IMG/VR virus record: IMGVR_UViG_3300038345_000144
DNA from: a virus
Lineage: Duplodnaviria; Caudoviricetes
Direction: 5' to 3' (one strand)
Length of the DNA: 64,000 nt
Part shown: piece by piece, positions 1 through 64,000 of the stretch
Position numbering within the stretch: the stretch's first letter is position 1
Layout of the letters: every line of letters begins with the position of its first letter
Notes under the pieces: model-generated
Told to the model about the DNA's origin: nothing
Database searches by the model: none
Seen by the model: the letters and a program-made list of their open reading frames with translations, nothing else
Program-made: the position numbers and the translations under genes

Positions 1-1454
1 AGTTGTTAGAAAGCGAACAGGCTGGAAAATCGAACCCTTTTAAGGAGATATTTAACAATGAAAGAAGTAGTAATTCAGATGTCGGACGATATGTTCGAAA
101 GAATAATGAAGGCTGAAAGTTTGCCTGATATGTATGGTACAGATATAGTAAACGCTATGAACTGTATCAAGAGAGGTATTGTTCTCCCCGACACTCACGG
201 AGATATTAAGGACATTGACGAGGTATTGCTTGGTATAAGGTGGAAAAATGGTCACGGCTACGAGGCATATATGTATGCAAAGCCTATCTCTGATGGAATT
301 GCTACACTTGTGCCTGCAAAAAGAAACGCTAAAACAACTGAAGGAGTTATATAAAGCAGATGAGCAAACGAAAGAGTAGTTATGAGCGTTGGAAGGAGCG
401 TCAGAAAAACGCTTCCCCCTATGCAAATCAAGCCGTTTGTAGTAAATGCAGAAATTGTGAATGGGTGAGAACACACGCATATTGCAGTGGTTTTGGCAAG
501 GCTACAAGATTGCCCTCTGACACTTACTGGAGCCTAAAACCAGGATATTGTACGCAATTTTATCCTAAAGGAAATACCGAAGGTTTAGGATTTATTATTG
601 GTAAAGGAGACACAACAAATGAGTGACATTGAACAGAAAATTATCGGAAAATCCGTTAAAAGTGCCTGCATTGACGGGTATGAAGTAACTATTGAGTTTA
701 CAGATGGAACGGTATTTAAGTATGAAGCCTCCGACGGAGGTTATTCTTCTTATAGTTTTAATGAGGTAAGATAAGATGAAGAGAGATATTAGACTTATAG
801 ATATTGTTGCTATACTCTCTCCAAGACATTCCTATTGTGTAAGAATTAACGGAGAAGCACTCAAAGATTATCTGCGTAGAGATGAATTAACTTATGGTAT
901 GTTACAGATGTATGTAGCGAAAATCGGTAGTTGTTATCATCTTAACGAAGACCATCTTGTACTTGATTTAGTAACCCGTGATAATTCTTTGGAGGGATAA
1001 TATAATGGATAATGAAAACGATAAGGAACAGGAGTGTTCAGGCAACTGCGACACTTGCCCTAATAAAACATTTGATAGCGACAGTGCTTACGAGTTTATT
1101 TGTAATAAATACGGTTGGGTAGTTTAATGAAAAACAATTGTAGTGAATGTGTGCATCATTATAAAGATTTAGGCTATTTGCCAGAAGAGTGCTGTGTTTG
1201 TTATATTGACGAAGACGGCTATCATTCAGAGTTCGTTCAGATAGATAGAGAAAAGTGTGCTACCTGTCGAAAGAACGCAATAGAGGTATGTGCAAATGGC
1301 GTACCTGATTGTGAGCGTGGTCTCCCGTGTTCACCAACCCCTACCCGTGAAGAATATGACAAAATGATAGATACTACTCTTAATCTTATAAGAGAGATAA
1401 GAGAAATGGTTAATAATAAACCAGAATAATGAGTTACCCAGTTAATCCTAACTC

Positions 1455-1484
1455 TTGACAAATAGAGTTGCTAAAGCGTATTAT
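1455..1484 (+). promoter_or_regulatory. Sigma-A/sigma-70 type promoter
   Basis: TTGACA-N18-TATTAT, upstream of RBS AAGGAG (1501-1506) and GTG start at 1516. Confidence 0.7.
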
Positions 1485-1835
1485 AGTGTTATATTACACG
1501 AAGGAGAATACGCTTGTGAGTAATTTAGCAATAATTCAGGCATACGCACAGAGTACACATAAAACACACGACACCCAGTACAATCAGGGAAGAAAGGACT
1601 GTATTGAGGGAAATATTTGGACGGATAATGCCAAGTATTTTATGTTGTGTGAGAATTTTCATTGTTATAAGGAGCCTACTGGCGATGTGGCTATCCAGTC
1701 AACAGGTAAGCCACAGGAGACCGTAGACAAGATGCTTGCTATGGCAGGTAATGAGAGGGTTACAAAGGGTGGAGCCAAGATTACTCCTATCCCCGTCGCC
1801 TCACCGAAGTTAGATTTCCCTAATAAGTAAGTGTT

Positions 1836-2204
1836 TTGGAGGTGTTGAAAATGACAAATATTAAGAGTTGTTTATTGTGTAAAAACTATAATACACATCC
1901 TTGTGAATGTGAGCACTGTGAGGATTGGGATAATTTCCGTATCTCTGAAAGCGGAAAAGCATTAAGAGAAAAGATTTATGGTGACGGTTATCAGGACGGT
2001 CATAAAGACGGTTATGATAAGGGTTATGATGACGCACAGGCAAATAATAACAGACCACAAGGCAAGTGGGAAAAGCACGACACTTGGGACTATTCCTGCT
2101 CTATTTGTGGAGAAACATCCACGGTAGATGATGGAATTGTTGAGGATTTGCCTAACTTCTGCCCTAATTGTGGGGCATCAATGAGAAAAATAAGTAAGGA
2201 GTAA
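1836..2204 (+). CDS. Phage protein with GYxxG repeats and C-terminal CxxC...CPxCG zinc ribbon
   Basis: YGDGYQDGHKDGYDKGYDDA...RPQGKW...CSICG...FCPNCGA; paralogous to 47976-48242. Confidence 0.7.
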   Translation: MEVLKMTNIKSCLLCKNYNTHPCECEHCEDWDNFRISESGKALREKIYGDGYQDGHKDGYDKGYDDAQANNNRPQGKWEKHDTWDYSCSICGETSTVDDGIVEDLPNFCPNCGASMRKISKE

Positions 2205-5166
2205 TAATTATGATTTCAGCAAAAGAAGCCAGAGAAAAGGCAGAAGCCAAGTATGAGCAGGAAGTTATGCAGGAACTTGCGTTCATAGAAGAGCAGATAC
2301 TTAAATCCGTAGATAAGTGTAATATGTCTGTTAACATAGTTACTGATTTACACGCTAAAACAACTGGTGAACTTGAAAAGTTGGGATATAGGGTAGAAAT
2401 GACTACATCTCAAAAAGAGGGTACAGAATACACAATCTATTGGTGATTTCTAAAGGAGAAGAGAATAATGTTTAGCGATGAAACCTATCAGATTAACGAG
2501 GCTATCAAGGTCTTGAGAGACCTATGTTCCTATCAGGGCAATTGTACTGAAAATTGTCCTATGTATCAAAATTGTCATAAGTTTAAGGACCATATAGGCA
2601 CAAGCCCTGATGAGTGGGAATTGATACCCAACCCTGATGAAGTGCCTTTATATAAATATGAATTGGTTTTAGGTGATGATAAGCCAACTTGTTTTATGTC
2701 CGATGCTTATAATGTGCTTGTCGATGAGGTCACTTCTTATACTAATAATATGGGCGTGAGAACATTCTGTATGTTTTCCCCTATGAACAACAAAATGGAC
2801 TTCTTCTTGAGAGAGATAGGCAGAACATTAAGAGACGAGTCCACGGCAGTATATAAAGCCTATGAACAGGCAAATGGTAACTTTCACCAGTTTGACAGGT
2901 TTTTAGGAAAGTACAAGGGTTCGAGAAAGGATGATGAAGAATGATTGCTGATAGACGACTTTTATTTGAGGGCGAAGGTATTTCAGGGGATAATCTCCGA
3001 GTTTGGAGAGTTACCCGCCTTACTAATGTTTATTTGAGATTTGAGTCCAAGCCCGCCGATGTGGATTGGCGAAAGGCAACTTCTATTGATGTTCCAGAAG
3101 CAGATTTCATAAAGGCGTGTGGATATACATTCGGGGGAATATTCGGGGGAATAAATGAGTAATATGGCAGTAAATATAGAAGCCTCTAAACGAGTAATTG
3201 AAATTAGACAATCAAAGATGCCGTTGGATTGGGTTATATATAACAACTTGAGAAAGACGGCTGTTAGGTATCATATGGACAGGGGGACGGGTAAGGTAGT
3301 TTACGAAAGAGTCCCCTATGATTTTAGATTTGAGGAAATGAGTAAGGGCGACAATTGTTAATATTGGAGGAATTAGAATGGTAGTATCAGATTTAAGAAA
3401 AGTCGTGGTATCATACCAAAAGGTATATATTTTGAACTCTGATTACGATGTTGAATGTGAGTGTGAAACGAAGGATATACCTAAAAAGTTCTTAAACCAC
3501 ACAATTGCCGATGTAGAAGTACAGGATAATGTGCTGATGATTAGATGTGAGGACTTATAAAATGATTAGATGTGAAAAATGTGGCAAACCGATTACACAT
3601 ATTCTCACGAACATCTTTGACCGTGAGGGAAACGACTATGAGCAAAAGATAGAGATTAAGTCGGACCATAGTGCTGTTATTTTCCGTATTGACGCTAACT
3701 GGGTAGGCTATGAATTGACCGAGGAAGAGCAGAGAGAGTGTATTCTTTGCCCTCATTGTCATAAGTACCCGTTTAATTGCGAGGAAATCCACATCTACGA
3801 TAATGATATAGATGTGGTTATGTTTATGGACGACAAGCAGGTGGAAAAGCAGGACTCGGAGGTTGAAAGTTGGATAAAGAAGTTTAAGTTTATCGGTGCT
3901 GATAACCTTGAGACTGTATTCACTGGTGGTAATTGCTATTATTTTGCTGTTATTTTGAAGGAACACTTCGGAGGCGAGATTTATTACCTACCGATTGCTA
4001 ATCATTTTGTCTGCCAGATAAATGAGAATTTCTATGATATTACGGGAAAGGTTATTCCTGATGAGAAACCTATATGCTGGGCAGACTACAAGAATTATGA
4101 CGAGTTGGAGTATAATAGAATAGTTCGAGATTGCTTGAATTTTGATACGAGAAAAGTCTAATAAAAACGGAAAGGTTGTGTTGTATTTTGTTTAAGAAAA
4201 TAGTTTATGTTCTTTGGGTGTTAGCAAACCTCTATGTAATTTATTCAGGAGGAAAGACTTGTTATATCTATTATACGGCAGGCAATACGCTTTATGCTGT
4301 ATTGACGGGATTGGCTGTTGTAGGTTTTACTCTGCTTACTGCCTTTATCATTTATAGAGATGTAAAGAGTTACTATAACAAAAAGAACGGTGTTAAGGTA
4401 TATCCTTACGACTGTGGCAACTGTAAGAATGAGTCCAAGTGTCCTAATAAGTTTGCCAAAATGAAGTTATGGTGTGATATTGACGAGTGCAAATATTGGG
4501 AGGCAACGGAAAACGATGACAACAACGGTTAAAGAACAGGCAGTTGGAAATACTTTTCTTTATGAGCCATTAGGTCTAACAATTAGCCCTATCGCTTATG
4601 ATAGAGAGGCTTTATGGAAGCCCGAACTGATTAACAAAACATTTGTTTGTCCCTGCTGTGGTACAACTTATATAGCAGATAAGGCAGGCTTTATTCCCAA
4701 GTGTGAAAACTGTGGGGCAACAATGCAGGAGGAACCCTAATGGTTTCATTTTATGTAATCAAAGTAACCGAGGTCAAGCAGTATAATTGCCTTCAATTTG
4801 ATGCCCGTAGCGTCTGCAATAACAATGTGGTCTGTATGGGTACTAACGGAGTTAAGAAGTATTTTAAGGAAAAGAACCTAACCCCAACTTCTGGCACTAC
4901 TGCGGAGTCAAAACATATTGTTGACCCTATGGACAACACTTGTACGATTTGGTACGAATATGAGGCTGTTAAGGCTAAATTATATCAGTAAAGAACTATG
5001 ATTACTAAAGAAGATTTGATATTTTGCTTAAAAGCACGAAATGTCATATACGATGAGAATTGTGAGAATTGTAAGTATCACGATAACTGCAATAAGGTCT
5101 TTCGCAGTGTGATACTCACTAAAGTAATCAAACTATTAGAAGAAGGCGACAAAAAGGACTAAAACG

Positions 5167-5208
5167 AAAAATCCCTACCTATCATAAGATAAGTAGGGAT
5201 TGTTTTTT
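5167..5208. terminator. Bidirectional intrinsic terminator at the convergence of + and - strand gene blocks
   Basis: A-tract, ATCCCTAC...GTAGGGAT hairpin, then T-tract, between convergent stop codons at 5162 and 5208. Confidence 0.85.
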
Positions 5209-7261
5209 TACTCTTTAATACGACCTATGAAAGCGGCGTTTCTCAAGGAATATGTGACTCCATCAGGGTCATACAAAATTCCTTCAGATAAATGGTCGAA
5301 TTCAAATATTACGGAGTAGATATTGCGTTTCGGGGTAATATAAAGTACATCACCAGGTTTTATGGTCATACTGTGCTCATCACCCGTCAAAACATTATCT
5401 GCATTGGAGTAGATATTGCCATATACAAAGGAAATAAATTCTTTATCAAGTTTTACCATATCATTCTCCTACATTCTTTCTGTAACACTCAAGGTATTCC
5501 TTGCATACATCAAAGAGGTTCTCAATGGAGCCATTTTTACCACAAATGTCTTCTTCACAAACATCACTGTCACACCAGTCACCATTTTCATCGAGGTAAC
5601 TCATTTCAAACCAGTTGTTTGAGTCAACATAGACCTTTGAACTGTCATAAGCCTCACCTGTGTCAAACAATTTCTGGACTTCCTCTGGGAAATCAATATA
5701 TGAGGAAAATGGACCCTCGCTGTCATCACAAGCCCTGCCTGTTGGGTAGTAGAAAACCCTAACTTCGCCCATAACCTCAAGTTTAGCCTTAAACTTGCCG
5801 TCAGCACTGGTGTAGACACAAATGGTATCACCAGAAGCCATTTGCATTGAGTCTTTGATTTTTGTCATATCCTCAAATACTTCCAACTTTGCTCCGTCTT
5901 TAACAAATACTTCTTTTGCCATAATCAGTTCTCCTCATACCTTTTATCATATAATTTACAGCACTCAATCTCTTGAGGACTGCCCTTATCAGAAATAACT
6001 TCAGGTTTTGCCTGCATCACTTCTCCAAAAATCTTGGATAACTCAACAATGTGATATGGAACGTCAGTAATATCATACTTTTCAAGGACTTTCCACCAAT
6101 CACTTATAGCGGTTTTTTCCAATTCTTTTATTGCTTCTTCAGGAAACCCGTGGTCAGCCTCATAAAGACAATCTCTAACCCATTCGTCTATAAAACATTC
6201 AGGTATGCAATCAATTACGGACACGCCCTGACCAGACTCTACTTCGGCTAATGGTAATTTGTCATAGATGCCATAATCAAAGGTTTCTTCACCAATACGA
6301 TATGACGAAATAATATACGCATAGTTATTATAGGCAACAATTGACATTTCACCACTGGTAAGCCAATCTACAATCTCGGATATAGTCATTTTACTTGTTT
6401 CCATAGGGTTCTCCTTTACATATAAAATTCACCAATTCGTGCCATTAAGGACTCTAAAGCAACATCGTGGTCGCCAGGTCCACCGAAATCGTCAATAAAG
6501 TAGCCTAAATTATCGTCAACTACATAGAAGATGTCGTCATATCTTGGGGTCTGAATATGGAGAGAGCCGTTAGTTACATCAAACTCCCATACAGAACAAA
6601 TGCTGTTATCCAAATCAGGTAGCATCTTATTAAACTTAACCACCAAGCCACCGTTGGCAATTCCTTTATCGTCTAAATTGTAGAAATCTACATTATTTAC
6701 GGATATACCGCCAAACATCTTCTCAACTGAAATGCAGTTCATAGATGTTCTACAACCGACTCTGAAGAAAGTTACTTGGTTTTTATCTCCAATTCTGTTG
6801 TTCCTAATCATCTGCAATTCTTCATTAGTAATCTGTCCCATAAGTGTTCTCCTCTTCTTTAATTACCATCTTTTCTTACAACTCTCCAAAATACGAGTAG
6901 CCAGTTCTTGAGAAAATTGGTCTTCAAAAACGGTGCTTTCTAAACCCGCATCGCAGGCAACATCAAAAATCGCATTAACAATATATGGGGAGTTATAAGG
7001 TTCTGGCTCATTCTGGTCCCATTGAATGTAGATATAGATTAAGATATTTGGTAAATGATTTAGTGACTCTTTGGTGGACTCATAGTTATATGCGTCCTTT
7101 CCACCACAAATCCATTCAGCCATACTTTCAATAAAGCCAGGTTTTTTAGGTACTATTACGGCAAAATACTTACAGCCAGCACTGTCGTAAAGTTCCTCAC
7201 TGTCCCAATCCAACTTTTCGAGGTACTCCAAGATACCGTCTAAACAGTTTTCACTAATCAT
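5208..7261 (-). CDS. Five acidic hypothetical proteins (5208-5459, 5461-5922, 5925-6404, 6416-6841, 6863-7261)
   Basis: Consecutive ORFs with AGGAG RBSs; no recognisable motifs. Confidence 0.7.
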
Positions 7262-7285
7262 ACAAAATCTCCTCTCAAATTTTAT

Positions 7286-7927
7286 TTAGATTTCTTTATA
7301 ACTCGTAATTTCAACAAGGTAATAATCTCCTTCGTCTGTTACTTTTACCAGTTCTTTATTGCCTTTACTTAAAATATGATACTTATTTCCAGTCGTACCG
7401 CCTTCTAATGAAGCCTCGGTCCAAACACCAGAAAAGTAATCTTGAGCGTTCTGGTAGATGGTTTCTGCTGTATCTCGGTTATCGGTAGTAATAGTTACTT
7501 TGATGTTCGAAGCATCTGTCCAATAACCAGTAACCGCCTCGGTCTTAAAATTCTTGTCAAGTTGTGGGTCAACCTTCACATTATTTATGCTTACTGAACG
7601 GAGTACAACACCCCTGCGATTGTCCTGCGACCAGCGATAATCGTCACTGGTAAAACGATACACGATAGCAGTATTATCTGGAAGGGAGCCTAAATATGTG
7701 CCGTCCCCCTGCTGGTCCTCGGAGGGAGAATAATTAAGAGTTGAGGCATATATACTCCTGCCCTTAAATAACTTCTCAAAAGAAACCGACTCAAAAGTGT
7801 CCTCCTTGATAACATCTATCATTGAGATAGCCTCTTCTCCTGCCTTTTGAGGGGTTATAGAATTACAAGAGCAAAGCCCAAGTGTTAAAGTTGCTATCAA
7901 AGCAATACTTATTAGTTTCTTTTTCAT
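7286..7927 (-). CDS. Putative lipoprotein
   Basis: Signal peptide with lipobox-like LGLCSC; paralog of 7952-8608. Confidence 0.7.
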   Translation of the reverse strand: MKKKLISIALIATLTLGLCSCNSITPQKAGEEAISMIDVIKEDTFESVSFEKLFKGRSIYASTLNYSPSEDQQGDGTYLGSLPDNTAIVYRFTSDDYRWSQDNRRGVVLRSVSINNVKVDPQLDKNFKTEAVTGYWTDASNIKVTITTDNRDTAETIYQNAQDYFSGVWTEASLEGGTTGNKYHILSKGNKELVKVTDEGDYYLVEITSYKEI

Positions 7928-7951
7928 ATATCAGTTACCTCAAAATTATTA

Positions 7952-8608
7952 TTATTTATCAACTATGTCAGTGTCCATATTTGCCCAGCCATAAGCGTCC
8001 ATAGGGTGATATGGGATTTCAGGGCTAACGGTGTCCATAAGATAAATCATATATTCGCCGTCTTGCTGGGTCATATAGATAACATTGATACCATCAACCT
8101 TACCAATCCACTCGTTATCCCCAACAGATGTCTCAATAGTAGGATATTTACCAATATATAAGCCTACCAAGTCGCTATAAAGGTTCATAGCCTCGTTCTT
8201 ATCTACAACGCTTACTGCCATATACATAATAGTATCATCGTGAAGTGTACCCATCAATTTAGACTTAACAGGTTCCGCAGTAAGGTTCTCGATACATACG
8301 GTCCTAACACCTGTTACGCCGTCACCCTCAAGTCCACTCCAGTTGTTACCCTCAAAGTTATACTGTACTGCCTTACGGTCAGGAACAGCGTCCTTATCGT
8401 AGCCAGCCCTATCTACAAAAGAGTCGTTTGTTCTGCTGAACTTGTCGTTATCGAACCTTTGTTCAAATTCATTTGAGTCAAATTTAGTTGAACTATTAAA
8501 CGCATTGATAATATCAATGGCTTCGGTCTTAACAGGCTTCTTGGTGCAAGAACAAAGTCCCATAATCATAATTGCTGACATTACTAAACATACAAGTTTC
8601 TTTGACAT
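7952..8608 (-). CDS. Putative lipoprotein
   Basis: Signal peptide ending MGLCSC; shares EAI..I, F.S..FE..F and R.V.I.N blocks with 7286-7927. Confidence 0.7.
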   Translation of the reverse strand: MSKKLVCLVMSAIMIMGLCSCTKKPVKTEAIDIINAFNSSTKFDSNEFEQRFDNDKFSRTNDSFVDRAGYDKDAVPDRKAVQYNFEGNNWSGLEGDGVTGVRTVCIENLTAEPVKSKLMGTLHDDTIMYMAVSVVDKNEAMNLYSDLVGLYIGKYPTIETSVGDNEWIGKVDGINVIYMTQQDGEYMIYLMDTVSPEIPYHPMDAYGWANMDTDIVDK

Positions 8609-8898
8609 TATAAATTACCTTCCTTTTTGGGTTTATTGAACATTACTATAAAAACAGGAACATATAAACTGACATAAGCAGTGGTTCCTATTGCCCACGA
8701 TGTCATCAGGGTCTTGGCATAATTAGCCTCATTTGTAGCCTCGATATATCGCATATCGTCACATATAGCCAAGTCCGAGTGTTCTTTAAGCCAGTTTTTC
8801 TTTTGATTGGCGTTGTGAATTGTTGCCCCTAACCCGCTACTTAAAACGATTAAGACAAGCGTTGCTACGATAAACCATATCTTTATCTTTATTTTCAT
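8608..8898 (-). CDS. Small two-TM membrane protein
   Basis: Two hydrophobic segments. Confidence 0.6.
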   Translation of the reverse strand: MKIKIKIWFIVATLVLIVLSSGLGATIHNANQKKNWLKEHSDLAICDDMRYIEATNEANYAKTLMTSWAIGTTAYVSLYVPVFIVMFNKPKKEGNL

Positions 8899-8919
8899 AT
8901 ATCTTCCCTTCTATAACTG

Positions 8920-9303
8920 TTAAGCGAACTCAACACATACTCGCTCATTTTCGATGTAAAGTGTCGGTTCTCCAACAAAATACTCTGAATAGGTATCTGC
9001 TATGTTGCTCTGAATATCCTTTACGACAGCAAATTCCTCTGGAGTGAGGTTGTCCAACTGCTTATTGTAAAAAATCTCTTCCAGTTTCTCGTCTGTGATG
9101 TCCTTATTCTTGGACATACCCTCCAAGAACGACATACTGACATCATAACAAACAATTCGCATAGGCACAAGGTCTCTCTTCTGATAAAAGTCCAACAGGT
9201 TCATATGAATATCTACGAACTCATTGTTGTCCTCTCCGTAAACCCTGATATAACCACAACGAACCCTATCCCATAGGGTTTTAACAAAATCCTTACTATA
9301 CAT
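8920..9303 (-). CDS. Hypothetical protein
   Basis: 127 aa ORF translationally coupled to its neighbour. Confidence 0.6.
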   Translation of the reverse strand: MYSKDFVKTLWDRVRCGYIRVYGEDNNEFVDIHMNLLDFYQKRDLVPMRIVCYDVSMSFLEGMSKNKDITDEKLEEIFYNKQLDNLTPEEFAVVKDIQSNIADTYSEYFVGEPTLYIENERVCVEFA

Positions 9304-9968
9304 TAGTTTCCTCCTGCCTCATTTGTTGAAGGCTCTGCTATCGGGTTAGCATCAGCAGGCTCATTTTCCATATATTCTGAAGGTATAATACCCTCGTCCA
9401 ACTGTGAGGACATTTTCTCAAACTCCTCGATATTGGATTGAGCCACTTGATAGTCCTTCGCCGCCTGTGCGAACTCCTGTGGTGACATTAACTCATTGGC
9501 AAAATACTTGCCTGAAGCCACAATCATTATCAATATGAGAATGAAAATCAAAATCATATTAAATCTCTTTGACTGGGCTTTACCAGTAGCCACTTCCTTA
9601 AACTTCTCCGTGGTAAATGGCTTGAGTAAATAACGCTTAAAATACTTGGTTTCTGGGTGTTCGTTAGGTATGAATATCCAATGTTCATCGGACTCATACG
9701 CCATTTTACATAAAGTAATAGGCAATACTTCCTGAAAGGCATCAAACTTTTCAGGCTCATTATCGCCTACTTGATAAATAAAATCTCCGTCAAGGAAAAT
9801 CATATCGTTCTCTGATAACTCGTACTTTCCTTGAATATAACCAATCAGGTTAATAAAGGTATCGGAACGGCTCAAATCAACTGGAATATCGTCCTGATAC
9901 TCAAAGGGTGTGTAGTTTAGGAGTTTACCGTTATAATACACATTTCCCTTAAACTCGTAATGTGTCAT
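9303..9968 (-). CDS. Hypothetical single-TM membrane protein
   Basis: Hydrophobic stretch MILIFILILIMIVA. Confidence 0.6.
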   Translation of the reverse strand: MTHYEFKGNVYYNGKLLNYTPFEYQDDIPVDLSRSDTFINLIGYIQGKYELSENDMIFLDGDFIYQVGDNEPEKFDAFQEVLPITLCKMAYESDEHWIFIPNEHPETKYFKRYLLKPFTTEKFKEVATGKAQSKRFNMILIFILILIMIVASGKYFANELMSPQEFAQAAKDYQVAQSNIEEFEKMSSQLDEGIIPSEYMENEPADANPIAEPSTNEAGGN

Positions 9969-9969
9969 T

Positions 9970-11193
9970 TTACACTTCCTCCACTACTTTTTTGATTTTC
10001 TTTACTGATTTAAGGTTCTTCTTCAACTCTCTGGTGGCTTCATCATACAAGTCCTCGAATTCCTGCTTGGTAATGGAGCCTTCAGGGACATAGAAGCCAT
10101 CATATACATTAGAGGCAATAATACCTCTTGATTTCAACTTTTCGAGCATAAGGATATGTAAGTTGGACTCGTAGATGAAGATTTCTGCCTGACAAAAGGC
10201 TTTCAAATTCAAGACTTCGTGCAAGGCAACTCTTACCTTCTCGGTAATATTGAGCAAGGTATCATCAAAATACTTTTCAACTTTCTGGCAAGCAACTACA
10301 TATTCCTTATCGGATTTCTTACAATGGTCAAGGTATCTCTGCCTACGCTCATAGATGAAGGTCCTGTACTTCAAGGAACTCTCCTTCATATAGATAGGCA
10401 TAATCAGGTCTTTGAACATCTTTCTGACTTCGGGAGACCACGGCTTATTCCAGCCACACGCATTATAGAGTATTTCATACATATCAACATCGTGGGGCAA
10501 GAACTTATTGTGTCCCAAATTATAACTTAACCTATAAATTGATGCGTTGGTATCAAATTCTTGTAACGGTGTACCGTCATACTGTTTGTCAAGAAGTATG
10601 GCTCTGGCATTATCCTTATGCTTTTCAGGGTTCTTTGTACCACATAACGGGCTTGTAAGCCTCTTTCTACCCTCACGGAGATAGTCTAACTTGATTTTTC
10701 TCTGGGGGTCGGCATTAAGTTCGTCCAGTTTCTCAACAAAATCAGCGTAGGTCTTTGTATATTCTGCAATTTGCTTGGCATCTTTGAGGTCTTCCTCGTA
10801 CATTTCCTGCAATTCTTCAGGAGAGGCATAAAATTTCTTCTTATATTCGAGAAAGTCAAAGAACATAGGTTCTTCTGCTGTAATATTAGCCAAACAATCG
10901 TACCCATAATTATCAATCAAATACTGATTGAGTTTGTCACGGTTAACTGTATAGATATTATTCTTCCAGTGTGTACCTTTCTTGACATTAAAATATCGCT
11001 TATCAGCAAGACAAAGACCACCAAAATCAAGCATCTTCTGAATATGCCTATTTATGGTGACACGACAAAGATTAAGATAACTTCCCAAGAGTTCCTGATT
11101 AACAGGAAAATTGTCCCCCTGATTATTGTAATAGGAGAACACAAGGAAGAATATCATAGTATCTTCTTCGTGGTTCTTCGTCTTTTTATACAT
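9970..11193 (-). CDS. Putative PolA-superfamily (TV-Pol-like) polymerase with N-terminal HTH
   Basis: HTH-like NQELLGSYLNLCRVTINRHIQKM; motif A-like EFDTNAS; motif B-like RKMFK...IY; YES..HILMLEKLKSRGI followed by motif C-like NVYDGF. Confidence 0.5.
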   Translation of the reverse strand: MYKKTKNHEEDTMIFFLVFSYYNNQGDNFPVNQELLGSYLNLCRVTINRHIQKMLDFGGLCLADKRYFNVKKGTHWKNNIYTVNRDKLNQYLIDNYGYDCLANITAEEPMFFDFLEYKKKFYASPEELQEMYEEDLKDAKQIAEYTKTYADFVEKLDELNADPQRKIKLDYLREGRKRLTSPLCGTKNPEKHKDNARAILLDKQYDGTPLQEFDTNASIYRLSYNLGHNKFLPHDVDMYEILYNACGWNKPWSPEVRKMFKDLIMPIYMKESSLKYRTFIYERRQRYLDHCKKSDKEYVVACQKVEKYFDDTLLNITEKVRVALHEVLNLKAFCQAEIFIYESNLHILMLEKLKSRGIIASNVYDGFYVPEGSITKQEFEDLYDEATRELKKNLKSVKKIKKVVEEV

Positions 11194-11261
11194 TAACTAT
11201 AAATTCCTTTCAATTATCTTACTTGGCTAACAAAAAATTCAGTCACTTCTCACATTCATAA

Positions 11262-11555
11262 TCATCCATTAAGTTTTAATCCCCCACCACAACTACTACA
11301 TTGACCATTACCGTAAGGAGTTTGTCTACCACAAAACGGACAGGTTACAAGTTGCTGTTTCTTACGCTCATTTTCTTCGGCTTCTTGATTTTTAGCCGTA
11401 ATTTCAGTTATCTTATCCTGCATTTCTTTATTGTTTACAATCAATTTGGGTAAAACCTTACGAATAAAGATAATAAACCCTACAATAACGGCAACGAACA
11501 CTAAACATACTATTAGATTACTGACAATAATAGTAGTAATTTCACTTTTATCCAT
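11262..11555 (-). CDS. TM plus C-terminal zinc-ribbon protein
   Basis: N-terminal TM; CPFCG...CSSCG. Confidence 0.7.
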   Translation of the reverse strand: MDKSEITTIIVSNLIVCLVFVAVIVGFIIFIRKVLPKLIVNNKEMQDKITEITAKNQEAEENERKKQQLVTCPFCGRQTPYGNGQCSSCGGGLKLNG

Positions 11556-11808
11556 TTAATACTGCTCCACAATATTGACATACCTTATGGTCGCTTGAAT
11601 TATCCATACCACAATGTTGACAGGTAACAATTTTAGATTTAGCCAATTTATCTTCAGCAAGACTTTCATCCTTTTTAGCCTGTTCATCAAACGCTTTTCT
11701 ATTTTGGTGCATACCCTTCATAAGTAGTTTACCTATAACGATTACGCCAAAAGTAAAGCCCCCAATTAAAAATATAAAAACACATACATAAGCCAAAACT
11801 GTTTTCAT
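11548..11808 (-). CDS. TM plus C-terminal zinc-ribbon protein (paralog of 11262-11555)
   Basis: N-terminal TM; CQHCG...CQYCG; both proteins end LNG. Confidence 0.7.
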   Translation of the reverse strand: MKTVLAYVCVFIFLIGGFTFGVIVIGKLLMKGMHQNRKAFDEQAKKDESLAEDKLAKSKIVTCQHCGMDNSSDHKVCQYCGAVLNG

Positions 11809-11903
11809 TATAAGAGGTTCTTCCTTATTTTATTATAATTAAATAGCCCTCTGTACGCATAGTTACAGAGAGCCATTTATTACAATTTGATTACAAATAT
11901 GTA

Positions 11904-12578
11904 TTACTCGGCTGATGTCTCTGCTGTTGTTTCTTCAGTTGTTTCGCCTTCAGAAGTCTCTGAAGTTTCGCTTGTTTCAGCAGTTGTTTCCGTTGTTTCA
12001 ACTGTTGTTTCACTTGTTGTAGTGCCTGAAGTTACGGCTTCCTTGAAAGAAACCTGTGAGGCATCGCCCGCAATACAGATAGCAAGAAGTCCTGTTTGTC
12101 CGTCATTACTTACAACGGAGAAAGTAAATGCCAAAGTCTGACCTTCCTGTACGACATTCTCGGCTACGGCAATAACAAGAGTACCGTTGTCAAATGAGTA
12201 AGCATACTGGTCGGCGTTCAGCATCTTGAGTTCCTGTGCTACACCATTTTCATCAAAGGTAATGCACTGGACATCTGAATTCTGTGCGATTTCTGCTGTA
12301 AGTGTTGGGGAAACGATAGTCAGTCTAACCTGCTGACCGTTAGGAATAACGGGGAGGTTCTCTCCGTCCTTTGTAGGAGCAATCGTAGCACCTGTAAACT
12401 CGATTGAAGTAATATCAAGTCCTACTGCTCTGTACCACTCGTCTGTGGTTACATTATTTGTGGTGGTAACTACTGCTGAAGATGGAGTAGTTTCTGAAGG
12501 GAGTGTCTTTGAGCAAGCAACTCCTGACAGACACATAGTTCCAATTAAGGCAGTAGCCAAAATCTTCCTTACATTCAT
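11904..12578 (-). CDS. Putative lipoprotein with Thr/Glu/Ser-rich tail
   Basis: Lipobox SGVAC; C-terminal TTETTAETSETSE low-complexity region. Confidence 0.75.
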   Translation of the reverse strand: MNVRKILATALIGTMCLSGVACSKTLPSETTPSSAVVTTTNNVTTDEWYRAVGLDITSIEFTGATIAPTKDGENLPVIPNGQQVRLTIVSPTLTAEIAQNSDVQCITFDENGVAQELKMLNADQYAYSFDNGTLVIAVAENVVQEGQTLAFTFSVVSNDGQTGLLAICIAGDASQVSFKEAVTSGTTTSETTVETTETTAETSETSETSEGETTEETTAETSAE

Positions 12579-12696
12579 AAGTTAATTTACTCCTATTATT
12601 TTAAGTCTTCCGACTGATAATGATTTATTATACTACGAAAACTTATCGTTTGTATAGTGTTTTTGCCCTATTTTTACGGGTTTTTCCTGTAAAAAT

Positions 12697-13200
12697 TTAG
12701 CCACCATTTAATTGATTGAATATAATGTTTATCAAAACACCGTCATAATCAGTCAAGAACCCTTTATTTTGCTCTCGTAACGGCTCCTGACAAATCTGGG
12801 ACATTGTTTGCTGTGGTACTGCCACCTTATCCAATGTGATTGTCCTGCCTTCAAGGGTTATTACAGGGAACTCGGTACTGACCAACTCGGCTAACTCCGA
12901 ACAAATGTCTTTAATCTGGTTAGCGGAGTTTATGTTGGTCGCTCTCTTGCTCTCATAATAGATATTAGTAACAAATAGGCGGTCATCTACGGCAAAATAC
13001 CAAATATCATCTTGTTCACCAGTTTCCTTACCTGTCAAAGTCTTCTTTAACTGCTTGAAATCAGGTTGGGACATTGATGTACGGAGATAAGTAACCGACT
13101 TATCAGCCTTAATGGAGTCATAAGTGGTATTATTAGCCAACTTGCCAAATTTCTCATTAAGTTTAACTATCTGTTCTAATCGACTTTTCAGATTTCCCAT
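12697..13200 (-). CDS. Hypothetical protein
   Basis: 167 aa ORF. Confidence 0.6.
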   Translation of the reverse strand: MGNLKSRLEQIVKLNEKFGKLANNTTYDSIKADKSVTYLRTSMSQPDFKQLKKTLTGKETGEQDDIWYFAVDDRLFVTNIYYESKRATNINSANQIKDICSELAELVSTEFPVITLEGRTITLDKVAVPQQTMSQICQEPLREQNKGFLTDYDGVLINIIFNQLNGG

Positions 13201-13216
13201 AGGTCGTTATCACCCC

Positions 13217-13471
13217 TTATCTACAAACTACTTGGGTCCAATCAGTCGGGTCTTCCCAGTAATTATCCAAGTTCATATTCTTGATTTGACCGATAATTTC
13301 CATCTTCTGCTCTTTGGGTATTTCTAACTCATAGAACTGGTCGTCATCAAAGGTGTGAATATAGAACGAAAAGTATGGTCGCTGTTTAGTTGGATAAACT
13401 ACCACAAAATCACCGTCTGATTGATGGTCAAATATAAACGAATTGTCATTAAATCTTTCTAACTTTACCAT
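13217..13471 (-). CDS. Hypothetical protein
   Basis: 84 aa ORF with GGAGG RBS. Confidence 0.6.
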   Translation of the reverse strand: MVKLERFNDNSFIFDHQSDGDFVVVYPTKQRPYFSFYIHTFDDDQFYELEIPKEQKMEIIGQIKNMNLDNYWEDPTDWTQVVCR

Positions 13472-13486
13472 AAATTCCCTCCAAAA

Positions 13487-14188
13487 TTAACCAATCGGGT
13501 CTGGGTCTTCAGGAGAAGGAGAGTTCGTCTGGGTAGGTGGAGCAAGGGCTATATCAAAAGCCAGCCACGATACCTGTGAAGCGTCCCCAATAACACAAGT
13601 TCCCATATATCCGCTACGATACTGCGTGTTATACACATAAATATCAATGATTGAGTTGTTTTCTGTTGAGATTACTCCGTCAACGATACGCAATTCAACG
13701 CAAGGAGTATCATCTCCAAGAGAGATGTTCTCATAAATATACTCATCTTCATCAAGGAATTTTGAGTTAACTACCTGACCGTCCTTATCGAACTCCGCAT
13801 ATCTGATAAATACACTGGTATTTTCACCGTAAGGGTCTACCAATGCCTCATCTGCATTAAAGGCAACCTGTAATACTACGGGAGTGCCAAGCGGAACCGT
13901 AGGTAAATTCCTGCCGTCCTTTGTCTTTGCTCTCTCGGAGTTTCTGAACTCAATGGACTTTATATTCAGGTCGATTACCTGATAAGCGTCACCAATAAGG
14001 TCATCAATACCCGTTGTAGTCGGAGTTGGCTCGGAGGTTTCTGTTGTACTCTCGGTAGTAGCCGTTGTTTCTACTGTTGTAGGTACTGGGTCAAATGTAG
14101 GCTCTGTTTCTGGTGTTTTAGAAGCACAAGCCACACAAGACAGCATACTTGCTATAATAATTCCTGATAAAATCTTCTTCATATACAT
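13487..14188 (-). CDS. Putative lipoprotein (paralog of 11904-12578)
   Basis: Lipobox SCVAC; shared SIEF, TKDG.NLP and GDASQVS blocks. Confidence 0.75.
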   Translation of the reverse strand: MYMKKILSGIIIASMLSCVACASKTPETEPTFDPVPTTVETTATTESTTETSEPTPTTTGIDDLIGDAYQVIDLNIKSIEFRNSERAKTKDGRNLPTVPLGTPVVLQVAFNADEALVDPYGENTSVFIRYAEFDKDGQVVNSKFLDEDEYIYENISLGDDTPCVELRIVDGVISTENNSIIDIYVYNTQYRSGYMGTCVIGDASQVSWLAFDIALAPPTQTNSPSPEDPDPIG

Positions 14189-14200
14189 AAATTCCTTTCG

Positions 14201-14959
14201 TTATTTCCTATTTATCCAGTTGGTAAAGACTTCAGAGTTCCTAAATACCTGGAATTTCTGTGCGTCATTACCTGATTTTACAATACCTTCGCCTTTATGT
14301 GTAGGGTCAATTTCAGGATTACTCTTACTCTCGGCAAAGAATAATTGTTTAGCGTTGGTGTGGTCCGTACCTAAAATTACTGGGAAAGACTCGTTAACAT
14401 ACGGAAGAGCATAATCATACTTCTGCTCCGATACGCCCCTACACTCAATAATTAAGTGAATATTCGGATATTTCTGGGCAAGGTCAAAGAGCCTTTGCTC
14501 AAGTTTATGGTTGGGGTAGTCGTCCCAAAAACAGGTAATATCAGGCACAAAGACAAATATATCGAAGTGATAAGCGTCGCCAAATGAATTGGTCTTGGGT
14601 TGAGCCATTTTTTCAATGTCCTCAAAGAACTCATCTTGGTCTTCTGTACGGGTAAACAAAGTGTCCCTCATCAGTTTTCTGTACTCAAAGAGGTCAACTC
14701 TCGTTATGTCAATACCATACAGCACAGAGTTGGTGTGATAATATTTAGTCAACTCATCAACCACATTTCGTATCATATAGGAAGTTCCTGCCCCAGCACC
14801 TCCGATAATAAAGAGGTTCTTTAACTTCTCATAGTCCCAGAAGATTACCTCATCATCGGCATATCCTACTGGAATAAGATGTGGATGGTTTTTAAGATTA
14901 AAGCCTACTGCAAAATCAGTAAAGGTTCTTTCTGCCTTTCGCTTACTAAATCCGAACAT
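14201..14959 (-). CDS. FtsK/SpoIIIE-like P-loop domain protein with degenerate Walker A
   Basis: IPVG...IFWD...NLFIIGGAGAGTS (Lys replaced by Thr), LYGID, and C-terminal KGEGIV...KFQV. Confidence 0.55.
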   Translation of the reverse strand: MFGFSKRKAERTFTDFAVGFNLKNHPHLIPVGYADDEVIFWDYEKLKNLFIIGGAGAGTSYMIRNVVDELTKYYHTNSVLYGIDITRVDLFEYRKLMRDTLFTRTEDQDEFFEDIEKMAQPKTNSFGDAYHFDIFVFVPDITCFWDDYPNHKLEQRLFDLAQKYPNIHLIIECRGVSEQKYDYALPYVNESFPVILGTDHTNAKQLFFAESKSNPEIDPTHKGEGIVKSGNDAQKFQVFRNSEVFTNWINRK

Positions 14960-14975
14960 ATTATCAATTCCTTTC

Positions 14976-15746
14976 TTAAATGGTTGCCAAATGTCTTTCT
15001 ATATACTCTACTGTCTCTGGGACTTCTGAATAGGTTTCCCAGTAGTCAAGTATCATATTTTGATATACACTCGCCCAGTATTCATTAACATCTGATATTT
15101 CGTGTCCGTCACCTATGGACACACAATCAGTAAAGTTATACTTCTCTTTATTGAAAATATTGACGAACTCATCGGTCTCTGATGCCCAATCAAATTCATA
15201 ATCAAGGGCGTGACCCAGTTCGTGAATAGCAGAACGGTGGATAGACCACTCATCTGCCCTAATATAGATTGTACGCTCACGGTAGATAGTCAGACCACAA
15301 ATGCTTACTGAATATCCATAACGGGAGCCAAAGTCCTCATCCGTCAGGTCAAATGTCCAGCCGTCATCATAGAGAAACTGAAGATGGTTATAGGGAACTT
15401 TTGCCAATTCTTCATCAAAAATGTTCCCTAAATCAACTGGTTCTTCATAATCTTCTTCTTCAGGTTCTTCCTCAATTTCAACAAAATTAAAAATCGGGGT
15501 AACATACTCAATCTCGTTCATCAAGTTACCACGCTTGAGCATTTCCTGACGCTCAATCACCTTTTCTGTCGGTGTTGGGGACGGGGACGGAATGATTATC
15601 TCAAAATCATTTAACTGTTTGCTTACTCTTAATGTTTCCTCGGAGCAGTCAATAGATGCCTTCTCATCATATCCAAAATTATTGTTGGCAAAAATAATCA
15701 CAACGATAAACGCCGTGATGAAAGAGGCTAATACCTTCTTTATCAT
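14976..15746 (-). CDS. Exported or membrane-anchored zinc metallopeptidase (ATLF/PPEP-like zincin)
   Basis: N-terminal hydrophobic segment; GLT...AIHELGHALD; downstream EYWAS. Confidence 0.65.
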   Translation of the reverse strand: MIKKVLASFITAFIVVIIFANNNFGYDEKASIDCSEETLRVSKQLNDFEIIIPSPSPTPTEKVIERQEMLKRGNLMNEIEYVTPIFNFVEIEEEPEEEDYEEPVDLGNIFDEELAKVPYNHLQFLYDDGWTFDLTDEDFGSRYGYSVSICGLTIYRERTIYIRADEWSIHRSAIHELGHALDYEFDWASETDEFVNIFNKEKYNFTDCVSIGDGHEISDVNEYWASVYQNMILDYWETYSEVPETVEYIERHLATI

Positions 15747-15772
15747 CTATTTTAATTTCCTCTCAAATCTGA

Positions 15773-16324
15773 TTAAAATATAATATCGTCAAGGAACCCG
15801 CCATAAAGCGTACATCCCTTTTCTCTCAACATCTCGGCAAACTTATCATAGTCGTTATACTCATCGCCTTCATCGCTCCTGCACTGGTCAGCAATTTTGG
15901 CAATTTCGTCATAGGACAATTCAGTAATGATTACCCCTGTGATATTCTCATTTTCGTGTGGGTCACGGATTAAAATACAATTCTGCATAATGATTTCTCC
16001 TTTTTTATTGCAATCAAAAAGTCACACTACACCAATACAGTGCAGTGTGACCTTGATAGGTTAAGATTAACGATTGAGTTCCTTTTCGTATGCCTCGTAG
16101 TAAGCAACGAAAGCACCCATAGCGTCAAGTGTGGCATTTGAGTCCTTTGCGTTCTTGGAGTCTCTACTTGCTTCGGTCATACCAGTAATTAGGCTCTCAA
16201 TATCGTTCTTTCCAATCCTCTCGACAATCTTTGTAGCAGAAAGATAACCCTCTGTCTTGTAGATGTTTATATCCTTCTCCTTACAGCCCTCTTTAATCTT
16301 TGCGTAAATGTCTTTTATTTGCAT
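15773..16324 (-). CDS. Two small hypothetical proteins (15773-15988, 16067-16324)
   Basis: ORFs with AGGAG RBSs, separated by a terminator-like hairpin. Confidence 0.6.
16016..16051 (-). terminator. Intrinsic terminator
   Basis: GTCACACT...AGTGTGAC stem with an A-tract on + (U-tract on -). Confidence 0.7.
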
Positions 16325-16351
16325 ACTTTCTCCTCCTTTTAATTTTCACCC

Positions 16352-17866
16352 TTAATTATTTGTTTGAATGTAAGCAATAATAGCGTTCTTATCGTTCTCT
16401 AATCGCTCATAGATAACTTCATTTAAGACCTTGTTTAAGATTTCACCAACTTCTTTTCCTTTATAGCCTAAAGCCATAACATCATTTCCGTTCACGGCTA
16501 AATCTTTTATATTATAACAATCATTCTTGACTTTGTTAATAGGTATCGTGAGGTCTTTTCCTTTAATTTTACCAAGTCGATACAATTGTTCTTCACCAAT
16601 CTGGTTAAGCCATAATTTTATGTTAATGCTGTTATCTTCTTCAATACCATAGTCTCTCCACTTAACCAACTGAATAACACTATCTCTTGTTTCACCGTCA
16701 AACTTCAGGTCGTTCATTACGGTTTCAGCATCTTCTATTGTCCTGAACATTGTAGCAAATTTAGTAATAATATCCTCTGACTCTACTCTTGCATTGATAA
16801 TAAATCCATCAACTCCCATTACATAAGCAAGGATTGGAGCGTAGTCTGATAATACTCTAAAGAAGCGTGGTGATTTAGCCATCTTAATCAACTCGGCGTT
16901 AATTCGTTCTTTTGATACTTTCTTTAAGTTCGGATATAACTTAAAAATCGCCCACTTTGTCTCATCATCAATTTCAAAATCAAACACGGCGGCGAACCTG
17001 ATGGCTCTCATAATTCGGAGAGCGTCCTCGTTGAACCTATCCACAGGTGAACCTACGGCTCTTACTTTTCTGCTGTAAATATCAGAGCAACCGTCAAAAG
17101 GGTCTACAACATCACCGTTATTGTCCAAAGCAATAGCGTTCATTGTGAAGTCTCTTCTCTTTAGGTCTTCTACTACATCACCAGTAAAGGCAACGCTGTC
17201 TGGGTGTCTGCCATCTGAATAATCCCCATCAATTCGATAGGTAGTAATCTCATAGCCTTCACCGTTTCTCATTACCGTAACTGTACCGTGCTTTAAGCCT
17301 GTTTCGATGATTTTATGGTCTTCAAAAACCTTTTCCACCTGGTCAGGCTTTGCTGATGTGGTAATGTCCCAATCGTGAGGGTCTCTTTTCATTGAAGCGT
17401 CACGAACACAGCCTCCGACTACATAAGCCGAATATCCAGCGTCGTTAAGTCTTTTAAGAATAAAAGAAACATCTTCAGGCTTCTTTGTACCCTTTAATTT
17501 AGCCTTTTCTGTGTCCTCAATGATATACTGAAGGTCAACCGAGCCGTGAAAACCAACCCAAGTGTTAAAATCACCGAGAGTCAATTCAGCGTTCTTAAAA
17601 CCTCTGGAAACATCAACTTCCCAAGTCTGACTTAAAACAAAATCTACAAAGTCATCTTCGAAAGTATCTACCTTTGATACCTTGTAATTATCATCAAGTC
17701 TACCCAATATAGTAAACAGCGTTCCGTTTTTTTGCGGTCCAATGTGTAATTCCTGTATGGGTAGTTGTTGTTTTTCTACAAAGAGTTTTACCGCTTGTTG
17801 TAGAAACTCCTCGTATATAGTTGTTTCTTCATTTATCTTATCCATACTTTTCTTCCTTTTTATCAT
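16352..17866 (-). CDS. cca: CCA-adding tRNA nucleotidyltransferase (class II) with about 125 aa N-terminal extension
   Basis: AYVVGGCVRD, DWDITT, GLKHGT, EDLKRRDFTMNA, RFNEDALRIMRAIRF, SKERI motifs. Confidence 0.92.
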   Translation of the reverse strand: MIKRKKSMDKINEETTIYEEFLQQAVKLFVEKQQLPIQELHIGPQKNGTLFTILGRLDDNYKVSKVDTFEDDFVDFVLSQTWEVDVSRGFKNAELTLGDFNTWVGFHGSVDLQYIIEDTEKAKLKGTKKPEDVSFILKRLNDAGYSAYVVGGCVRDASMKRDPHDWDITTSAKPDQVEKVFEDHKIIETGLKHGTVTVMRNGEGYEITTYRIDGDYSDGRHPDSVAFTGDVVEDLKRRDFTMNAIALDNNGDVVDPFDGCSDIYSRKVRAVGSPVDRFNEDALRIMRAIRFAAVFDFEIDDETKWAIFKLYPNLKKVSKERINAELIKMAKSPRFFRVLSDYAPILAYVMGVDGFIINARVESEDIITKFATMFRTIEDAETVMNDLKFDGETRDSVIQLVKWRDYGIEEDNSINIKLWLNQIGEEQLYRLGKIKGKDLTIPINKVKNDCYNIKDLAVNGNDVMALGYKGKEVGEILNKVLNEVIYERLENDKNAIIAYIQTNN

Positions 17867-20151
17867 TCATCTTGTTCATCATCAGTATAGCCGTTGTCCC
17901 AAGCCAAGCGTAATTTAGCCTGATTATTTTCGGCATCACGGTACTTCTTTACCGTAGAGTTAAACAAGGCTGTAAAATAACCTAATACACGACCATCAAT
18001 AACACGACCTTCTACCATAAAGGTATAAAAAATCACTTCAAGTTGGTCATCATTTGCTAATACATCAACAATAATAGAAGATACATCTTTTCCGTCATTA
18101 TAGACCTGAATAAGTCCACAACTCTTTATATCCGCTACTATATCATCTATATCAGCCTTAATCTTACAGCCAGAAGCAAATTTAGCCGTTTTCTTAATGG
18201 CATTTTTACTGCTCATCAACTTGGCTTTTTGGGCTACGGTCAACTTTGTTCTTTTAATATAATTTTTTACTGTTGATACAGGTATTTGTTCAAGTATCTC
18301 ATCAGACAAGTCAGCCTCTAAAACCTTATCTATATAGTGTTTGTCTATCTTTTGAGCAATTTTAATGATTTTCTTTGCGTTATACTCATTGATGTCCCTT
18401 ACACTATAAATTAAAGACGCATACTTAATGACCTTGTTTCTTATTTCTTTGGAATTAGTTGTAATGTCTTGATAAGTAGTCTCCGTGGCTAATTTATGTA
18501 TCATCATACGCATAACATCATCATCTGATTGCTTTGATACTAATAGTTTTTTCAAGAAGTTAAAATAAGTATCAGATACATCAATTTCCTCAATGCCGTC
18601 AATTCCTCGTACCAACAATGACCTGTTTTCCACACAAAAATCATAAATCTGGTCAAAAAATTGATTAACTACCTTTGGCTCTAACCAACTTTGATACCTA
18701 CATAACAGGTTTAATAAAGAACTATTATATATGTCTTCAAAATGTTTATCATCTAAATAAGAATTAAAACAAGTTGCTAAAATTTCAGAAAACGAGGTAT
18801 CGACTAATCTGCGTCTAAAATAATACCACTCATAATCACTCTTGTCATAAGTTTTATTATATTTTGAGGCTATCATAGTCTTAATAACATCAATACCAGT
18901 CAATACCTTTGTATAGTCGTTATCCTGAATGTCCAATACCGCCGATACCTGGGCAATCTTGTTCTTTAATATTGGGGTGTTTTCAGCAATTCGCTTTTGT
19001 CTTTCTTGCTCTTCTTGTTGTATTTTCTTTTGTCTTTCTTCTTCGGCTTTTTTGGCTTCTTCGGCTCGTTGTTTTGCTCTGCCTGAAACCAAATCCTCTA
19101 TTTCAGACTGGCTTAAAGTTCTATATGAGTTATCAACTTTTTGAAATCCAAATTGCCTGATGGTTCTATGGTCGCCATAGTAAGAATATAATGGAGCACT
19201 GCTATCCTTTTTATAAGAAGCATAGAGGCTTAATATATAGCACCCATTACCATAAAAATCGGCAAACAAATTCCAATGATAATATGGATGGTTGGCTTGT
19301 GGAATATATTTAACAATATCGGCTCCCCACATATTTAATGATTTTTTATCTTTATTATAAGATAACCAAGCATTTCGTAATTCATTATTAGATATATCTA
19401 ATAACTCAAATGCTTCTTTAGGGTCAGTTCTTTGAGAATTAAACCAAAACGCATTATCTCGTTTTTCAATAGTAGTTACTCTGATATGCCCATCTTTTTC
19501 TAACATCTCAAATGGAGTACCATCAATAATATGATATGCTAACTGGCGTAAAGTACCCTTATTAACCGCACTTAACACCTTTGGTACATAGATTTTGTTT
19601 TCCTTTTGTTTAAGATGCTCCCCTAAAATAACATCAGCAAAAATGCTAATATATTCCGCACTATCAGTAGTTTCAACTTTATACTCAAAGGGTTTTTCCC
19701 ATTGACTTTCGGTTTGAGACTTCCATAATGACGATATTTTTTGCTCTTGTCCAAAAAGCGTATCATCCGTAGACTCATCTATGAATTCGGAACCGTCACA
19801 ACGAGATTTAATAAAACTTTGATATATATGCCCAATATACTTTTCTGCTGATGTTTCGAGTGCTATTCCAAGATGTCCATATATATAGCCCTTATAAATA
19901 TAAACTGATATACATAAGTCTATATTGTAATTTGAGGAGGGTACAGTGTCCAGTTGTATGCCAAACCTATCAATTGGCTCATATCCCATACAATATCCTG
20001 ATAAAGCAGATGGAGTTCTTGTAAAAACCTGTTCTAATGCTTTATCATATATATAATTAAGTTTAGATTTAACTTCGGCTATTATTGGAGCATAATCGGT
20101 ATTTGTATCATTCAATTCCCATACATTTTTCATACTAAACCTCTCTCTCAA
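17863..20151 (-). CDS. Large hypothetical protein with central coiled coil (likely start at MKNVW, about 20133)
   Basis: 762 aa ORF; RAKQRAEEAKKAEEERQKKIQQEEQERQKR; visibly AT-rich. Confidence 0.75.
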   Translation of the reverse strand: MRERFSMKNVWELNDTNTDYAPIIAEVKSKLNYIYDKALEQVFTRTPSALSGYCMGYEPIDRFGIQLDTVPSSNYNIDLCISVYIYKGYIYGHLGIALETSAEKYIGHIYQSFIKSRCDGSEFIDESTDDTLFGQEQKISSLWKSQTESQWEKPFEYKVETTDSAEYISIFADVILGEHLKQKENKIYVPKVLSAVNKGTLRQLAYHIIDGTPFEMLEKDGHIRVTTIEKRDNAFWFNSQRTDPKEAFELLDISNNELRNAWLSYNKDKKSLNMWGADIVKYIPQANHPYYHWNLFADFYGNGCYILSLYASYKKDSSAPLYSYYGDHRTIRQFGFQKVDNSYRTLSQSEIEDLVSGRAKQRAEEAKKAEEERQKKIQQEEQERQKRIAENTPILKNKIAQVSAVLDIQDNDYTKVLTGIDVIKTMIASKYNKTYDKSDYEWYYFRRRLVDTSFSEILATCFNSYLDDKHFEDIYNSSLLNLLCRYQSWLEPKVVNQFFDQIYDFCVENRSLLVRGIDGIEEIDVSDTYFNFLKKLLVSKQSDDDVMRMMIHKLATETTYQDITTNSKEIRNKVIKYASLIYSVRDINEYNAKKIIKIAQKIDKHYIDKVLEADLSDEILEQIPVSTVKNYIKRTKLTVAQKAKLMSSKNAIKKTAKFASGCKIKADIDDIVADIKSCGLIQVYNDGKDVSSIIVDVLANDDQLEVIFYTFMVEGRVIDGRVLGYFTALFNSTVKKYRDAENNQAKLRLAWDNGYTDDEQDE

Positions 20152-20242
20152 TAAAAAGCACCCTTTATAGTATTAAAGAGTGCTTACTTACATTTATATT
20201 ATATATAAATAGTCGTTCAGTTAACCAATCACGGCATATAGA

Positions 20243-22480
20243 CTACTGTAATGCCTTCTTTTTCCGCTTATTCTCAATCTTGCATAATACCGAGTCTGCC
20301 CACCACCAAAAGAGTCTAACTATGCACACAATTAAAAGCAACCCCAAAATCGCCCCAAGAAATTGTATAAACAACACGAATATCACATAAAAGACAGGCA
20401 TATTCCACGCTACACTTAAATCTGTTACCCAGTCGCCTAACAAAACACAAATAACATAGAGACTGCCAATGAAACTGGCTAATGCTCCAACGACCCCTAA
20501 CATAAGAGCCAGCATTATGCCAAACTGTTTCAATGGTCTTTTGAGTTCCAATTTTTTATTCATTATCACGATACCTCCTCTATGGTTTGAAACTGATAAT
20601 GACACCACAGGTTTTTTAATTCATCATAAGTAAAGGTGATAGTCATATCAGACGGCTCTTTGTTAGCCTCAAGTACCTTCTCAAAGAGTTTTTGCTTAAT
20701 AGTAATATTGGTTGGTTTTTCAGGCTTACTATCTTTCGTGTCTGATGTAGGCGGGTAAGAATGAACCGTAAGCCAATATTCAATAGGACTATCCAGTGTT
20801 ATCTCATACTTCTCCCACGGCTCCTCTTTACCATCATTTATGCCTCCACAAAAGTAATACTTATCATCTTCTTTGATAATATAAGCACACCAACCACCAT
20901 AGACAATATAAAAAGTAGTACCAAGACCCATATAGTTGATTACCTCTCTTGCGGTCTTGCAATATATACCGTGTCTTGTCTCTACTTCCGACATTAAAAA
21001 CTTATCTGACATCATAAATATTAACCCTTTGTAGCCAAGTAAATTGTTTTATTCTCATCATCAATAGTACAATGATACTGACTAAACATTATCTTATCAT
21101 ACTCAACTGGCTCACTATTTAAGTAAATGTCATAGGTTTTACGCTCTTCCAAGCGTTCTTTGTTGGTTTCTTGCATTTGACTCATTTGCGTCTCATAAGT
21201 TTGTTTAGATGTTTCCCAATCAACCATATTTGTAGTAGCAACAAAACAATTTACCACAAACAAAATAGCCCAAAGCCAGCAACTACCACCTCTTTCAAAT
21301 AAAGAAGCCCCTGTCAAGACCAGACATAAAAACATCAATACTCCTGCAAAGATGCCTATAAGTAAAGCAAGTCTATCAGGCTTGGTTACAGTTTCACTCA
21401 AATAGTTCAATAAAAATTCTTCGTTAGACATTTTGTACTCCTTTTATAACATCATATATTTTTGAAATCATTAGCAGGCTACAAAGAAGCACTACTGATG
21501 CCTGTATTATACCAATCAAAATTTCACCGTTGGCAAACCAAAGTGTCGCTGAAATGGTAAAACAGATAATAGTTATCAATTTCAAAATAGCATCGGCAAT
21601 AGTAAACTGCCTCCAATTCACATAGCCCTTCTTTTTATCTTTCTTCATTAGTAATTAACTGCCTCCTGTCGTGTTATAGCGTTCATACACGCCAACCTTT
21701 CTCCATTTCTTTGTTAATTTCTACCCTTAAATCCTCTATAAACTGATTAAGGTTATTATAATAAGTGCAGGTTTTAGACATATTCAAAGTATGCTTTAGT
21801 CCGTCGTCCATCCCCAGTACAATCCTATTAGGTTCATTATCAGGCATCATTACCTTAACTAATTTTTCAGGATTGATATATAAATTAAATTCAGGTATTT
21901 TAACTAACATTTATATAACCCAACCTTTGCTCATTTCTTCACTAATGCTTTTGCGTAAATCCTCTACGAACAAATCCAGATTGTCATAATACTTACTTTC
22001 CTTTGATAAGTTTACATTACTCACCGTATCGTTATCAAAGTGAATTTCAATCTTATTGGGCGTGTCATCGTCTTTTCTTATTTTTACAATTTTTTCAGGA
22101 TTTACATATAAATCACAAGAGGCAACTTTAACTAACATTTATACTGCCTCCATTTCTTCTGTTAACTTCAACATCTTATCCTTATAATAGTCCACAATGA
22201 TTTTCCAAAGGTCCTCATCCATTGGTATATCAATACTATGTGCCAAATGGTAATTAGGCATTATATCCCAAGATTTGCTTTCCCTTCTATATCGAAGAGA
22301 ATGGAAAAAGCGAAGAAAAATAGAGTTAGTGCTATGCCCCTGTCTTTCAATTTCCTTTTTAACACGCTCGTCCTCGCTATGCTTTCTATCAGCACCATAT
22401 TGAAGGTCTTTAATAAGTTCTGCGTACTTATCACGCTCACTCTTTAATGCGGTGTACTTCTCATACTGTTCCGAAGTCAT
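20243..22480 (-). CDS. Seven small hypothetical or membrane proteins, including tandem paralogs 21683-21910 and 21911-22138
   Basis: Consecutive ORFs; the paralog pair shares MLVK, YxNPEK, YYxNL..F.EDLR and EM.KGW. Confidence 0.7.
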
Positions 22481-22512
22481 AAAATCTCCTTTTATCTTTT
22501 TGTAATGATTAA

Positions 22513-22542
22513 ATTATATTAAAAGTGATGAATACTTGTAAA
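22513..22542 (-). promoter_or_regulatory. Sigma-A type promoter
   Basis: TTTACA-N18-TATAAT on - strand. Confidence 0.7.
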
Positions 22543-22553
22543 TGGTCTCAATT

Positions 22554-22604
22554 AAAAAACCACTTTACCATTTTTGCTAAAATACAGCAATTTTGGTAAA
22601 GTGG
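22554..22604 (-). terminator. Intrinsic terminator closing CRISPR-like array A
   Basis: CCACTTTACCA...TGGTAAAGTGG 11-bp inverted repeat with inner stem, followed by a U-tract on -. Confidence 0.8.
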
Positions 22605-22611
22605 CGGTCTC

Positions 22612-22770
22612 AAACGCCCTCCGAACTCGGAGAAATGAAAACTAAATAGTTTCCGTTGGCGAGAAGATAGAGAAACCCCCATAAAGAGAAACCCCCATAA
22701 ATGAGGAAAACAGGTTCAGCAACCCTTACAGATTGAGTCTGTATGAAATACCCCCTGTTATGTAGGGAAC
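22612..22770 (-). CRISPR. Orphan CRISPR-like mini-array A: 3 degenerate type I-E-like repeats, 2 spacers of about 33 nt
   Basis: Minus-strand repeats GTTCCCTACATAACAGGGGGTATTTC (22745-22770), GTTTTCCTCATTTATGGGGGTTTCTC (22686-22711) and ATTTCTCCGAGTTCGGAGGGCGTTT (22612-22636). Spacers 22712-22744 and 22637-22669, with a 16-nt duplicated half repeat at 22670-22685. Confidence 0.7.
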
Positions 22771-23010
22771 TTACCAATAAAGATTATAACAATCCTTATA
22801 ATCACAATCTGGGTCAGAAGAGTAAACTACCATAACCTCATACCCAAGTCGTTTTAACTCTTTTTTAGTAGCCTCACTTCTGATAGTGATTTTCTGTACG
22901 GTATTTTCACCTCTTGCGATAGCCCGCTTAATTGCACCTTCGACACATTCTATTTCGCTTTGAGCCTTTGTCAATTCAGTCATTTCCTTTGCAGTTTTAG
23001 CGTCAATCAT
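22771..23010 (-). CDS. Small phage protein, paralog of 2210-2446
   Basis: MIxAKxAxE...EL..LGY.V...Y.(I/L)YW pattern in both. Confidence 0.7.
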   Translation of the reverse strand: MIDAKTAKEMTELTKAQSEIECVEGAIKRAIARGENTVQKITIRSEATKKELKRLGYEVMVVYSSDPDCDYKDCYNLYW

Positions 23011-23019
23011 AATGCCTCC

Positions 23020-23472
23020 TTAAAGTTTGTAATTAAACGCTTCCAGTGTTCGTAAAAAACAGGTCATATTGGGGGATTTACCTTGTGTTTTCCACATAAC
23101 CCACCCCTTACTATCATATATCTGCATAAGTGCCGATACAATACCAGCACTACGAGAAACACCAGCGTCGCAGTGAACGATAATCATATCTACTCTTTCA
23201 AACCAATGTTTTACAAAGGCACGGACCAGCATAGCGTCTTTATGAGTCATACAATGCTCCTTTGACCCCTGTAAAAACATAAGAGGGTCATCAGCCTCTA
23301 CATCATCAAAAGCCAATGACAGAATAGCCTGTACCTTATTGGTATCAGAGCAAAATACTTTAGGCGGGTCGGTGTCCCAACTCGACTTTATAGATATAAT
23401 TATGGATTTACGAGGGTGTTTTTGATTACAAAATCTTTCGCAAGTTGCCCTCGACACTGCCTTATATATCAT
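23020..23472 (-). CDS. Cys-based protein tyrosine/dual-specificity phosphatase
   Basis: FDD acid loop and VHCDAGVSRS (HCxxGxxRS) motif. Confidence 0.85.
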   Translation of the reverse strand: MIYKAVSRATCERFCNQKHPRKSIIISIKSSWDTDPPKVFCSDTNKVQAILSLAFDDVEADDPLMFLQGSKEHCMTHKDAMLVRAFVKHWFERVDMIIVHCDAGVSRSAGIVSALMQIYDSKGWVMWKTQGKSPNMTCFLRTLEAFNYKL

Positions 23473-25047
23473 TATGTTTCCTCGTATTCAGAAAAATCCT
23501 GATGAATTACTCGAAGTACAACTCGGAACATCGCATTAGCATCTTTCTGATTAGCAATCTCTCCTGCTTCTTCAAAGTTAGCAATACTTTGACGCATCTT
23601 GGTATCAACAATAAACAGCAGAGGAAATTCGTGCTGTTCAGCCGTATCACAATACGCATCAAACTTCTTTTGCAACTCATAACAATCGTCAAGTGTTATT
23701 GTTCTCATAACAAACTCCTTAACCGTCAATCATATCAAAGAACTCTTGTTCAGGGTAATAATTAGACTTATACTCATCGCAAGTTGCACACTCTTCTGTA
23801 TCACAATATGCACAAGAACTGCAATCACGATTACAAGCCTTCTTCATTAACTCTTCAAATCCTGTCATTCTGTCTCCTCCTGAAGATAAATCTTCTTCTT
23901 AATATTGACTATTATCAATAACTCTTCCATTTCCGCAATCAAATTATCGGTTGAAGTAGTATCTCTATTAGCGAGACGCTCTGTAAACCTATGTCTTTTG
24001 AGAATACGGATTGCCTTTCTAACCTGTCTGGGAGTAATGGGCTTGTCGCCCTGATACTTAACCGCCAGTTCGTGTAAAATCTCGTCACTCATTGTCATCA
24101 TCTTCACCAATAAACTTAAATCGGGCATAAAAACCCTCATTCTTCAAAGTCTGCTTAATGCGGTCTAATGTGGACATATCCAAATATGAGCCATTCAAAG
24201 AAATACCCGTAAGCCAAGTATCAGCAGTAATCTCACCAGAGTCCAACTTATCTCGATTGATTATTCCGTGAAGAAAATGCTCTCGTCTTTCGTCCTGTGT
24301 CGATATAAAATAATCACCATTACGCTTAAAAATGGTGAAGGTAACAGGTTTTGCTGTAATCTCTTTTGTAGTAATCATAATTATTCCTCCGTATGATAGC
24401 CAATATAATCACGGATTTCATTAAGAAATTCCTGTGCTTCCTTACCCATAGAACTCATACTGCCTTCGGGTCTGTCCTTGAACTTTGCTGTTTCGATGAG
24501 GTCATCTACGAGCAACTGAACTAACTCAATCTTCTCATTGAGGTTCTTCTTTCTCTGTTCGTCGATAGCGGAGTCCCCGTAAGGCTCCGTGCTTCCAATT
24601 AACTTGTTAACGATTTCGTATGTACTGTATGTCATTTTATCTCACCTCGAAAATTACCTTGTAGCCTAAATCCCTCAAATCTTCTGTAAGTTCCATTAGG
24701 AATGTATGAAGTTCCAAAACACCTACATCAATGTGGTTGAAGTCCATACCTCTCTTGTCCTTTGTTTTTACCTCAAACAAACCACCGAAATTATTTGTAC
24801 TCTTGCTGACGGTATAAAGAATAGGGCGTTCTGGGTCAATACAGTCCTTTGGCTCACGGAACCCAACCTTTACCATCTCATCGTAGGTCATAGGTACTCC
24901 CTGTCGCTCACACTCTTCGATAATATCGTCAATATCGGAGTCATTGAGGCTTTCCCTACCCCTCTGTTCTTCTTCATCTAACTTATCCAAAATGATTTTT
25001 CTGATGAGTGCCTTTCTCTCTTCTTCTGTGAAAGTCTTTGTTGCCAT
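23472..25047 (-). CDS. Six small hypothetical proteins (23472-23729, Cys-rich 23719-23868 read by hand, 23865-24140, 24085-24378, 24381-24635, 24637-25047)
   Basis: Tightly packed ORFs downstream of the promoter at 25080-25109. Confidence 0.65.
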
Positions 25048-25079
25048 TAAGTATCTCCTCCTGACTTAACTATGGTCAT

Positions 25080-25109
25080 ATTATATTAAATTAGCACCTA
25101 ATTTGTCAA
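25080..25109 (-). promoter_or_regulatory. Sigma-A type promoter
   Basis: TTGACA-N18-TATAAT on - strand. Confidence 0.8.
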
Positions 25110-25133
25110 TGGTTACATAAAGAAAAAGTGAAG

Positions 25134-26024
25134 TCAACACTGATGCGACTTCACCTCTTCGAGAGTTAAGATGTCCTTCTTACCGCATTTTTTACACCTG
25201 CAATAGAAGTTTCCGACATCTTTATATACATACGCTAAATTATCAATTTCTATGCCGTTTAAGGTAATGGGGAATGGGTGTGTAGTACCACCACGCAAAA
25301 ACGACCTATAAGAAGAGCATTTGACCGTTACCCCGTCCTCAAACTTTACTATAAAGTTCTTGGAGTTGATATAATTACTGATTTCTGCGGTCATACCATA
25401 CTTGGTCATTACTTTCTCACCCAGTCGGTATGATGCGGGCTGACCATTGTTATTTGGAGTTTTGTGTTTAGGGTGTCCTATCTTACCTCTCTTAAAGTTA
25501 GTGTAAGATTTGTGATAAACCTCCACGCCATCTTCAAATCTGATGTCAATATCCTGCCTGCCTCTATAAGCAATAACCGTCATCATAAGACCACACTTGG
25601 CTCTACTCTGCTCGTTCAGTCTTTCCTGCTTACGATGTTCAATAGTAGCCGTACTGCTACGCTTAAATCTATCGTCAGGGTGCTGTGTGTTGCCTAAAAG
25701 AAAACTTGCATACTTGGTCTTTATTTCTACCCCGTCCTCAAACCTGACCGTCATATCATCGGCATTATTGTATTCAATGATAGTCATAGTGTGACCGAGA
25801 TTATTCTTCTTGGTCTCTCCAACTCTATATTTATAGGCTCTTGAGTAGTTAGGGTTCTTAATGTAGCCCTTCAAATAGTGAGTATATCTCTGTTTATAGA
25901 CTATCGTACCGTCCTCAAACTGAATAGTAACATCGTCGATGTTCTTATAGTCAATTATGGTCATCATCTGTCCGTTAGATGCCCGCATTGTCTCCCCAAT
26001 GCGAAGGTCTCTATAATTTAACAT
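25134..26024 (-). CDS. Tandem-repeat protein 3 (4 repeats of about 52 aa plus C-terminal CxCxxC zinc-binding domain)
   Basis: Repeat RIGE......G.MMTII.Y....D..VxFEDG......Y..F.KG.I.HP; C-terminal GNFYCRCKKCG...H.C. Confidence 0.85.
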   Translation of the reverse strand: MLNYRDLRIGETMRASNGQMMTIIDYKNIDDVTIQFEDGTIVYKQRYTHYLKGYIKNPNYSRAYKYRVGETKKNNLGHTMTIIEYNNADDMTVRFEDGVEIKTKYASFLLGNTQHPDDRFKRSSTATIEHRKQERLNEQSRAKCGLMMTVIAYRGRQDIDIRFEDGVEVYHKSYTNFKRGKIGHPKHKTPNNNGQPASYRLGEKVMTKYGMTAEISNYINSKNFIVKFEDGVTVKCSSYRSFLRGGTTHPFPITLNGIEIDNLAYVYKDVGNFYCRCKKCGKKDILTLEEVKSHQC

Positions 26025-27070
26025 TTATGGTTTCTCACTTCTTCCAAATCCATAATGTCGGACATACCACACTTTGAGCAAGTACAATAGAAGTTACCAG
26101 TATTGTTGTAAACATAAGCCAGTTTCTTCATTGTAACATCGCCAATAGTATAAGGTAACAGACTTCTGGCACAATAGCCTCGTCTGAAGCCTGAAATGGC
26201 GATATGCTTAACAATTCTACCGTCCTCTAACTGAACATCAAGATTACGAGCACCGTGATAGTCAATAATCTTCATTTTAAGACCGTAGTTAGTCATAACT
26301 TCCTTGCCTATATTTCTCTTCTGTGCCTCTACGGTTCTTACAGAGAGATTAGGGTTACGGATATTGCCTGTTACAAAGTTACTGTACTGGCGATTAGGAA
26401 CAATAGTACCGTCTTCAAACTGGACATCCAAATCAATATTGGAGCCATATCTGATAATAGTCATCATCTGACCATTAGTAGCAAGATGGGTTTCTCCTAC
26501 TTTAGTTTCCGCATTTTTAGCCGTCAAAGACTTCTGCCAGTAATGAGAATGATTAGTAGGGTGTAAAATTTCACCACGCCTAAACGCTCCATATTGCTTA
26601 TTCTTAATGATTTCTCCATCTTCAAACTGAATATCAACATCACTGGCATTATGATACCTGATGATTGTCATTAGTAAACCACAATTTGACCTACTGGTTT
26701 CCCCAATCTTTGAATTTATAGGAACATCAATAGTGCCTACCTGAAAGTCTTTGTATGTCTGATTGTTGGCAATCTCTCCACTTTCAAATAGGACATCTAT
26801 ATCGTTGGGGTTTCTATAATCAAGGATAACCATTTTGGGACCGTGTACCGACTGGTTAATTTCACCTATCTTCTCCCAGTTTGGATTATGCTCCGTGGGT
26901 CGTTGTATTTCGCCTTGCCTAAAATGTTGATAACGCTTATGCACGGCAATTACACCGTCATCAAATCTAACGGTTACATCTTTATTATTACGATAAGCAA
27001 TCAAGGTCATCATCTGACCTGTTACTTTATGCTTATACTGTTCGCCTATCTTCGTAAATCCGACAGACAT
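26018..27070 (-). CDS. Tandem-repeat protein 2 (5 repeats plus C-terminal CxCxxC domain)
   Basis: Same repeat five times; GNFYCTCSKCG...H.C. Confidence 0.85.
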   Translation of the reverse strand: MSVGFTKIGEQYKHKVTGQMMTLIAYRNNKDVTVRFDDGVIAVHKRYQHFRQGEIQRPTEHNPNWEKIGEINQSVHGPKMVILDYRNPNDIDVLFESGEIANNQTYKDFQVGTIDVPINSKIGETSRSNCGLLMTIIRYHNASDVDIQFEDGEIIKNKQYGAFRRGEILHPTNHSHYWQKSLTAKNAETKVGETHLATNGQMMTIIRYGSNIDLDVQFEDGTIVPNRQYSNFVTGNIRNPNLSVRTVEAQKRNIGKEVMTNYGLKMKIIDYHGARNLDVQLEDGRIVKHIAISGFRRGYCARSLLPYTIGDVTMKKLAYVYNNTGNFYCTCSKCGMSDIMDLEEVRNHKC

Positions 27071-27924
27071 ATATGCTCCTTAATCTCCTTTAGGCTCATT
27101 ACATCAGACATTCCGCACTTACTACACTTACAAAAGTAATTGCCTTCATCCTTAAAGGTATATGCAGGCTTCTTCATTACTATATTTCCTATTTTATAAG
27201 GAAACGGGTGCTTAATAAGTCCCTTACGGATTGCGTCAAACCTGTTATGTTCTGATATGTAGCCGTCCTCGAACTGAACGGTCATATTATCGTATTTATC
27301 ACTTGCGATAATGGTCATCATCATACCATTAGCCGACATATACTTCTCTCCAGTTCTATTCTTAATCTGACAGTAACTATGAGAGTATTGAGGGTGTCTT
27401 ATTTCGCCTTTAAGAAAGTTGAAGTAAGAACGATGCTGAACTACCACTCCGTCCTCGAACTTTACATCAATATCGGTAGAAGTCCTATACTCAATAATGG
27501 TCATTATTAAGCCATTAGAGGCTTTATGAGACTCTCCAAGTCGGCGGTTTTTGAAGTAGTTAGGGTTCTTCAATCTGCCCTTTTGAAAGTTCACATATTT
27601 TGTATGACGAACAATTGTTCCGTCTGCAAATTGCACATCAACATCTTCACAACCACGATAACCAATTATAGTAACCTGCTCACCATAATATGAGGTATTA
27701 GTTTCTCCGATACGCTTTGTATTAGGTATCTGGCTACGATTAGCCGTAGGTCTGTTAGGATGTCCGATTTTGCCCTTCTTAAAAGCACAGTAATACTTAT
27801 GCTTAACCACAACTCCATCTTCGAACTGAATGGTTAAGTCTTCCGAACTCTCACCACCAATAATAGTCATCATCATACCATTATTGGCTCTGTTCTTTTC
27901 GCCTAAATGAATTGCACTTACCAT
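27046..27924 (-). CDS. Tandem-repeat protein 1 (4 repeats plus C-terminal CxCxxC domain)
   Basis: Same repeat four times; GNYFCKCSKCG...H.C; start overlaps the helicase stop codon. Confidence 0.85.
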   Translation of the reverse strand: MVSAIHLGEKNRANNGMMMTIIGGESSEDLTIQFEDGVVVKHKYYCAFKKGKIGHPNRPTANRSQIPNTKRIGETNTSYYGEQVTIIGYRGCEDVDVQFADGTIVRHTKYVNFQKGRLKNPNYFKNRRLGESHKASNGLIMTIIEYRTSTDIDVKFEDGVVVQHRSYFNFLKGEIRHPQYSHSYCQIKNRTGEKYMSANGMMMTIIASDKYDNMTVQFEDGYISEHNRFDAIRKGLIKHPFPYKIGNIVMKKPAYTFKDEGNYFCKCSKCGMSDVMSLKEIKEHICLSDLRR

Positions 27925-29534
27925 TACTTAACACCCATTACATCAAGAACTGCCTGTACTGCTACATTCTTTGCACGACAGAACGGTGGAAGTGGTACGG
28001 CTTTTGGTGCTTTCTGTGCCAAGATATAATCTCTGGTCATAATACGGCAGTCACCACCCTTTTCAACCCAACGCTCCCACGCTCTACGACACGGGATAGC
28101 CTCGATTTCAGCCACCGCCTTACCAATAAACTCTCGGTAAGTAGCCTCGTTTCCAGTAGCGATAAGGTTGAGGTCATCATAGTAGAGTTGGTTAATGTTA
28201 TACAAACTACCACTCTTTGGTGTCCTCTTCTTGTGTTTTGCAATAATTTGCTTCAACTCGACAAGCCTATCAGTTTCTTCCTGTGTAAGTTTTACAGGAT
28301 TTCCTGCTTTATTCTTGGAGTTCTGCTTCTTTACTAAAGCCTTATATTCTTCGAGGATAGCGTCAGGCACACCACTTTCATCTTCCTTGTTGGAAACGAA
28401 CATAGTGTACTTTGACTTTCTATGCACATTATCTACTACATCGAATACAATCTTTGGTCTTGCGTCACCTGTGGATAATGCTCTACCCAACTGCTGTGCA
28501 TATACAGTATTTGAGTATGTTGAACGGTACATAATGATACCTGTTAGGTTGTCAACGTGATAACCCATATTAAGCATTTCACACGAATAAATAAGGTCGA
28601 TTGTTTTGTCCTTACTCTTCAATTTACAGAGTTTCTTGACATTCTTTGCATATTCAGTTGTTTCTGAAGATACGATAGTCTCCCTAATCTTGTGTTTAGG
28701 ATATGCCGTAGCAAACCAACGCCTTACCGCCCTCTGCTTATCCTTCATATGTGCAAAGTTAGAGAAGAAGACGATATACTTCTGGTAATTTGTCTTGATT
28801 TTAGCGGTCTTGAGAGCCATCTTGATATTGACATCCATACGGTTAAGGTTAGCCAACTCAATCATCTTACCATTGAGAAGTTCTCTGGCGTAGCCCTCAT
28901 CTTCCTCATCTACATCAACCTTGAGCATAATATCCTTCTTGATATTAGACACAACATTAGGGTCTGATGAGTCAAAATCACAATAGCAATAGTATGGCTT
29001 CTTAATGATACCATCCTGAATAGCATCGTGGAGAGTGTACTTTGATGTTGTAATATCGTTAAAGAACATCGCAGTAACATCAATCATATCCATTCTATCA
29101 GGGGTAGCAGAAGCACCAAGTAACTTTGCTTTCTTATTATCATTAAGGATAGAACGCAAACCGTCCATTGTCTCTGGAGCACCAATTCTGTGATACTCGT
29201 CGCAAATGATAAGGTCTGTTCCCTTAATTGCTTCCATATCCTTTTCTGTAAGTTGTGTAACCTTCTGATAGGTCATAAATGTTACATCAGGGATATAACT
29301 GTTCATCAACAGTTTGTAGTCCTTTCCATAATAGAAATTGAATACAGCCTGTTTTACAACATCTGTCGGATATAGGTATAAAATCTTTTTATAATGTCCA
29401 CTCTTGATAAACTTTGTAAGAATACCAGTCTTTCCAAAACCAGTAGGTCTTATGATGGCACACTTCTTCTTTTTGTCAAGAAGTTTCAATGCCTCTTCAT
29501 AAGTTTCCTTTCTTAAGCGGTCTATTTTCTTCAT
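27924..29534 (-). CDS. Superfamily 2 DExH helicase/ATPase (ResIII-like)
   Basis: PTGFGKT (I), DEYH (II), SATP (III), MLNMGYH (V), QQLGRAL (VI), VFDVVDN. Confidence 0.9.
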   Translation of the reverse strand: MKKIDRLRKETYEEALKLLDKKKKCAIIRPTGFGKTGILTKFIKSGHYKKILYLYPTDVVKQAVFNFYYGKDYKLLMNSYIPDVTFMTYQKVTQLTEKDMEAIKGTDLIICDEYHRIGAPETMDGLRSILNDNKKAKLLGASATPDRMDMIDVTAMFFNDITTSKYTLHDAIQDGIIKKPYYCYCDFDSSDPNVVSNIKKDIMLKVDVDEEDEGYARELLNGKMIELANLNRMDVNIKMALKTAKIKTNYQKYIVFFSNFAHMKDKQRAVRRWFATAYPKHKIRETIVSSETTEYAKNVKKLCKLKSKDKTIDLIYSCEMLNMGYHVDNLTGIIMYRSTYSNTVYAQQLGRALSTGDARPKIVFDVVDNVHRKSKYTMFVSNKEDESGVPDAILEEYKALVKKQNSKNKAGNPVKLTQEETDRLVELKQIIAKHKKRTPKSGSLYNINQLYYDDLNLIATGNEATYREFIGKAVAEIEAIPCRRAWERWVEKGGDCRIMTRDYILAQKAPKAVPLPPFCRAKNVAVQAVLDVMGVK

Positions 29535-29568
29535 AGTGTAAATTACCCCTATTTTCAGTAATAGAGTT

Positions 29569-29597
29569 ATTATATTATAATAGTCAGCATTTGTAAA
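29569..29597 (-). promoter_or_regulatory. Sigma-A type promoter for the helicase operon, abutting the last repeat of array B
   Basis: TTTACA-N17-TATAAT on - strand. Confidence 0.75.
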
Positions 29598-30022
29598 GGA
29601 ACCTCCGAAAGTCGGAGAGATTTACCGTCTGCGATTACCGAGCCGTCCCTCATTGAATAACCTCCGAACTCGGAGACAATAACACTTAAACTTATAAGAC
29701 TGTGTACCCCTTGAGAAAAACCTCCGAACTCGGAGAAGTATCGTTGGAACTGCATATCCGTGTGACGATTTGTGATAAACCCCCGTAAATACGAGGAAAA
29801 CTTGCAGGTTTAATTGTTGCCTCCTGCCCCATAGAATAACCCCCGTAAACGAGGAACCAAAAGGTAGCACTGCCCGTCAAGCTATACGAGTGAGAAACCT
29901 CCAATTTGGAGAAAAAGTTGCCTCTTGTTTATACTTATGCTAAACCTCCGACACGGAGAATACTGGTTAATCACTGATAGAAAATTTCCAGCATTGAAAA
30001 ACCTCCAAACCTGGAGAAACAC
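29596..30022 (-). CRISPR. Orphan CRISPR-like array B: 8 degenerate type I-E-like repeats, 7 spacers
   Basis: Repeats at 29996-30022, 29939-29963, 29892-29917, 29834-29858, 29774-29801, 29715-29740, 29655-29679 and 29596-29621. Period is 57-60 nt with one of 47. Example: GTTTTCCTCGTATTTACGGGGGTTTATC, resembling Firmicutes I-E repeats of the GTTTT(T/C)CCCGCACACGCGGGGGTGATCC kind. Unique spacers of about 32, 21, 33, 32, 33, 35 and 33 nt. Confidence 0.82.
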
Positions 30023-30034
30023 TTTATTTACTAT

Positions 30035-30064
30035 ATGATACCAAGTTGAATGATTTTTTGTAAA
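30035..30064 (-). promoter_or_regulatory. Promoter driving array B
   Basis: TTTACA-N18-TATCAT with extended -10 TG, ending about 12 nt upstream of the first repeat. Confidence 0.65.
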
Positions 30065-30069
30065 TAGCC

Positions 30070-30110
30070 AAAAAGAAAAACTCCCTCTAATCGAAATTAG
30101 AAGGAGTCTT
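30070..30110 (-). terminator. Terminator downstream of the topoisomerase operon
   Basis: ACTCC-CTCTAAT...ATTAGA-AGGAGT hairpin with U-tract on -. Confidence 0.75.
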
Positions 30111-30147
30111 TCCTAATGAAAGGTATAAAAATGAAGAAACGCTCGCT

Positions 30148-32259
30148 TTATTTTCCGTGTACTTCAGTAATTTGTTCACCCTTTTTGAGTTTGAGAACTA
30201 CCTTACCACTGGCACTTCTACCCGCCTGAACATTCTGACCAACAGCGTCAATAGTGACAGTTCTCTGGTTAGTGGTAATCTCGATGTTCTCGTCCTCTTT
30301 GAGTAACTTAACAGCGATAACCTCGTCACCAGCAACCTTTAAGCCACATACCGTTGTACCGATAGCCTTACTAATCTTCAAGCAATTATCGACAGGCATC
30401 TTCTTACCAACACCAGTCTTGGTAACAAAGTAGATATAAGGCAAGTCAACATCTTCGGAATAGATAGCAATTACCTTTTCGTTCTTACCGATTTCAGGTC
30501 TCAAATCAGAGATATTGTTACCCGAAGCGGCAGGCATTACTACATCAATAGTATTTGACTTAATCTTATACATATTACCGAGGTTAGTAACCATAGTTAC
30601 ATACTGGTTGCCCTCAACTGTAATAAACTTACTGTCTTCGTCAGTAGACCTAAACTTTGTAGGGTCAACTCTCTTGAGTGTCTGTGCTTCTGTAAGAACG
30701 ACCTTGAATATCTTTTTAGGCTTTGCGACCTTTGGCTTTGTAACAGCAACTCTAATATCCTGCATTTCAATATCTTCGAGTTGTGTTTTTCTTTCCCAGC
30801 CGTACTTATCAACAAGAGCATTAAATTGCTTAACGAATAACTTTGTACGAGCCTTTTCGTCGTTAATCAACTTCTCGTCTTCAGCCTTCTGCTTCTCCAA
30901 AGAGTCCTTTTCGTCATTCAACTTCTGCTTTTCGAGGTTAGCAAGTTTACCGAGTTGTGTAGTTACGATAGCCTCTGCCTGTACTTCTGTGAAGTGGAGA
31001 GCCTTACCGTTCTTACCCTTAAAGGCTTTCTTAACGATTGCCTGCTTTGCATCTTCGGAAGACTTGGAGGATTTGATTGTCTTGATAATCTCGTCAATTA
31101 CATCTAAAGCGGAAAGCAAACCATAGAGGACTTCCAATCTGTGATTAACTTTATCAAGGTCATATTGAGCCTCTTTAACAATAATCTCCAAGTTCTTTCT
31201 TACAAAATATTCGATATACTTCGGAAGTGTGATAGTTTCTGGCTGACCACTCTCACCGATAGCAATATGAAGGTCGGTAATGTTGATTTGAAGAGGTGTT
31301 TTTCTATAAAGAAGTTCTCTTACATATTCAGCAGTACCCTCTTGACACATAATTTCAATCAAGAAGCCGTTTCTATCACAACGGTCTGCCATATCAACAA
31401 TCGGCACATTATCCGTAGTCTCTACGAGTTTCTTAACCTTCTCTCGATAATCTTTAGGGAAGTAGCCGTAAGGGAGTGAATAAATCTTGATAGTGTCACC
31501 TTCAATTTCGGTTTCACCTCTTAATCTGATTGTACCCTTACCAGTCTCATAAATACTGGCTAACTCTGACTTGTTGATGATGATACCACCCGTAGGGAAG
31601 TCAGGGAAAACCTTTGTGCAATCAACCTTACCAGTCTTGATAAAGTTCAAAATCTGGTCTCTTATCTCGAAAAGGTTAGAACTTGACCAAGTAGCCTTGA
31701 TACCATAACCCATTCCTAACTCATTTGTCATAAAGAGTAATGGAAGTTTAGCAACCCAATCCTGCAAGATAGGTTCAGGACACTCCTCGGAATAGTTCTT
31801 ACCCATATGCAAGATGTTTGTGTTATAGAACAACGCATCCTCAAGCACTTCTGCCATTCTGATTTCTGTATATCTCTGATTTGATACTTCAGGACCACCA
31901 ATCAAGGAGCCGTAACCACCGTGACCGTCAAGAAGCGGTACAGGATATACGAAATCTTGAGCCATACGAGCCATAACACCATATGCTCCTGCGTGAGGGT
32001 GGAACCTCATTACCTCACCCTCGACAGTTGCCGACTTGGTATAAGCCTTATTATGAAAGTGTCCGTTGTAGTACATAGCCCAAGCGACACGGGATTGAAC
32101 AGGCTTCTGACCATTAGATATATAGTTCATCTGACGGGATAAGTTAACCTCGTCACTATATTCGTGGAAGTCATCGTGAAGTTCCGTAACAATGTCTCTG
32201 TCAACAATAGGCTTTTCAATAATTTCTTTTTCTTCTGTAATTTTCTTTCTACGAGCCAT
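30148..32259 (-). CDS. gyrA: Type IIA topoisomerase subunit A (GyrA/ParC-like)
   Basis: GQKPVQSR, FHPH, catalytic RYTE, PDFPTGG, C-terminal pinwheel-like repeats; gyrase versus topo IV not resolved. Confidence 0.9.
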   Translation of the reverse strand: MARRKKITEEKEIIEKPIVDRDIVTELHDDFHEYSDEVNLSRQMNYISNGQKPVQSRVAWAMYYNGHFHNKAYTKSATVEGEVMRFHPHAGAYGVMARMAQDFVYPVPLLDGHGGYGSLIGGPEVSNQRYTEIRMAEVLEDALFYNTNILHMGKNYSEECPEPILQDWVAKLPLLFMTNELGMGYGIKATWSSSNLFEIRDQILNFIKTGKVDCTKVFPDFPTGGIIINKSELASIYETGKGTIRLRGETEIEGDTIKIYSLPYGYFPKDYREKVKKLVETTDNVPIVDMADRCDRNGFLIEIMCQEGTAEYVRELLYRKTPLQINITDLHIAIGESGQPETITLPKYIEYFVRKNLEIIVKEAQYDLDKVNHRLEVLYGLLSALDVIDEIIKTIKSSKSSEDAKQAIVKKAFKGKNGKALHFTEVQAEAIVTTQLGKLANLEKQKLNDEKDSLEKQKAEDEKLINDEKARTKLFVKQFNALVDKYGWERKTQLEDIEMQDIRVAVTKPKVAKPKKIFKVVLTEAQTLKRVDPTKFRSTDEDSKFITVEGNQYVTMVTNLGNMYKIKSNTIDVVMPAASGNNISDLRPEIGKNEKVIAIYSEDVDLPYIYFVTKTGVGKKMPVDNCLKISKAIGTTVCGLKVAGDEVIAVKLLKEDENIEITTNQRTVTIDAVGQNVQAGRSASGKVVLKLKKGEQITEVHGK

Positions 32260-32261
32260 AA

Positions 32262-34229
32262 TTACTCCTCCGTTGCTGAACCATCGTACTCAACCGAGCC
32301 GTGATAGAGGTAATCCTTACGAGCGTAAGCATTACTACCCTTAACTAACTCTAACCACTCTTCAAACTCTTGTTCGTCCTTAACTACCAAACGCTTCAAG
32401 TTACGAGTAGCAGGGTTAACCAACTGGTCATAAGTGTCGTCCTGTGACATTTCACCAAGACCCTTTGCTCTGGCAACTGTATATTTCTTACTCTTGTTCT
32501 TTTCTCTCCACTTGTTGAGTTCTGCATCGTTCTGGAAGAGAATATACTCACCATTAGGGAAAGTAACCTTATACAACGCACCATATACACGATAGATATA
32601 GCCGTTATATATAAGTTCAGGGCAAATTCTGTGGAATACCGTGATAAGAAGCATAGCAATATCAGAACCGTCGGCATCAGCGTCCGTTGTAATGATAATC
32701 TTGCTATATCTCAACTTCTTTTCGTCAAAGATAAGTCTAACGGCATTACCGTCTTCCATACTCAAACCGAGAGACTTAATAATAGCCATAACCTCACCAT
32801 TCTGCAAAATCTTTGAGGCAGAAACATCTTTACAGTTAAGTATCTTACCTCTAATAGGGAATGATGCTTGGAAAGAACTGTCCTTAACAGCGTTGATAGA
32901 CCCTACGGCAGAGTCACCCTCGCAAATCATAAGTTCGCACTTACTTCTATCACGCTTGTCCTTTGGATATGCGTCAGAAAGTTTTGTAGGAAGGTCAGTA
33001 AAGAGAGCCTTTGCACCCTTACCCTTCTTAACTTCACGCATCTTCTCACGGATTTTCTTGACTTCCTCTTCTTCTTTTCTCTGCTGAAGAGCCTTTTCTG
33101 TCATCATCTTGAGGCAGTCCTGATTATTACATAACCAAGTAGCAAAGTCACCACCGATAACGGCATTGATGATAGAAGCGTCAATATCGTCAACGATAGA
33201 CTTATTCTGTGCCTCGTATCTAACAGAAGCGGTTGTCATATTAAATACTACATATAATCCCTTTGAAACTTCGCTGAATGTGAAATTTTTATCCGACTTC
33301 TTGAGTAATCCCAAATCGGTTGCACACTTATTAACGGCTCTTACAAATGATGTCTTGAAAGCACCCAAGTGAGCACCACCAACAGTCGCACCGAGATTTA
33401 CGAAAGCCTCGATATGCTCATCATAGTTAGCAACCATAGTGATACAAATATTGAGAGAGTCGTCACCCATAGTTCTATTAGTAATGAACCTCTGTGGGAA
33501 TACCTCGTTATGTTCAACTTTCTTTGATACATACGCAGGCAATCCCTCTGGTTCGTGGAATACCTCTGTTGTACCATCGTGCGTATATTCAATTGTAAGG
33601 TTAGGACAGAACGCACAAGTCGGAGCAAACCAAGACTTGAGTGCATATACATTAGGAACATTCTCATTAAAGAATTGAGGGTCAGGAGACCAAGTAACTT
33701 CTGTACCTGAAGGTCTCTTTTTCTTACCAACTTCCCTCTTCTTGAGAAGTCCGTCCACAAAATCAAGTGACTCATACTCTCCGTCTCTATAAGAAGTTAC
33801 ATTTAACTTCAAGGAGAGCCAGTTAGCCAGTTTTGCACCGATACCGTTAAGACCGAGGGCAGAACCAGCATATACGCCGTTGTCTGTGGACTTACCTGAT
33901 GTGTTAATCGTATCAAACGACCTCTGCAAGATTGTCTTACCGTCTTTCATCGGCTCACCAGTCTTACGGTCAATACCTGGGTCGTTGATGATAAATCCTT
34001 GTCCATTATCCTTAACGGAATAAACATTATTTTTAGTATCAGAACTAACCGTAATGTGGTCGCCGTTACCGATAATGTGTTCGTCAATGGAGTTCGCAAC
34101 AATCTCTTTAATTAAGTTTGTGTTGTCTTTTGCTGAACCAAGATAAGTAGACGGTGCTCGTCTTGTGTACTCTCTTGGGTCTTCTTGATAAATACTTGAG
34201 TTGTCATAAGAATGTTTTACTTCACCCAT
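32262..34229 (-). CDS. gyrB: Type IIA topoisomerase subunit B (GyrB/ParE-like)
   Basis: EIVANSIDE, KDNGQG, GLNGIG, EGDSA, PIRGKILN, DADADG, KGLGEM. Confidence 0.93.
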   Translation of the reverse strand: MGEVKHSYDNSSIYQEDPREYTRRAPSTYLGSAKDNTNLIKEIVANSIDEHIIGNGDHITVSSDTKNNVYSVKDNGQGFIINDPGIDRKTGEPMKDGKTILQRSFDTINTSGKSTDNGVYAGSALGLNGIGAKLANWLSLKLNVTSYRDGEYESLDFVDGLLKKREVGKKKRPSGTEVTWSPDPQFFNENVPNVYALKSWFAPTCAFCPNLTIEYTHDGTTEVFHEPEGLPAYVSKKVEHNEVFPQRFITNRTMGDDSLNICITMVANYDEHIEAFVNLGATVGGAHLGAFKTSFVRAVNKCATDLGLLKKSDKNFTFSEVSKGLYVVFNMTTASVRYEAQNKSIVDDIDASIINAVIGGDFATWLCNNQDCLKMMTEKALQQRKEEEEVKKIREKMREVKKGKGAKALFTDLPTKLSDAYPKDKRDRSKCELMICEGDSAVGSINAVKDSSFQASFPIRGKILNCKDVSASKILQNGEVMAIIKSLGLSMEDGNAVRLIFDEKKLRYSKIIITTDADADGSDIAMLLITVFHRICPELIYNGYIYRVYGALYKVTFPNGEYILFQNDAELNKWREKNKSKKYTVARAKGLGEMSQDDTYDQLVNPATRNLKRLVVKDEQEFEEWLELVKGSNAYARKDYLYHGSVEYDGSATEE

Positions 34230-34373
34230 TTAACTTTATATCCTTTCACTAATTTTTACGTTTTTAATTAAAAGTCATTTTGTTACAAATGTCAATAGTT
34301 AATTTATTTTTTTGAAAATGGGACAGAAAAAGAACTCACAGGTCAATACAAAGACTGACCCGTGAGCCTATAA

Positions 34374-34970
34374 TTATACTTCGTTCCAGTCATCCAATTC
34401 CTTGATGTTCTTACGGCTTGCTATATAGTCAGCGATGTGAACCAACTTCTCGAAATCCGTTCTCGGCTTTGAGAGAGCCTTCTGCGGATTACCAGCCTTC
34501 TCGCCATAAGTATCAACGCACCACTTACCCATATGTGAGTAAATAGCGTCTGTAATCATATTAACCTTGAGGTCATCAATACCTGCTTCGGTCAAATGCT
34601 CTCTGACGAAATCACTTGCAAGTCTTGGATGCTCGAATACTGTGTGTGTTGAATATGTGCCGTCCTCGGCTACATAACCACTCTTCAAACAATCGTGGAA
34701 GAGGCAAGCGACCCTAACGATGTCTCTGTTAGCAGGGTTATCCCTAACAAACATTTCTGATGTTACGAGGTCATCACCGAACTTTGTAACCATAAGGGAG
34801 TGTCTTACAAGACCACCCTCACCCAAATCACATTCGGGGTGGTACTTACCTGATGATGATGCTGGTACGAGCCAGAAGTAGAACGGAATGTCCTCTACCA
34901 TCTTCAAGCAAGCCTCACGCAGAGCCTCGTCGTTAATACGCTTTACCGCTTCAATAAATTCGTTCTTCAT
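34374..34970 (-). CDS. HD-domain phosphohydrolase
   Basis: PASSSGKYH, GGLVRH, LFHD, HP, SHMG, HIADY. Confidence 0.88.
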   Translation of the reverse strand: MKNEFIEAVKRINDEALREACLKMVEDIPFYFWLVPASSSGKYHPECDLGEGGLVRHSLMVTKFGDDLVTSEMFVRDNPANRDIVRVACLFHDCLKSGYVAEDGTYSTHTVFEHPRLASDFVREHLTEAGIDDLKVNMITDAIYSHMGKWCVDTYGEKAGNPQKALSKPRTDFEKLVHIADYIASRKNIKELDDWNEV

Positions 34971-35010
34971 TTATATAATTTCCTTTCAAATAAAATACAG
35001 TGTTATGTTA

Positions 35011-35624
35011 TTATACCACAAACTTGTTCCATAGGTTAGTCACTTGTGCTACTATCCACTTACCAATACTTAAAAGACTTGGTAATGAATAACCAAAGCA
35101 ACCACAAATGAACACGATTAAGATATAACCTGCCGCTATCTTGAGGCAATCCTTGATTTTCACTTTACCTACAAAGTGTGCAATACCCAAGATGCAGGCT
35201 AATATAATCATATTAGTTGGCATTGATACTACACAATCAATTAAGTTTTGAAGTAATGTGCTTAACATCTTAAATCTCCTTCGTTAGTTTTTTACTTGGC
35301 TTTCTTTATCAATTTAGCCTTTTGTAATGCTTCTTCAACTGCTTGCAATTCTTTCATACACTTCAGTACGCTTTCGGTGTACTTGATTGCCTTGTCAAAT
35401 TCCTCGTCCGTCAGAGACATATTGCTCATCGGAAGAACAATCTTTGCTCGTTTCTTTGAGTCAATTTCAATCTTATATACTCCGTCAGCACCCCTACTAC
35501 CAATCTCGATGGTGTTCTTGGCTGTTGGCGTAGCATACCAAGTGTTTGATGGCACTTTCTTATTAGCAAAAGCCGTAATGTTCTGTGCCAATTCCTTTGT
35601 CTCGTCCGTAATACCAGTAGTCAT
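35011..35624 (-). CDS. Small membrane protein (35011-35268) and hypothetical protein (35292-35624)
   Basis: ORFs with RBSs; the first is hydrophobic. Confidence 0.6.
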
Positions 35625-35686
35625 TGTAATTTACCTCGCTTTTATTATTTATTAGTATAGTACGGAACGGCAAACCGTGTAGTGTT

Positions 35687-36139
35687 TTATCCTAACTGTC
35701 CTAATGATACCACAGGGGCAGTCCAATTATTGGGACAGATGAGCATAAAAGTCAACACAGTTATACCAAATTCAAGCGGTAGCATCGCTGGTATCTTCTC
35801 AACCCTGCTTTTACTCTTTTGAGTGGTTCTGTATAAGAGTGCATAAGCCAGAAAACACGCAATCAATGTTATCGCTAAAATCTTACTATTTACTATTATA
35901 ATTAAATAGCCCATCACGAAAAGGTACAGTATATCAATCGGGAAATCCTTAATTTTAGCCAAAACAATAACTACTAATCCCAACAATAGCGTATAGTCCA
36001 CTAAACAGGACACACTAATGTAATTGATTAGTAGTAACCAAATCGGAATTTCCTGATATTTTAGGTCATATACCGCTACCATTATTGATGATAGCAGTAA
36101 TATGCCTAATAAAACAAATTTGATAACAGTCATCATCAT
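35687..36139 (-). CDS. Prepilin peptidase (A24)-like polytopic membrane protein, possibly degenerate
   Basis: AVYDLKYQEIP first Asp motif and C-terminal IPAMLP; canonical GxGD not seen. Confidence 0.5.
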   Translation of the reverse strand: MMMTVIKFVLLGILLLSSIMVAVYDLKYQEIPIWLLLINYISVSCLVDYTLLLGLVVIVLAKIKDFPIDILYLFVMGYLIIIVNSKILAITLIACFLAYALLYRTTQKSKSRVEKIPAMLPLEFGITVLTFMLICPNNWTAPVVSLGQLG

Positions 36140-37182
36140 TTCAATAATGCGTCAGAATGTTCTCCAATATAGATTTTCTGCGGGATTTGTGCGTAGAATA
36201 GCGTATTATCCTGCATTACAGAGAGGAACCTCTTGGCATCATCAGTATTGAAGTAGCCTTGTTCTGTAAAAGTATAAACTCTATTCTTACTGTCAGCGAT
36301 GAACTTCTTGTAGAATTCATCAATCTTGTCAGCAAGGATTTGTTCATTTTCTTTAGAGAAATCAAGTTCCATATACTTCTTCTTACCGATAGGAGTAATG
36401 AGATAACCCTTTGAAATCTCTGTATTAAGTTCCTGCTCCATACCCCACTTATACAAAATCATAGAACCCAAATAACCGTCAAATGTTACATATTCAGGCT
36501 TTGGATTACCAGTCTTGTAGTCAAGGATAACTGGACCGACCTCATCACGATAGTCAATACGGTCTGCTACATAGGAAACGGCACAAGGGAGTGTATAGCC
36601 AATAGACTTGACATATAACTTCTCTCTGCCTCTATGCTCCGTTGAACATTTGAGTTTTGCGTCCTCAAGAATGTCCTTCGGGTGCAGATAGTCCTTAATA
36701 TCGTAATATCCCTTAACAAAACTCTCAAGTTTCTCTCTGTCCTGACCAGGTGCTATAACCTCGTCTAAAATCTCAAAGAGTTTGCTTCTATGTCTTTCAT
36801 CAGCAGGGAGATTATAGTAAATTTCCATAATCTTGTGGAACGCAGTACCTAAAGCGGTAGCGTCATTGACCTGCTCGGTAAAGAAATTCTGCATCAACAA
36901 AAGGGCGGGGTTAGTCATATAACCAGAGAGAAAACTCGGTGAGAAGTAATCTCCGCTAAATCTATTCAATAGAGACTGAATGGAAGAACCATAGCCCTGA
37001 TAGATAGCAACATTTCTGGTCTGATGCTTATTGTTGTACGCCTTTACGAGTTTCTGAATGAGTAATTCACAATCAGTAAAAAGTGCTGATGCGTCCAATG
37101 TCTTGTTGTTAATTTTAGCAACATAAGTTAAGAGGTAGTCTTTACCTTCTTCTGTAATAATCTGGTCTCTAATATCGCCCAT
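36136..37182 (-). CDS. PD-(D/E)XK nuclease, RecB/AddB-family
   Basis: FSPS, LGTAFHKIME, ADRID, ILDYKTG. Confidence 0.85.
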   Translation of the reverse strand: MGDIRDQIITEEGKDYLLTYVAKINNKTLDASALFTDCELLIQKLVKAYNNKHQTRNVAIYQGYGSSIQSLLNRFSGDYFSPSFLSGYMTNPALLLMQNFFTEQVNDATALGTAFHKIMEIYYNLPADERHRSKLFEILDEVIAPGQDREKLESFVKGYYDIKDYLHPKDILEDAKLKCSTEHRGREKLYVKSIGYTLPCAVSYVADRIDYRDEVGPVILDYKTGNPKPEYVTFDGYLGSMILYKWGMEQELNTEISKGYLITPIGKKKYMELDFSKENEQILADKIDEFYKKFIADSKNRVYTFTEQGYFNTDDAKRFLSVMQDNTLFYAQIPQKIYIGEHSDALLK

Positions 37183-37517
37183 TAAGAAAACACCCTTTCT
37201 ATAATCTGTTCGTCAGGTTCAAAAATAAAATCTGACTCTATTTCGGCATTATTACTATCATACTGGGTTTCAAACCATTTGTAAAGGGCAACAATGTCGT
37301 GGTTTGTAAGCAATCTGTTAGGTGTGAGTAAGACTTTACCGTACTTATTCTGTCTGTTTATCAGCCAAGTTATACGGTTAATCTTGAACTCCTTAAACTC
37401 CTTATTGAGTCTCTTTCTTGTCACCTCATCGTGAATTTCGTGGTTATTGAGTTTGTCCTCGGCAGTAGCCTTTTCACGCTCATTACCTACATACTTAAAT
37501 TCTGCTACATAAATCAT
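37182..37517 (-). CDS. Hypothetical protein coupled to the RNAP gene
   Basis: 111 aa ORF overlapping both neighbours. Confidence 0.65.
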   Translation of the reverse strand: MIYVAEFKYVGNEREKATAEDKLNNHEIHDEVTRKRLNKEFKEFKINRITWLINRQNKYGKVLLTPNRLLTNHDIVALYKWFETQYDSNNAEIESDFIFEPDEQIIERVFS

Positions 37518-38515
37518 ACTTTCTTCGCTCCCTTGTATCTGTCGGTGGCAATCTCGGTCTTAACAGAGTTAGCCTCAAATGTTCCTGCTACAAGCAACTT
37601 CTCGAAAGACTGCTGTGTAGGTTTATAGATAAACGCTCCAAACTTATCACCCTGCTGGAGGAAAGATGTCTGTAAAGCGGCGAACTTACCGTTTCTCCAT
37701 CTTGAGAGTAAGGCAACTTCGTAAAATCTTGACTCAACTCCTACATTACCAATCTGGTCGATAATTTCCTGTATCTTTTCCTTTGCTTCAGCGATATTCT
37801 TAATCTTCGGTATCTTCTGCTCAAGCAATACATTGATACGCTCGGAGGTTCCCTTGTTCATAGCATCCAAAGCACCCTGCGTAGCGTACTCTGTAATCAT
37901 ATAAGTAGCCCATTCGCCAATGTTGATAGGTACGAAGGTAGAGTCCCATTCTCTTCTGTAAAGACCAGCACACTTCGCACAGAAATGTCTGATACCGTGA
38001 GTACAAGTAAGGAAGTTACGAATGTGGATAGTACCACGCTTCGGAAGTTCGGAGTAGTCCTCAACATAACGGTCCAACTCCATAACCCAGTGGTTCCTTA
38101 TCTTGTAGTTGAAAGTATCTTCATCAACTGGCATCTTGAACTCAACGCCTTCGCTCTTGCAGTCGGCAATATCAATGCTCATACCGTCACAAGAACTTGC
38201 CAGTTTTTTCCAGAAGTAACCAGAAGCCGTAATATCCGTAACATTAGCGGAAATTACCTGCTTCATAAACTTATTTGACTCTTCCTCGGAGTAATTGTCA
38301 GTTCTTCTGTTAACAGAGTTGGCAATATCTTTTGTGTTACCAGTAAACTCGGTGATGTTCTCAATTTTCTTCATAGAAGTCTTGTTCTTCTCACCAAAAG
38401 CCTTTGCAAAGTCGCCTACATTCGGGATGTAGCACTTGGTAAACATAGCCATTCTGTCTGCATTGTACTGTTCTAAATACTCGTCACGACTTACTCTTTT
38501 AAGTTTTTTAGCCAT
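37514..38515 (-). CDS. rpoC: RNA polymerase beta' C-terminal part (bridge helix, second Zn site, trigger loop)
   Basis: ASGYFWKKL (cf. SGYLTRRL), DC, RNFLTC...FCAKCAG (cf. RSxxxC...CxxCYG), ITEYATQGAL (cf. IGEPGTQLTM). Confidence 0.8.
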   Translation of the reverse strand: MAKKLKRVSRDEYLEQYNADRMAMFTKCYIPNVGDFAKAFGEKNKTSMKKIENITEFTGNTKDIANSVNRRTDNYSEEESNKFMKQVISANVTDITASGYFWKKLASSCDGMSIDIADCKSEGVEFKMPVDEDTFNYKIRNHWVMELDRYVEDYSELPKRGTIHIRNFLTCTHGIRHFCAKCAGLYRREWDSTFVPINIGEWATYMITEYATQGALDAMNKGTSERINVLLEQKIPKIKNIAEAKEKIQEIIDQIGNVGVESRFYEVALLSRWRNGKFAALQTSFLQQGDKFGAFIYKPTQQSFEKLLVAGTFEANSVKTEIATDRYKGAKKV

Positions 38516-38984
38516 TCTTTTTATCCTCTATCTTTGCGGTGGTTTCGTCTGTTTTATCTGCAATACATACAAGCACAGTGTCGTCTGCCAAATAAAGCGT
38601 TAACTCATTACCGTCGATAACCATACTCGCATTATCGCTGTTGTTATCGAATACAATGATATACTCTACGGCAGTCTCACTCTGGGGCTTTTCACCTTCC
38701 TCAAGTTGTCTCTTTTCGTAAGTACCGTGTTCCTGCGACACTACTTCTCCGTCAACCTTAATGCCAATGTCAATGTCCTTCTTTCCTAACTGGACGATTA
38801 CTTCAGCATTTTGAGCAAGATTTGTTCGATAAATAGTCTTGGTGGGTTTCAAGAGCAAGATAGTGGCAAATATGATAATACCGATAACCAATATAGCAAA
38901 GAATACTACATTGGAGTTAATCGGAGGCATATTACCCTTCTTGGCGGGCTTTTTCTTTGTCTCGGTCTTTTTCTCTTCAGCCAT
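38508..38984 (-). CDS. Single-TM membrane protein inserted between the two beta' halves
   Basis: Hydrophobic VVFFAILVIGIIIFATILLL. Confidence 0.7.
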   Translation of the reverse strand: MAEEKKTETKKKPAKKGNMPPINSNVVFFAILVIGIIIFATILLLKPTKTIYRTNLAQNAEVIVQLGKKDIDIGIKVDGEVVSQEHGTYEKRQLEEGEKPQSETAVEYIIVFDNNSDNASMVIDGNELTLYLADDTVLVCIADKTDETTAKIEDKKNG

Positions 38985-38987
38985 AGA

Positions 38988-40292
38988 TTACTCCTTTGTT
39001 GCCATCATTTGGGCTGTTATTATCCATTCTACATACTCAAACTCTTCGAGCAATCTGTTACGGATGCTGGAGTTTGAACCCTCGATATAGTTATGACTCG
39101 GTAACAACTTCTCTGCTTCCTTACAAGCCTTCTTTGTGTAAAGAGCAATAACATTAAGCGTGTCACCGTCAACATCTGCGGCGAGTCCGTCATAGATGAT
39201 AGGATTTGTCTGGATAACATACTTCTCGTCATCATCAGCAGAGAAATATGGTATCATTCCCATAATGGACTTTGCACCAATTGTAGGTTGGCGGTTCAAA
39301 AGAACATAATAATGTCCATCTTCCAAAATCTTGTTAACCTTATCAATGTCGGTCTTACCTGTTGTCTTATCCGTACAATCAGCGTAAATCTTCGGATAAA
39401 GTGTCTTAATGAACCAACTACCAATGACAATCTTATCTTCAGGCAAACGGCAGTTATTTGTCATAACGGCTCTAATCATACCTGTCTGGGGCTGTCCCCT
39501 CAACTCATTGGCGATGATGTTTCTCTTGTTCTTGGCAAGTATCTGGAACAAAGACTTATACAACTTCTCAAGGGTTGCACAAGTGACATATCTGATGTTC
39601 AACTCGTTAATCTTTGTCAGTCTGCTGTTTACAGAGAACTTATCATACTTGAGTTTCTGTCTGATAATCTTGATATATAACTGGTTCAACTGTCCGAGGA
39701 ACCTCTTACCATTCTGGAAAGTAATCTTTCTGAATGATGTGTGAGGGATAGCGATGAGCCTGTGAGTGTTTCTCTCATACCACTTACGGATGTCCTCCGA
39801 GTCCTCGATATAGAACAGAGCGTCCTTACCGTAGAGAATACGGTCTTCCTCGTAGATGGACATATCCTTCTTGAGGTCAAACTCAACAATCTGGTCTTCT
39901 TCGTCTCCCTTTCCCTTATAGATAAACCACTTATAGTATAAGAGGTTATACATCATATCCATTGTTGCTTTGTCGAAATCAAATTCGTCATCGCAGTTCC
40001 AGTCAAAGACCCAGTTAGGGAGGTCAAAGCCAAACTTTACATAGAAGTTAGGCATCCTTCTCTTATCAAGAACACGGCAACCACAGGCTTCACAGATACC
40101 AGGTCTGGTCAAAAGACCGCACTTACAGTGTCCAAACTTACCGAATATTTTTTCGGAGAAGATACCTTCCTCGTCAAAAAGATATTCACCAGTTACGCTG
40201 TCCTTAATCTTACGAGCCTGAAAAACCTTATCTGAAGTAACTTCATTCATAGGGTTTTCTTTAATCTTAATCGGCTTCACTGTTATCTTCAT
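38988..40292 (-). CDS. rpoC: RNA polymerase beta' N-terminal/catalytic part
   Basis: GIFSEKIFG, CKCG...CEACG zinc finger, RAVM, LLNRQPT, catalytic AADVDGD (DxDGD). Confidence 0.9.
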   Translation of the reverse strand: MKITVKPIKIKENPMNEVTSDKVFQARKIKDSVTGEYLFDEEGIFSEKIFGKFGHCKCGLLTRPGICEACGCRVLDKRRMPNFYVKFGFDLPNWVFDWNCDDEFDFDKATMDMMYNLLYYKWFIYKGKGDEEDQIVEFDLKKDMSIYEEDRILYGKDALFYIEDSEDIRKWYERNTHRLIAIPHTSFRKITFQNGKRFLGQLNQLYIKIIRQKLKYDKFSVNSRLTKINELNIRYVTCATLEKLYKSLFQILAKNKRNIIANELRGQPQTGMIRAVMTNNCRLPEDKIVIGSWFIKTLYPKIYADCTDKTTGKTDIDKVNKILEDGHYYVLLNRQPTIGAKSIMGMIPYFSADDDEKYVIQTNPIIYDGLAADVDGDTLNVIALYTKKACKEAEKLLPSHNYIEGSNSSIRNRLLEEFEYVEWIITAQMMATKE

Positions 40293-42546
40293 TCGAGTCC
40301 TCTTCCTTTCCCATAATAGAGTTAATTTGCTGTAAATCCCTCTCGTCCAAACCCTTATAGTCTACGACATTGTTCTCAATGGAGATACTGTAACCCATTG
40401 ACTTAACAACCTCAATAAAGTTAAGGGAAAGTCTTGTATTTTCTGGAAGTTCTCTGGTTTCCTGCATATCAGCAATCATTCTGTGGGAGCCAATATACTT
40501 TGTAACACTTCTGATACCCAACTCCTTGAGGATATTAGGGCAATCGTTTGCTACAAGGTTCATCTTCTCCATTTCACCGAACTTCAGTGTTCTGCCGTAT
40601 GCGGAGTCTGCCGATGACTCGGAGATATGGGTTGCGGCGTGGTGGTACAGTCTCATAATATAGTTGAGACCAACAGGTACGGTCTGCTTCTGTCCCTTAT
40701 ACTCCAATACAGAGTTCTTGGCATATTCCTTCATCTGGTCAGCATAACGCTCAATCATAATAGCAATAAAGTCTTCGTTTTCACCGTATTCAATATTGCT
40801 TGCCAATGCCCAAGCCTCAAAAATCTGACCAAGTGAACCTCTACGCATTGTAGAGAAACCTGAAATAACAATTTCCATAGGTCCTGCCTTCATATCGCCT
40901 ACATCGTGCAAGAGACGAGGCATCTGGTCGTCAGGAAGGATAAGTCCTACTGTACCCTTCGCACCGTGGAGGTTGGTAATCTTATCACCAAGTCTGAACG
41001 GGATTTCCCAAGACAGGAATACACGGATATTGTTCTTATCTACCTCATCAAATCTGTCAATCTTGAAGTTCTCATAGTTTGAAAGCACAGCGTCACTCTT
41101 GTTAGGGAATAACTGCTTAAGAGCCTCTAAATTAAAGTCCTGCTTGGCAATAAGAGCAAAGTCCTTTGAATTCTTATTTAAGTATAAAATTGTCTTGTCA
41201 AAAGTTCTTAACCTTTCGGCAAATGACTTTGAAATAATCATTGAGTCGGCGGCAGTATATCCCTCAATGTCGCAAAAACAAACCCTTGCCTTAATTCTGT
41301 GTGTAAGAGGGTCAATTTCCTCTGCTAACGGAACTGCCTGTGATGTCATTTTAGCGTTCATCATAATACGCTTCGGCTTATCGTTGTTACCAAACGGAGC
41401 CTTTGACAAACAAGAAAGACGGGCTTTCTGCGGGTCGGTGAAATACTCGTACATATTCTTCTGTACGCCGTTCTCATCTACAATCCACAACATTCCCTTC
41501 TTCGTTACAACATTATCAAGCAACAATCTCTGACGACCTGCTGACTGTGATGTTACAGTCTTGAATGAGTCAAAGAAACCGTTAGTGTCTGTGTAAGTAA
41601 ACGCAGGCTTGAATTTGGTCTTCTTATCATCATCACCATTATGGTCGTAATGATTGCTTGGAGCGTTGTCGTTACCATTGTAAATATTTACGCAAGTTCT
41701 GAAGTTTTCAAGTGCAAAAATAAGGCTTTCGCTACGAACAAGGCAACCTTCGAGGTTCTCGCCTGATGTCGTGTACTGCTTTGCCTTTGAAGCAATAATA
41801 GTGTTGATACCCAAGAGTATCTTCTTTGTAGGTTGAGCAAACTTCTTGGAGTTAAGGATAATATCCTCAAAGTATTCCATTCTGGAGAACTTATAATTGA
41901 AGATACTGTCGCTCCTGAACTTTGGAACCTGTCTCAAAGCCTCTGTAAAGTTATCCAGTGTGAGAGGCTCCTTGATAATAGACATCAACAAGCACTTGGA
42001 CCTGAAAGTGAGGTTATTGAATACCTCTTCTTTTGTAGGCTCAAACTGGTTTTTAGGGTCTTTGTAAGTACATTCAAAGGTGTCAGAAGGAATATCATAC
42101 TTCCAACCGTTATCACCTCTGATGGTCTGGAAATCCCAACGAGCCAAAGCCCCGTAGAAGTCCTTAACGGCTGTCACACGGGTTACATAGTGGGTTCTGT
42201 TGATAATCCAGCAAAGGTCAATACAGGGCAACGGCATCGCCCCTAATTTGAGACGCTTGCCGTTGTAATCACCTGAAATATCGACACACATAGAGTGAAA
42301 ATTTAACTTCAACTGATATGAGTTCTTTGTCTGTTTAGACGCATCATAGTTAAGTACGCCGTTGTTAAAATATCTGGCTAACTTACAGGGTGAGTCCGTA
42401 TTCCAATACTTCTCGCAATCCCTGTCGATGCTTGCCTGAATATCAGCAAAGTTGTCATTTTCATCAATAGGAGTTAGCCCCAAAAAAGACTGATTTGCAA
42501 CAGTCCAAAAGGCTAACTCTTTGGCATAAAGTTCCGTAATTGTCAT
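40267..42546 (-). CDS. rpoB: RNA polymerase beta subunit (compact)
   Basis: RIMMNAKMTSQAVPL (cf. RALMGANMQRQAVP), GDKITNLHGAKG, RGSLGQIFE, YIMRLYH, KFGEME. Confidence 0.9.
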   Translation of the reverse strand: MTITELYAKELAFWTVANQSFLGLTPIDENDNFADIQASIDRDCEKYWNTDSPCKLARYFNNGVLNYDASKQTKNSYQLKLNFHSMCVDISGDYNGKRLKLGAMPLPCIDLCWIINRTHYVTRVTAVKDFYGALARWDFQTIRGDNGWKYDIPSDTFECTYKDPKNQFEPTKEEVFNNLTFRSKCLLMSIIKEPLTLDNFTEALRQVPKFRSDSIFNYKFSRMEYFEDIILNSKKFAQPTKKILLGINTIIASKAKQYTTSGENLEGCLVRSESLIFALENFRTCVNIYNGNDNAPSNHYDHNGDDDKKTKFKPAFTYTDTNGFFDSFKTVTSQSAGRQRLLLDNVVTKKGMLWIVDENGVQKNMYEYFTDPQKARLSCLSKAPFGNNDKPKRIMMNAKMTSQAVPLAEEIDPLTHRIKARVCFCDIEGYTAADSMIISKSFAERLRTFDKTILYLNKNSKDFALIAKQDFNLEALKQLFPNKSDAVLSNYENFKIDRFDEVDKNNIRVFLSWEIPFRLGDKITNLHGAKGTVGLILPDDQMPRLLHDVGDMKAGPMEIVISGFSTMRRGSLGQIFEAWALASNIEYGENEDFIAIMIERYADQMKEYAKNSVLEYKGQKQTVPVGLNYIMRLYHHAATHISESSADSAYGRTLKFGEMEKMNLVANDCPNILKELGIRSVTKYIGSHRMIADMQETRELPENTRLSLNFIEVVKSMGYSISIENNVVDYKGLDERDLQQINSIMGKEEDSNEDNSEAD

Positions 42547-42574
42547 TTATGCACTCCTTATAGTGTTTTATTTA

Positions 42575-42949
42575 TTAGTTGTCTTTTACTCTACCATTCT
42601 CATCGAAGTAGTGTTCAGCAGTATCAGGAGTGTCCTTGATATGTGCATCAGGGTTGTCAATGCGTTCACCCTCTTCAGATACCGCATCGGTTTCATCAAT
42701 ATAGTGGTCGTCGATAATAACCCCGTCTTCTCCATCGTGACCAGGCTTATCCTCATCGTAATGGCTATCACGGTCTGGAGTGTCTTTCGCATCGTCAGTT
42801 GACTCTTCTGCTACTTCCTTTTCCTCTGTTTCCTCGATAACGGTTGTAGTTTCCTCTGGGTCGTTGGTCTTCTTTGTACCGCCACACGCTGTCATTGTCA
42901 ACAGCATTGAACCTACAAGTGCCATTACCATAATCTTCGACTTTTTCAT
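42575..42949 (-). CDS. Acidic lipoprotein
   Basis: Lipobox MTAC followed by a D/E-rich region. Confidence 0.7.
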   Translation of the reverse strand: MKKSKIMVMALVGSMLLTMTACGGTKKTNDPEETTTVIEETEEKEVAEESTDDAKDTPDRDSHYDEDKPGHDGEDGVIIDDHYIDETDAVSEEGERIDNPDAHIKDTPDTAEHYFDENGRVKDN

Positions 42950-42985
42950 TTTCCTAAATTTCCTTCCTAAAATTAAAATTATATT

Positions 42986-43213
42986 TTATTTATTCTTGGC
43001 TATTATAATAATGAACACCAAGAAATAAATAAGCAACAGTAATAATACTAATGCAAAAGTAATCCAAATTGGCGAGAGTACCCAAACCCAAGACCAGTCG
43101 ATTACCTTGCATAATTTTAAGACAATAAAGGCAATAGTCAATAGGGTAGAAAAACTACCACCTACTGTAACGGAGACTTTTGCTCCTCCACCGTTATTGT
43201 CATCATTTCCCAT
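42986..43213 (-). CDS. Small membrane protein
   Basis: FIVLKL..VIDWSWVWVLSPIW motif; two TM segments. Confidence 0.7.
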   Translation of the reverse strand: MGNDDNNGGGAKVSVTVGGSFSTLLTIAFIVLKLCKVIDWSWVWVLSPIWITFALVLLLLLIYFLVFIIIIAKNK

Positions 43214-43297
43214 ATTTGTACTCCTTAAAAGTTGTGTGGTTACAGGCAGTGTTGTTTGTTTTTAAGTTTATTTTTGTTTATTTTTGATTAGTGGAAT

Positions 43298-43960
43298 TTA
43301 GAATGTATCTTCATCTTCCGCAGTAACCTCAACAGGACCGTCTTCCTCAAGAGAGATTACTGTGCCTTCGCTTGGAGCATCTTCTAATTCTTCCTCTGTG
43401 TTCTTGCCTGCTTCTCTTTCAGCAATAGACTCCTTAACGAGTTTATTGGTGAGAGATACAAGATATGCCTGAATGTGTCTATCGACCATAATCATAGCAC
43501 TTCTGAACTTTGCAGGCTCTACGGGTACACCAATCATAACTTCAGGCTTACCATCAGGTATAATTGCACCAGTGTCAGTTGTCTTACCCTTACCGAGTGA
43601 GAGATTAACGAACAACTTATCACCTGCCATTGTTAACTTGATGGTACGGCTTTCAATGTGGTTGTCATATCTCTTGGACTTTGTGCTACCACCACGGCTG
43701 ATAATGTAACCCTTCTCGCCAGCCTTCATAACCTTCTCAAAAATTCTTCCCGACCTACAATCTTCTGCAAGTGTGACAGCCTCTTCGAACTCAAGATAGC
43801 AACTAACAGAACGCTGTGCCATCGGGAGCGACTTGTCATACTTTGCCGCCTGAAGTCTTACCTTCTCGATACCGAAACTATCGAGATACACATTCAGAAC
43901 GACTGTTTTTGTAGATGATTTGGAGATTTTGTACTTGTCAAACTGATTGTTTCTATTCAT
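43298..43960 (-). CDS. Hypothetical beta-rich protein with acidic tail (possible ssDNA-binding protein)
   Basis: Acidic C-terminus ending EDEDTF; first gene after the promoter at 44027-44055. Confidence 0.5.
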   Translation of the reverse strand: MNRNNQFDKYKISKSSTKTVVLNVYLDSFGIEKVRLQAAKYDKSLPMAQRSVSCYLEFEEAVTLAEDCRSGRIFEKVMKAGEKGYIISRGGSTKSKRYDNHIESRTIKLTMAGDKLFVNLSLGKGKTTDTGAIIPDGKPEVMIGVPVEPAKFRSAMIMVDRHIQAYLVSLTNKLVKESIAEREAGKNTEEELEDAPSEGTVISLEEDGPVEVTAEDEDTF

Positions 43961-44026
43961 TTAATTAAATTCCTTTCGCATAATAGAACACTGCCTGTAC
44001 CCCACTATGCTTTTATATACTTAATC

Positions 44027-44055
44027 ATTATAACAATATTATTTTTCTTTGTAAA
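44027..44055 (-). promoter_or_regulatory. Sigma-A type promoter upstream of the RNAP gene block
   Basis: TTTACA-N17-TATAAT with extended -10 TG. Confidence 0.75.
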
Positions 44056-44059
44056 TAGC

Positions 44060-44779
44060 CTACTCTTCAATTAACGGATTTTTTATTTTAAGGGTGATGC
44101 TATCCGAAGATTTTTCTGCTTCATTTATTTTAGCCTTACCCTTAACTTCGACCCCATAATCCTTGAGACGCTGTTTGAGGTGTTTTACTCCAGTAGTGCG
44201 TACCCACTTATTAAATGCCTCTCGGTTAATAATACAATACATATTGGTATCATCAATCTTCCACTCTCCGTGCCACTTTGAATACTTCGGAGGCTTCAGT
44301 TCACCTGCTCTATGCCAAAGAAAGTCAGGATAAGACTTTGAGTTGAAAAGACAATGACCTCGCCACTGGGACAAAATTGTACCATTTTCAAATGTCGTAT
44401 CAAACGAGTCCAGAGGCATACAATAACTATCGCAAATATTAAAATTTTGCCCGCTAATAACTGCTGAAAGGGTTGAAATCAGTGTTGGTTCGTGGTCATT
44501 TGGGCTTCTATGAAAATTCATTTCAAATCTGGGAACGCAAATCTCAAAATCAATCGCAAGTTCCTTTGCAACACAATTATCCTTGTTCTCCATCGCTTTT
44601 GACAGCACAAGGTCTAAAAACTGGTCGGTAACAATATATTGGATATACTCATCTAAATACACATCAACCTTATCAATGAAATTATCCAATATCTTAAGAA
44701 ACTCTGTCTGATAATCGTCCTTGTCCTTCACGGCTTTCAGGGTTTTTGACCTGACTGAATTAAGTAATTCTAAATCCAT
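44060..44779 (-). CDS. Hypothetical protein
   Basis: 239 aa ORF with RBS. Confidence 0.65.
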   Translation of the reverse strand: MDLELLNSVRSKTLKAVKDKDDYQTEFLKILDNFIDKVDVYLDEYIQYIVTDQFLDLVLSKAMENKDNCVAKELAIDFEICVPRFEMNFHRSPNDHEPTLISTLSAVISGQNFNICDSYCMPLDSFDTTFENGTILSQWRGHCLFNSKSYPDFLWHRAGELKPPKYSKWHGEWKIDDTNMYCIINREAFNKWVRTTGVKHLKQRLKDYGVEVKGKAKINEAEKSSDSITLKIKNPLIEE

Positions 44780-44807
44780 TTCTCAAAATTCCTTTCAACA
44801 TTCTACA

Positions 44808-45290
44808 TCAGTCATCAATATTTCTCTTTAACTTATATAATTCTCTATTAGACGACCTGAACATCATTAACAACAACTCGTATATAGGCTTATCCCTATC
44901 GTGAACTTTTGCGTTTTTAATTACTCTCATATTTCCCCAACTATCAGGTGCTATACAGCCAACCCAATGTGGTAATAAATGTCTAACTTGCGTAAACACT
45001 TCTTCCGTAGTAACCAAATATGACTTATCCGCAATATGCCAATTACAACCGTGTCCTGAATTGAAATCTTCAACTGACGATTTAATCTCATAAGCAATAA
45101 ACAAACCTTGCTCTATTCCTGACACGCTATTGTTTTTTGGCTTGAACTGCATAAAATCTATTCTACACTCTTTAGAAGTAGCATAGTCAAAAGTTACTTC
45201 CGTAGCATAATAAATGCGGGGGTCGTTATGCGGGTTAATGTAGTTTTTAAGTTGTCGGGATAATTCAGCCGTTATCTCTTTCCTATTCAT
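44808..45290 (-). CDS. MmcB-like PD-(D/E)XK nuclease-fold protein
   Basis: EV...RIDF...YEIKSSVEDF...YLV. Confidence 0.7.
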   Translation of the reverse strand: MNRKEITAELSRQLKNYINPHNDPRIYYATEVTFDYATSKECRIDFMQFKPKNNSVSGIEQGLFIAYEIKSSVEDFNSGHGCNWHIADKSYLVTTEEVFTQVRHLLPHWVGCIAPDSWGNMRVIKNAKVHDRDKPIYELLLMMFRSSNRELYKLKRNIDD

Positions 45291-45303
45291 TTATAAATTC
45301 CTT

Positions 45304-45720
45304 TCAACTTTTTCCGTATCTGTAAGCCACATAACTAATAACTTTTACTTTATCAAGAATGTATATGTGGTAGGTCTTCTTATCTGCGTCACCCTGCTCA
45401 TATTCAGGAACTAACGACTTGGGATTGAAATGCCTTACCATCCAGTCATAGACATACTGATTAGCACCGTTCCAATTGTAACGGATTTCATCGGGCATAC
45501 CTCGCTCATTGTATAAAGTAACAAGGGCTTCACTTAAAACCTTTAAGCCATAGCCCTTATGCTGATACATCGAGTTCGTGAACCACTCGGAGATACTCCA
45601 AATACTGCCATCACCATTTAGAGAGATTTTGCACTCACTAATCTGTGTATGGTTGTCCTCTTCGTAGATAGTTACTCGTAACCCATTTAATAAGTTTTCC
45701 TTGACAATTTTAGATGCCAT
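45304..45720 (-). CDS. GNAT-fold acetyltransferase-like protein
   Basis: YQHKGYG (Q/RxxGxG) motif A. Confidence 0.55.
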   Translation of the reverse strand: MASKIVKENLLNGLRVTIYEEDNHTQISECKISLNGDGSIWSISEWFTNSMYQHKGYGLKVLSEALVTLYNERGMPDEIRYNWNGANQYVYDWMVRHFNPKSLVPEYEQGDADKKTYHIYILDKVKVISYVAYRYGKS

Positions 45721-46528
45721 ACATTCTCTTGATTGCGTTTACATCAAACGAAATATTTTTCTCTTCTTTAATCTGTGTCTTTGCTACTTCAACCAGTGTG
45801 TCGAGGTACATTGTATCACAATCGGAGTGGCTTTCAACCCACTCTTCCAAAATAACTCTCAACTCGCTGATATGAATAGGCTTGGTCGTACTTGCATACC
45901 ACTCATCATCACGGCAAATATCAATAGGCGTGTCATTGACAATACAAACATAGCCGTCAATACTGTCGATAGGCAGACCTCTCTTTGACATAATATTCTC
46001 CCAAATAGGAGTAGATGCGTGAACTGTAAGCAATTCCTTGCCCTTATCTGGGTCCATAAGGACATTTCCTACCAAGATAACCTCTTGATTTGGCTTTAAT
46101 TTGAGGTTTTTAGCGTCAATAACCAGTAAGTTACGACCATAAACCAAAAGCGTATCGGTATCTGGAGTATATCCTAACTGTTCAAATTTCTCTGGCTCGG
46201 AGGAAAGGCTGGCAAATGCTACTATTCCCTGCAACTTATCATCATTCTTGAGAAGTGTCTGCAAGTATTCACATAACTTAATCTCACCTTCAAGACCTGC
46301 CTTTGTCAAAGCAATTTGAGTTTCAAGTTCAGGGTCTTTCATACTCCAATCGAGTATTGAGACATTCTTCTGTGCGTCCCTCTTATGCTCCAATTCTACC
46401 AATGTCTGACGCAAACCCTCACCAGGAGTTCCGATAACACGGTCTCCAGAACGAATATAGTTTCGTACATTTATAGCAAGGTCGTGGTCTTCAGGCAGAA
46501 TATTATCCTTGTTAAGTTTAGTAAGCAT
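45710..46528 (-). CDS. NERD-like/PD-(D/E)XK nuclease-fold protein
   Basis: GLEGE...DTDTLLV...LVIDAKN. Confidence 0.55.
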   Translation of the reverse strand: MLTKLNKDNILPEDHDLAINVRNYIRSGDRVIGTPGEGLRQTLVELEHKRDAQKNVSILDWSMKDPELETQIALTKAGLEGEIKLCEYLQTLLKNDDKLQGIVAFASLSSEPEKFEQLGYTPDTDTLLVYGRNLLVIDAKNLKLKPNQEVILVGNVLMDPDKGKELLTVHASTPIWENIMSKRGLPIDSIDGYVCIVNDTPIDICRDDEWYASTTKPIHISELRVILEEWVESHSDCDTMYLDTLVEVAKTQIKEEKNISFDVNAIKRMYGI

Positions 46529-46531
46529 TAC

Positions 46532-47524
46532 TTACGCCTTTCTGATGTTGGTATTCTTGTCAGGGTCTACATACTCCCAGTGATAACCACCAGCCGTAAT
46601 TGCAAGTCCCTTGAGTACAGCGTGGACATTCTTATTACCGCAAGCCTTCTGTGCCTTTGATACGGAAGAGAATACCTCTCCAGTTTCTACGCAACGAACG
46701 GACTTGGACTCGTCCTTAACATACTCCCAACGGAAACCCTTTGCTGTTGGAACTCTGCCAGTACATACCGCATAGATTGTTTCTCTTGCAAGTCCGTACT
46801 TCTTTCCTGCTTCTTCAACGGAGTCAAATACTTCGCCAGTGTCAACATTTCTGCACTTTCTGTTTCTTGTGCCTGCTACCCACTTCTGCAAATCCTTCTT
46901 TAGACATCCGCAAGACTTGGTGCGTTCGATGTTGTTAGTAGCAACTTCTACGATATTACCGCACTCACACTTACACTTGAATACCGCCTTACCGTTCTTG
47001 TTCTTAACGACATCAATAACTGTAAGTCTTCCGTGAGGATTGGAGTCAAATGCCCACTTGAAAGTTTCCATAGCATATTCGTGCCAATTATTCTGTCTGT
47101 AATAGAGAGTTGGCTGTGAAATGCTCTTATACTTGTTAAATAGGTCTTCTGTGAGTTTTCTGTCCTTCTCAAACTGTGCTCTTGTAGCCTTGAGATTTCT
47201 ACGATAGAACATATCGTAGTAGTTATAAACTATGTCATCAAGGTTGAACATAGCCTTGAAATGCTCTGGTGTAAGGAAACTGTATGACTTAAACCAGTAC
47301 AAAGCCTCGAACCTATCTTCATCAAGTTCAGGCTTATTTTGCATCATAGGTGCTATTATCTGACGAACACGCTCTCTTGAGATACGCTCGGTTTCCTGCT
47401 CCCCAATTTCCTGAAGTGTCATACCCTTCAGTCTCATATTCATAAATCGGGTTACTTTTTCCACCTTATCCTTCTGATTATAGAGTTTAGCAGGATAAGT
47501 CTTTACCCATTCTTTGATTTTCAT
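46532..47524 (-). CDS. Modular DNA-binding protein: sigma-70 region 4-like HTH, homing-endonuclease-type Cys module and two NUMOD1-like repeats
   Basis: MTLQEIG...ISRERVRQI; GRLTVI...CKCECGN...SCGC; two copies of TGEVF.SV..A......G..WEYV. Confidence 0.7.
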   Translation of the reverse strand: MKIKEWVKTYPAKLYNQKDKVEKVTRFMNMRLKGMTLQEIGEQETERISRERVRQIIAPMMQNKPELDEDRFEALYWFKSYSFLTPEHFKAMFNLDDIVYNYYDMFYRRNLKATRAQFEKDRKLTEDLFNKYKSISQPTLYYRQNNWHEYAMETFKWAFDSNPHGRLTVIDVVKNKNGKAVFKCKCECGNIVEVATNNIERTKSCGCLKKDLQKWVAGTRNRKCRNVDTGEVFDSVEEAGKKYGLARETIYAVCTGRVPTAKGFRWEYVKDESKSVRCVETGEVFSSVSKAQKACGNKNVHAVLKGLAITAGGYHWEYVDPDKNTNIRKA

Positions 47525-47532
47525 AACATTTA

Positions 47533-48242
47533 TTAGTCCTTTCTGTTGTTATCTTCATCGTCTAAAAATTTGGCTAACTTGTCGGGGTCAACCTCAAGAA
47601 GTCTTTTTGCTTGTATCTTGTTGAGTTCAATACCCTTAACAATGCCAGTAGCAATACAACTATCTTTAATTGTATTGGTAGGTCTCCAGTCATCACTGGT
47701 CTTAAAAATTGCTATATATGTTTTCATAGCATAGCCTCACTTCTGCTCCCATTAACAACCCCTATATTGTCTGCCTACTCTGTATGCTTTCTTTCTCAAT
47801 TCCTCAATAGCATTATCTAACGCACGACAATATGCCTTGTTTTCCTTGTAATTATCCCTTAATTCAGACAAATTATGTGTGTCCTGCATAATGTCATTCT
47901 GCATTTTCGTAATCTGTTCGTCTAATTCTTTACTTGTCATTTTTTTTGCTCCTTTATGTAATTTATTTTTCAGTATTAAACCCTCATATCTGCTCCGCAA
48001 GTAGGGCATACTCCCAACGGCTCTGTAATCATCGTGTGAATTATTGGTAATTTGTATTCTCCGCACTTATCACATTCAAAACAAACAACATCTTGCCCGA
48101 AATTATTTTGTTTGTGTCTTGTTATCCACTTACCGTGAGGTCTTGTGTATTCCTTCTTTGCGTCCTCGTAACCTTTCTTATATCCATTAGCATAGAACTC
48201 TTGACCGTCTCGCAGTTCATTATAATTAGTCATTTTTCGCAC
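47533..48242 (-). CDS. Three small proteins including zinc-ribbon protein 47976-48242
   Basis: GYKKGYEDA...RPHGKW...CDKCG...CPTCGA. Confidence 0.6.
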
Positions 48243-48394
48243 CGCCTTTTTGTTCTATCGGTTCGTGATTATAGATGCCACAATACTGACTTACTTCTGT
48301 ATATGCGTCAGGACATTCCTTTAATTCAATGTGTCCTGCATACGGACATTGAGTACAACCTATTTCTTTCTTATTCATTTTAGTTATCCTCCTT

Positions 48395-49063
48395 TTACCA
48401 AGTTACTGCAAGGTCATATCCCTCTGGATATGTATAAATAAATGTACCTGTATCAAGTACAATACCCTCACCAAGACTTGTTTCAACGATAGAGCCGTAA
48501 GGGTGCAATCTCCAGTTAGCGGCGACTATTACATACTTACCGAACATCTTTGCTCCGTCCTCACGCTCCCAATACTTGCCTTCAATACCCTTCTTTGTGG
48601 CATTTGAGCAAACAAGACCCATAGGGAGATTGTAATAAGTCTCTCTATGACCATTAAACATATTAACCCCCTTCTGCTTTGTAAGAGGGTCATCAATAGC
48701 CTGATAGCCGAGGATTGTCTCTGTAATATCAACATACTCGTCATACAGGGCTGTGTAACTTGTTTCGAGATTGTTATAATCTGTGGAAAGAGCATTATAG
48801 TTGGACTCAAGATTTGTATAGTTAGTTTCCAACTCATTGTGGCTCTGCTGTAATGTATTGTAGTTGTTTTCAAGTGTCGTACAGTTGTTTGTTACCGTCT
48901 GAAGGTTAGTTGTCAACTGCTGGTTTTCTACTGCCAGTTCATCGGCTCTTGCATTAACCTGACTAAATCTGATATGGTTTGAAATAATATTGGCTCCGAA
49001 AGCCATAACCAAAATCACCGCAAACAAAAGTATCTTGTTGTTTATCTTTCTATCAAAAATCAT
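48395..49063 (-). CDS. Membrane-anchored coiled-coil protein with C-terminal 3D-like (cell-wall) domain
   Basis: N-terminal TM, heptad repeats, ETYY...VAAN...PYGSIVET..GEGIVLDTG...DLAV. Confidence 0.65.
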   Translation of the reverse strand: MIFDRKINNKILLFAVILVMAFGANIISNHIRFSQVNARADELAVENQQLTTNLQTVTNNCTTLENNYNTLQQSHNELETNYTNLESNYNALSTDYNNLETSYTALYDEYVDITETILGYQAIDDPLTKQKGVNMFNGHRETYYNLPMGLVCSNATKKGIEGKYWEREDGAKMFGKYVIVAANWRLHPYGSIVETSLGEGIVLDTGTFIYTYPEGYDLAVTW

Positions 49064-49095
49064 TAGTTTACCTCTCTTTTATGTAATGTAAACAT

Positions 49096-49125
49096 ATTAT
49101 ACCAAACGAATTTACAATTTGTAAA
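49096..49125 (-). promoter_or_regulatory. Sigma-A type promoter
   Basis: TTTACA-N18-TATAAT with extended -10 TG. Confidence 0.75.
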
Positions 49126-49138
49126 GGTTTACACTAAA

Positions 49139-49564
49139 TTAGTGATTTTCGAGATAATTCATCACCTTGAAGAGTGACTTCTGTTCAATCTGACGCACTC
49201 TTTCAAAGGACATATCATAGATTTCTGCAAGGTCTCTGAAAGTATAGCACTTATCGGCATTTATACCTCTTCTCTTATACAGAATATCCTTTTCCTGCTC
49301 CGTGCATACAATATCAATAGCCTTAATAATGTCCTCGGCGGTGATTTCTCGTCTTGCGTGAAGCCTCTTATAAAGGCAAATGCTCTGGAAAATAATACCT
49401 GCAATACCAAGACCTACGGCAATAAGCGTATAAAGTCTGATTGTAGGGAATATGATTGATGCTCCTACGAAAAGGAGTGTAGCAATACTGCCTGCTACCA
49501 GTGAAATAATGTCCTTTCTGACTAATTCCTTATTAGGCTTTCTGTTAATTGTAATGTTTCTCAT
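49139..49564 (-). CDS. Two-TM protein fused to a sigma-70 region 4 domain
   Basis: Two hydrophobic helices, then EQEKDILYKRRGI...YTFRDLAEIYDMSFERVRQIEQKSLFK. Confidence 0.75.
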   Translation of the reverse strand: MRNITINRKPNKELVRKDIISLVAGSIATLLFVGASIIFPTIRLYTLIAVGLGIAGIIFQSICLYKRLHARREITAEDIIKAIDIVCTEQEKDILYKRRGINADKCYTFRDLAEIYDMSFERVRQIEQKSLFKVMNYLENH

Positions 49565-49595
49565 TGTAGTAATTTCCTCTCTTTAAGATGGTTTC

Positions 49596-49625
49596 ATTAT
49601 ACCAAAGAGGTTATCTTTTTGTAAA
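49596..49625 (-). promoter_or_regulatory. Sigma-A type promoter
   Basis: TTTACA-N18-TATAAT with extended -10 TG. Confidence 0.75.
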
Positions 49626-49691
49626 GTGCCGTATAACAATAATAAAAGGGTGGTATTACCCACCCTTGTTATTTTTAATATGTCAGGTTGA

Positions 49692-50642
49692 TTAGACCTT
49701 GAGGACCATATCGTATGCACGGTCTACGAGAGGATGTCCGTGGATAACCTTCATATAACGGTTGATGTTGCCGTTAATCGTGTTCTTGCTGTCTGCGTGG
49801 TCAACCCAGTCGGTGACGGCTGACAGGAAACGATAAGCGTTGTTATCGAAGTTTGCGAGGTCGTCCTTCTCAAGATAGACGGACATCAACTGTGTTCTTC
49901 TAATCTTGATGTTCTCGATAACCTTCTCGGAGGCTTCCTTCTCGCCAACCTTTACTACGGGAAGAGGGAACAGTCTCTCGATGAATTCCTTTACCTGCAA
50001 AGGAGACAACTTAATGCCGTTGAGAACCTCTGCTTCTCTCTGGAGGGCTTCCATATACTTTGAGCCTGCAAGGAGAACTTCCTGTGCCTCTGCAATCTTG
50101 CCGTTAGGGTCGCCAGAGTGCTTGCAACGCCATACTCTTGATACAGCAGAGAGAGGCATATTGAAGAAGTTAGAGCAAGCAACTCTACGAGGAACTACGA
50201 GAGCCGTAACGCTACCAGTACCGTCGTGGGAGTTCTTGAATACGATGTAGCACTCCAACTTATCACCGAATACGGAATACTCTTCTGCTACTCTACCTTC
50301 GAGCCAAGTGGAACGACCACCCTTGAAGGAACCGCCCTTTACGAACTCAACGGACTTGTCGTTGTAAAGGTGCTTTGTGAACTCGAAAGCCTCTGTGTTC
50401 TGAACCAACTTGTACTTGTCAGTTACGATACCGAGTGCCTTGCCGTCCTCTTCACGAACAACCGTCTTGGTGTTAGGGATGAGTACCTTCTCACCGTTGA
50501 GGTCTACATAGGTGTCGTGTGTGTCTACGGTCCAGTTCAGACCTGTCTGTGCCAAAATGTCTTCGTATGATGTAGGATTAACGATGTCCTCACCAAAACC
50601 TGTCTCCAACTTTTCCTTTGTCAAAAATGTTAAATCTGCCAT
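49692..50642 (-). CDS. DUF932 family phage/plasmid protein (start reassigned to MADLT)
   Basis: GLNWTV, LGIVTDKYKLVQN.EAF, NSHDGTGS, RVACSN, KH; GGAGG RBS before the ATG at 50642. Confidence 0.85.
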   Translation of the reverse strand: MADLTFLTKEKLETGFGEDIVNPTSYEDILAQTGLNWTVDTHDTYVDLNGEKVLIPNTKTVVREEDGKALGIVTDKYKLVQNTEAFEFTKHLYNDKSVEFVKGGSFKGGRSTWLEGRVAEEYSVFGDKLECYIVFKNSHDGTGSVTALVVPRRVACSNFFNMPLSAVSRVWRCKHSGDPNGKIAEAQEVLLAGSKYMEALQREAEVLNGIKLSPLQVKEFIERLFPLPVVKVGEKEASEKVIENIKIRRTQLMSVYLEKDDLANFDNNAYRFLSAVTDWVDHADSKNTINGNINRYMKVIHGHPLVDRAYDMVLKV

Positions 50643-50694
50643 CTTTAATTCCTCCTGAATAATTTTCGTAAGGTGTTTTATCTTTAACGACCTC

Positions 50695-50724
50695 ATATTA
50701 CCATAGAAACTTTCAGGCTGTCAA
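50695..50724 (-). promoter_or_regulatory. Sigma-A type promoter
   Basis: TTGACA-N18-TAATAT with extended -10 TG. Confidence 0.65.
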
Positions 50725-50808
50725 GTGTATTTTCGGCAAAATATTCAAAAAAATGCCAAAATGGTCAGATTTGTCCTATTAAACGGACTAAAATGGGTAA
50801 AAAGGCAT

Positions 50809-50847
50809 AAAAAACTCCCCGTAAAATCAATTACGAGGAATTTTTTT
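50809..50847. terminator. Terminator closing array C (resembles a repeat-derived hairpin)
   Basis: AAAAAACTCCCCGTAAAATCAATTACGAGGAATTTTTTT: hairpin flanked by A- and T-tracts. Confidence 0.7.
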
Positions 50848-50864
50848 AATAATGTGGATTGCTA

Positions 50865-51076
50865 TTACAGCCCCCATAAATGAGGAAAGTTGAACGAGTT
50901 GTCAATGAACCCTTGTCAGCTTTGAACAACCTCCGATGCGGAGAACAGCCGTTTTACGCCAAGATTTGCTGAACAACCCCCGAAACGGGGAAACTTGTGC
51001 ATATATTACACAAGTTCTTTGTGGACTAAACCGCAGAGTTTGAGTCCTTTAGAACAACCCCCGAAACGGGGAAAAT
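50865..51076 (-). CRISPR. Orphan CRISPR-like mini-array C: 4 degenerate type I-E-like repeats, spacers of about 57, 22 and 33 nt
   Basis: Minus-strand repeats TTTCCCCGTTTCGGGGGTTGTTC (two copies, in 51052-51076 and 50971-50994), CTGTTCTCCGCATCGGAGGTTGTTC (50924-50948) and ACTTTCCTCATTTATGGGGGCTGTAA (50865-50890; core identical to a repeat in array A). Confidence 0.7.
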
Positions 51077-51087
51077 TTCCCTTCCTA

Positions 51088-52161
51088 TTATATACTTGCC
51101 AGATTTACATTCCTGTAAGACATATCATCTGTTACCTCTTTAATGACCTTAATCTCATCTGGTATAGAGATTTTAGCGTCCTCGGAGGACATTTCAATCT
51201 CAAGAATTGCCACATCATTCCAGTTAGGATAAATGTCTATCTCTAAATAACAATCCATATATGACATACAGTAGCGTGTCTTTCTTATCTGGTGCTTTGA
51301 GGTGTCTGCGTTCATCAACAGGGCTAAATACTCGTCCTTTGTCAACATACGCTCAATCTCCATACGCTTGATGTCCGATACCCTACGCTTGATGGTCTTT
51401 GTGTAAACATAGTTACCGTTAAGTCCTCTTTGTCTAACTCTGACCTCATCTTCGGGGTTATCGCTGTTCAAATATGTCTGGATAATATCTACCTTCTGAA
51501 CATTAGGCAGGCTCTCCAGCCACGCAACATCAGGGTACTCAATCAAGAATTTACGCTCAATCTCGTAAGGCTCTGGCTCACCTAAATAAGATGTGATTTC
51601 CGTCATAAGTCGCTTAATCTTCTCATCAAAACCTGTTGAGTTGTCGATAATTCTGAAGTGCGGGTGTCCTGTCCAAGCCTGCATAACCTTTGTATCGTTA
51701 TCCCTTGCCTGTTCAGGAGTTTCCCATCTTGCCTGATTATTTTCTGTGGTATAGAACTCTTCTGCACCCTTCGCCGCAGTTACGAGGTGGAATACTGCAC
51801 CGTAGTTATCACGGAGTTCAACCTCATTTGTGCCAAGAGTATGTAAAACTCTGTTCCACATTTCTTCGTCCATATAAGCCTTGTTATCCAAAACTCCTCT
51901 GTCGCAGATGATAATAGCCTTCTGGTCAAGAGTTTTAGAGGCTTCCTCATAGATACGCTCCTTATCTAACTGGTATTTTGTCAGATAAGTCTGGAATTCC
52001 TTAAAATCTACTGGGGTTAATCCGCTTGAGATAAGTTCGGTGGCAGACTCGGCAATAATAAGTACCTTATAACCAAGTTGTGTCAATTCCTTACTAATCC
52101 TGCTCATAGCGGTTGATTTACCAGCACAAGGACCGCCAGTTATTACGATTTTTTCAACCAT
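51088..52161 (-). CDS. NadR/AAA_28-like P-loop kinase fused to a CYTH (triphosphate tunnel) domain
   Basis: ITGGPCAGKS, ICDRG; EIERKFL, QTYL, RVRQR, IRKTR, EIDIY, ILEIE. Confidence 0.85.
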   Translation of the reverse strand: MVEKIVITGGPCAGKSTAMSRISKELTQLGYKVLIIAESATELISSGLTPVDFKEFQTYLTKYQLDKERIYEEASKTLDQKAIIICDRGVLDNKAYMDEEMWNRVLHTLGTNEVELRDNYGAVFHLVTAAKGAEEFYTTENNQARWETPEQARDNDTKVMQAWTGHPHFRIIDNSTGFDEKIKRLMTEITSYLGEPEPYEIERKFLIEYPDVAWLESLPNVQKVDIIQTYLNSDNPEDEVRVRQRGLNGNYVYTKTIKRRVSDIKRMEIERMLTKDEYLALLMNADTSKHQIRKTRYCMSYMDCYLEIDIYPNWNDVAILEIEMSSEDAKISIPDEIKVIKEVTDDMSYRNVNLASI

Positions 52162-52441
52162 TTAGTACCTCTTTCTTTTGTGGTTTATGATATTTGATAA
52201 TCAAAATAAACTGGATGATTACTTCCAGCATTACTACGGAACTGAATAGCATTTCATACCAAGTAACTTTGGTCAGTACCCAGTACACCATCCACAACGA
52301 GTTCATAAACAATACCAAAATCTGAGATAACAGTGATATATCCTGACTTGATTTTGTTCTCACCAACTTGACTATCTGGGGCAAGAAGGTGCAAAACTCT
52401 ATGGTGTGTAATGCACAAAAAATTATGTCAGCAACATTCAT
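52154..52441 (-). CDS. PQ-loop/SemiSWEET-like small transporter
   Basis: FLPQIVKLVRTKSSQDIS, three TM helices. Confidence 0.8.
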   Translation of the reverse strand: MNVADIIFCALHTIEFCTFLPQIVKLVRTKSSQDISLLSQILVLFMNSLWMVYWVLTKVTWYEMLFSSVVMLEVIIQFILIIKYHKPQKKEVLNG

Positions 52442-53120
52442 TAAGTCGTACTTCCTTTTTGAAATGCCAGTATATCCAGCCTTTCATCAAAGGTAATAAC
52501 TCCAATTTCATACAATACACGGGTAAAACCTCTAATGTATTCATAAGTGGACTCGCTTGGCTTATCAAAGTATCTCTCAAGCATTTGTCCCAATCTGTCG
52601 TTATATCCTTTTACTTTTTTTAGTGTTTCTGCTTTTATAGGCATAGTGTGTTCTCCATTTCTTTTTATATTATTTCTTGTATTACTGAAATACTCTCCCA
52701 ATCGGGTGTTATGAGAATATTTACGGTGCAATCGTCAAGAGTATATGTTGTATTATAATTGACGGCATAGATTGAATGAGCATCTAAATCATCTAACAGG
52801 TGGCATAAGTATTCATAACCTTCCAATACACGGTTATGTATATCCATTGTGTCAGACTTCCCAGGTATAACAAACTGTTGAACATCAGGCACAAAAGTAA
52901 AATCGTGTAAGAAATTATCATCGAAAGTGAAGTCTATGCTTCCTGTGAATTTGCCAAACTGTACTTCTTTTATATAAGAATAAATCAAGTCTAAATCAAA
53001 CTCACTTACCTCTTTTTCAAGGCTCCCGACAACTTCCTCTACCTTGTCTATCCTGTCACCTACTTTGGTAGATTTACCAGTTTTGGTGTTAATGATTGTA
53101 TGTCCGTCAAACACTAACAT
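52441..53120 (-). CDS. Two hypothetical proteins (52441-about 52644, 52665-53120)
   Basis: Consecutive ORFs. Confidence 0.6.
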
Positions 53121-53130
53121 AAATTACTCC

Positions 53131-54120
53131 TTAAACAGCAACAGGAATACCCTTAATCTTTTCTGCATACTCGTAATTATCAAGGTGGATATTTTCGAGT
53201 GAGAAGTCATAGAAGTCGGTAACTCCATCGTCAATATAGAACTTCGGAGCAGGGAATTTCTGGTTATTTACCACCCTATCAACTGTTTCCATATGTCTGT
53301 CGTAGATGTGTGCGTCAGCGATAACGTGGACAAACTCACCTACTTCAAGTCCCGTAGCCCTTGCAATAAGATGTACGAGAACGGCATACTGGGCAACATT
53401 CCAACCATTTGCAACCAACATATCCTGTGAACGCTGATTGAGAATAGCGTTTAACTTATATCCGTCGGTTTTGTTTCCTGTAACATTAAAGGTCATAGAA
53501 TACGCACACGGATGTAAGTTCATTTCAGACAAATCGTGGAACTGATAGATGTTTGTAAGCACTCTTCTGTTCATCGGAGTAAGAATGAGGTCATAGATAA
53601 CCTTGTTAACCTGGTCCATCCACCACTCACCGTTGATACAGTAAGCAACAGTAACCTTGTTATCCCTTCTGCGACAAATCCTTGAAATATGTCCGTCCTT
53701 ACAATCCTTGTCAACATTCTCGATGAGGTAATTTTCACCAAATGCCTTGAGAAGTTTGACATCGGAAACACCCTTATATCTGTCAAGAACGCCTAACTGG
53801 TAGCCATAAGCCTTACCAATGGAGCCATTCTCATCAGCCCAAGAGTCCCAAATATGAGAGTTGAGGTCATTAACATTATTTGACTTCTTCTGCCAAATCC
53901 ATAATAATTCATCAACTAATGCTTGAAAGTTAATCCAACGCTGTGTCTGCATCGGGAATTCTTCAGCAAGGTTATACCTATTTACGACACCAAATGCCTT
54001 ATAGGTAAAAGCGGGAGTTCCATCTTCCCAATGAGGTCTTACTTCCTCGTTCTCTGTGGTATAGCCTGAATTCTTTATGGTGGCTATTGTCTCATCAAAT
54101 TTGTCGTCTGCTTTGCTCAT
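53131..54120 (-). CDS. thyA: Thymidylate synthase with about 50 aa internal insertion
   Basis: ELLWIW, IWDSW, GKAYGYQ, NRR, LHPC, QRSQD, NVAQY, DAHIYDRH. Confidence 0.93.
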   Translation of the reverse strand: MSKADDKFDETIATIKNSGYTTENEEVRPHWEDGTPAFTYKAFGVVNRYNLAEEFPMQTQRWINFQALVDELLWIWQKKSNNVNDLNSHIWDSWADENGSIGKAYGYQLGVLDRYKGVSDVKLLKAFGENYLIENVDKDCKDGHISRICRRRDNKVTVAYCINGEWWMDQVNKVIYDLILTPMNRRVLTNIYQFHDLSEMNLHPCAYSMTFNVTGNKTDGYKLNAILNQRSQDMLVANGWNVAQYAVLVHLIARATGLEVGEFVHVIADAHIYDRHMETVDRVVNNQKFPAPKFYIDDGVTDFYDFSLENIHLDNYEYAEKIKGIPVAV

Positions 54121-54135
54121 AAAATATATCCTTTC

Positions 54136-55782
54136 TTATTTTAATAAACTCTCTGGCACATAGATAATATCACTCTTAATAGATAGATAAAAGTCATCAC
54201 CATCTATCAAAGTGACGGTATTAAACCCGTGAATATCCGTGTATTTCATATATCCTTTTATTCTCTGTTCAATAAGGTCAAATCTGGTCTTCATATACAA
54301 CTTATTTTTGGTGGAAGAGCCATCACATACGATAAACAAACGGTTGCCGAAATGCTTTCTTCCTTCCTGTGACTGGTTCTTATACAGCCACTCGATTAAC
54401 TTGTCCCTACCATTACGGGTAGTCATATCTGGAGTAAAATTGATATTGTCAGGAATAGTTGTAACCTTCAAATCAAAAGGCTCACCCTTGATGTAAAAAT
54501 CAATTAACTTATGCTTTGAGTTTGCCTCATCTACCGCACCGTACTTAACGAACAGGTCTTCACAAGTAAGTGATACTTGAGCATTAAACCACCTGTGGAG
54601 AGCATAGTTGAGGTCAATCTCATTCTCTTCGCAGGCTTTCTTAACCTCATCTACCGTTTTGGCACTGTAAATAAAACCTGACATTTTATCATTATCATCA
54701 GATTGCTTTTCCCATTGAGCGTCCATCATCTGTAACGCCCTGACTAATTCTTTTTGTAACGGTGTGTCATTAGGGTTTACCTTAATGATGTCAGGAATAT
54801 TCTGCTTTTTCTTGAGGTCTCTATTAGGGAGTTCGCTGTGACGGACAATCTTAATAGACCAGAACTGTTCCTCGGTCATATCGTTGATGTCCTTACAGAA
54901 CTCATATCCTTCATAGTCTAACTCGTAGATAAACTTACCCTTAACATTCTGGTGGAACTTCTGACGAGCCTTATATCCAGCCGTATCTTGGTCGGTAGCC
55001 AAGACAAGCATAGGCAAATCAGCCTTCATAATCTGCTCGTACTGTTTAGCGGAGCCTGTACCGTTTAAGGCAATAGCATAACCGCCCCAAGACCAAATAG
55101 AGAGAGCGTCAATCATACTCTCTACGACAAAGACCTTATCAATCTTTGCACCTGCTTTGCGAGCCTGCTCTAACTCATAAAGTCCATAAACAGGCTTATC
55201 TACGCTGTCAGGGTAGTGGAAGTATTTAGTCTCTGTGCTACGGATAGCCACGAACAGAATATTGCCGTGAATATCTTTTACAGGGAACAATACCTCTTTA
55301 CGCTCTTCATCATAGCAAACCTCAAACAAATCAAGGATTTCCTTCTTGATGTGTCTGGTATTAAGCATATAGTCAGAGTATTTTCTGTACTTATCAAGGA
55401 TTGATGGCTTAATGTATTTAGGCTCTGGCTTCTTTTCCTTCTTTGTTACCAACTTGATATTAGTCGGCTCGAAAATCTCATAGGAAGTAACCTCAAAATT
55501 ATCACGCAACCACTCCACTCCATCAGCGTGAACAACATCGCCAATGACTTGTGGGAGTGAATGAGAGCATTTACAGTTATGACAAAAGAAGAGTCCGTCT
55601 TCTTTTCTGAACTGTGCAGAAGGCTTATTTTCCTGACCGAGTTTGTGGTAAGGGCATTGTACCATTAGGTACTCATTAGCCTCTTTATAGCCCATTGAGA
55701 AGTACGGAGCACTCTCTAATAATAATCTGTCTAAAATCTCATATATAGTAGCATTTACATTGAGATTTTTACCTACCTGCAT
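54136..55782 (-). CDS. dnaG: DNA primase (Zn finger plus TOPRIM) fused to a C-terminal nuclease-like domain
   Basis: CPYH...PS...CHNC; VVESMIDALS; LATDQDTAG; KDIND; about 200 extra aa with IDFYIKGEPFDLK. Confidence 0.85.
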   Translation of the reverse strand: MQVGKNLNVNATIYEILDRLLLESAPYFSMGYKEANEYLMVQCPYHKLGQENKPSAQFRKEDGLFFCHNCKCSHSLPQVIGDVVHADGVEWLRDNFEVTSYEIFEPTNIKLVTKKEKKPEPKYIKPSILDKYRKYSDYMLNTRHIKKEILDLFEVCYDEERKEVLFPVKDIHGNILFVAIRSTETKYFHYPDSVDKPVYGLYELEQARKAGAKIDKVFVVESMIDALSIWSWGGYAIALNGTGSAKQYEQIMKADLPMLVLATDQDTAGYKARQKFHQNVKGKFIYELDYEGYEFCKDINDMTEEQFWSIKIVRHSELPNRDLKKKQNIPDIIKVNPNDTPLQKELVRALQMMDAQWEKQSDDNDKMSGFIYSAKTVDEVKKACEENEIDLNYALHRWFNAQVSLTCEDLFVKYGAVDEANSKHKLIDFYIKGEPFDLKVTTIPDNINFTPDMTTRNGRDKLIEWLYKNQSQEGRKHFGNRLFIVCDGSSTKNKLYMKTRFDLIEQRIKGYMKYTDIHGFNTVTLIDGDDFYLSIKSDIIYVPESLLK

Positions 55783-57122
55783 TAGAAGTCCTCTTCTGCG
55801 TCCTTATATTCTTCGTTTGCGTTCTTTGTGGCAGTTGCCAATTCAGGGTGTTCGAAACCGTCTTTAGGGTTAGGAACATAAGTAAAGTCACCTGTGTTAA
55901 TCTTGACTGCCCAAATAAGTTTCTGTCCCATAGGACCATATCTGTTCTTGTTGACATAGATTGTGATTGTATCTCCATCTTCCTTTGACTTCTTGTGAAT
56001 GATAGAGAATACACGGCTTGCGTTGTGGGCAATACCATCGGAACCACGAATTGTATCGAGTTCAGGTGCTTCGGTATTAACATCACCGTCCTTATCACGG
56101 GCGGCTTCACGGTTAGCCTGTACGACAACAATAATCGGAATATTGAGTTCTACGCTCAAAGACATCAAATCTTCGGAAATCTCTGTAAGTCTTTCCGTAG
56201 TGTTTTGCTTGCCATTTAGACACCTCTCGTTTGCGAGGTATGTGATACCGTCCAAGACAATCATCTGCAAGTTGAGTTCGAGAACCCAACGCTTCAATGC
56301 CGTAACTGTAACCTGCTTGTTGAAAGTAGCAGGGTTAGTAACATTGAACAACGCCTTGTTTTTAGGCAAATTGGAACAATATGTCTTATATTTAGCAGGG
56401 TCAAAGTATTTATCTCCACCCTGAATACCCTTGTTATCCCAGTGCTTGTAAAGGGTATCGAAACGATAACCAACAGAGTCGGCAGACATTTCTGGTGAGA
56501 AGAAACCTACATTGTAGCCAGCCTCCCAAACAGCAACAGCCATCTTTTCAGCGAGCCAAGACTTGAGGTTGTTAGTACGGGCAAAAATTACCAGCAACTC
56601 TTCTCTTCGTCTGATACCTTCAATAGACAAATCAAGGTCGTCCAAACCCGTAGGGAACCAGTAGTTCTCTGGGTTGTTCATTCTGTCAATAAGTGCGTTA
56701 TATCTGTCTGGAGCCGTCTGAACAATATCGACACCAAACTGCTTGTTAGGTCTCGGAGGGATTGATGCGAGTTTCATCTTCAAGTTGGCAAGAGCCATTT
56801 CTGCATCGACACCCCATTCAGGACCGCTTTCGTCTACAATACGAGTTGCCTCATAAGCAATCTTTTCACCGTACAACTTACGGACGATATAATCTCTTGA
56901 CTCATCTGAAGAACCATAACTTTCTTTGAGGTCTTCAAATTGTTCTTTATCGAACTCACTGACCATAGTAGCCATAGCAGGAACCTGCTTGAACTGTTGC
57001 CAGTGCTTAAAAATAAAGTCATATGCTTCAGGGTAGTTCCAGTAATACTCTGGACCATACATCTGAAGTAACTCGACATCGTTTTTGTTGATAATATAGT
57101 TCAACGCTTGCATCTGTATCAT
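55782..57122 (-). CDS. dnaB: Replicative DnaB-like helicase
   Basis: PTGLDDLD, ARTNNLKS (Walker A variant), FSPEM, IVLDG, QANRE, GSDGIAHNA, KNRYG. Confidence 0.9.
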   Translation of the reverse strand: MIQMQALNYIINKNDVELLQMYGPEYYWNYPEAYDFIFKHWQQFKQVPAMATMVSEFDKEQFEDLKESYGSSDESRDYIVRKLYGEKIAYEATRIVDESGPEWGVDAEMALANLKMKLASIPPRPNKQFGVDIVQTAPDRYNALIDRMNNPENYWFPTGLDDLDLSIEGIRRREELLVIFARTNNLKSWLAEKMAVAVWEAGYNVGFFSPEMSADSVGYRFDTLYKHWDNKGIQGGDKYFDPAKYKTYCSNLPKNKALFNVTNPATFNKQVTVTALKRWVLELNLQMIVLDGITYLANERCLNGKQNTTERLTEISEDLMSLSVELNIPIIVVVQANREAARDKDGDVNTEAPELDTIRGSDGIAHNASRVFSIIHKKSKEDGDTITIYVNKNRYGPMGQKLIWAVKINTGDFTYVPNPKDGFEHPELATATKNANEEYKDAEEDF

Positions 57123-57138
57123 ATTCTTATACCCTCAC

Positions 57139-57813
57139 TTATATTCCTCTAAAATCAGTTCCGTGGAACTCGATTACCTCTGAAGCATTAAATACTCTAC
57201 TTGCAAGTCGTCCACCGAGATTTTCCGAAAGATTAAAAATATTTGTAATATTAGAAGTATAGATATTACACTTACCAGCACTCATACGGTCTTCAATGAA
57301 CATCAAGAGTTGCTGTCGCTGGTAATCAGTAGCGTAAGCCCCACAACCAATATCGTCCCAAATGACAATATCTGCCTCTGCAATATGCTGAATATAGGCA
57401 GGGGGATTATTGAACTTCTTTATATCATCAATAAACTTTGGAACGGAAACATAGATACCCTTTGTCTGTCCGTAACTTCTGTACCAGTTCTTATAAAAAT
57501 AGTTTAACAGGAGTTTTACAGCCCAAGAGGTCTTTGCATTACCAAAGTTAGTAGAGCAAAGATACAAATTCTTGCCATTAGCAACAAAGTCATTGATGTC
57601 CTTCTTAATCTCTGCAAGTCGCTTATAAGCATCGGTATCAACCTTATTCTTCTCGGTGATAATCAATTTAAGAGGCACACGATAGTTCTGTGGAAGATTA
57701 CTATTGTCCATAAGGCTCTGTGTCTGTATATAACGGTCACATAAGTCTGAACATTGTTTAGTGTTCTTCAAGCCACAATTTCTACAAATACAATCAACTG
57801 GTCTTTTTCCCAT
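57139..57813 (-). CDS. DnaC/IstB-like helicase loader ATPase
   Basis: NLYLCSTNFGNAKT, IWDDIG, IYTSN, RLASR, G.DFR. Confidence 0.8.
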   Translation of the reverse strand: MGKRPVDCICRNCGLKNTKQCSDLCDRYIQTQSLMDNSNLPQNYRVPLKLIITEKNKVDTDAYKRLAEIKKDINDFVANGKNLYLCSTNFGNAKTSWAVKLLLNYFYKNWYRSYGQTKGIYVSVPKFIDDIKKFNNPPAYIQHIAEADIVIWDDIGCGAYATDYQRQQLLMFIEDRMSAGKCNIYTSNITNIFNLSENLGGRLASRVFNASEVIEFHGTDFRGI

Positions 57814-58571
57814 TAGAATACAGTCTCTCCCTTCTTGCCGTTTTCAAGTTCTTCTCTTTTCTTACGGATTTCTTCCTTTTCCGCATCTGTGTAAGTACCA
57901 CTAACGATACCCGTAGCACTAAATCCCTGATGAATAGTGCGTTTTGTAATAGGCTCGGTAGGTGCTACGAACTTGAACCAACAATGGTCGATAGACTGCT
58001 GTACTACCCAAATCATAGAGTCCTCATCCAAGTGCATAGCCACCAACTCACCAATAAGACGGTCAACCATTGACGGACGGAGCATATCTGCTGAAGCAAA
58101 TCTACCCTCTCCGTTCAGCCAAGCCGTAAAATATGTGATGAGAATGGTCTTTACATTCTTTGGAATTTCCCAACCCTCAATTCTGTCAACGAGTCGGGTA
58201 TAACGGTTCTCTACTTTCTGTTCCTTAACCACATTGACCTGTTCCTGAATGGCGGTCTGCTCTTCAGGGGTCTGTACTTTGGTCTTGGACTTCTTTGCAA
58301 CCCTAACCAGTTTGACATTCTTAATCTCACCGTTCTTGTTCTTGGTGACATCAACATAACCATTGTCAATTAACTCTTGCCAAAGGTTTTCAAGTTCTGC
58401 TTTAGGTGTTGTAGTAAAATTTGAACTTAAATCAGCCAAACCACAAATCTTCGGATTGGCGTGATACAGGAGCATATATAAACCTTTTGCTCCTACTGAC
58501 ACATTAGGGTCTTCCAAAATAGAAGTTGGGAATGTTCCCATCTTCTGCCAAGTTTCTGTTGCAATCCACAT
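57813..58571 (-). CDS. Putative replication initiator (N-terminal winged HTH)
   Basis: ILEDPNVSVGAKGLY...ELIDNGYV; directly upstream of loader, DnaB and primase. Confidence 0.65.
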   Translation of the reverse strand: MWIATETWQKMGTFPTSILEDPNVSVGAKGLYMLLYHANPKICGLADLSSNFTTTPKAELENLWQELIDNGYVDVTKNKNGEIKNVKLVRVAKKSKTKVQTPEEQTAIQEQVNVVKEQKVENRYTRLVDRIEGWEIPKNVKTILITYFTAWLNGEGRFASADMLRPSMVDRLIGELVAMHLDEDSMIWVVQQSIDHCWFKFVAPTEPITKRTIHQGFSATGIVSGTYTDAEKEEIRKKREELENGKKGETVF

Positions 58572-58606
58572 ATTTAAGTAATTTCCTTACAATATTTTTT
58601 TGGTGT

Positions 58607-58960
58607 TTAACACCAGTTTTCACTTATTTCTTCTACTATCTTCGACCCACTATGATTACCAGTGGGGCAAATTCGTTCTGTCTTGAGAGCCTCGATGACT
58701 CCCCTTGTCCTTGTCATAAAGAATGTTGCGTTTTCATCCATCTTTGAGAAACCCAACTGTCTGCTGTAATAATATATGAAGTTGTTATTCTCCACATAGT
58801 TGAACTTCTCAACGATATTATAGTATATCAAGCAACGCTCGTTTATGTCCTTTACCTTGTTGTACCCAATGTACTTAACTTGCTCCCATACATATTTGTA
58901 GTCTTTTTGAGCAAGGGCTTTGATAATGTGTCCCTGGTCATTTGTAATCTTTTTTGGCAT
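58607..58960 (-). CDS. Hypothetical protein
   Basis: 117 aa ORF directly after a promoter. Confidence 0.65.
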   Translation of the reverse strand: MPKKITNDQGHIIKALAQKDYKYVWEQVKYIGYNKVKDINERCLIYYNIVEKFNYVENNNFIYYYSRQLGFSKMDENATFFMTRTRGVIEALKTERICPTGNHSGSKIVEEISENWC

Positions 58961-58998
58961 CTTCTACCTCACAGTTATCCCATTATTAAACTATGAAT

Positions 58999-59027
58999 AT
59001 TATAGCAATTCCACCTTGAACTGTAAA
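58999..59027 (-). promoter_or_regulatory. Sigma-A type promoter of the replication operon
   Basis: TTTACA-N17-TATAAT with extended -10 TG. Confidence 0.75.
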
Positions 59028-59068
59028 GTGAAATTTTTAATAAGTATAAATTTTTTACCCCAAGTCAG

Positions 59069-59111
59069 AAAAAAAGAAATATCTATGCAACTATAAAAAT
59101 TGCATAGATAC
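59069..59111 (-). terminator. Intrinsic terminator
   Basis: TATCTATGCAA...TTGCATAGATA 11-bp stem with U-tract on -. Confidence 0.8.
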
Positions 59112-59129
59112 TCTTTTAGTTACTTAATT

Positions 59130-60137
59130 TTATTTGCCTCCACCAGCAAATACGGTCAATGCTTCACCGTTTGTGTTTACTACATAGAAGCCACTACCAG
59201 CACGGTACTTGAGAATGTGCATCTTGTCACCGTGGTCTTCCCATTCAAACTTGTCAGACTCGTCTGGGTCAAGAATTTCAGTAAGATACTGTGGAGCACA
59301 TCTGATAACGAGTTCGTGGAACTGGTTAATCTCACTATCGTAGGAGTTGATGCACTCAACACACTTTCTCATACCGTTAGCGTTCAATACCTCATCGAAG
59401 CGTTTAGCGTCAGGCTTGATGTAGAACTTGAGCATAGGTGCTTCAGCAAACAAGAAGTTAGGTGTAGGTCTCTTGTTGACCAATTCCTCTAACCAATGAT
59501 GCCAAATTGTCTCTGGAATAAAGTATTCCTTTTCATCAGGGTCTTCAGCAAACTTCATTGAAGCAGGAGCCTTTGCCTTACCGCCACCCATAGCCAATCT
59601 GAAAGTAGCACCAAACAAACTCTTAACAACTGGGAGTTTGATTTCAATATCAGATGATAAATCCTTCATCGGAACCTTACACTTGATAAACTTAATCTTT
59701 TGCTTGGAGTGGTCACAACCAACAATGTACTGGGAATAATCCAAGAACTTTGTGCCTGCACCAATCAACTTATGAATATCGGTTAACTGGCTGATATTTG
59801 TAATACGAGCCTCTCTTGGAGCCTTGCCGTCGGTGATTAACTTATTAACAACCAACGCAAAGTAATAATCAGTAACAGGGTGGGTAAATGCCACACCAGT
59901 TCTCTTTGTGAATTCATCTGCAAGTGTCAAAGCACTGGTTAACTGACGATAGTTGTCAGCATCAATCTCTTCGTTGAAGATGAGGTCTTTCAACTCACCC
60001 TCGGTTACGCTTGGTTCCTTACAGATAGCCGTAAGTATGAATTCAGCCTTATCGGGATGGGACTTGAAAAATGTCTTGAAAATTTGATTATCTGTGTCTC
60101 CACTCCTTAATGTAGTCAATAAAATGTCTTCTGCCAT
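59130..60137 (-). CDS. Hypothetical protein, distant paralog of 61155-62249
   Basis: Shared P..D.(Y/F)FA..VN, PVVK...FG..FR(L/I)A and DP..E..IP blocks. Confidence 0.7.
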   Translation of the reverse strand: MAEDILLTTLRSGDTDNQIFKTFFKSHPDKAEFILTAICKEPSVTEGELKDLIFNEEIDADNYRQLTSALTLADEFTKRTGVAFTHPVTDYYFALVVNKLITDGKAPREARITNISQLTDIHKLIGAGTKFLDYSQYIVGCDHSKQKIKFIKCKVPMKDLSSDIEIKLPVVKSLFGATFRLAMGGGKAKAPASMKFAEDPDEKEYFIPETIWHHWLEELVNKRPTPNFLFAEAPMLKFYIKPDAKRFDEVLNANGMRKCVECINSYDSEINQFHELVIRCAPQYLTEILDPDESDKFEWEDHGDKMHILKYRAGSGFYVVNTNGEALTVFAGGGK

Positions 60138-60143
60138 AGTGTT

Positions 60144-61139
60144 TTACTCCTCCTTAAATCCCATAGCCAATCTGATAGCCTTGCAAGCCTCCATTTGCTC
60201 TGGGGTCAATTCACCCGCATCTCTCTTTCTCTGAAATTCTGCCTGTGCTATATCTGCATTAAACGCATCTTTAGCCTCTTTATCTTCTTCCATAGCCTGA
60301 ACTTCAGGAGTCTGTGTAGGGTCAATAATCTTTTCTTCGTCTGCCATTGTATAATTTCCTCCTAAAAATATTTATTAACCTAATCTGCGATATACTCCAG
60401 CACCAGGTAAGACTTCACTCATAGACATAGCGTTCTCGTCATTCTTGATGAAGTCAAGTGCCTTGTCATCGACTTCGCCTAATTCAACAACCTTAACGAA
60501 CTTAACTTCGTTGAGAGGCTTCTGAATACCAGCGACAGTAGAGTTCTGCATAACCTCGCTACTCTTGATTGTCTGCTCATAAGTAGGATAGAGGTTCTTA
60601 TCACGGTCAGGATTTGCGTCACGGATAGTCTTGTAGGTCAATCTGATGCCGTGATTGAAGTTAAGTCTTTTTACGCACTGTGCCAAGTCAGCGAACTGGA
60701 ACTTTGCTACGAAAGACTGTACTCCGTTTGCGTCAGGGGCATAGACAGCCACTACCGTACCATTCTGCAAATCATAATCGTTATGCTTCTGAACCCACTC
60801 GTCCAAATACATTCCATTTTCAATGTTTGCTAATCCCATAATGTTTCTCCTTTATTTCATCGGAACTTTAGCAATATACCCGCAATTTCTTACGGATATG
60901 CTCATATTGTTATCTGTTTCAATAAGATTTGGGTCTCCGCAATCAGATGGAAAGCCTGATACCAACCCCGCCATCATCCACTTTTGCTTGTCATTTCTGG
61001 GACAAAATACAAGTTTATCGCCAATATTGACGGCAAATGAATTACCGAAGTTATCGTATAATTTCTTAACGGTGGGGTGGTCAGGAACATCTGCCACGCT
61101 TATTTTCCCATAAACGAAGGCTTCTATTGATGTTTTCAT
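60144..61139 (-). CDS. Three hypothetical proteins (60144-60347, 60375-60839, 60852-61139)
   Basis: ORFs with RBSs. Confidence 0.65.
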
Positions 61140-61154
61140 TAAAAAGCCCCCTTT

Positions 61155-62249
61155 TTATTGAGGGCTGATAACATTCATATTATCGGGCTGGCTAATCTTG
61201 ATGATATACATATCAGGTGAGTCAATAGAATATTTTGCATCGCCTCTTGCAGTAATCTTAACACCACCAATAAGGTCAGCATCTTCGTCATAAATATCAC
61301 CACGACCAGTTACATCAGCCTCATTACGGGGCTTGAGGTAAACACCCTTCTTATTAACTTCAACTTTGGAGTCGTCAGCAATCGTAAGGTCAGACTGGTC
61401 AAGTCCATTCTCCGCACCAAGAATAGCAACTACCAAGTAACTGTTTACACCAAAGATAGACTCAATGTGTGCAGACTCGGTATTAACATAGTCCTGAAGT
61501 GACCTCTGGGCTTCCTCGGAGGAAAATCTTACCTTCTTACGGTCCTTGAGTTTCTCTTCAATCATATGTGCTAATTCAGGGCTTGGGATAACTAATTCGT
61601 GGTTAGGGTCACGGTTAGGATAGAGCAATCCCTTTGCCTTATCATTTGCAATTCTGAACTTATCTCCAAATACGGCAGGAACCTTAACGACAGGTACTCT
61701 AACCATAAACTTAACGGAGAAGTCACTGTTTGTAGCCATAAAGTCGAGAGTATCGCCTTCAAGCAGGTCGCTACTAACCATATAGTCCTCGTAGTTGAGT
61801 GGAGCAAGTCCCTCAAGTCCACAAAGAACTCTTGCATCTCTCAATGCCTGATAAGAACCAATGTTCTTGACATTGTTATACTTTCTACTGCAACAAGTAT
61901 AGTTTACCCAAGTTGCAAAGAAGAGGTCATTTGTAGGTGTACCCTGTAATGTTGGGGCATCGTTACCAGAAATCTCCTTCCAAGCATCGAAGAGTGTAAG
62001 GTGATTGATGATGTTATCTCTTTCAGCCTCTCCGATAGTCTCACGGAATATTGCAGAAACCAAGTCAGGTACAAGGTTAGGGTCACTTAACATTGATGTT
62101 AAGGCTTTTCCTGCATTTTCGGGGTGGTTCTGATAACCAGCCAATGCGTTATCATTGTTCTTCTCGCCAGACTCAAGTTTGGTCAAAGAAACCTCAACGC
62201 TAACAGGTTTTCCATTCATAATAACTGTTGTTTTGATTTTGTCAGCCAT
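61155..62249 (-). CDS. Hypothetical protein, distant paralog of 59130-60137
   Basis: 364 aa ORF sharing the motif blocks listed for 59130-60137. Confidence 0.7.
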   Translation of the reverse strand: MADKIKTTVIMNGKPVSVEVSLTKLESGEKNNDNALAGYQNHPENAGKALTSMLSDPNLVPDLVSAIFRETIGEAERDNIINHLTLFDAWKEISGNDAPTLQGTPTNDLFFATWVNYTCCSRKYNNVKNIGSYQALRDARVLCGLEGLAPLNYEDYMVSSDLLEGDTLDFMATNSDFSVKFMVRVPVVKVPAVFGDKFRIANDKAKGLLYPNRDPNHELVIPSPELAHMIEEKLKDRKKVRFSSEEAQRSLQDYVNTESAHIESIFGVNSYLVVAILGAENGLDQSDLTIADDSKVEVNKKGVYLKPRNEADVTGRGDIYDEDADLIGGVKITARGDAKYSIDSPDMYIIKISQPDNMNVISPQ

Positions 62250-62427
62250 AGCCTTTCTCCTTTAATTTGATAAAATCTTTTTTATTTTTCGTCATCGTGT
62301 TCATACGGGCAAAACTGCCAACCACCTGAAATGTTGGTACAGTTACCGTTTTCACAAAAATCACAAAGCCTGCCCTGTTCGGTGCAGTAATTATCTTCTG
62401 CTTTCTCCCAATCCATAAGAACACCTC

Positions 62428-63302
62428 TTAATATTCTTCATCGAAATCACCAAAGTCGCTCTCGTCATCATAATAAGTGCATATTTGCCCCTCTGGTTGA
62501 GTACACTTGCCGTCTACAATGTATGGGCAAAAGGTACTACGATAGGCACAATACTCCATTTATTACTTCGCTCCTGTCTTAATTCCTAATGAATTATATA
62601 AGGCTTCTCTACCCTTCTTCTCTTCGGGGGTAAGCAATCCTTTTTCTACTCTATCTTGATAATCGGTCAACTCGACATCTTTCTCAAAAGCCTGAACATC
62701 GAGTTCGTCCTCGGTCATTTCTTCGGGTTTCTTTGTAAGTTTGATAATCATAATAACATTTCCTTTCTATTGTTGGTTCGTTAAAACTCGCTGTAAATCG
62801 CCTTTAGTATGTCACTGGCGGTTGTTTTATAGGTTTTCGCATCGGCACTGTATATATCTGTACCCATCGACCACTCCGCAGTTTTACTAAACAGATTTCC
62901 TTTTTCATTTACTTTATTAAATATAAATAGTCCTTCGTGGTGCATATAGTAAATACGCTCACGGAATGTCTTTGGTAGAAATAGTTTCTCTGTGGCGATT
63001 TGCTTGATATGAGCAGTTAACTCACTTTTTGAACAAATCATATGGTCAGCGTGGAACCCTTCAATATTGATAATATGATAGGAACGCTTCTTATCACTCT
63101 CTTCACCTATCAAATAAACGTGAATTTGAGTAGAAACTATAACTAAAAAACGAGGGTCTTTGAACGCATCAATAAACGGATATTCAGGGTGGGCATAAGG
63201 CTTCCATACCCTATTCTCGTCTATAATATGACTCGCTCTAAAGAACCTCTCGGTTTCAGGGTTGAGATATAATACGGCTTCAACTACATCTTTTGTAGTC
63301 AT
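62428..63302 (-). CDS. Small hypothetical proteins (62428-62559 read by hand, 62563-62751, 62781-63302)
   Basis: Consecutive ORFs; 62563-62751 resembles 60144-60347. Confidence 0.6.
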
Positions 63303-63316
63303 AGTCTATATCTCCT

Positions 63317-63742
63317 TTATTCTTCTTCTTGTTGGTCTAATAACTCCAACGCATACATCATTCTCTTAAACAAGATTTCATCAATGCAGTAGATGTTTGG
63401 CTCATTAGGTCCAAAGTTAAACACAACTGCCGAATAGTCCTTGTTCATAAAGTTGCTTTCTTGCTTGTTCTTATCAAACCATTCCTTTTGCATTGTAAAG
63501 GACTGTTGCTTCTTGGTGCAGGTCTTACACTCCATAAGCCATTTTTGAGTAAGAACATCGCCTTTAACATTAGGGGTAGCCCCACTGTTGGGGGTTTTAC
63601 GCCCACCAACAGCACTTGCTACCGCCTTTTCTTGTTTACTTGAATAATATCGAGTAGGTTTATTAGCCTCTACCTTATCTAAAGGTTTCTTATAAGTAGA
63701 TTTAGTTTCTAATCTACTTAAAGGCTTCTTATAATTAGCCAT
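63317..63742 (-). CDS. Holliday junction resolvase-like PD-(D/E)XK nuclease (Hjc-type)
   Basis: QEKAVA...SGA...GDV...LMECK. Confidence 0.75.
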   Translation of the reverse strand: MANYKKPLSRLETKSTYKKPLDKVEANKPTRYYSSKQEKAVASAVGGRKTPNSGATPNVKGDVLTQKWLMECKTCTKKQQSFTMQKEWFDKNKQESNFMNKDYSAVVFNFGPNEPNIYCIDEILFKRMMYALELLDQQEEE

Positions 63743-63744
63743 TA

Positions 63745-64000
63745 TTAAGCCTCATTTTCGTCATCTTCTGTAACTTCAGTAGTTAAGTCTTCACCCTTCT
63801 CGTCATTCTCGTTATATTCATCAACATCACGGTCAAGACCACCAGAAATCTTGATAATCTTTGCCATATCCTGCTCGGAAAGGAGAGAAATATCCATTGA
63901 AGTCTTGCCTATATACTCATTGACCGCTTTGGTGTATTCCTCAACAAAGTCAGGGTTATCCTGAAAATACTTCAAGAGTTTAGGCTTACCTACAAACTTA
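63745..64000 (-). CDS. C-terminal fragment of a gene running off the window, possibly RecA-like
   Basis: Open to the window edge; KFVGKPKLLKYFQDNPD plus acidic tail resembles a RecA C-terminus; adjacent to the resolvase. Confidence 0.35.
   Translation of the reverse strand, partial: KFVGKPKLLKYFQDNPDFVEEYTKAVNEYIGKTSMDISLLSEQDMAKIIKISGGLDRDVDEYNENDEKGEDLTTEVTEDDENEA

What the first reader, a model, noticed from the sequence alone, without database searches (positions are those of the whole stretch)
22612..51076. Dispersed cas-less CRISPR-like RNA system: three arrays with structurally conserved but sequence-divergent type I-E-like repeats
Seen in sequence: about 15 hairpin repeats in three intergenic loci (3, 8 and 4). 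All fit the - strand pattern (G)TTT(T)C-stem-GTTnnTC, with stems such as CTCCG/CGGAG, CTCCA/TGGAG, CCTCGT/ACGGGG, CCTCAT/ATGGGG and CCCCG/CGGGG. Unique spacers are mostly 32-35 nt. Repeat cores are shared between loci: CTCCGAGTTCGGAGG in A and B, CCTCATTTATGGGGG in A and C. No cas gene is recognisable in the 64 kb. Established: repeat shape, 3' handle and spacer length match type I-E crRNA geometry (Cas6e cleavage at the stem base), and Cas1-Cas2 acquisition copies repeats nearly identically. Inference: this is a fixed, selected guide or decoy library made to load into a host Cascade or an unrecognised phage effector. Possible roles are targeting competing elements, silencing host genes, or acting as a multiplexed RNA anti-CRISPR. 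The repeat divergence may hide it from standard CRISPR finders.
Basis: partly seen in the sequence, partly recalled or inferred. Interest (0 to 1): 0.93.

Follow-up and report, generated by a model that had tools for sequence, protein, structure and literature searches.

The report
Scattered CRISPR arrays of a jumbo phage
The hairpin repeats are real, unusually diverged CRISPR arrays, and they are not orphans: the same uncultured giant phage carries its own type I-E Cascade and Cas3 genes about 12 kb beyond the window, apparently without the genes that add new spacers.

Summary
Observation confirmed. A covariance model finds 14 hairpin repeats, plus one degenerate copy. All lie on the minus strand, only in three intergenic loci (22610-22774, 29594-30023, 50863-51078). 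Most periods are 57-61 nt.

The "cas-less" reading holds only inside the window. A contig 100% identical to window 51155-64000 carries cse1-cse2-cas7-cas5-cas6e-cas3 about 11.7-18 kb past the window end, with no cas1 or cas2 nearby.

Orthologous phage systems (Cas6e 55%, Cas7 61% identical) tie the repeats to this Cascade.
- One lineage that has cas1 and a cas2-cas3 fusion has a canonical array: 24 near-identical 28-nt repeats, period exactly 61, same hairpin and 7-nt handle.
- Three lineages without cas1 have diverged repeats, like the window (67% mean identity, all 14 distinct).

Stems covary. Internal repeats keep the GTTnnTC handle in 26 of 29 cases; terminal repeats keep it in 0 of 7.

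Best reading: guide arrays for the phage's own adaptation-less type I-E system. No targets were found. Transcription and processing are untested.

This is a new variant of a known kind (huge-phage CRISPR-Cas). First-stage notes of this scan describe the same kind of arrays, and the cas operon, in other windows of this genome.

The parts
22610..22774 (-). Array A: three repeats (22743-22774 degenerate, 22684-22713, 22610-22639 terminal) and two spacers. It starts right after the stop of the 79-aa ORF at 22771-23010. It contains a 16-nt tandem duplication of half a repeat (22669-22701).
   Evidence: homologous array in L001:16761-16907
22554..22604 (-). Intrinsic-terminator-like long hairpin plus T-run that ends the array A transcript. 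A sigma-70-like promoter for the next gene follows.
   Evidence: read from sequence
29594..30023 (-). Array B: eight repeats (30023, 29965, 29918, 29861, 29803, 29742, 29682 and 29624 are the 5' ends of the model hits) and seven spacers. The terminal repeat has a deviant handle.
   Evidence: unit-level comparison with L001
30035..30064 (-). Sigma-70-like promoter (TTTACA, 18 nt, TG-TATCAT) directly upstream of array B. It lies just after the topoisomerase A terminator (about 30071-30107).
   Evidence: sequence
29569..29597 (-). Second sigma-70-like promoter (11 of 12 matches) between the last repeat and the helicase start codon at 29534. Its -35 overlaps the degenerate tail of the terminal repeat.
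50863..51078 (-). Array C: four repeats (51050-51078, 50969-50997, 50922-50950, 50863-50892 terminal). It starts 12 nt after the stop of the AAA/CYTH gene. The first interval is long (81 nt) and holds an unrelated small inverted repeat.
50809..50840 (-). Intrinsic-terminator-like hairpin plus T-run after array C. The strong promoter of the DUF932 gene follows.
   Evidence: read from sequence

Best explanation
The three loci are CRISPR arrays of the phage's own type I-E system.

Proposed mechanism:
- Transcription: the arrays are transcribed on the minus strand. Array B has its own sigma-70-like promoter. Arrays A and C are 3' extensions of the upstream gene and end at intrinsic terminators.
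- Processing: phage Cas6e, encoded about 15.5 kb past the window end, binds each 5-6-bp hairpin and cuts at its 3' base.
- Product: crRNAs of about 58-61 nt. Each has a 7-8-nt 5' handle (GUUnnUC), a guide of about 31-33 nt and the 3' hairpin.
- Effector: these crRNAs load into phage Cascade (Cse1, Cse2, Cas7, Cas5, Cas6e), which recruits phage Cas3 to matching DNA. The likely targets are competing mobile elements or host DNA.
- Repeat divergence: the system has no recognisable cas1 or cas2, so repeats are no longer copied at each acquisition. They have drifted apart under selection for the hairpin and the handle only.
- Array change: arrays change by gain or loss of whole repeat-spacer units.

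Shown: the repeats and their covariation, the handle pattern, the cas operon in the same genome, and homology to a canonical array of an orthologous system.

Inferred: transcription, Cas6e cleavage, Cascade loading, and what is targeted.
For: 1. Cognate genes in the same genome.
- L051/L055 (Logan SRR1725612_2579, 184,946 bp) is 100.000% identical to window 51155-64000.
- It carries Cse1, Cse2, Cas7, Cas5, Cas6e and Cas3 (HD + DEAD + C-terminal domain) at L055:13874-20321 on the window's minus strand.
- The same operon is in 98-99% identical strains.

2. Homology to a canonical array.
- L061 carries an orthologous operon plus a cas2-cas3 fusion and cas1.
- It has 24 near-identical 28-nt repeats at a period of exactly 61 (24 copies, 2 distinct).
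- Those repeats have the same TT + 5-bp stem + 7-nt handle. The handle is letter-identical to that of window repeats B4 and B7.
- The window-derived model hits those repeats in register.

3. Repeat divergence across five phage lineages carrying this system.
- cas1 present (L061): identity 1.00.
- No cas1 found: L064, 27 repeats, 24 distinct, identity 0.84; L063, 0.72; window, 0.67; G006, visibly diverged by eye.
- G006 is a complete 467-kb genome with no Cas1 hit anywhere.
- G006 has a diverged array between cas6e and cas2-3, and at least 13 model hits at several distant places on its genome.

4. Window Cas6e is 55% and Cas7 61% identical to those of G006. Cas6e matches solved Cse3 structures, including the C-terminal glycine-rich loop.

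5. Structure is under selection. All 228 stem cells pair. Four of five pairs show compensatory changes (35 cells), exceeding all 500 shuffles and all slid controls. The G-U pairs work only on the sense strand.

6. crRNA logic. The GTTnnTC handle is kept in 26 of 29 internal repeats and 0 of 7 terminal repeats (Fisher P 1.4e-5). A terminal repeat's tail enters no crRNA.

7. Co-occurrence. Two complete jumbo-phage relatives by helicase (G001, G002) have neither the repeats nor Cas7e or Cas6e.

8. Unit-wise turnover. Window array B and L001 share three spacers. The window has three extra spacers, and a fourth window spacer is replaced by two others in L001.
Against: - No protospacer was found for any spacer, so no PAM and no target class is known.
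- Repeat stems (5-6 bp) and repeats (25-28 nt) are shorter than in canonical type I-E. Whether this Cas6e accepts all 14 variants is unknown.
- Two intervals give spacers of only 21 nt, and two are irregular.
- Absence of cas1 and cas2 is shown only for the window and for about 8-10 kb on each side of the cas operon, not for the whole genome.
- The covariation alignment was fitted to the model. The seven arrays in the handle test include three homologous pairs, so they are about four independent arrays.
Confidence: 0.8

Rival explanations
1. The guides are hard-wired regulators rather than weapons. They would load the same phage Cascade but act through partial complementarity, repressing host or phage genes or tuning cas3. 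This would resemble the cr-like RNAs and regulatory mini-arrays described by Shmakov et al. 2023.
For: - No full-length target was found in any collection searched.
- The arrays are embedded in phage operons.
- There is no adaptation module.
- A repeat-like hairpin sits directly on the cas3 start region.
- Literature precedent for regulatory mini-arrays.
Against: - Cas3 has HD, helicase and C-terminal domains by Pfam, which points to cleavage.
- Spacers turn over between close strains, as expected for an arms race rather than fixed regulation.
- No seed-plus-PAM match to the phage's own sequence above chance.
- The collections searched probably lack the relevant rumen or gut elements.
Confidence: 0.1
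2. The arrays are RNA decoys (an RNA anti-CRISPR) or guides meant for a host type I-E Cascade.
For: - Solitary repeats and mini-arrays that exploit host Cas proteins are known in viruses.
- Many hairpins could titrate a single-turnover Cas6e.
Against: - The phage has its own full Cascade and Cas3.
- The repeats are homologous to the canonical array of an orthologous phage system.
- Decoys need no conserved 5' handle that is lost only in terminal repeats.
- Decoys need no spacers of about 32 nt.
- The host, and hence its repeats, is unknown.
Confidence: 0.04
3. The arrays are decaying relics left after loss of cas1 and cas2, and no longer function.
For: - All repeats differ.
- Some units are degenerate: the first repeat of A, B2's handle, the half-repeat duplication.
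- Some spacings are irregular.
Against: - 100% of stem cells pair, with compensatory changes.
- The handle is conserved exactly where a crRNA needs it.
- The effector operon remains intact in several lineages that show the same pattern.
- Array B has a dedicated promoter.
Confidence: 0.04
4. The hairpins are unrelated to CRISPR. They could be weak terminators or pause sites, binding sites for another RNA-binding protein, or REP-like elements.
For: Four units also fit a loose terminator pattern, a short G+C stem followed by T-rich sequence.
Against: - They occur only in three loci in 64 kb, at a period of about 60 nt.
- They are homologous to a bona fide array next to cas1.
- They co-occur with the Cas6e/Cas7e operon and are absent where it is absent.
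- Eight tandem terminators upstream of a helicase gene would be implausible.
Confidence: 0.02

Closest known systems
CRISPR-Cas systems of huge phages that lack the adaptation module (Al-Shayeb et al. 2020, PMC7162821; review PMC11656645)
   Same: - A phage over 200 kb that carries an interference module without cas1, cas2 or cas4.
- Compact arrays (median six repeats in that study).
- Presumed use against competing phages or the host.
   Different: - That study's own example of a type I system in huge phages is a I-C variant; here the system is type I-E with Cas6e and Cas3.
- The arrays are not next to the cas genes. They are scattered in operon leaders and 3' UTRs.
- Every repeat differs. 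The detectors used in that work (MinCED, CRISPRDetect) depend on repeat identity, so they would probably miss these arrays. I could not run them.
Canonical type I-E arrays (E. coli, Thermus and Lactobacillus type; here the phage example L061:15995-17490)
   Same: - Repeat architecture: 5' flank, hairpin, 7-8-nt tail.
- Period about 61 nt and spacer about 32-33 nt.
- Degenerate terminal repeat.
- Cse1-Cse2-Cas7-Cas5-Cas6e-Cas3 gene set.
   Different: - Repeat identity is 0.67 instead of about 1.0.
- Stems are 5-6 bp with loops of 3-5 nt.
- There is no leader-proximal cas1 or cas2.
- Several small arrays are scattered through the genome.
Viral mini-arrays and solitary repeat units (RNA anti-CRISPRs; Faure 2019, Medvedeva 2019, Camara-Wilpert 2023, as summarised in PMC11656645)
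   Same: Short CRISPR-derived elements carried by a virus, away from any cas locus.
   Different: - Those elements copy the host's repeats almost exactly, hold one or two spacers or none, and depend on or block host Cas proteins.
- Here the repeats match the phage's own system, arrays hold up to seven spacers, and the repeats are diverged.
Standalone repeat-like regulatory elements in cas loci (Shmakov et al. 2023, bioRxiv 10.1101/2023.03.03.530964)
   Same: - Degenerate repeats kept by selection.
- The hairpin just before cas3 (L055:16277-16336) looks like this class.
   Different: Those are single units or two-repeat mini-arrays inside cas loci whose spacers match a cas promoter. The window arrays are longer, remote, and have no detected self-target.

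Membership tests
Type I-E CRISPR array | Short direct repeats with a stable hairpin followed by a 7-8-nt tail that becomes the crRNA 5' handle | tested here: met
   14 model hits with a 5-6-bp stem, a 3-5-nt loop and a GTTnnTC tail. All stem cells pair, with compensatory changes.
Type I-E CRISPR array | Regular spacing with unique spacers of about 32-33 nt (period about 61) | tested here: met
   Periods are 57-61 nt in 7 of 11 window intervals and in all intervals of L001 and L003. The exceptions are 47, 47, 74 and 81. Spacers are unique.
Type I-E CRISPR array | Near-identical repeats within an array | tested here: not met
   All 14 repeats are distinct. Mean pairwise identity is 0.67, against 1.00 in the canonical phage array L061.
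Type I-E CRISPR array | Cognate cas genes (cse1, cse2, cas7, cas5, cas6e, cas3) in the same genome | tested here: met
   They are not in the window. They are on the contig that is 100% identical to the window end, and in 98-99% identical strains.
Type I-E CRISPR array | Repeat homologous to the repeat of an orthologous, canonical system | tested here: met
   L061 has an array next to cas1 and cas2-3. The window-derived model hits its repeats in register, and the handle is identical. Cas6e is 55% and Cas7 61% identical to G006, whose Cas7 is 66% identical to that of L061.
Type I-E CRISPR array | Adaptation module (cas1, cas2) and a leader | tested here: inconclusive
   None in the window or within about 8-10 kb of the cas operon. 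The rest of the genome could not be read. G006, a complete genome of the sister lineage, has no Cas1 hit.
Type I-E CRISPR array | Transcription and Cas6e processing into crRNAs of about 61 nt | not testable with these tools
Only promoter-like and terminator-like sites are available.
Type I-E CRISPR array | Spacers match protospacers flanked by a PAM | tested here: inconclusive
   No match above chance in INPHARED, IMG/VR, JGI metagenomes, 401 genomes of the phylum of a MAG that carries a related contig, or the loci held.
Viral mini-array or RNA anti-CRISPR that uses or blocks host Cas proteins | Repeats (nearly) identical to the host's CRISPR repeats, with no cognate cas genes in the virus | tested here: not met
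   The virus has its own full type I-E effector operon. The host repeat could not be compared because the host is unknown.
REP-like or terminator hairpins | Scattered through the genome without fixed spacing, or one per transcript end | tested here: not met
   Only three clusters in 64 kb, at a period of about 60 nt, on the sense strand only.

The most novel reading that the evidence does not exclude
After losing cas1 and cas2, a lineage of huge-phage type I-E systems has turned CRISPR into a hard-wired guide library. The library is scattered across the genome, and repeat sequence is free, or even selected, to diversify while only the hairpin and handle are kept. Diversification would avoid recombination between copies and would hide the arrays from detection. 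The guides, for which no target was found, may then work largely by partial complementarity to control host or phage genes rather than by classical immunity.
Probability: 0.2. Interest if true: 0.8.

Novelty: new variant of a known kind. Interest (0 to 1): 0.62.

Why it matters
- Repeat sequence can drift a long way. Type I-E crRNA biogenesis appears to tolerate, and selection to maintain, arrays whose repeats are only about two-thirds identical. What is kept is a 5-bp stem and a 7-nt handle. This gives a natural mutational map of what Cas6e and Cascade need.
- Repeat uniformity may depend on active adaptation. Across five phage lineages carrying this system, the one with cas1 has uniform repeats and the four without cas1 have diverged repeats.
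- Surveys may undercount phage arrays. Such arrays are invisible to repeat-identity finders (Tandem Repeats Finder and Rfam miss them here). Phage CRISPR surveys may therefore label cas operons as array-less when they are not.
- There is an engineering parallel. Non-repetitive arrays are built on purpose to avoid recombination.

Tried and rejected
Relatives
- DNA searches of the region against INPHARED, near and distant modes: no relatives.
- A single-protein scan of IMG/VR with the helicase: none.
- An exact one-repeat pattern in IMG/VR: none.
The cas operon was therefore reached by walking with exact-protein look-ups.

Targets
- Arrays B and C against INPHARED at E up to 10: chance hits only.
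- The two spacers of array B that are conserved between strains, as exact patterns in IMG/VR.
- The same two spacers, with every sixth base free, in JGI metagenomes: nothing.
- Array B against 401 genomes of the phylum of a MAG that carries a related contig: only chance-level matches of 18-35 nt.
- All spacers against every locus held: only homologous arrays and 13-18-nt chance matches.
- The canonical L061 array against INPHARED: nothing.

Other
- Rfam: no family at gathering threshold, and only a chance dinG-RNA hit at E 1.6.
- Adjacent repeats are only weakly more alike than non-adjacent ones (permutation P 0.08). I do not claim repeat duplication at acquisition.
- CsrA-type sponges, nut-like antitermination sites, iterons and dimeric-operator palindromes were considered. 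They were dropped because of strand-specific G-U pairs, variable loop length, the 60-nt period and the link to cas genes.


Full report
**What the window is**

Nearly all genes lie on the minus strand and GC is about 39%. Pfam finds:
- split beta and beta' subunits of a multisubunit RNA polymerase (38988-42546);
- a type II topoisomerase (30148-34229);
- helicases, a DnaB-like helicase and a primase;
- thymidylate synthase and a CCA-adding enzyme;
- two proteins with sigma-70 region 4.

No DNA relative exists in INPHARED. Metagenomic relatives sit on contigs of 135-500 kb. The window is therefore a piece of an uncultured jumbo phage.

**The observation**

Reading the three loci on the minus strand shows the hairpins described. 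A strict hairpin scan and a looser one that allows one G-U pair find them only there.

I built a covariance model from 18 equal-length units of the window and three relatives (alignment A5, model R1). Run over the whole window with filters off, it returns 14 hits at E<=0.05. All are on the minus strand and all are in the three loci. The next hits are above E 0.1 and unrelated.

A fifteenth, degenerate unit opens array A (22743-22774). Its counterpart in L001 is a perfect hairpin.

With an 8-nt handle and a 5-nt 5' flank, spacers are 31-33 nt. Two are 21 nt and two are longer. Periods are mostly 57-61 nt.

**Structure is selected**

- On 46 units from the window clade and from an unrelated phage, all 228 stem cells pair.
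- Four of five pairs show changes on both sides (35 cells).
- This beats all 500 shuffles and all slid controls. The alignment was fitted to the model, which favours it.
- G-U pairs work only on the strand that is also the sense strand of the flanking genes.

**Transcription context**

- Array B follows the topoisomerase terminator and a sigma-70-like promoter with an extended -10 (30064-30035).
- A second promoter for the helicase overlaps the tail of array B's last repeat.
- Arrays A and C begin a few bases after a stop codon and end at a long-stem terminator.

**Relatives and turnover**

L001/L002 are about 95% identical in DNA, with a helicase 98% identical. They have six units where the window has eight. 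Three spacers are shared. Three are present only in the window. One window spacer is replaced by two others.

L003/L004 (helicase 68%) have no array at that place. They have five to six units elsewhere, again differing by units between the two contigs.

More distant relatives by helicase have no copies. These include two complete genomes of 394 and 250 kb.

**The link to cas genes**

A two-unit pattern scan of IMG/VR found a complete 467-kb AT-rich phage, G006. It has no homologue of the window helicase. It has the same kind of arrays at several distant places on the genome.

G006 encodes Cse1, Cse2, Cas7e, Cas5 and Cas6e, then five to six diverged repeats, then a Cas2-Cas3 fusion. It has no Cas1 hit anywhere.

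First-stage notes of this scan then said that the window's own genome has a cas operon beyond the window end. I tested this by walking outward with exact-protein look-ups.
- L051/L055 is 100.000% identical to window 51155-64000.
- It carries cse1 (526 aa), cse2, cas7 (432 aa), cas5 (184 aa), cas6e (193 aa) and cas3 (800 aa, with HD, DEAD and C-terminal domains) on the window's minus strand.
- This lies at about window-equivalent 75.7-82.2 kb.
- Two strains that are 98-99% identical show the same operon.
- No cas1 or cas2 lies within about 8-10 kb.

Window-phage Cas6e and Cas7 are 55% and 61% identical to those of G006. Cas6e aligns to solved Cse3 structures across the C-terminal glycine-rich loop. 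From memory of the E. coli protein, the N-terminal histidine also appears conserved. I did not test that.

**The clinching comparison**

Another member of this phage Cas7 family, L061, has the same operon plus cas2-cas3 and cas1. It also has a textbook array: 24 near-identical 28-nt repeats at a period of exactly 61.

That repeat has the same layout as the window units, and a handle identical to that of two window repeats. The window-derived model hits it in register.

| Lineage | cas1 | Repeats | Mean pairwise identity |
|---|---|---|---|
| L061 | present | 24, 2 distinct | 1.00 |
| L064 | none in ±10 kb | 27, 24 distinct; handle GTTATTC in 26 of 27 | 0.84 |
| L063 | none in ±10 kb | 4 model hits, all distinct | 0.72 |
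| G006 | none in complete genome | diverged (not quantified) | n/a |
| Window | none in window or near cas operon | 14, all distinct | 0.67 |

So one cas1-bearing lineage has uniform repeats and four lineages without cas1 have diverged ones. Helicase relatives that lack the repeats also lack Cas7e and Cas6e.

**crRNA logic inside the arrays**

The GTTnnTC tail is kept in 26 of 29 internal repeats and in none of 7 terminal repeats. The tail of a terminal repeat never becomes a 5' handle, so this is what selection on crRNAs predicts. The seven arrays include three homologous pairs, so there are about four independent arrays and the P value is optimistic.

The two 21-nt spacers, and the 48-50-nt periods in L064, are about 12 nt short of the norm. 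That equals two Cas7 steps. This is suggestive only.

**Targets**

None was found in cultured phages, IMG/VR, JGI metagenomes, 401 bacterial genomes or the loci held. No PAM can be given.

**Comparison with the literature**

- Huge phages are known to carry CRISPR-Cas systems that mostly lack adaptation genes and have compact arrays (PMC7162821; PMC11656645).
- Mini-arrays and solitary repeats that copy host repeats are known in viruses.
- Degenerate, regulatory repeat-like elements are known inside cas loci.
- In four full-text searches I found no description of a phage type I-E system whose arrays are scattered through the genome with every repeat different.

**Verdict**

The "cas-less" label and the decoy or host-Cascade ideas are not needed.

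The arrays most likely feed the phage's own adaptation-less Cascade-Cas3 (confidence 0.8). This is a new variant of a known kind. Other windows of the same genome were flagged by first readers for the same kind of arrays and for the operon. Those notes were leads. The operon claim I verified; the other arrays I did not.

Noticed in passing
L055:16277-16336 (minus strand), about window-equivalent 78.1 kb: The 60-nt gap between cas6e and cas3 consists of two hairpins. The second resembles an array repeat, with an 8-nt tail, and ends 2 nt before the cas3 ATG. No ordinary Shine-Dalgarno sequence is present. This may be a Cas6e-dependent control of cas3.
   Followed up: partly
window 22669-22701: A perfect 16-nt tandem duplication of the 3' half of repeat A1 plus its handle lies inside array A. 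It is absent from L001.
   Followed up: partly
L005:11600-13100: A 1.5-kb non-coding stretch after the helicase of a 60% relative holds a different family of longer hairpin repeats (about four copies, 100-120 nt apart). It also holds tRNA-like sequence.
   Followed up: no
L062:5865-7772 versus L054:6927-7772: The radical-SAM gene just upstream of cse1 carries an intein with a LAGLIDADG domain in one strain (635 aa). The intein is absent in another strain (281 aa).
   Followed up: no
window 52154-52441: The small PQ-loop gene is present in the window and in L051. It is missing from the 98% identical strain L050, which has a 280-bp gap there.
   Followed up: no
L055:17468-18766 (Cas7): Relative to G006, the window-phage Cas7 has an insertion of about 21 residues that is rich in lysine and glutamate.
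   Followed up: no
L064:14956-15492: A 178-aa gene called in the public record runs through the CRISPR array and is almost certainly spurious.
   Followed up: partly
window 38988-42546, plus two sigma-70 region 4 ORFs (coordinates not determined): The phage encodes split beta and beta' RNA polymerase subunits and also two proteins with sigma-70 region 4. The arrays and many genes have host-type -35 and -10 promoters. This suggests the phage uses two transcription machineries.
   Followed up: no

Follow-up and report, generated by a model that had tools for sequence, protein, structure and literature searches.

A conserved two-gene module of an SF2 helicase and zinc-capped repeat arrays in very large phages of the gut and rumen

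A minus-strand operon in a 64,000-nucleotide stretch of a giant rumen phage (IMG/VR record IMGVR_UViG_3300038345_000144; the whole stretch is referred to as the window) encodes an SF2 helicase together with three proteins, R1, R2 and R3, each consisting of an array of repeated modules and a C-terminal zinc cap. Helicase and capped arrays recur together as a conserved two-gene module, which is frequent among very large phages of the gut and rumen. A literature search found no paper describing such a module. Here we show its architecture and fold, the fusion partners of the arrays elsewhere and the linkage of the genes, and we discuss how the two components may act together.

Organization of the operon

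The preliminary description proposed an operon of an SF2 helicase and three paralogous repeat proteins, and all four minus-strand genes were found in place. The helicase gene (27924..29534, minus strand) encodes a ResIII-type protein of 536 residues without a nuclease domain. It is followed by the genes of R1 (27046..27924, minus strand; 292 residues), R2 (26018..27070, minus strand; 350 residues) and R3 (25134..26024, minus strand; 296 residues), which on the basis of repeat and cap matches contain four, five and four modules, respectively, and end in a zinc cap. The modules comprise residues 6–241 of R1 (nt 27202–27909), 8–304 of R2 (nt 26159–27049) and 8–251 of R3 (nt 25272–26003), and the corresponding caps are encoded at nt 27055–27210, 26021–26170 and 25137–25286. 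All gene junctions overlap: the helicase stop and the R1 start share the motif TAATG, the R2 start lies behind AAGGAG and overlaps R1 by 25 nt, and the R2/R3 junction reads ATGTTAA. Judging from these junctions the four genes are translationally coupled, in agreement with the earlier proposal.

A promoter-like pattern, TTTACA-17-TATAAT (29569..29597, minus strand; 11 of 12 matches in a consensus scan), is located 35 nt 5′ of the helicase start, directly past the last hairpin of the upstream array. A second promoter-like site, a perfect sigma-70-like one, is present at 25109–25080, after the R3 stop and ahead of the next gene. Such sites are consensus matches only, and the 19 observed in the region compare with 17 expected by chance. 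Tandem iteron-like DNA repeats, sought as candidate binding sites, were not found in the window.

The upstream array, a CRISPR-like array designated B, immediately precedes the operon on the same strand, which would fit a role of the operon as an accessory of the array; the preliminary description had called a functional link possible but unproven. The helicase, however, has its own promoter-like site, and the hairpin motif of array B is absent from all 139 other loci, ∼45 of which contain the module. Moreover, the closest syntenic relatives have only ∼140 nt between the topoisomerase and helicase genes, leaving no room for an array. The proposed link is not borne out, and an accessory role is considered extremely improbable.

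The SF2 helicase

The helicase matches the Pfam families ResIII (54.8 bits, cut-off 22.5) and DEAD (40.7 bits), as well as phrog_16. Helicase_C, the second RecA lobe, scores 21.3 bits, just under its cut-off of 23.5, and reaches 28.8 bits in the ortholog of lineage L081. Motifs I (Walker A), II (DEYH), III and VI (arginine finger) are all intact, and the sequences GFGKTG, DEYH/DECH, SAT/TAT and QQLGR show little or no variation in an alignment of 16 orthologs. Among solved structures the closest chains belong to the SauUSI motor (7clg, E 4.5e-19) and to HsdR (3h1t, E 7e-12), and the PADLOC match is mREase_IV; no nuclease family was matched in the 536-residue protein. The C-terminal domain of ∼80 residues is conserved and has no family match, and a language-model search with it returned only scores below 0.8. 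A tblastn search of the helicase against GenBank phages retrieved one fecal contig only.

Structure of the repeat modules

The 52-residue unit occurs 13 times in R1, R2 and R3 (4+5+4 copies), with a mean pairwise identity of 40% (range 27–56%), as many copies as the preliminary description had counted. The repeat HMM matches the individual proteins with E-values of 1e-86 to 1e-104 and nothing else in the window. The arrays are basic, with a pI of 9.2 for R1 and of 8.7–9.3 across R1–R3, and polar or basic residues occupy the variable positions.

An AlphaFold2 model of R2 (pLDDT 85) contains four strands and a short helix per module and resembles KOW, Tudor and SH3-like barrels with Z-scores of 4–5, which are weak matches to generic small barrels, as expected for 45-residue domains. 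According to this model, the modules fold as SH3/KOW-like β-barrels. The best matches among solved structures are the KOW domains of Spt5/NusG, the C-terminal Tudor domain of PcrA/UvrD, which binds RNA polymerase, and histone-reading Tudor domains. Barrels of the SH3/Tudor/KOW-like type also bind proteins and RNA.

The Pfam families DUF6763, Phage_T4_Gp30_7 and DUF2187 match R1–R3 with 12–25 bits, below the gathering cut-offs of 25–27. Since some longer homologs exceed these thresholds by summed partial hits, the barrel motif is probably common to these families and the repeat modules. Nothing relevant was found in the literature on DUF6763, DUF5780 and gp30.7. Sequence searches with R2 and P0111 against solved structures gave no matches, and DNA-level and single-sequence searches revealed no close phage relatives; tblastn of R2 against GenBank phages retrieved only phage helene. 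PADLOC holds no family for the repeat arrays. As noted earlier for R1–R3, no nuclease is apparent: Pfam, PHROGs, NCBIfam and PADLOC contain no nuclease family that matches them.

Module arrays fused to nucleases and transposon proteins

The repeat HMM detects 6–11 modules in bacterial proteins with a Vsr/EDxHD-like domain, which carries E..D / EYDG..WH / K motifs. A model of this domain, to which the modules are N-terminal, is most similar to Vsr (1cw0, Z 8.0), an endonuclease-like protein (3hrl, Z 7.7) and I-Bth0305I (3r3p, Z 7.7), chains that were ranked top by the exhaustive structural aligner only. Foldseek gave no match to the domain model at E ≤ 0.001, with a weak list rich in PD-(D/E)xK enzymes, and the nuclease-domain profile matched nothing among solved structures at the sequence level. 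Other fusions join arrays of the modules to DUF2726 nuclease domains or to TniQ, the TniQ fusions being located in TnsA-TnsB-TnsC-TniQ operons of Tn7-like elements. In addition, an AP2-type 'HNH endonuclease' of Vibrio phage helene gives a weak match to the repeat HMM. The likeness to segments of homing endonucleases that had been noted earlier is upheld in that the modules belong to a homing-endonuclease-like DNA-binding toolkit.

Given their attachment to nucleases of the Vsr/EDxHD-like and DUF2726 types and to TniQ target selectors, we read the arrays as putative DNA-site readers. Alternatively, the modules might bind protein or RNA, as Tudor and KOW domains do, and tether the helicase to the phage RNA polymerase or to transcripts. 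The top structural matches are of this type; they are generic small barrels, however, and the same arrays are attached to nucleases and Tn7 TniQ selectors, in which the attached domain must choose sites on DNA. Binding of protein or RNA is accordingly regarded as quite unlikely.

The C-terminal zinc cap

R1, R2 and R3 all terminate in CxCxxC-13-HxC, so that the C-terminal domain that they were said to share is present in each of the three paralogs. The five Cys/His ligands, in a 3+2 pattern, are invariant in 24 sequences, and in some lineages zinc ligands of the cap are replaced. The cap profile matches the canonical CxCxC...CxC units of P0351 with an E-value of 1.5e-14, and hhalign relates the two with a probability of 95.9% (E 5.5e-9); the spacer of the cap is ∼5 residues shorter than that of the canonical unit. 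P0351 itself matches 1,203 phage records, and among 30 listed several are annotated as HNH endonuclease or AP2. These profile comparisons make the cap a relative of the CxCxC...CxC zinc module found in homing-endonuclease-like phage proteins of the HNH/AP2 type. In the preprint on CasPR, where this module is called the 'CapR domain', mutation of its cysteines is reported to abolish the activity of the DNA-binding anti-CRISPRs (10.64898/2026.02.23.707548). 'CapR homology domain' proteins are also found among the Foldseek matches of the whole R2 model in BFVD.

The repeats themselves were considered as zinc-less CapR domains, and this was rejected: hhalign gave no relation of the cysteine-free repeat to the cap or to the zinc units. 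Repeat and cap are alike only in the order of their secondary-structure elements, with no detectable sequence kinship.

Small Lachnospiraceae proteins likewise combine a cap with a single module, and no helicase is encoded within 8 kb of them; the cap is therefore not specific to the helicase. A role as docking site on the helicase is possible but unsupported, since the cap is kin to a zinc module of DNA-binding anti-CRISPRs and occurs without the helicase.

Conservation of the helicase–array pair

Co-occurrence of the repeat proteins with the helicase in other genomes was evaluated in both directions. Among 30 helicase lineages with readable flanks, dereplicated at 90% identity, 24 have adjacent repeat genes on the same strand, on either side of the helicase gene. 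The remaining six, mostly distant lineages, have no detectable arrays, and in some of them divergent arrays may be missed by the HMM. Conversely, all five capped multi-module proteins on contigs of 72–545 kb adjoin a ResIII helicase of 527–537 residues. Across 45 loci the helicase (45) and the repeat proteins (36) are the conserved components, with the next commonest family found at only 7 loci. The preliminary description had suggested a restriction-like system; neither a nuclease nor a methylase is a conserved neighbour at these 45 loci, and that suggestion is not supported. The number of array genes per helicase ranges from one to six, and copy and module numbers vary among relatives. The C-terminal domain of the helicase tracks the arrays, which are present in 21 of the 23 lineages that have this domain versus 3 of the 7 that lack it (Fisher p = 0.016). 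In lineage L081 a single reading frame encodes both the helicase core and a full module (E 7e-14).

These data bear on two alternative explanations. According to the first, the arrays are stand-alone transcriptional silencers or regulators like CapR and CasPR, and the helicase is an ordinary replication or recombination enzyme that shares their operon. The cap belongs to a zinc-module family needed for silencing of cas genes (10.64898/2026.02.23.707548), with CapR there is already one repressor that derives from a homing endonuclease and has no nuclease, and the capped single-module proteins manage without a helicase; furthermore, the helicase gene adjoins topoisomerase II genes in the source phage and two relatives. 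On the other hand, the pairing is retained down to ∼35–40% helicase identity, in otherwise unrelated gene contexts and in either gene order, and a third conserved gene is lacking. The genes are translationally coupled as far as their junctions tell, and L081 unites both components in one chain. Because the pairing is so consistent, separate functions are not expected, and independent silencers are considered unlikely.

According to the second explanation, the arrays descend from free-standing homing endonuclease genes and are their remnants, or else they are homing genes served by a nuclease in trans; they insert beside the helicase gene, which is their target or cargo. Relatives with the same arrays do bear Vsr/EDxHD-like or DUF2726 nuclease domains, copy and module numbers differ between relatives, and homing endonuclease genes typically flank conserved phage genes and contain DNA-binding domains that are repeated and recombine (bioRxiv 10.1101/2023.03.23.533998). 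Decaying homing genes should, however, give rise to presence/absence polymorphism and pseudogenes. Instead, the arrays are intact, with a cap that is strongly conserved across more than 20 lineages, and among close helicase orthologs they are nearly universal rather than patchy; the nuclease motif E[YFW]DG..[WFY]H is found in none of 88 array genes linked to a helicase. A homing origin of this kind is given little credence. Gene linkage in general could also come from co-regulation or from insertion of a selfish element.

Proposed mode of action

The reading that we prefer, and to which we give about even weight for and against, is that a nuclease-free SF2 motor is served by array proteins that bring it to, or control it at, DNA sites. 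The motor part would be the restriction-type helicase devoid of a nuclease, and the reader part the strings of SH3/KOW-like barrels that end in a zinc finger. The basic, fast-diverging arrays would bind specific DNA sites and either bring the helicase to these sites or control it there, upon which the helicase, using ATP, would unwind the DNA or push proteins off without cutting. DNA binding by R1–R3 and their physical contact with the helicase are inferred, and the biological target may be a phage origin, host DNA or a competitor.

In a bolder and rather doubtful reading, the 52-residue barrels would represent a new class of modular, code-like DNA-reading repeats, used on Vsr-like nucleases, on TniQ and, in giant phages, on a stand-alone SF2 translocase, and the phage module would be a protein-programmed 'targeted helicase'. 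Chosen DNA sites would then be cleared or opened without being cut, several paralogs providing several addresses. Should DNA be read one module at a time, the arrays would constitute a natural modular scaffold for DNA recognition alongside zinc fingers and TALE repeats, already wired to nucleases, transposon targeting and a motor. A nuclease-free, site-directed helicase would add a new type of tool to those of phages, with possible uses in the start of replication, in takeover of the host or in conflict with rival elements.

Comparison with known systems

Like R1–R3, CasPR and the CapR of PLE, proteins of phages or satellites, have retained nothing but the DNA-binding part of homing-endonuclease-like genes, and the cysteine spacing reported for CasPR equals that of the CxCxC...CxC units to which the R1–R3 cap is related. 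Unlike CasPR and CapR, R1–R3 consist of 4–5 SH3-like modules without cysteines, followed by a shortened CxCxxC...HxC finger; they lack AP2 and HTH domains and are linked to a helicase. The homing endonucleases of phage ICP1 (HQ641347) carry the original CapR-homology domain (CxxC...CxC); neither the cap profile nor P0351 matches this genome.

The order of DNA-binding region and nuclease in I-Bth0305I is that of the bacterial module relatives with a C-terminal nuclease (PMC3239194). However, I-Bth0305I uses NUMOD helix-turn-helix motifs instead of barrels, and R1–R3 have no nuclease at all. Repeated DNA-binding domains have been described in homing endonuclease genes (bioRxiv 10.1101/2023.03.23.533998), and the CapR/DUF723 domains of T5orf172 homing endonucleases are likewise arranged as beads on a string. 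The same layout, with a variable number of modules, is seen in the treble-clef zinc-ribbon arrays of DUF4379, which are among the nearest language-model neighbours. In contrast to both kinds of array, the R1–R3 modules contain no zinc ligands, fall below every Pfam threshold and are not attached to a nuclease.

The motors of type I restriction and of SauUSI-type (type IV) enzymes are closest to the phage helicase, and the variable specificity subunits (HsdS) that serve the HsdR translocase resemble the proposed division between arrays and helicase. Unlike these enzymes, the phage motor has no nuclease domain, methyltransferase or HsdS-like subunit, and none is conserved nearby. In Tn7-like elements a DNA reader recruits an ATPase, and some of the TniQ/TnsD selectors bear the same arrays; R1–R3, in contrast, have no TniQ domain, and their partner is an SF2 helicase instead of the AAA+ protein TnsC. 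In the herpesvirus UL9-type origin-binding helicase, an SF2 motor is combined with a part that binds DNA sequence-specifically. The fused form of L081 has a UL9-like arrangement, a likeness of layout alone, whereas the reader of the phage module is usually a separate protein that has been multiplied.

Organization of the helicase-array locus

The helicase gene (29534..27924, minus strand, 536 aa) is followed on the same strand by the genes of three paralogous repeat proteins, R1 (27924..27046, 292 aa), R2 (27070..26018, 350 aa) and R3 (26024..25134, 296 aa), which consist of four, five and four modules, respectively, each array being closed by a C-terminal CxCxxC-13-HxC domain, the cap. The successive junctions overlap, by TAATG, by 25 nt with an internal AAGGAG, and by ATGTTAA. 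The 13 copies of the 52-aa module show pairwise identities of 27–56%, and a repeat HMM matches each of R1, R2 and R3 with an E-value of 1e-86 or better, with no further match in the rest of the window. By coordinates, repeat HMM and cap motif, the preliminary description of a helicase with 4/5/4-module paralogs sharing a C-terminal domain is correct. Further along the minus strand, at 23020-23472, a 150-aa ORF contains HCDAGVSRS, in agreement with C(X)5R, the signature motif of protein tyrosine and dual-specificity phosphatases.

A promoter-like site, TTTACA-17-TATAAT (29597-29569, minus strand), lies directly after the last hairpin of array B, and a perfect TTGACA-18-TATAAT is found on the minus strand past the R3 stop; both are pattern matches, of which the scan yields about as many as shuffled sequence. 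Array B (29597-30064, minus strand) comprises eight hairpin repeats with CTCCGAGTTCGGAGG-like stems followed by GTT..., at a spacing of ~58–61 nt, and lies between topoisomerase II and the promoter-like site; a terminator is also scored at the last hairpin. Directly upstream (30148-34229, minus strand) lie two genes for type II topoisomerase, one A-like (703 aa) and one B-like (655 aa). The order topoisomerase, helicase, arrays is also found in the syntenic relatives L003 and L143, where only ~140 nt separate topoisomerase II from the helicase. The array B motif is present in none of the other loci. A functional link between the operon and array B is, given this missing motif and the ~140-nt gap, not upheld, and from the sequence comparison their adjacency looks incidental.

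Conservation of the helicase and its association with arrays

The helicase matches Pfam ResIII, Pfam DEAD and PHROG 16. In an alignment of 16 orthologs (43–68% identity), motifs I, II (DEYH), III and VI are invariant, as is a C-terminal domain of ~80 residues for which no family was matched. Among solved structures, those nearest to it belong to motors of the restriction type: SauUSI (7clg, E 4.5e-19) ranks first and an HsdR subunit (3h1t, E 7e-12) second, ahead of RadD and XPB. PADLOC returns weak type IV restriction and PbeA matches. The 536-aa protein contains no nuclease domain. Because neither nuclease nor methylase is conserved alongside the helicase and arrays across 45 loci, the earlier designation 'restriction-like' is without support.

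About 95 loci around helicase homologs were fetched and scanned with the repeat and helicase HMMs. In 24 of 30 lineages (90% identity dereplication, readable flanks) one to six array genes lie directly beside the helicase and on its strand, either upstream or downstream of it depending on the lineage. Clustering of neighbouring ORFs from 45 loci leaves only the helicase (45/45) and the arrays (36/45) conserved, the next family occurring at 7 loci. Conversely, the position on a long contig (72–545 kb) was looked up for five capped multi-module proteins, and each of them adjoins a 527–537-aa ResIII helicase. Arrays accompany 21 of 23 lineages with the helicase C-terminal domain versus 3 of 7 that lack this domain (p = 0.016; small numbers). 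In the human-gut contig L081, helicase core and full module (E 7e-14; ResIII and Helicase_C confirmed) form one reading frame. The two components constitute a real phage module that recurs across lineages; a literature search found no description of it.

The L081 helicase homolog (5537-7246) carries its single module at the C-terminus and is flanked by 579–585-aa proteins in which four modules were detected; the long unmatched stretches of these proteins may contain divergent ones.

Fold of the modules and relationships of the cap

In the AlphaFold2 model of R2 (20 homologs in the alignment, pLDDT 85) the modules are strung together like beads on a string, each running from a short strand through a long hairpin and a fourth strand to a short helix. 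Structure searches with the modules retrieve small SH3-like barrels (Z 4–5 over ~45 residues), including Spt5/NusG KOW, the Tudor domains of PcrA/UvrD and of chromatin readers, and the N-terminal barrel of Hpy99I; for the predicted modules these matches fix the fold class and no function. R1–R3 are basic (pI 8.7–9.3), and polar or basic residues predominate in the variable columns of an alignment of 763 modules. That the arrays are protein- or RNA-binding adaptors seems unlikely. Among predicted viral structures, the repeat protein best matches phage proteins that bear the names homing endonuclease, zinc-ribbon, treble-clef, DUF2726 or 'CapR homology domain'. The E[YFW]DG..[WFY]H nuclease motif is present in none of the 88 array genes at helicase loci. 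It is improbable that the arrays are homing-endonuclease remnants beside a conserved gene.

A cap profile built from 24 caps and searched against 1.84 billion representative proteins matched only 274 clusters at E <= 0.001, with the cap at the extreme C-terminus in almost all; 125 of the 138 newly returned matches also have modules. The profile matches P0351 (E 1.5e-14), a protein composed of four canonical FGKLTVI...Y.C.C.CGN...SCGC units, and hhalign relates the cap to these units with 95.9% probability (E 5.5e-9). P0351 in turn has matches in 1,203 phage records; among the 30 listed, several are annotated as HNH endonuclease or AP2 domain. The cysteine spacing of its units is that of the 'CapR domain' cysteines in CasPR anti-CRISPRs, mutation of which abolishes CasPR activity (bioRxiv 10.64898/2026.02.23.707548). 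CapR is a domesticated homing-endonuclease DNA-binding domain (PMC8096241), and phage homing endonucleases are known to have DNA-binding domains in repeated copies (bioRxiv 10.1101/2023.03.23.533998). In the phage ICP1 genome, searched directly, neither the cap profile nor P0351 found a match. No sequence relation of the cysteine-free modules to either the cap or the canonical units is detectable.

Single-module capped proteins are present in Lachnospiraceae with no helicase within 8 kb. This occurrence, and the relationship between the cap and a zinc module linked to DNA binding, weaken the proposal that the cap may dock on the helicase. The arrays could be autonomous CapR/CasPR-like regulators that merely have the operon in common with the helicase, a minor possibility to be set beside the recurrent pairing of the two.

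In some lineages the cap lacks zinc ligands and keeps its other conserved positions, as in the array gene tails of L011, L051, L052, L046 and L047. One example reads ...FYGFTDIRKSFEYNG.VYYLC.D..G.GQ.YTLQ.MM...G...F, with aromatic and helix positions kept, and the cap fold may thus not always need zinc. In P0415 (491 aa) and P0378 (305 aa) the arrayed modules contain cysteines (CxxC...C..C type) and are followed by the R1–R3-type cap; the two proteins may represent a zinc-binding version of the cysteine-free arrays.

Association of the modules with other effectors

The module family is large: two length-limited searches yielded 204 and 40 clusters at 90% identity, over 240 in all, and members have 1–11 modules. 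In bacterial metagenome-assembled genomes the usual form is a single gene in which 6–11 modules are joined to a domain whose E..D, EYDG..H and K residues are invariant. Foldseek alone gave no significant match for the model of this domain (pLDDT 83, pTM 0.81). The best three matches in an exhaustive comparison are Vsr endonuclease 1cw0 (Z 8.0), the endonuclease-like protein 3hrl (Z 7.7) and 3r3p (Z 7.7, 93 of 98 residues), which is the catalytic domain of I-Bth0305I, an EDxHD homing endonuclease. Z-scores near 8 are middling, yet the top three are concordant and the motif fits, consistent with a Vsr-like nuclease. Other members join modules to a DUF2726 nuclease domain or an N-terminal TniQ domain, and two module-TniQ fusions close TnsA / TnsB-like / AAA_22 / TniQ operons, which are Tn7-like transposons with a second target selector. 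The sole GenBank phage match, in Vibrio phage helene, has four modules followed by an AP2-type region and is annotated as HNH endonuclease. No helicase occurs in the vicinity of the nuclease-bearing or TniQ-bearing proteins. Since the attached domain has to choose a DNA site in all these fusions, the domain partners suggest that the arrays are DNA readers. The pattern across sequences suggests that one array family serves alternative effectors, which in large phages would be this SF2 motor.

The two Tn7-like operons (L138 1843-10097, L139 1612-10784) encode a TnsA-like protein, a 700–765-aa protein with a weak rve match, AAA_22 and TniQ; their last gene codes for a second TniQ protein, with the 52-aa modules arrayed in its C-terminal part. 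This protein may represent a new class of transposon target selector. In gut Firmicutes chromosomes (L004–L006, 8001-9821), a lone 606-aa protein with seven modules and the Vsr-like nuclease domain is encoded between two complete F-type ATP synthase operons, adjoining a Fic gene, a site typical of a selfish nuclease gene.

Proposed role and comparison with known systems

The reading we favour, at about even odds, is that the arrays are site-specific DNA readers directing or regulating a non-cutting SF2 translocase. The array proteins would bind particular DNA sites, and would in this way direct or regulate the motor, which itself would not cut. The parts fall into established classes, DNA-binding proteins derived from homing endonucleases and motors of the restriction type; new here are their combination and the cysteine-free barrel arrays.

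Follow-up and report, generated by a model that had tools for sequence, protein, structure and literature searches.

Between a gyrA-like gene (30148-32259, upstream) and an SF2 helicase gene (27924-29534, downstream), the phage DNA analysed here, a stretch of 64,000 nt that we call the window, carries a row of eight short repeats that share a hairpin more than a sequence. This raises the question of what such a row, named array B below, is and in which sense its hairpins act. We conclude that array B is very probably a CRISPR array working for a divergent type I-E system of the phage itself. The type I-E-like identity rests on the anatomy of the array, on covariation within its stems, on the cas genes of the same genome, on a comparison of strains and on the link between arrays and cas operon in related phages. 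The phage is a very large rumen or gut phage.

Anatomy of array B and its transcription signals

The eight hairpin repeats of array B lie on the minus strand at 29592-30020, with the terminator of the gyrA-like gene on one side and the promoter of the helicase operon on the other. A sequence-only reading of the locus had placed the array between a topoisomerase terminator and a helicase promoter, and both elements were found. Along the minus strand, the features are as follows.

30064-30120, minus strand: intrinsic terminator of the gyrA-like gene, a 19-bp hairpin (-26.9 kcal/mol, z = -7.2) followed by a U-run; invariant in four strains
30035-30064, minus strand: array B promoter, sigma-70 type, TTTACA, 18 nt, TATCAT, with a TG extension; score 10/12
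29992-30020, minus strand: repeat 1, stem UCUCCA/UGGAGG, 4-nt loop, U-rich flank of 8-10 nt; covariance model 36.9 bits, -6.4 kcal/mol
29963-29991 (boundaries +/-3 nt), minus strand: guide 1, in the window strain only; searches gave no target
29935-29962, minus strand: repeat 2, 3-nt loop; folding and covariance model
29916-29934, minus strand: guide 2, short (~20-24 nt, in a 47-nt unit); kept in 5/5 strains
29888-29915, minus strand: repeat 3; folding and covariance model
29859-29887, minus strand: guide 3, in 5/5 strains with 0-3 substitutions
29830-29858, minus strand: repeat 4, stem UCCUCG/CGGGGG with two G.U pairs; -6.4 (minus) versus -2.4 (plus) kcal/mol
29801-29829, minus strand: guide 4, in the window strain and one other (L016) only
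29770-29800, minus strand: repeat 5, stem as in repeat 4, 6-nt loop; -7.8 (minus) versus -3.8 (plus) kcal/mol
29740-29769, minus strand: guide 5, in 5/5 strains
29711-29739, minus strand: repeat 6; folding and covariance model
29680-29710, minus strand: guide 6, in three strains with 3-5 substitutions
29651-29679, minus strand: repeat 7; folding and covariance model
29622-29650, minus strand: guide 7, in the window strain only
29592-29621, minus strand: repeat 8, terminal, 7-bp hairpin intact, 3' flank degenerate; covariance model 17.6 bits
29569-29597, minus strand: helicase operon promoter, near-consensus, TTTACA, 17 nt, TATAAT; score 11/12

The hairpins start at 30017, 29959, 29912, 29855, 29797, 29736, 29676 and 29618 of the minus strand, with stem-start spacings of 58, 47, 57, 58, 61, 60 and 58 nt. 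The gap from one hairpin to the next is 42-44 nt irrespective of loop length (3-6 nt), with a single exception of 32 nt. The count of eight repeats given by the sequence-only reading was therefore correct, but its period of 57-60 nt fails for one unit: units are 57-61 nt long except for one of 47 nt, which has a short guide. For comparison, the E. coli type I-E unit is 61 nt, and type I-E arrays combine repeats of 28-29 nt with spacers of 32-33 nt. In each repeat of array B a loop is closed by a 6-7 bp stem, whose 5' arm is rich in pyrimidines and whose 3' arm is rich in G, and a U-rich flank follows. In this 3' flank (~8 nt), a candidate 5' handle, the UU..UC positions are conserved, and the U-rich flank differs from the 5' handle of E. 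coli.

That nearly every repeat differs, as had been claimed, is true of the loops, of which there are five, and of the variable flanks, but not of the stems, which are of only three types; array B is thus not a series of near-identical direct repeats. A TRF tandem-repeat search of the window did not report it. Small open reading frames that run through the array (29570-29755, 29622-29870 and 29692-29904) were rejected as mechanical, an ATG following only one repeat. The same artefact as in these frames (29570-29904) was seen in another strain (L018, 2501-2662), where the gene caller had lengthened the helicase by 54 codons into the array, to 590 aa.

The promoter proposed for the array, TTTACA-N18-TATCAT, is indeed present at 30064-30035 of the minus strand. 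Its -10 box ends 14 nt ahead of the modelled repeat 1 and 17 nt ahead of the stem, rather than about 12 nt before the repeat as first described; since the predicted transcript start lies only ~8-11 nt from repeat 1, the near-leaderless arrangement holds. We compared the window with four near-identical strains (helicase cluster 98% identity; 1-2.6% DNA divergence; 97-99% identical). Both promoter hexamers are identical in the five strains, and the sole difference lies in the spacer of one of them. The 133-nt leader made up of terminator and promoter showed 0, 0, 0 and 1 differences in the four strains (one in 4 x 133 nt), whereas third codon positions differ by 2-7%. Because of this near-invariance, the array B promoter is under constraint, and it is more conserved than synonymous sites and than the guides. 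Conservation of the leader also supports the view that the promoter is dedicated to the array, whose transcription it would drive.

The array had further been described as a self-contained unit. It does have its own promoter, but no terminator was found between array B and the helicase promoter, and the -35 box of that promoter is part of the 3' flank of repeat 8; for these two reasons array B is not fully self-contained. After the helicase gene, three genes at 25134-27924 of the window (292, 350 and 296 aa) lie overlapping or end to end, an arrangement that suggests coupled translation, and matched no Pfam family except for a sub-threshold match to T4 gp30.7. A tRNA search of the window found none.

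Strand-specific pairing and the cas operon

When folded as minus-strand RNA, 8/8 repeats of array B form the same 6-7 bp hairpin (-5.6 to -8.5 kcal/mol). On the plus strand six repeats lose only the closing pair, and repeats 4 and 5 drop to -2.4 and -3.8 kcal/mol; it is for these two alone that the strand asymmetry matters energetically. Of the 48 stem pairs, ten that are G.U in minus-strand RNA become C/A on the plus strand, with no case of the reverse, in agreement with the earlier claim that the CCTCG/CGGGG stems pair fully as minus-strand RNA only. Folding of the whole array was set aside as uninformative (z only -2, with repeats pairing with one another).

Compensatory changes had been proposed to keep the stems paired. 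In array B they are two-sided at pair 3 (U-A/C-G) and pair 6 (G-C/A-U); pair 4 is C-G in some repeats and U.G in others, and pair 1 is U.G throughout. For array B by itself the shuffle test did not reach significance (p ~0.16), a weak test because the array has only three stem types. We built a covariance model, R1, from ten tetraloop repeats. Its hits in the 64-kb window were confined to three intergenic clusters of the minus strand (22608-22710, 29592-30020 and 50861-51075), which correspond to array B and to two further arrays.

22608-22772, minus strand: array A, three repeats of the array B family; covariance model
50861-51075, minus strand: array C, four repeats of the array B family; covariance model

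Arrays A, B and C together have six stem types, 36/36 cells pair, and the shuffle test gave p ~0.003. Among 40 distinct repeats from three phage lineages, in an alignment that was fitted to the covariance model and in which many repeats are related by descent, 240/240 stem cells pair, three pairs show two-sided changes, the closing U.G pair is invariant and 0/500 shuffles reached the observed covariation score. Taken together, these results support the proposal that the hairpin is selected as RNA in the transcribed, minus-strand sense: every stem cell pairs, with two-sided changes, and all wobbles fall on the minus strand; the array promoter, the flanking genes and the cas operon share this orientation; and a gene for a Cas6e-family RNA-hairpin endonuclease lies on the same contig as array B.

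In array A, a 16-nt tandem duplication at 22669-22701 repeats the 3' half of a repeat (3' arm and flank) without the 5' arm and stretches one unit from ~58 to 74 nt. Spacing in array C (50809-51075) is irregular (81, 47 and 58 nt), and an apparent fifth repeat at 50809-50846 proved to be a 16-bp terminator-like hairpin with a U-run. Unlike array B, arrays A and C have no sigma-70-type promoter directly before them. Rfam, searched for array B at the gathering score and at E up to 10, returned neither CRISPR-DR nor another credible family.

An exact-protein look-up retrieved the Logan contig SRR1725612_2579 (185 kb), in which the array B region is identical to the window. On this contig the genes cse1, cse2, cas7e, cas5e, cas6e and cas3 are located at window-equivalent positions 75733-82732, on the strand of the arrays and ~46 kb from array B. 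All six exceed Pfam gathering scores. The HD, helicase and C-terminal domains of Cas3 are all present. Cas6e carries the glycine-rich loop and gave a match to the Cse3 chain of PDB 5u07. The 60-nt spacer from cas6e to cas3 is occupied by two hairpins that resemble the repeats. In three lineages, neither cas1 nor cas2 was found within 10 kb of the operon.

Cas7e falls in a clade (47-77% identity) whose members occur on contigs as long as 532 kb, and the nearest bacterial CasC is ~25% identical. Two phages of this clade (Cas7e 62% and 77% identical) have the same operon with no cas1 or cas2 beside it, and R1 detected in them arrays of ~60-nt period (58-62 nt) directly after cas3, in one phage also upstream of cse1. 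Because R1 arrays adjoin the operon there, the repeat family is physically tied to the cas genes in relatives; in the present phage the arrays are dispersed, away from the operon. In two lineages a gene for a cell-wall hydrolase (Hydrolase_2, SleB-like) follows cas3 (L014 12157-12909 and L023 11740-12516), a possible pointer to a Firmicutes host. Upstream of cse1, one of these loci has a gene (L014 20200-20303) for a radical-SAM-like protein with intein-splicing and LAGLIDADG matches.

Compared feature by feature with a type I-E array, array B has effector genes in the same genome, a unit of ~61 nt with one 47-nt exception, and a stem-loop of 6-7 bp with a flank of ~8 nt in 8/8 repeats. An adaptation leader, Cas1-Cas2 and spacer gain at the leader end were not seen, the leader being ~10 nt and the differences between strains fitting loss.

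These features lead us to propose the following mechanism, of which the transcription, Cas6e cleavage, Cascade loading and interference of array B are inferred. Host RNA polymerase would start at the sigma-70-type promoter ~10 nt before repeat 1 and transcribe the minus strand, and each repeat would fold into a 6-7 bp hairpin with its invariant U.G closing pair. Phage Cas6e would bind each hairpin and cut at its 3' base, releasing seven crRNAs of 57, 47, 58, 60, 59, 60 and 59 nt, each with a U-rich 5' handle of ~8 nt, a guide of ~30-33 nt (~20-24 nt in one case) and the next hairpin as 3' handle. The crRNAs would be loaded into the phage Cascade (Cse1, Cse2, Cas7e, Cas5e and Cas6e), which would recruit Cas3 to matching DNA. 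With neither an adaptation leader nor a cas1 or cas2 next to the cas operon, the guides are inherited, drift roughly neutrally and are thinned out by recombination between repeats, which have diverged in sequence but kept the hairpin.

Guide turnover among strains and the search for targets

The five strains carry 8 (window), 6, 5, 5 and 4 repeats. Guides 2, 3 and 5 are common to 5/5 strains, guides 1 and 7 occur in the window only, and one strain carries a guide that is absent from the window. Where units are missing, the junction is a chimeric repeat, with its hairpin taken from the repeat upstream and its flank from the repeat downstream, which indicates that units were lost by recombination between repeats. 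All five strains can be derived by differential loss from an ancestral array that had nine or more units. There was no sign of acquisition at the leader end in the strain comparison, and guide 1 is not a recent canonical acquisition, since repeats 1 and 2 are very different. A comparison of the array in related genomes had been suggested as a test of spacer turnover against conservation; it showed the stems kept throughout and the number of units varying (4-8), a pattern that fits loss of units.

Shared guides differ by 0.8-6% between strains, compared with 2-7% at third codon positions. This is close to the neutral rate, so the guides give no visible sign of purifying selection. Relatives of the helicase at 54-67% identity lack an array ahead of the gene. 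No DNA relatives of the array locus were found in GenBank phages, and no helicase relative was found in IMG/VR.

Searches for targets were carried out at several levels, and they identified a target for none of the guides. All guides, searched by blastn-short against the window and related loci, matched only the arrays themselves. In ~83 kb of DNA from the phage itself, a set that takes in the stretch ahead of cse1, guides compared with every sixth position ignored did not score above shuffled guides. Array B gave only matches of E 0.1 or worse in GenBank phages and no match in plasmids, and exact 20-25-mers of guides 1, 3, 4, 5 and 7 had no match in IMG/VR. Six-frame peptide matching against 14 loci, with guides as far as guide 2, yielded no score above shuffled controls. 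These searches were shallow with respect to the metagenomes in which this phage occurs, and the lack of matches is weak evidence.

Two candidate matches were rejected. A 20-mer of guide 3 had one match in GTDB genomes, in an Acidimicrobiaceae MAG, where the flanks mismatch and ~1 match is expected by chance. Guide 2 has a 15-nt match at 22115-22129 that covers its PAM-distal end only, with the seed mismatched, and is non-significant after multiple testing; the matched site takes in the opening codons of a gene for 75 aa (21911-22138), in antisense orientation relative to its mRNA, and the match is probably due to chance. In the array of a distant relative, the first guide (L021 14810-14841) matches window positions 61761-61792, within a 364-aa gene (61155-62249), at 23/32 nt. 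Its first three mismatches fall at third codon positions in the frame of this gene, and the match is non-significant after multiple testing; it hints that guides of the clade may derive from homologues of clade genes, phage against phage.

Alternative readings and relation to known systems

Several other explanations of array B have to be weighed. One is a variant of the type I-E reading and does not exclude it: array B could be a regulatory, CRISPRi-type array, some or all of whose units, above all guide 2, direct Cascade to bind host or phage promoters or genes without cutting by Cas3. Guide 2 is only ~20-24 nt yet is kept in five strains, and two units of array C are about as short. Binding-only regulation of this kind is exerted by phage I-E Cracr arrays, in which the repeats are imperfect and the pseudo-spacers measure 21-24 nt (bioRxiv 10.1101/2024.10.29.618823), and spacers directed at host genes for transcription and translation have been described in huge phages (PMC7162821). 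However, Cas3 is intact, no partial or seed match exceeded shuffled controls in 83 kb of own DNA, and the single 15-nt match of guide 2 lies at the PAM-distal end. We therefore regard this explanation as rather unlikely for the array, and a regulatory role of the 47-nt unit as possible though unsupported by any target match. It is improbable that array B is a decaying relic, that is, a former CRISPR array eroded by drift and deletion. The near-neutral change of the guides, the failure to find targets and the range of 4-8 units among strains 97-99% identical would all fit such decay, but the hairpins are intact in every strain and lineage, with 240/240 stem cells paired, the promoter is conserved beyond synonymous sites, the cas operon is intact in three lineages and three guides are kept in five strains.

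The availability of a complete effector set also bears on the idea that array B is a decoy, which would mimic host I-E repeats in the manner of Racr or Cracr RNAs and soak up or reprogram host Cas6e or Cascade. Such arrays exist (bioRxiv 10.1101/2024.10.29.618823; PMC11656645), and array B resembles them in being phage-borne, in having no close cas genes, and in its imperfect repeats and one short guide. Yet this phage has its own Cas6e and Cascade, the repeat family adjoins those genes in relatives, and the nearest bacterial Cas7e is only ~25% identical, so that nothing points to a host system using this repeat; we consider a decoy very unlikely. Even less credence is due to a non-CRISPR origin of the hairpins as attenuators or terminators, origin iterons or REP-like elements. 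The array does sit in a replication module, between gyrA and the helicase gene, and four of its hairpins precede U-rich tracts and were flagged as terminator-like. This is opposed by the strand-specific wobble pairing, by gaps of constant length filled with unique sequence, by the presence of the same repeat family beside cas operons in relatives, and by the helicase relatives in which this position has no array.

Within the type I-E reading, the observations can be drawn together into a broader picture, which we put forward as speculation and think unlikely to be right as a whole. The scattered arrays would form a hard-wired, inherited guide program and not an immune memory. Their repeats would have been driven apart in sequence, the hairpin for Cas6e alone being kept, to limit recombination between them, which would matter because the genome cannot replace lost guides. 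Separate promoters would supply different guide sets at successive stages of infection, array B acting early from its host-type promoter before the replication helicase operon; short guides would only bind, as in CRISPRi, and full-length guides would destroy competitor or host DNA.

A phage CRISPR system without adaptation raises the question of where its guides come from and how they are kept, and array B provides a concrete case, in which guides are inherited across strains and lost unit by unit, and repeats have diverged with their stem pairs kept. The natural repeat variants resemble a mutational scan of Cas6e tolerance and should be useful for deriving the recognition rules of this deep-branching I-E clade, which occurs widely, on contigs as long as ~530 kb. 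Should competitor phages or host genes turn out to be the targets, the system would become a testable model of how huge phages use guide RNAs to fight rivals or to take over the host.

The canonical type I-E systems of E. coli K-12, Thermus thermophilus and Thermobifida fusca share with the phage the gene order cse1-cse2-cas7e-cas5e-cas6e, an HD-helicase Cas3, units of ~60 nt, a 6-bp hairpin whose 5' arm is rich in pyrimidines and whose 3' arm is rich in G, a flank of ~8 nt and the glycine-rich loop of Cas6e/Cse3. They differ in that the phage operon has no adjoining cas1 or cas2, cas3 is last and Cas7e is ~25% identical to CasC. The phage repeats, moreover, are non-identical, unlike those of arrays maintained by Cas1-Cas2, and have an invariant closing U.G pair; there is no adaptation leader, and several arrays are scattered, with array B 46 kb away. 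What is unusual here is the divergence of repeats with all stem pairs kept, the scattering of arrays tens of kb from the cas genes, the leaderless conserved promoter and the deep divergence within type I-E; a non-exhaustive literature search found no paper describing these features.

Huge-phage CRISPR-Cas systems that have no Cas1, Cas2 or Cas4 and carry compact arrays are established (PMC7162821; PMC11656645). Their arrays have a median of six repeats, and their spacers target competing phages and host genes (PMC7162821). The present system shares with them a phage of several hundred kb, the absence of acquisition genes near the effectors and compact arrays, and it differs in its deep-branching I-E clade, its divergent repeats that keep only the hairpin, its dispersed arrays and the conserved promoter that array B has of its own. 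With Cracr (bioRxiv 10.1101/2024.10.29.618823) and with RNA anti-CRISPRs or solitary repeat units (PMC11656645) it has in common phage-borne, multiplexed, imperfect repeats, and the 21-24-nt I-E pseudo-spacers of Cracr resemble guide 2. Those elements, however, use host Cas proteins and match host cas or toxin promoters, whereas the present phage has complete effector genes, mostly full-length guides and no promoter match found. CRISPR-associated transposons and type IV plasmid systems (PMC11656645) are likewise mobile, have no adaptation module and carry small inherited guide sets; they are linked to transposition or to competition between plasmids and either lack Cas3 or carry nucleases that are inactivated, whereas the Cas3 of this phage looks intact.

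Follow-up and report, generated by a model that had tools for sequence, protein, structure and literature searches.

The CRISPR arrays of a huge phage raise the question of how spacers of very unequal length come to stand side by side. The original prediction counted only three off-length cases and read their departures from the norm as multiples of 6 nt, the step of one Cas7 subunit, with the short spacers as possible guides for repression without cutting. Here we consider whether these lengths form such a series or have separate, accidental origins.

Phage genome and cas genes

The window, by which we mean the whole stretch of 64,000 nt that was analysed, is part of a huge phage with a genome of roughly 407 kb; among contigs that encode an identical protein, the longest measures 406.6 kb. 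The six large window proteins that were scanned are encoded by replication and transcription genes, none of them cas, and the window gave no match to Rfam or in a tRNA scan. The cas operon lies outside the window itself and is known from sister strains, whose identity with the window over the overlap is 97.5-99.4%. In one of them a complete type I-E interference operon, cas8e-cas11-cas7-cas5-cas6e-cas3, lies 13-20 kb past the window end, with all six genes located at L086:4428-11427 by PADLOC and Pfam matches, and L006 and L087 carry the six as well. No Cas1 or Cas2 family was detected among the genes called on these three loci, and in a sister strain 98-99% identical to the window over the overlap about 30 kb around the cas genes contained no cas1/cas2.

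The six interference genes of the sister strain, together with hairpin repeats that carry an 8-nt tail, identify the CRISPR system of the phage, as judged from sequence, as type I-E. The framework of Cas7 and type I-E assumed in the original prediction was therefore appropriate, the sister strain carrying cas8e, cas11e, cas7e, cas5e, cas6e and cas3e. The type I-E systems of E. coli and S. thermophilus have the same six interference genes and a hairpin repeat with an 8-nt 5' handle. Unlike in E. coli, no cas1/cas2 was found here and the arrays lie at least 13 kb from the cas operon. A very large genome, no Cas1/Cas2 seen and arrays of 3-8 repeats are features in common with the CRISPR systems of huge phages, in nearly all of which the arrays are compact and Cas1/Cas2 is missing (Al-Shayeb et al. 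2020, PMC7162821). Off-length spacers are not discussed in that work; here, no spacer target emerged in another phage or a host.

Relatives of the window were sought beyond the sister strains. When 6 kb of sequence around array B was compared with the phage collection by megablast, none was found, and a two-repeat pattern search of IMG/VR returned no relative but a single chance match in coding DNA. In phages whose helicase identity is 68% or lower, represented by 66 metagenome loci and 7 genome loci, the region upstream of the helicase gene contains no array; only the sister strains are informative.

Repeats and interval lengths

The window holds three arrays (A, B and C), and every repeat unit is on the minus strand, an orientation fixed by U-G pairs that form only in the minus-strand RNA. 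Each repeat consists of a hairpin followed by the 8-nt tail GTTWWTCW, and the loop varies from 3 to 7 nt across arrays. Nearly every repeat is different from the rest, with compensatory changes in the stems; in an alignment of 13 units, pairing extends to 100% of cells and compensatory changes affect two pairs, a result that none of 500 shuffles equalled. The repeat period is an unreliable measure of length because it includes this variable loop. Spacer lengths in such arrays are best measured from hairpin to hairpin, and we define the gap as extending between the last base of a hairpin and the first of the one that follows. Counted in this way, the type I-E gap of E. coli K-12 is 45 (8 + 32 + 5), against 44-46 for the normal gaps here.

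In array A (22611-22771, minus strand), three repeats enclose gaps of 45 and 60. Array B (29595-30019, minus strand) has eight hairpin repeats and seven spacers, with stems of 5-6 bp, loops of 3-6 nt and the GTTWWTCW tail; its gaps are, in order, 44, 34, 44, 44, 45, 46 and 44. Directly upstream of it, and downstream of the terminator of the topoisomerase gene, lies a putative sigma-70-like promoter (30035-30064, minus strand; TTTACA, 18 nt, TATCAT, with TG), recognised by its match to consensus only. Array C (50864-51074, minus strand) begins about 12 nt past the stop codon of an AAA-CYTH gene and is closed by a strong intrinsic terminator (50809-50846, minus strand); its four repeats, C1 to C4, are separated by gaps of 68, 34 and 45.

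When pooled over strains, the normal gaps are 44 (17 times), 45 (13 times) and 46 (3 times; n=33), the short gaps 34 (6 times) and 33 (once, in one strain; n=7), and the long gaps 60 and 68 (once each). The short gaps are thus 10-12 below normal, the gap of 68 is 22-24 above it and the gap of 60 is +16; intermediate gaps such as -5 or -6 are absent. The 47-nt periods predicted for arrays B and C were recovered, from B2 to B3 (stems 29958-29946 and 29911-29899) and from C2 to C3 (stems 50990-50978 and 50943-50931), with a gap of 34 in each, as was the off-length interval between C1 (stem 51071-51059) and C2, with a period of 81 nt and a gap of 68; elsewhere in the arrays the start-to-start periods are 57-60 nt. 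The rest of the arithmetic did not survive. For any choice of normal length as reference, no more than two of the five off-length values are exact multiples of 6, and the gap of 60 between A2 and A3 adds a fourth off-length case to the three proposed. The short spacers are indeed shorter than the norm, but by 10-12 when measured by gap and not by a clean 12. The period includes the 3-7 nt loop, and in the first reading the boundaries of the short spacer were set 2-3 nt closer than those of normal spacers. In the window strain the repeats flanking the off-length spacers have 3-nt loops; a smaller hairpin loop has been reported to impair Cas6 processing in work on crRNA-like RNAs (bioRxiv 10.1101/2023.03.10.532045 and 10.1101/2024.10.29.618823).

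These values bear directly on the proposal that spacer lengths are selected in 6-nt Cas7 steps (-12 and +24), giving defined smaller and larger Cascades with separate roles. In E. coli and S. thermophilus, short and long spacers are known to alter the number of Cas7 subunits (PMC5159557, PMC6859484), and S. thermophilus Cascade takes spacers of up to 57 nt (PMC6859484). With 44-46 as tolerance, a gap of 34 falls at the edge of the -12 class (32-34) and one of 68 at the edge of the +24 class (68-70), but that same tolerance admits half of all lengths, so that agreement in three of three cases has a chance probability of 0.125. The gap of 60 fits no class, though it is a recent duplication confined to the window strain, and the interval of 68 is a structured remnant of flanking DNA found in one strain only. 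Moreover, E. coli Cascade tolerates a -3 spacer, the -3 crRNA being fully active and the -12 crRNA giving only weak interference with loss of Cas7 subunits (PMC5159557). Unlike those engineered crRNAs, the off-length spacers here are natural and show no exact 6-nt steps. We consider selection in such steps highly improbable.

Long intervals

The interval described as a 57-nt spacer (50991-51050, minus strand; gap 68) folds into two stable hairpins with a minimum free energy of -21.3 kcal/mol (z -5.1; none of 200 shuffles as stable), compared with z of -1.6 to +0.7 for normal spacers. In L084 and L085 there is no repeat C1, so the interval has no repeat on its 5' side, and an intact 48-codon ORF (L084:7055-7201) runs into it, the interval being made up of the last codons, the stop and the following bases. 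The 48-aa product of this ORF matched no Pfam or PHROG family. Repeat C1 itself (51051-51074, minus strand) matches C2 throughout the hairpin and up to the seventh tail base, differing at the eighth; it is confined to the window strain, where it stands in place of about 105 nt found in the sister strains. Since the interval is strongly structured and, in two sister strains, is the 3' end of a putative ORF unflanked 5' by a repeat, the comparison of sequences indicates that it is not a guide, contrary to its original description as a spacer. It would instead be ordinary flank, made of the tail of the putative small ORF and a hairpin, which became enclosed between two repeats when, in the window strain only, a copy of C2 replaced about 105 nt upstream. 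We infer this direction of change between putative small ORF and C1 from parsimony, with no outgroup, and from the intact ORF.

The long gap of array A has a different source. The 3' half of the A2 hairpin and its tail are duplicated in tandem at 22669-22684 (minus strand; period 16, 2.1 copies, 100% match), which raises the A2-A3 gap from 44 to 60. This 16-nt duplication, probably a product of slippage, is specific to the window strain and is absent from six loci (L082, L088, L089, L091, L092 and L093).

Short spacers

For array B, the short spacer B-s2 (29912-29937, minus strand) fills the space of 26 nt that separates the stem of B3 from the 8-nt tail of B2; trimming of the T-rich repeat flank leaves 21-23 nt. 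Its gap is 34, 34, 34 and 33 in the window, L088, L091 and L093, respectively; it is absent from L082 and L083. For array C, the short spacer C-s2 (50944-50969, minus strand; gap 34) has the same length in L084 and L085, with 3 substitutions in L084. The crRNA predicted from each is 47 nt. The short length is therefore inherited, in four of five strain types for array B and in three of three for array C, and random recent deletions do not describe what is seen across the sister strains. At the same time, the number of repeats in array B varies from 4 to 8 by strain, and some of its spacers are common to several strains, with substitutions, and others private to one: the arrays turn over by whole units.

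Three observations speak against an accidental origin of the short spacers. The two are independent of each other and yet have exactly the same gap of 34, with no intermediate lengths such as -5 or -6, a pattern not predicted by purely accidental shortening; both hold their length across strains while neighbouring sequence gains substitutions; and 21-23 nt is the size of experimentally characterised regulatory crRNA-like RNAs of type I-E (24 and 21 nt; bioRxiv 10.1101/2024.10.29.618823).

The short units could accordingly be read as regulatory RNAs of the CreR/CreA type placed inside ordinary arrays, guiding the phage's Cascade to repress without Cas3 at partially matching sites in the phage's own cas operon or in other phage genes. 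The size class fits that of Cracr in type I-E (24 and 21 nt) and in type I-F (17-27 nt, with fewer Cas7; bioRxiv 10.1101/2024.10.29.618823), and a gap of 33-34 is kept by both short spacers across strains. CreR, CreA and Cracr RNAs have degenerate repeats around shortened pseudo-spacers (about 21-24 nt in type I-E, 21-23 nt here), are stackable in arrays and form complexes with fewer Cas7. Unlike them, the short units here stand among normal-length spacers, in a phage with its own Cascade, and B-s2 is altogether missing in L082 and L083.

On the other hand, the short units could act on the host by loading into a type I-E Cascade of its own, as Cracr arrays do, and so repress its cas genes or serve only as decoys that occupy Cas proteins. 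Such a role is documented for short crRNA-like RNAs in phage arrays (bioRxiv 10.1101/2024.10.29.618823), but this phage has its own complete Cascade and Cas6e, and the repeat features of the short units are common to neighbours with normal-length spacers. Furthermore, neither B-s2 nor C-s2 has an exact match in IMG/VR, arrays B and C gave no significant match to the phage collection, and array B gave none to the plasmid collection. We regard a role against the host as very unlikely.

Candidate targets

The regulatory reading depends on targets, and these we sought in the phage genome (roughly 407 kb), of which about 88 kb was covered. Known type I-E CreR has 15 consecutive matches beside an AAG PAM (bioRxiv 10.1101/2023.03.10.532045). 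The run of PAM-adjacent matches to a cas or toxin promoter that defines CreR, CreA and Cracr, taken as 9 or more in succession, was looked for and not convincingly found for either short spacer, the cas8e promoter of the phage included. Four conserved normal spacers, searched against IMG/VR with every sixth base left free, likewise gave no match.

Three partial matches were considered in turn. B-s2 matches gene 21911-22138 (minus strand) in its first codons, at 22103-22129 (plus strand), with a 15-nt exact block followed, past a 3-nt (one-codon) gap, by 8 of 10 matches. Its significance is borderline (0/300 family-wise shuffles with the seed statistic, 9/60 with the plain local score); the one codon at the gap is kept in 24 of 24 known alleles of the gene, and spacer and gene show no covariation, the spacers not following the allele of their own strain. 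On these grounds the gene was rejected as a target, and the match may possibly reflect an old homology.

In L086, B-s2 also matches the cas8e promoter discontinuously, across its -10 box and start region, with 10 of 12 PAM-proximal positions matching and seed mismatches at positions 4 and 8. Counting the repeat-adjacent T-run the match has p 0.006, in favour of regulation, but p is 0.10-0.13 when the T-run is left out, and with that loss of support this candidate was also rejected.

C-s2, for its part, matches exactly over 11 nt, beginning at spacer position 1, a site (22278-22268, minus strand) flanked 5' by AAA, again a point for the regulatory reading. The site, however, lies inside a coding region and not in a promoter, and about one such seed match is expected by chance among the spacers tested. 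In strain L084/L088 both spacer and site are altered and the pairing is lost, and in L091 the target gene is apparently missing and the spacer is kept. Being neither significant nor supported by covariation, this candidate too was rejected.

For non-cutting repression by the short guides, the size of 21-23 nt agrees with known regulators, and the missing part is a convincing PAM-adjacent target. We hold regulation of the CreR/CreA type to be possible, although doubtful.

Discussion

On balance we lean towards the view that accidents of different kinds produced the off-length intervals, which form no size series quantised in Cas7 steps. With no Cas1-Cas2 to act as a ruler, the arrays would change by repeat recombination, local duplication and small insertions and deletions, and spacer length would in consequence drift (44-46) and sometimes jump. 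The two long intervals would then be events of the window strain, and both short spacers would be older, their length having stayed constant while the sister strains diverged. In E. coli, Cas6e processing of crRNAs does not depend on spacer length (PMC5159557), and here Cas6e would presumably release a 47-nt crRNA from each short unit. If E. coli is a guide, such crRNAs would enter a Cascade that lacks about two of the usual Cas7 subunits and one Cas11, a reduced complex that would bind weakly and interfere poorly.

A bolder version of the regulatory reading, which we think unlikely, would make the 47-nt units conserved and discrete natural "mini-Cascade" guides of a phage type I-E system without adaptation genes. 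Their deficit of about 11 nt would cost the complex two Cas7 and one Cas11 at once, and they would bind without Cas3 cutting, for CreR-like control of the phage's own or its rivals' genes, from within ordinary arrays and not as stand-alone units beside cas. Were the short units proven regulators, the phage would be applying crRNA-like control to its own Cascade and would offer a natural case of reduced-stoichiometry complexes, so far mainly engineered.

As the evidence stands, the value of these results is mostly corrective. Where arrays evolve in the absence of Cas1-Cas2, spacers of odd length may come from duplication, from repeats that capture flanking sequence and from old truncations, and it is the comparison of sister strains that separates these origins.

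A phage-borne type I-E system with three probable crRNA arrays

The three minus-strand hairpin-repeat arrays, A (22611-22771, repeats A1-A3), B (29595-30019, repeats B1-B8) and C (50864-51074, repeats C1-C4), fill the window's three largest intergenic gaps, and the minus strand also carries nearly all of its genes. Their products include the two type II topoisomerase subunits, an SNF2-type helicase and an RNA polymerase beta-like protein, and further homologues of DnaB, primase, RecA and thymidylate synthase. The window is part of a very large phage, since one of its small proteins is encoded in identical form on a 406.6-kb contig and relatives of its helicase are carried by contigs of up to 504 kb. 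On a sister-strain contig that is 98-99% identical to the window in their overlap, cas8e, cas11e, cas7e, cas5e, cas6e and cas3e lie 13-20 kb beyond the window end and share the strand of the arrays; neither cas1 nor cas2 was found in the ~30 kb fetched around this operon. Given the repeat hairpins and this same-strand operon, the most plausible reading of the arrays is that they encode the crRNAs of a type I-E system carried by the phage. Its gene content and crRNA geometry are those of type I-E, except that adaptation genes were found in none of the DNA reached. Huge-phage CRISPR systems without adaptation genes have already been described (PMC7162821).

Each repeat unit, read on the minus strand, runs from two or three T through a G+C-rich stem of 5-6 bp with a loop of 3-7 nt and an 8-nt tail close to GTTWWTCW into a unique stretch. 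When 13 units from several strains were aligned without gaps, standard pairs filled every stem position (78 of 78 cells), two of the six stem pairs differed at both bases in a compensatory way (U-A to C-G; G-C to A-U), and one further pair alternated between C-G and U-G, the latter being possible in minus-strand RNA only. No shuffle of 500 reached these covariation values, and slid controls paired at 40-67% only.

Several other features of these loci were recorded. On one cas-bearing sister contig the 60-nt gap between cas6e and cas3 (L086:8965-9024) is filled by two repeat-like hairpins, the second followed by a tail resembling the E. coli 5' handle that stops 1 nt short of the cas3 start codon. 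Directly upstream of cas8e, a radical SAM gene encodes 281 aa in one strain and 635 aa in another (compared at L086:3461-4306 and L087:2398-4305, respectively); the 635-aa version matches intein-splicing and, faintly, LAGLIDADG domains, which by sequence points to a probable strain-specific intein insertion. At 25134-27924, seven copies of a ~69-nt segment (62-100% identical) fall within a consecutive run of three minus-strand genes encoding 292-350 aa, which resemble tandem paralogues or internally repetitive proteins and have no clear family. A large 756-aa gene of unassigned function (17863-20133) is present in the window and L093 and absent from L088 and L091, where the neighbouring 106-109-aa gene is directly followed by the poly(A) polymerase-like gene. 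Two tandem 75-aa paralogues at 21683-22138 have N- and C-terminal motifs in common and no family match, and the first has at least 24 alleles in the population.

Off-length intervals do not follow a 6-nt rule

Because the period includes the loop, whose length varies, we measured instead the gap between consecutive hairpins, from the final stem base of each to the opening stem base of its successor; counted on the E. coli K-12 repeat, this gap is 45 nt (an 8-nt handle, a 32-nt spacer and the 5 nt that precede the stem). Array B of the window has gaps of 44, 34, 44, 44, 45, 46 and 44 nt, array C of 68, 34 and 45 nt, and array A of 45 and 60 nt; pooled over all strains, the gaps measure 44 (17 times), 45 (13), 46 (3), 34 (6), 33 (1), 60 (1) and 68 nt (1), so that short gaps are 10-12 nt below normal and the long gap 22-24 nt above. 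The periods given in the original prediction, two of 47 nt and one of 81 nt compared with 57-60 nt elsewhere, were reproduced, and the off-length intervals are real. Its claim that they (21-22 and 57 nt) depart from a 33-nt norm by multiples of 6 is unsupported, being exact for at most two of the five off-length values under any reference length, while a tolerance of 1 nt either way would admit half of all lengths. A +16 case, the 60-nt gap of array A, was missing from its list, and its long "spacer" is explained as flanking sequence.

The array A gap consists of 44 nt plus a perfect 16-nt tandem duplication that is missing from six other loci. For array C, repeat C1 is absent from two sister loci (L084 and L085), where ~105 nt stand in its place and complete a 48-codon ORF; the "57-nt spacer" of the window corresponds to the final codons of this ORF with its stop and the bases beyond it. 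From the hairpin through the seventh tail base, C1 and C2 are identical. The interval itself, identical in sequence in all three strains, folds into two hairpins (-21.3 kcal/mol, z -5.1, none of 200 shuffles as stable), whereas the same test shows no structure in the normal spacers or in either short one. The "57-nt spacer" is therefore flanking sequence bracketed by repeats in one strain, and not an acquired long guide. Novelties on the leader side, namely an extra array B unit, repeat C1 and the 16-nt duplication in array A, were seen only in the window strain.

The short spacers are old and stable in length

Array B differs in whole repeat-spacer units between strains that are ~98% identical overall, with 4, 5, 6, 6 and 8 repeats by strain (window 29595-30019; counterparts L082:7600-8001, L088:1240-1540, L091:1640-1830 and L093:1300-1540). 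Its spacers s3 and s5 are common to all strains with a few substitutions, and others occur in only one or two strains. Where a spacer is shared it has 1-3 substitutions, exceeding the level in the promoter and terminator sequence on either side. The junctions sit in the conserved core, in the region of the hairpin/tail boundary, as expected from recombination between repeats.

The short spacer of array B, B-s2 (29912-29937), occurs in four of the five strain types (gaps 34, 34, 34 and 33 nt) and is the first spacer in three of these four; L082 and L083 lack it together with its neighbours. That of array C, C-s2 (50944-50969), has a 34-nt gap in all three strains, one of which carries three substitutions. 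Both are thus old and stable in length rather than random recent deletions.

Partial matches and a possible regulatory role

The array regions holding the short spacers had no significant match in the phage collection, and array B had none among plasmids. Neither short spacer had an exact match in IMG/VR, nor did four conserved normal spacers have any match there. The search for PAM-adjacent targets suggested with the original prediction yielded three partial matches within the ~88 kb of this phage searched, and none of them appears, by sequence, to reach the standard of known regulators such as type I-E CreR, which has 15 consecutive matches adjoining an AAG PAM (bioRxiv 10.1101/2023.03.10.532045).

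B-s2 is similar to the opening codons of a gene of the phage itself (21911-22138) through a 15-nt exact block, a one-codon gap and then 8 of 10 matches, a similarity equalled by 0 of 300 shuffles in a seed-based test versus 9 of 60 in plain local alignment. The codon at the gap is kept in all 24 alleles of this gene in the protein database. Versions of B-s2 do not track their own strain's allele. We rejected this gene as a target; the similarity is old homology at best. The first 11 positions of C-s2 match without interruption, beside an AAA flank, a minus-strand site (22258-22278) within gene 22139-22480, which adjoins the gene resembling B-s2. This match is within chance expectation, the pairing is lost in one strain, and another strain keeps C-s2 seemingly without the gene. 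Guide positions 6 and 12, bases that Cascade flips out and leaves unpaired, are where several sister alleles of the site depart from the window sequence, which may be coincidence.

The size of the short units, which they share with CreR/Cracr pseudo-spacers, could suggest that they are crRNA-like regulators of that type, and within the cas8e promoter B-s2 does align across the -10 box and the start region; yet mismatches fall at seed positions 4 and 8, and the match reaches significance only with the T-run of the next repeat counted (p 0.006, compared with 0.10-0.13 without). We consider this reading rather unlikely and, with the defining promoter match equivocal, do not place the units in the CreR/Cracr family.

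Most probably, the short units would supply short guides to the phage's own Cascade. E. coli Cas6e cuts independently of spacer length (PMC5159557), and here too Cas6e would make its cut at the hairpin base for spacers of any length. Every repeat of the window strain that has a 3-nt loop (B2, B3, C1, C2 and C3) borders an off-length interval, an association that fails in L093; as Cas6 reportedly processed a type I-E Cracr array less well when the loop was smaller (bioRxiv 10.1101/2024.10.29.618823), units with such loops may be poorer Cas6 substrates. The short units would yield predicted 47-nt crRNAs, around which a Cascade with a reduced number of Cas7 subunits would assemble. A spacer shortened by 3 nt is fully active in E. 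coli, where one shortened by 12 nt interferes only weakly (PMC5159557); the steps therefore need not be exactly 6 nt, and a short guide of this kind would act as a weak cutter.
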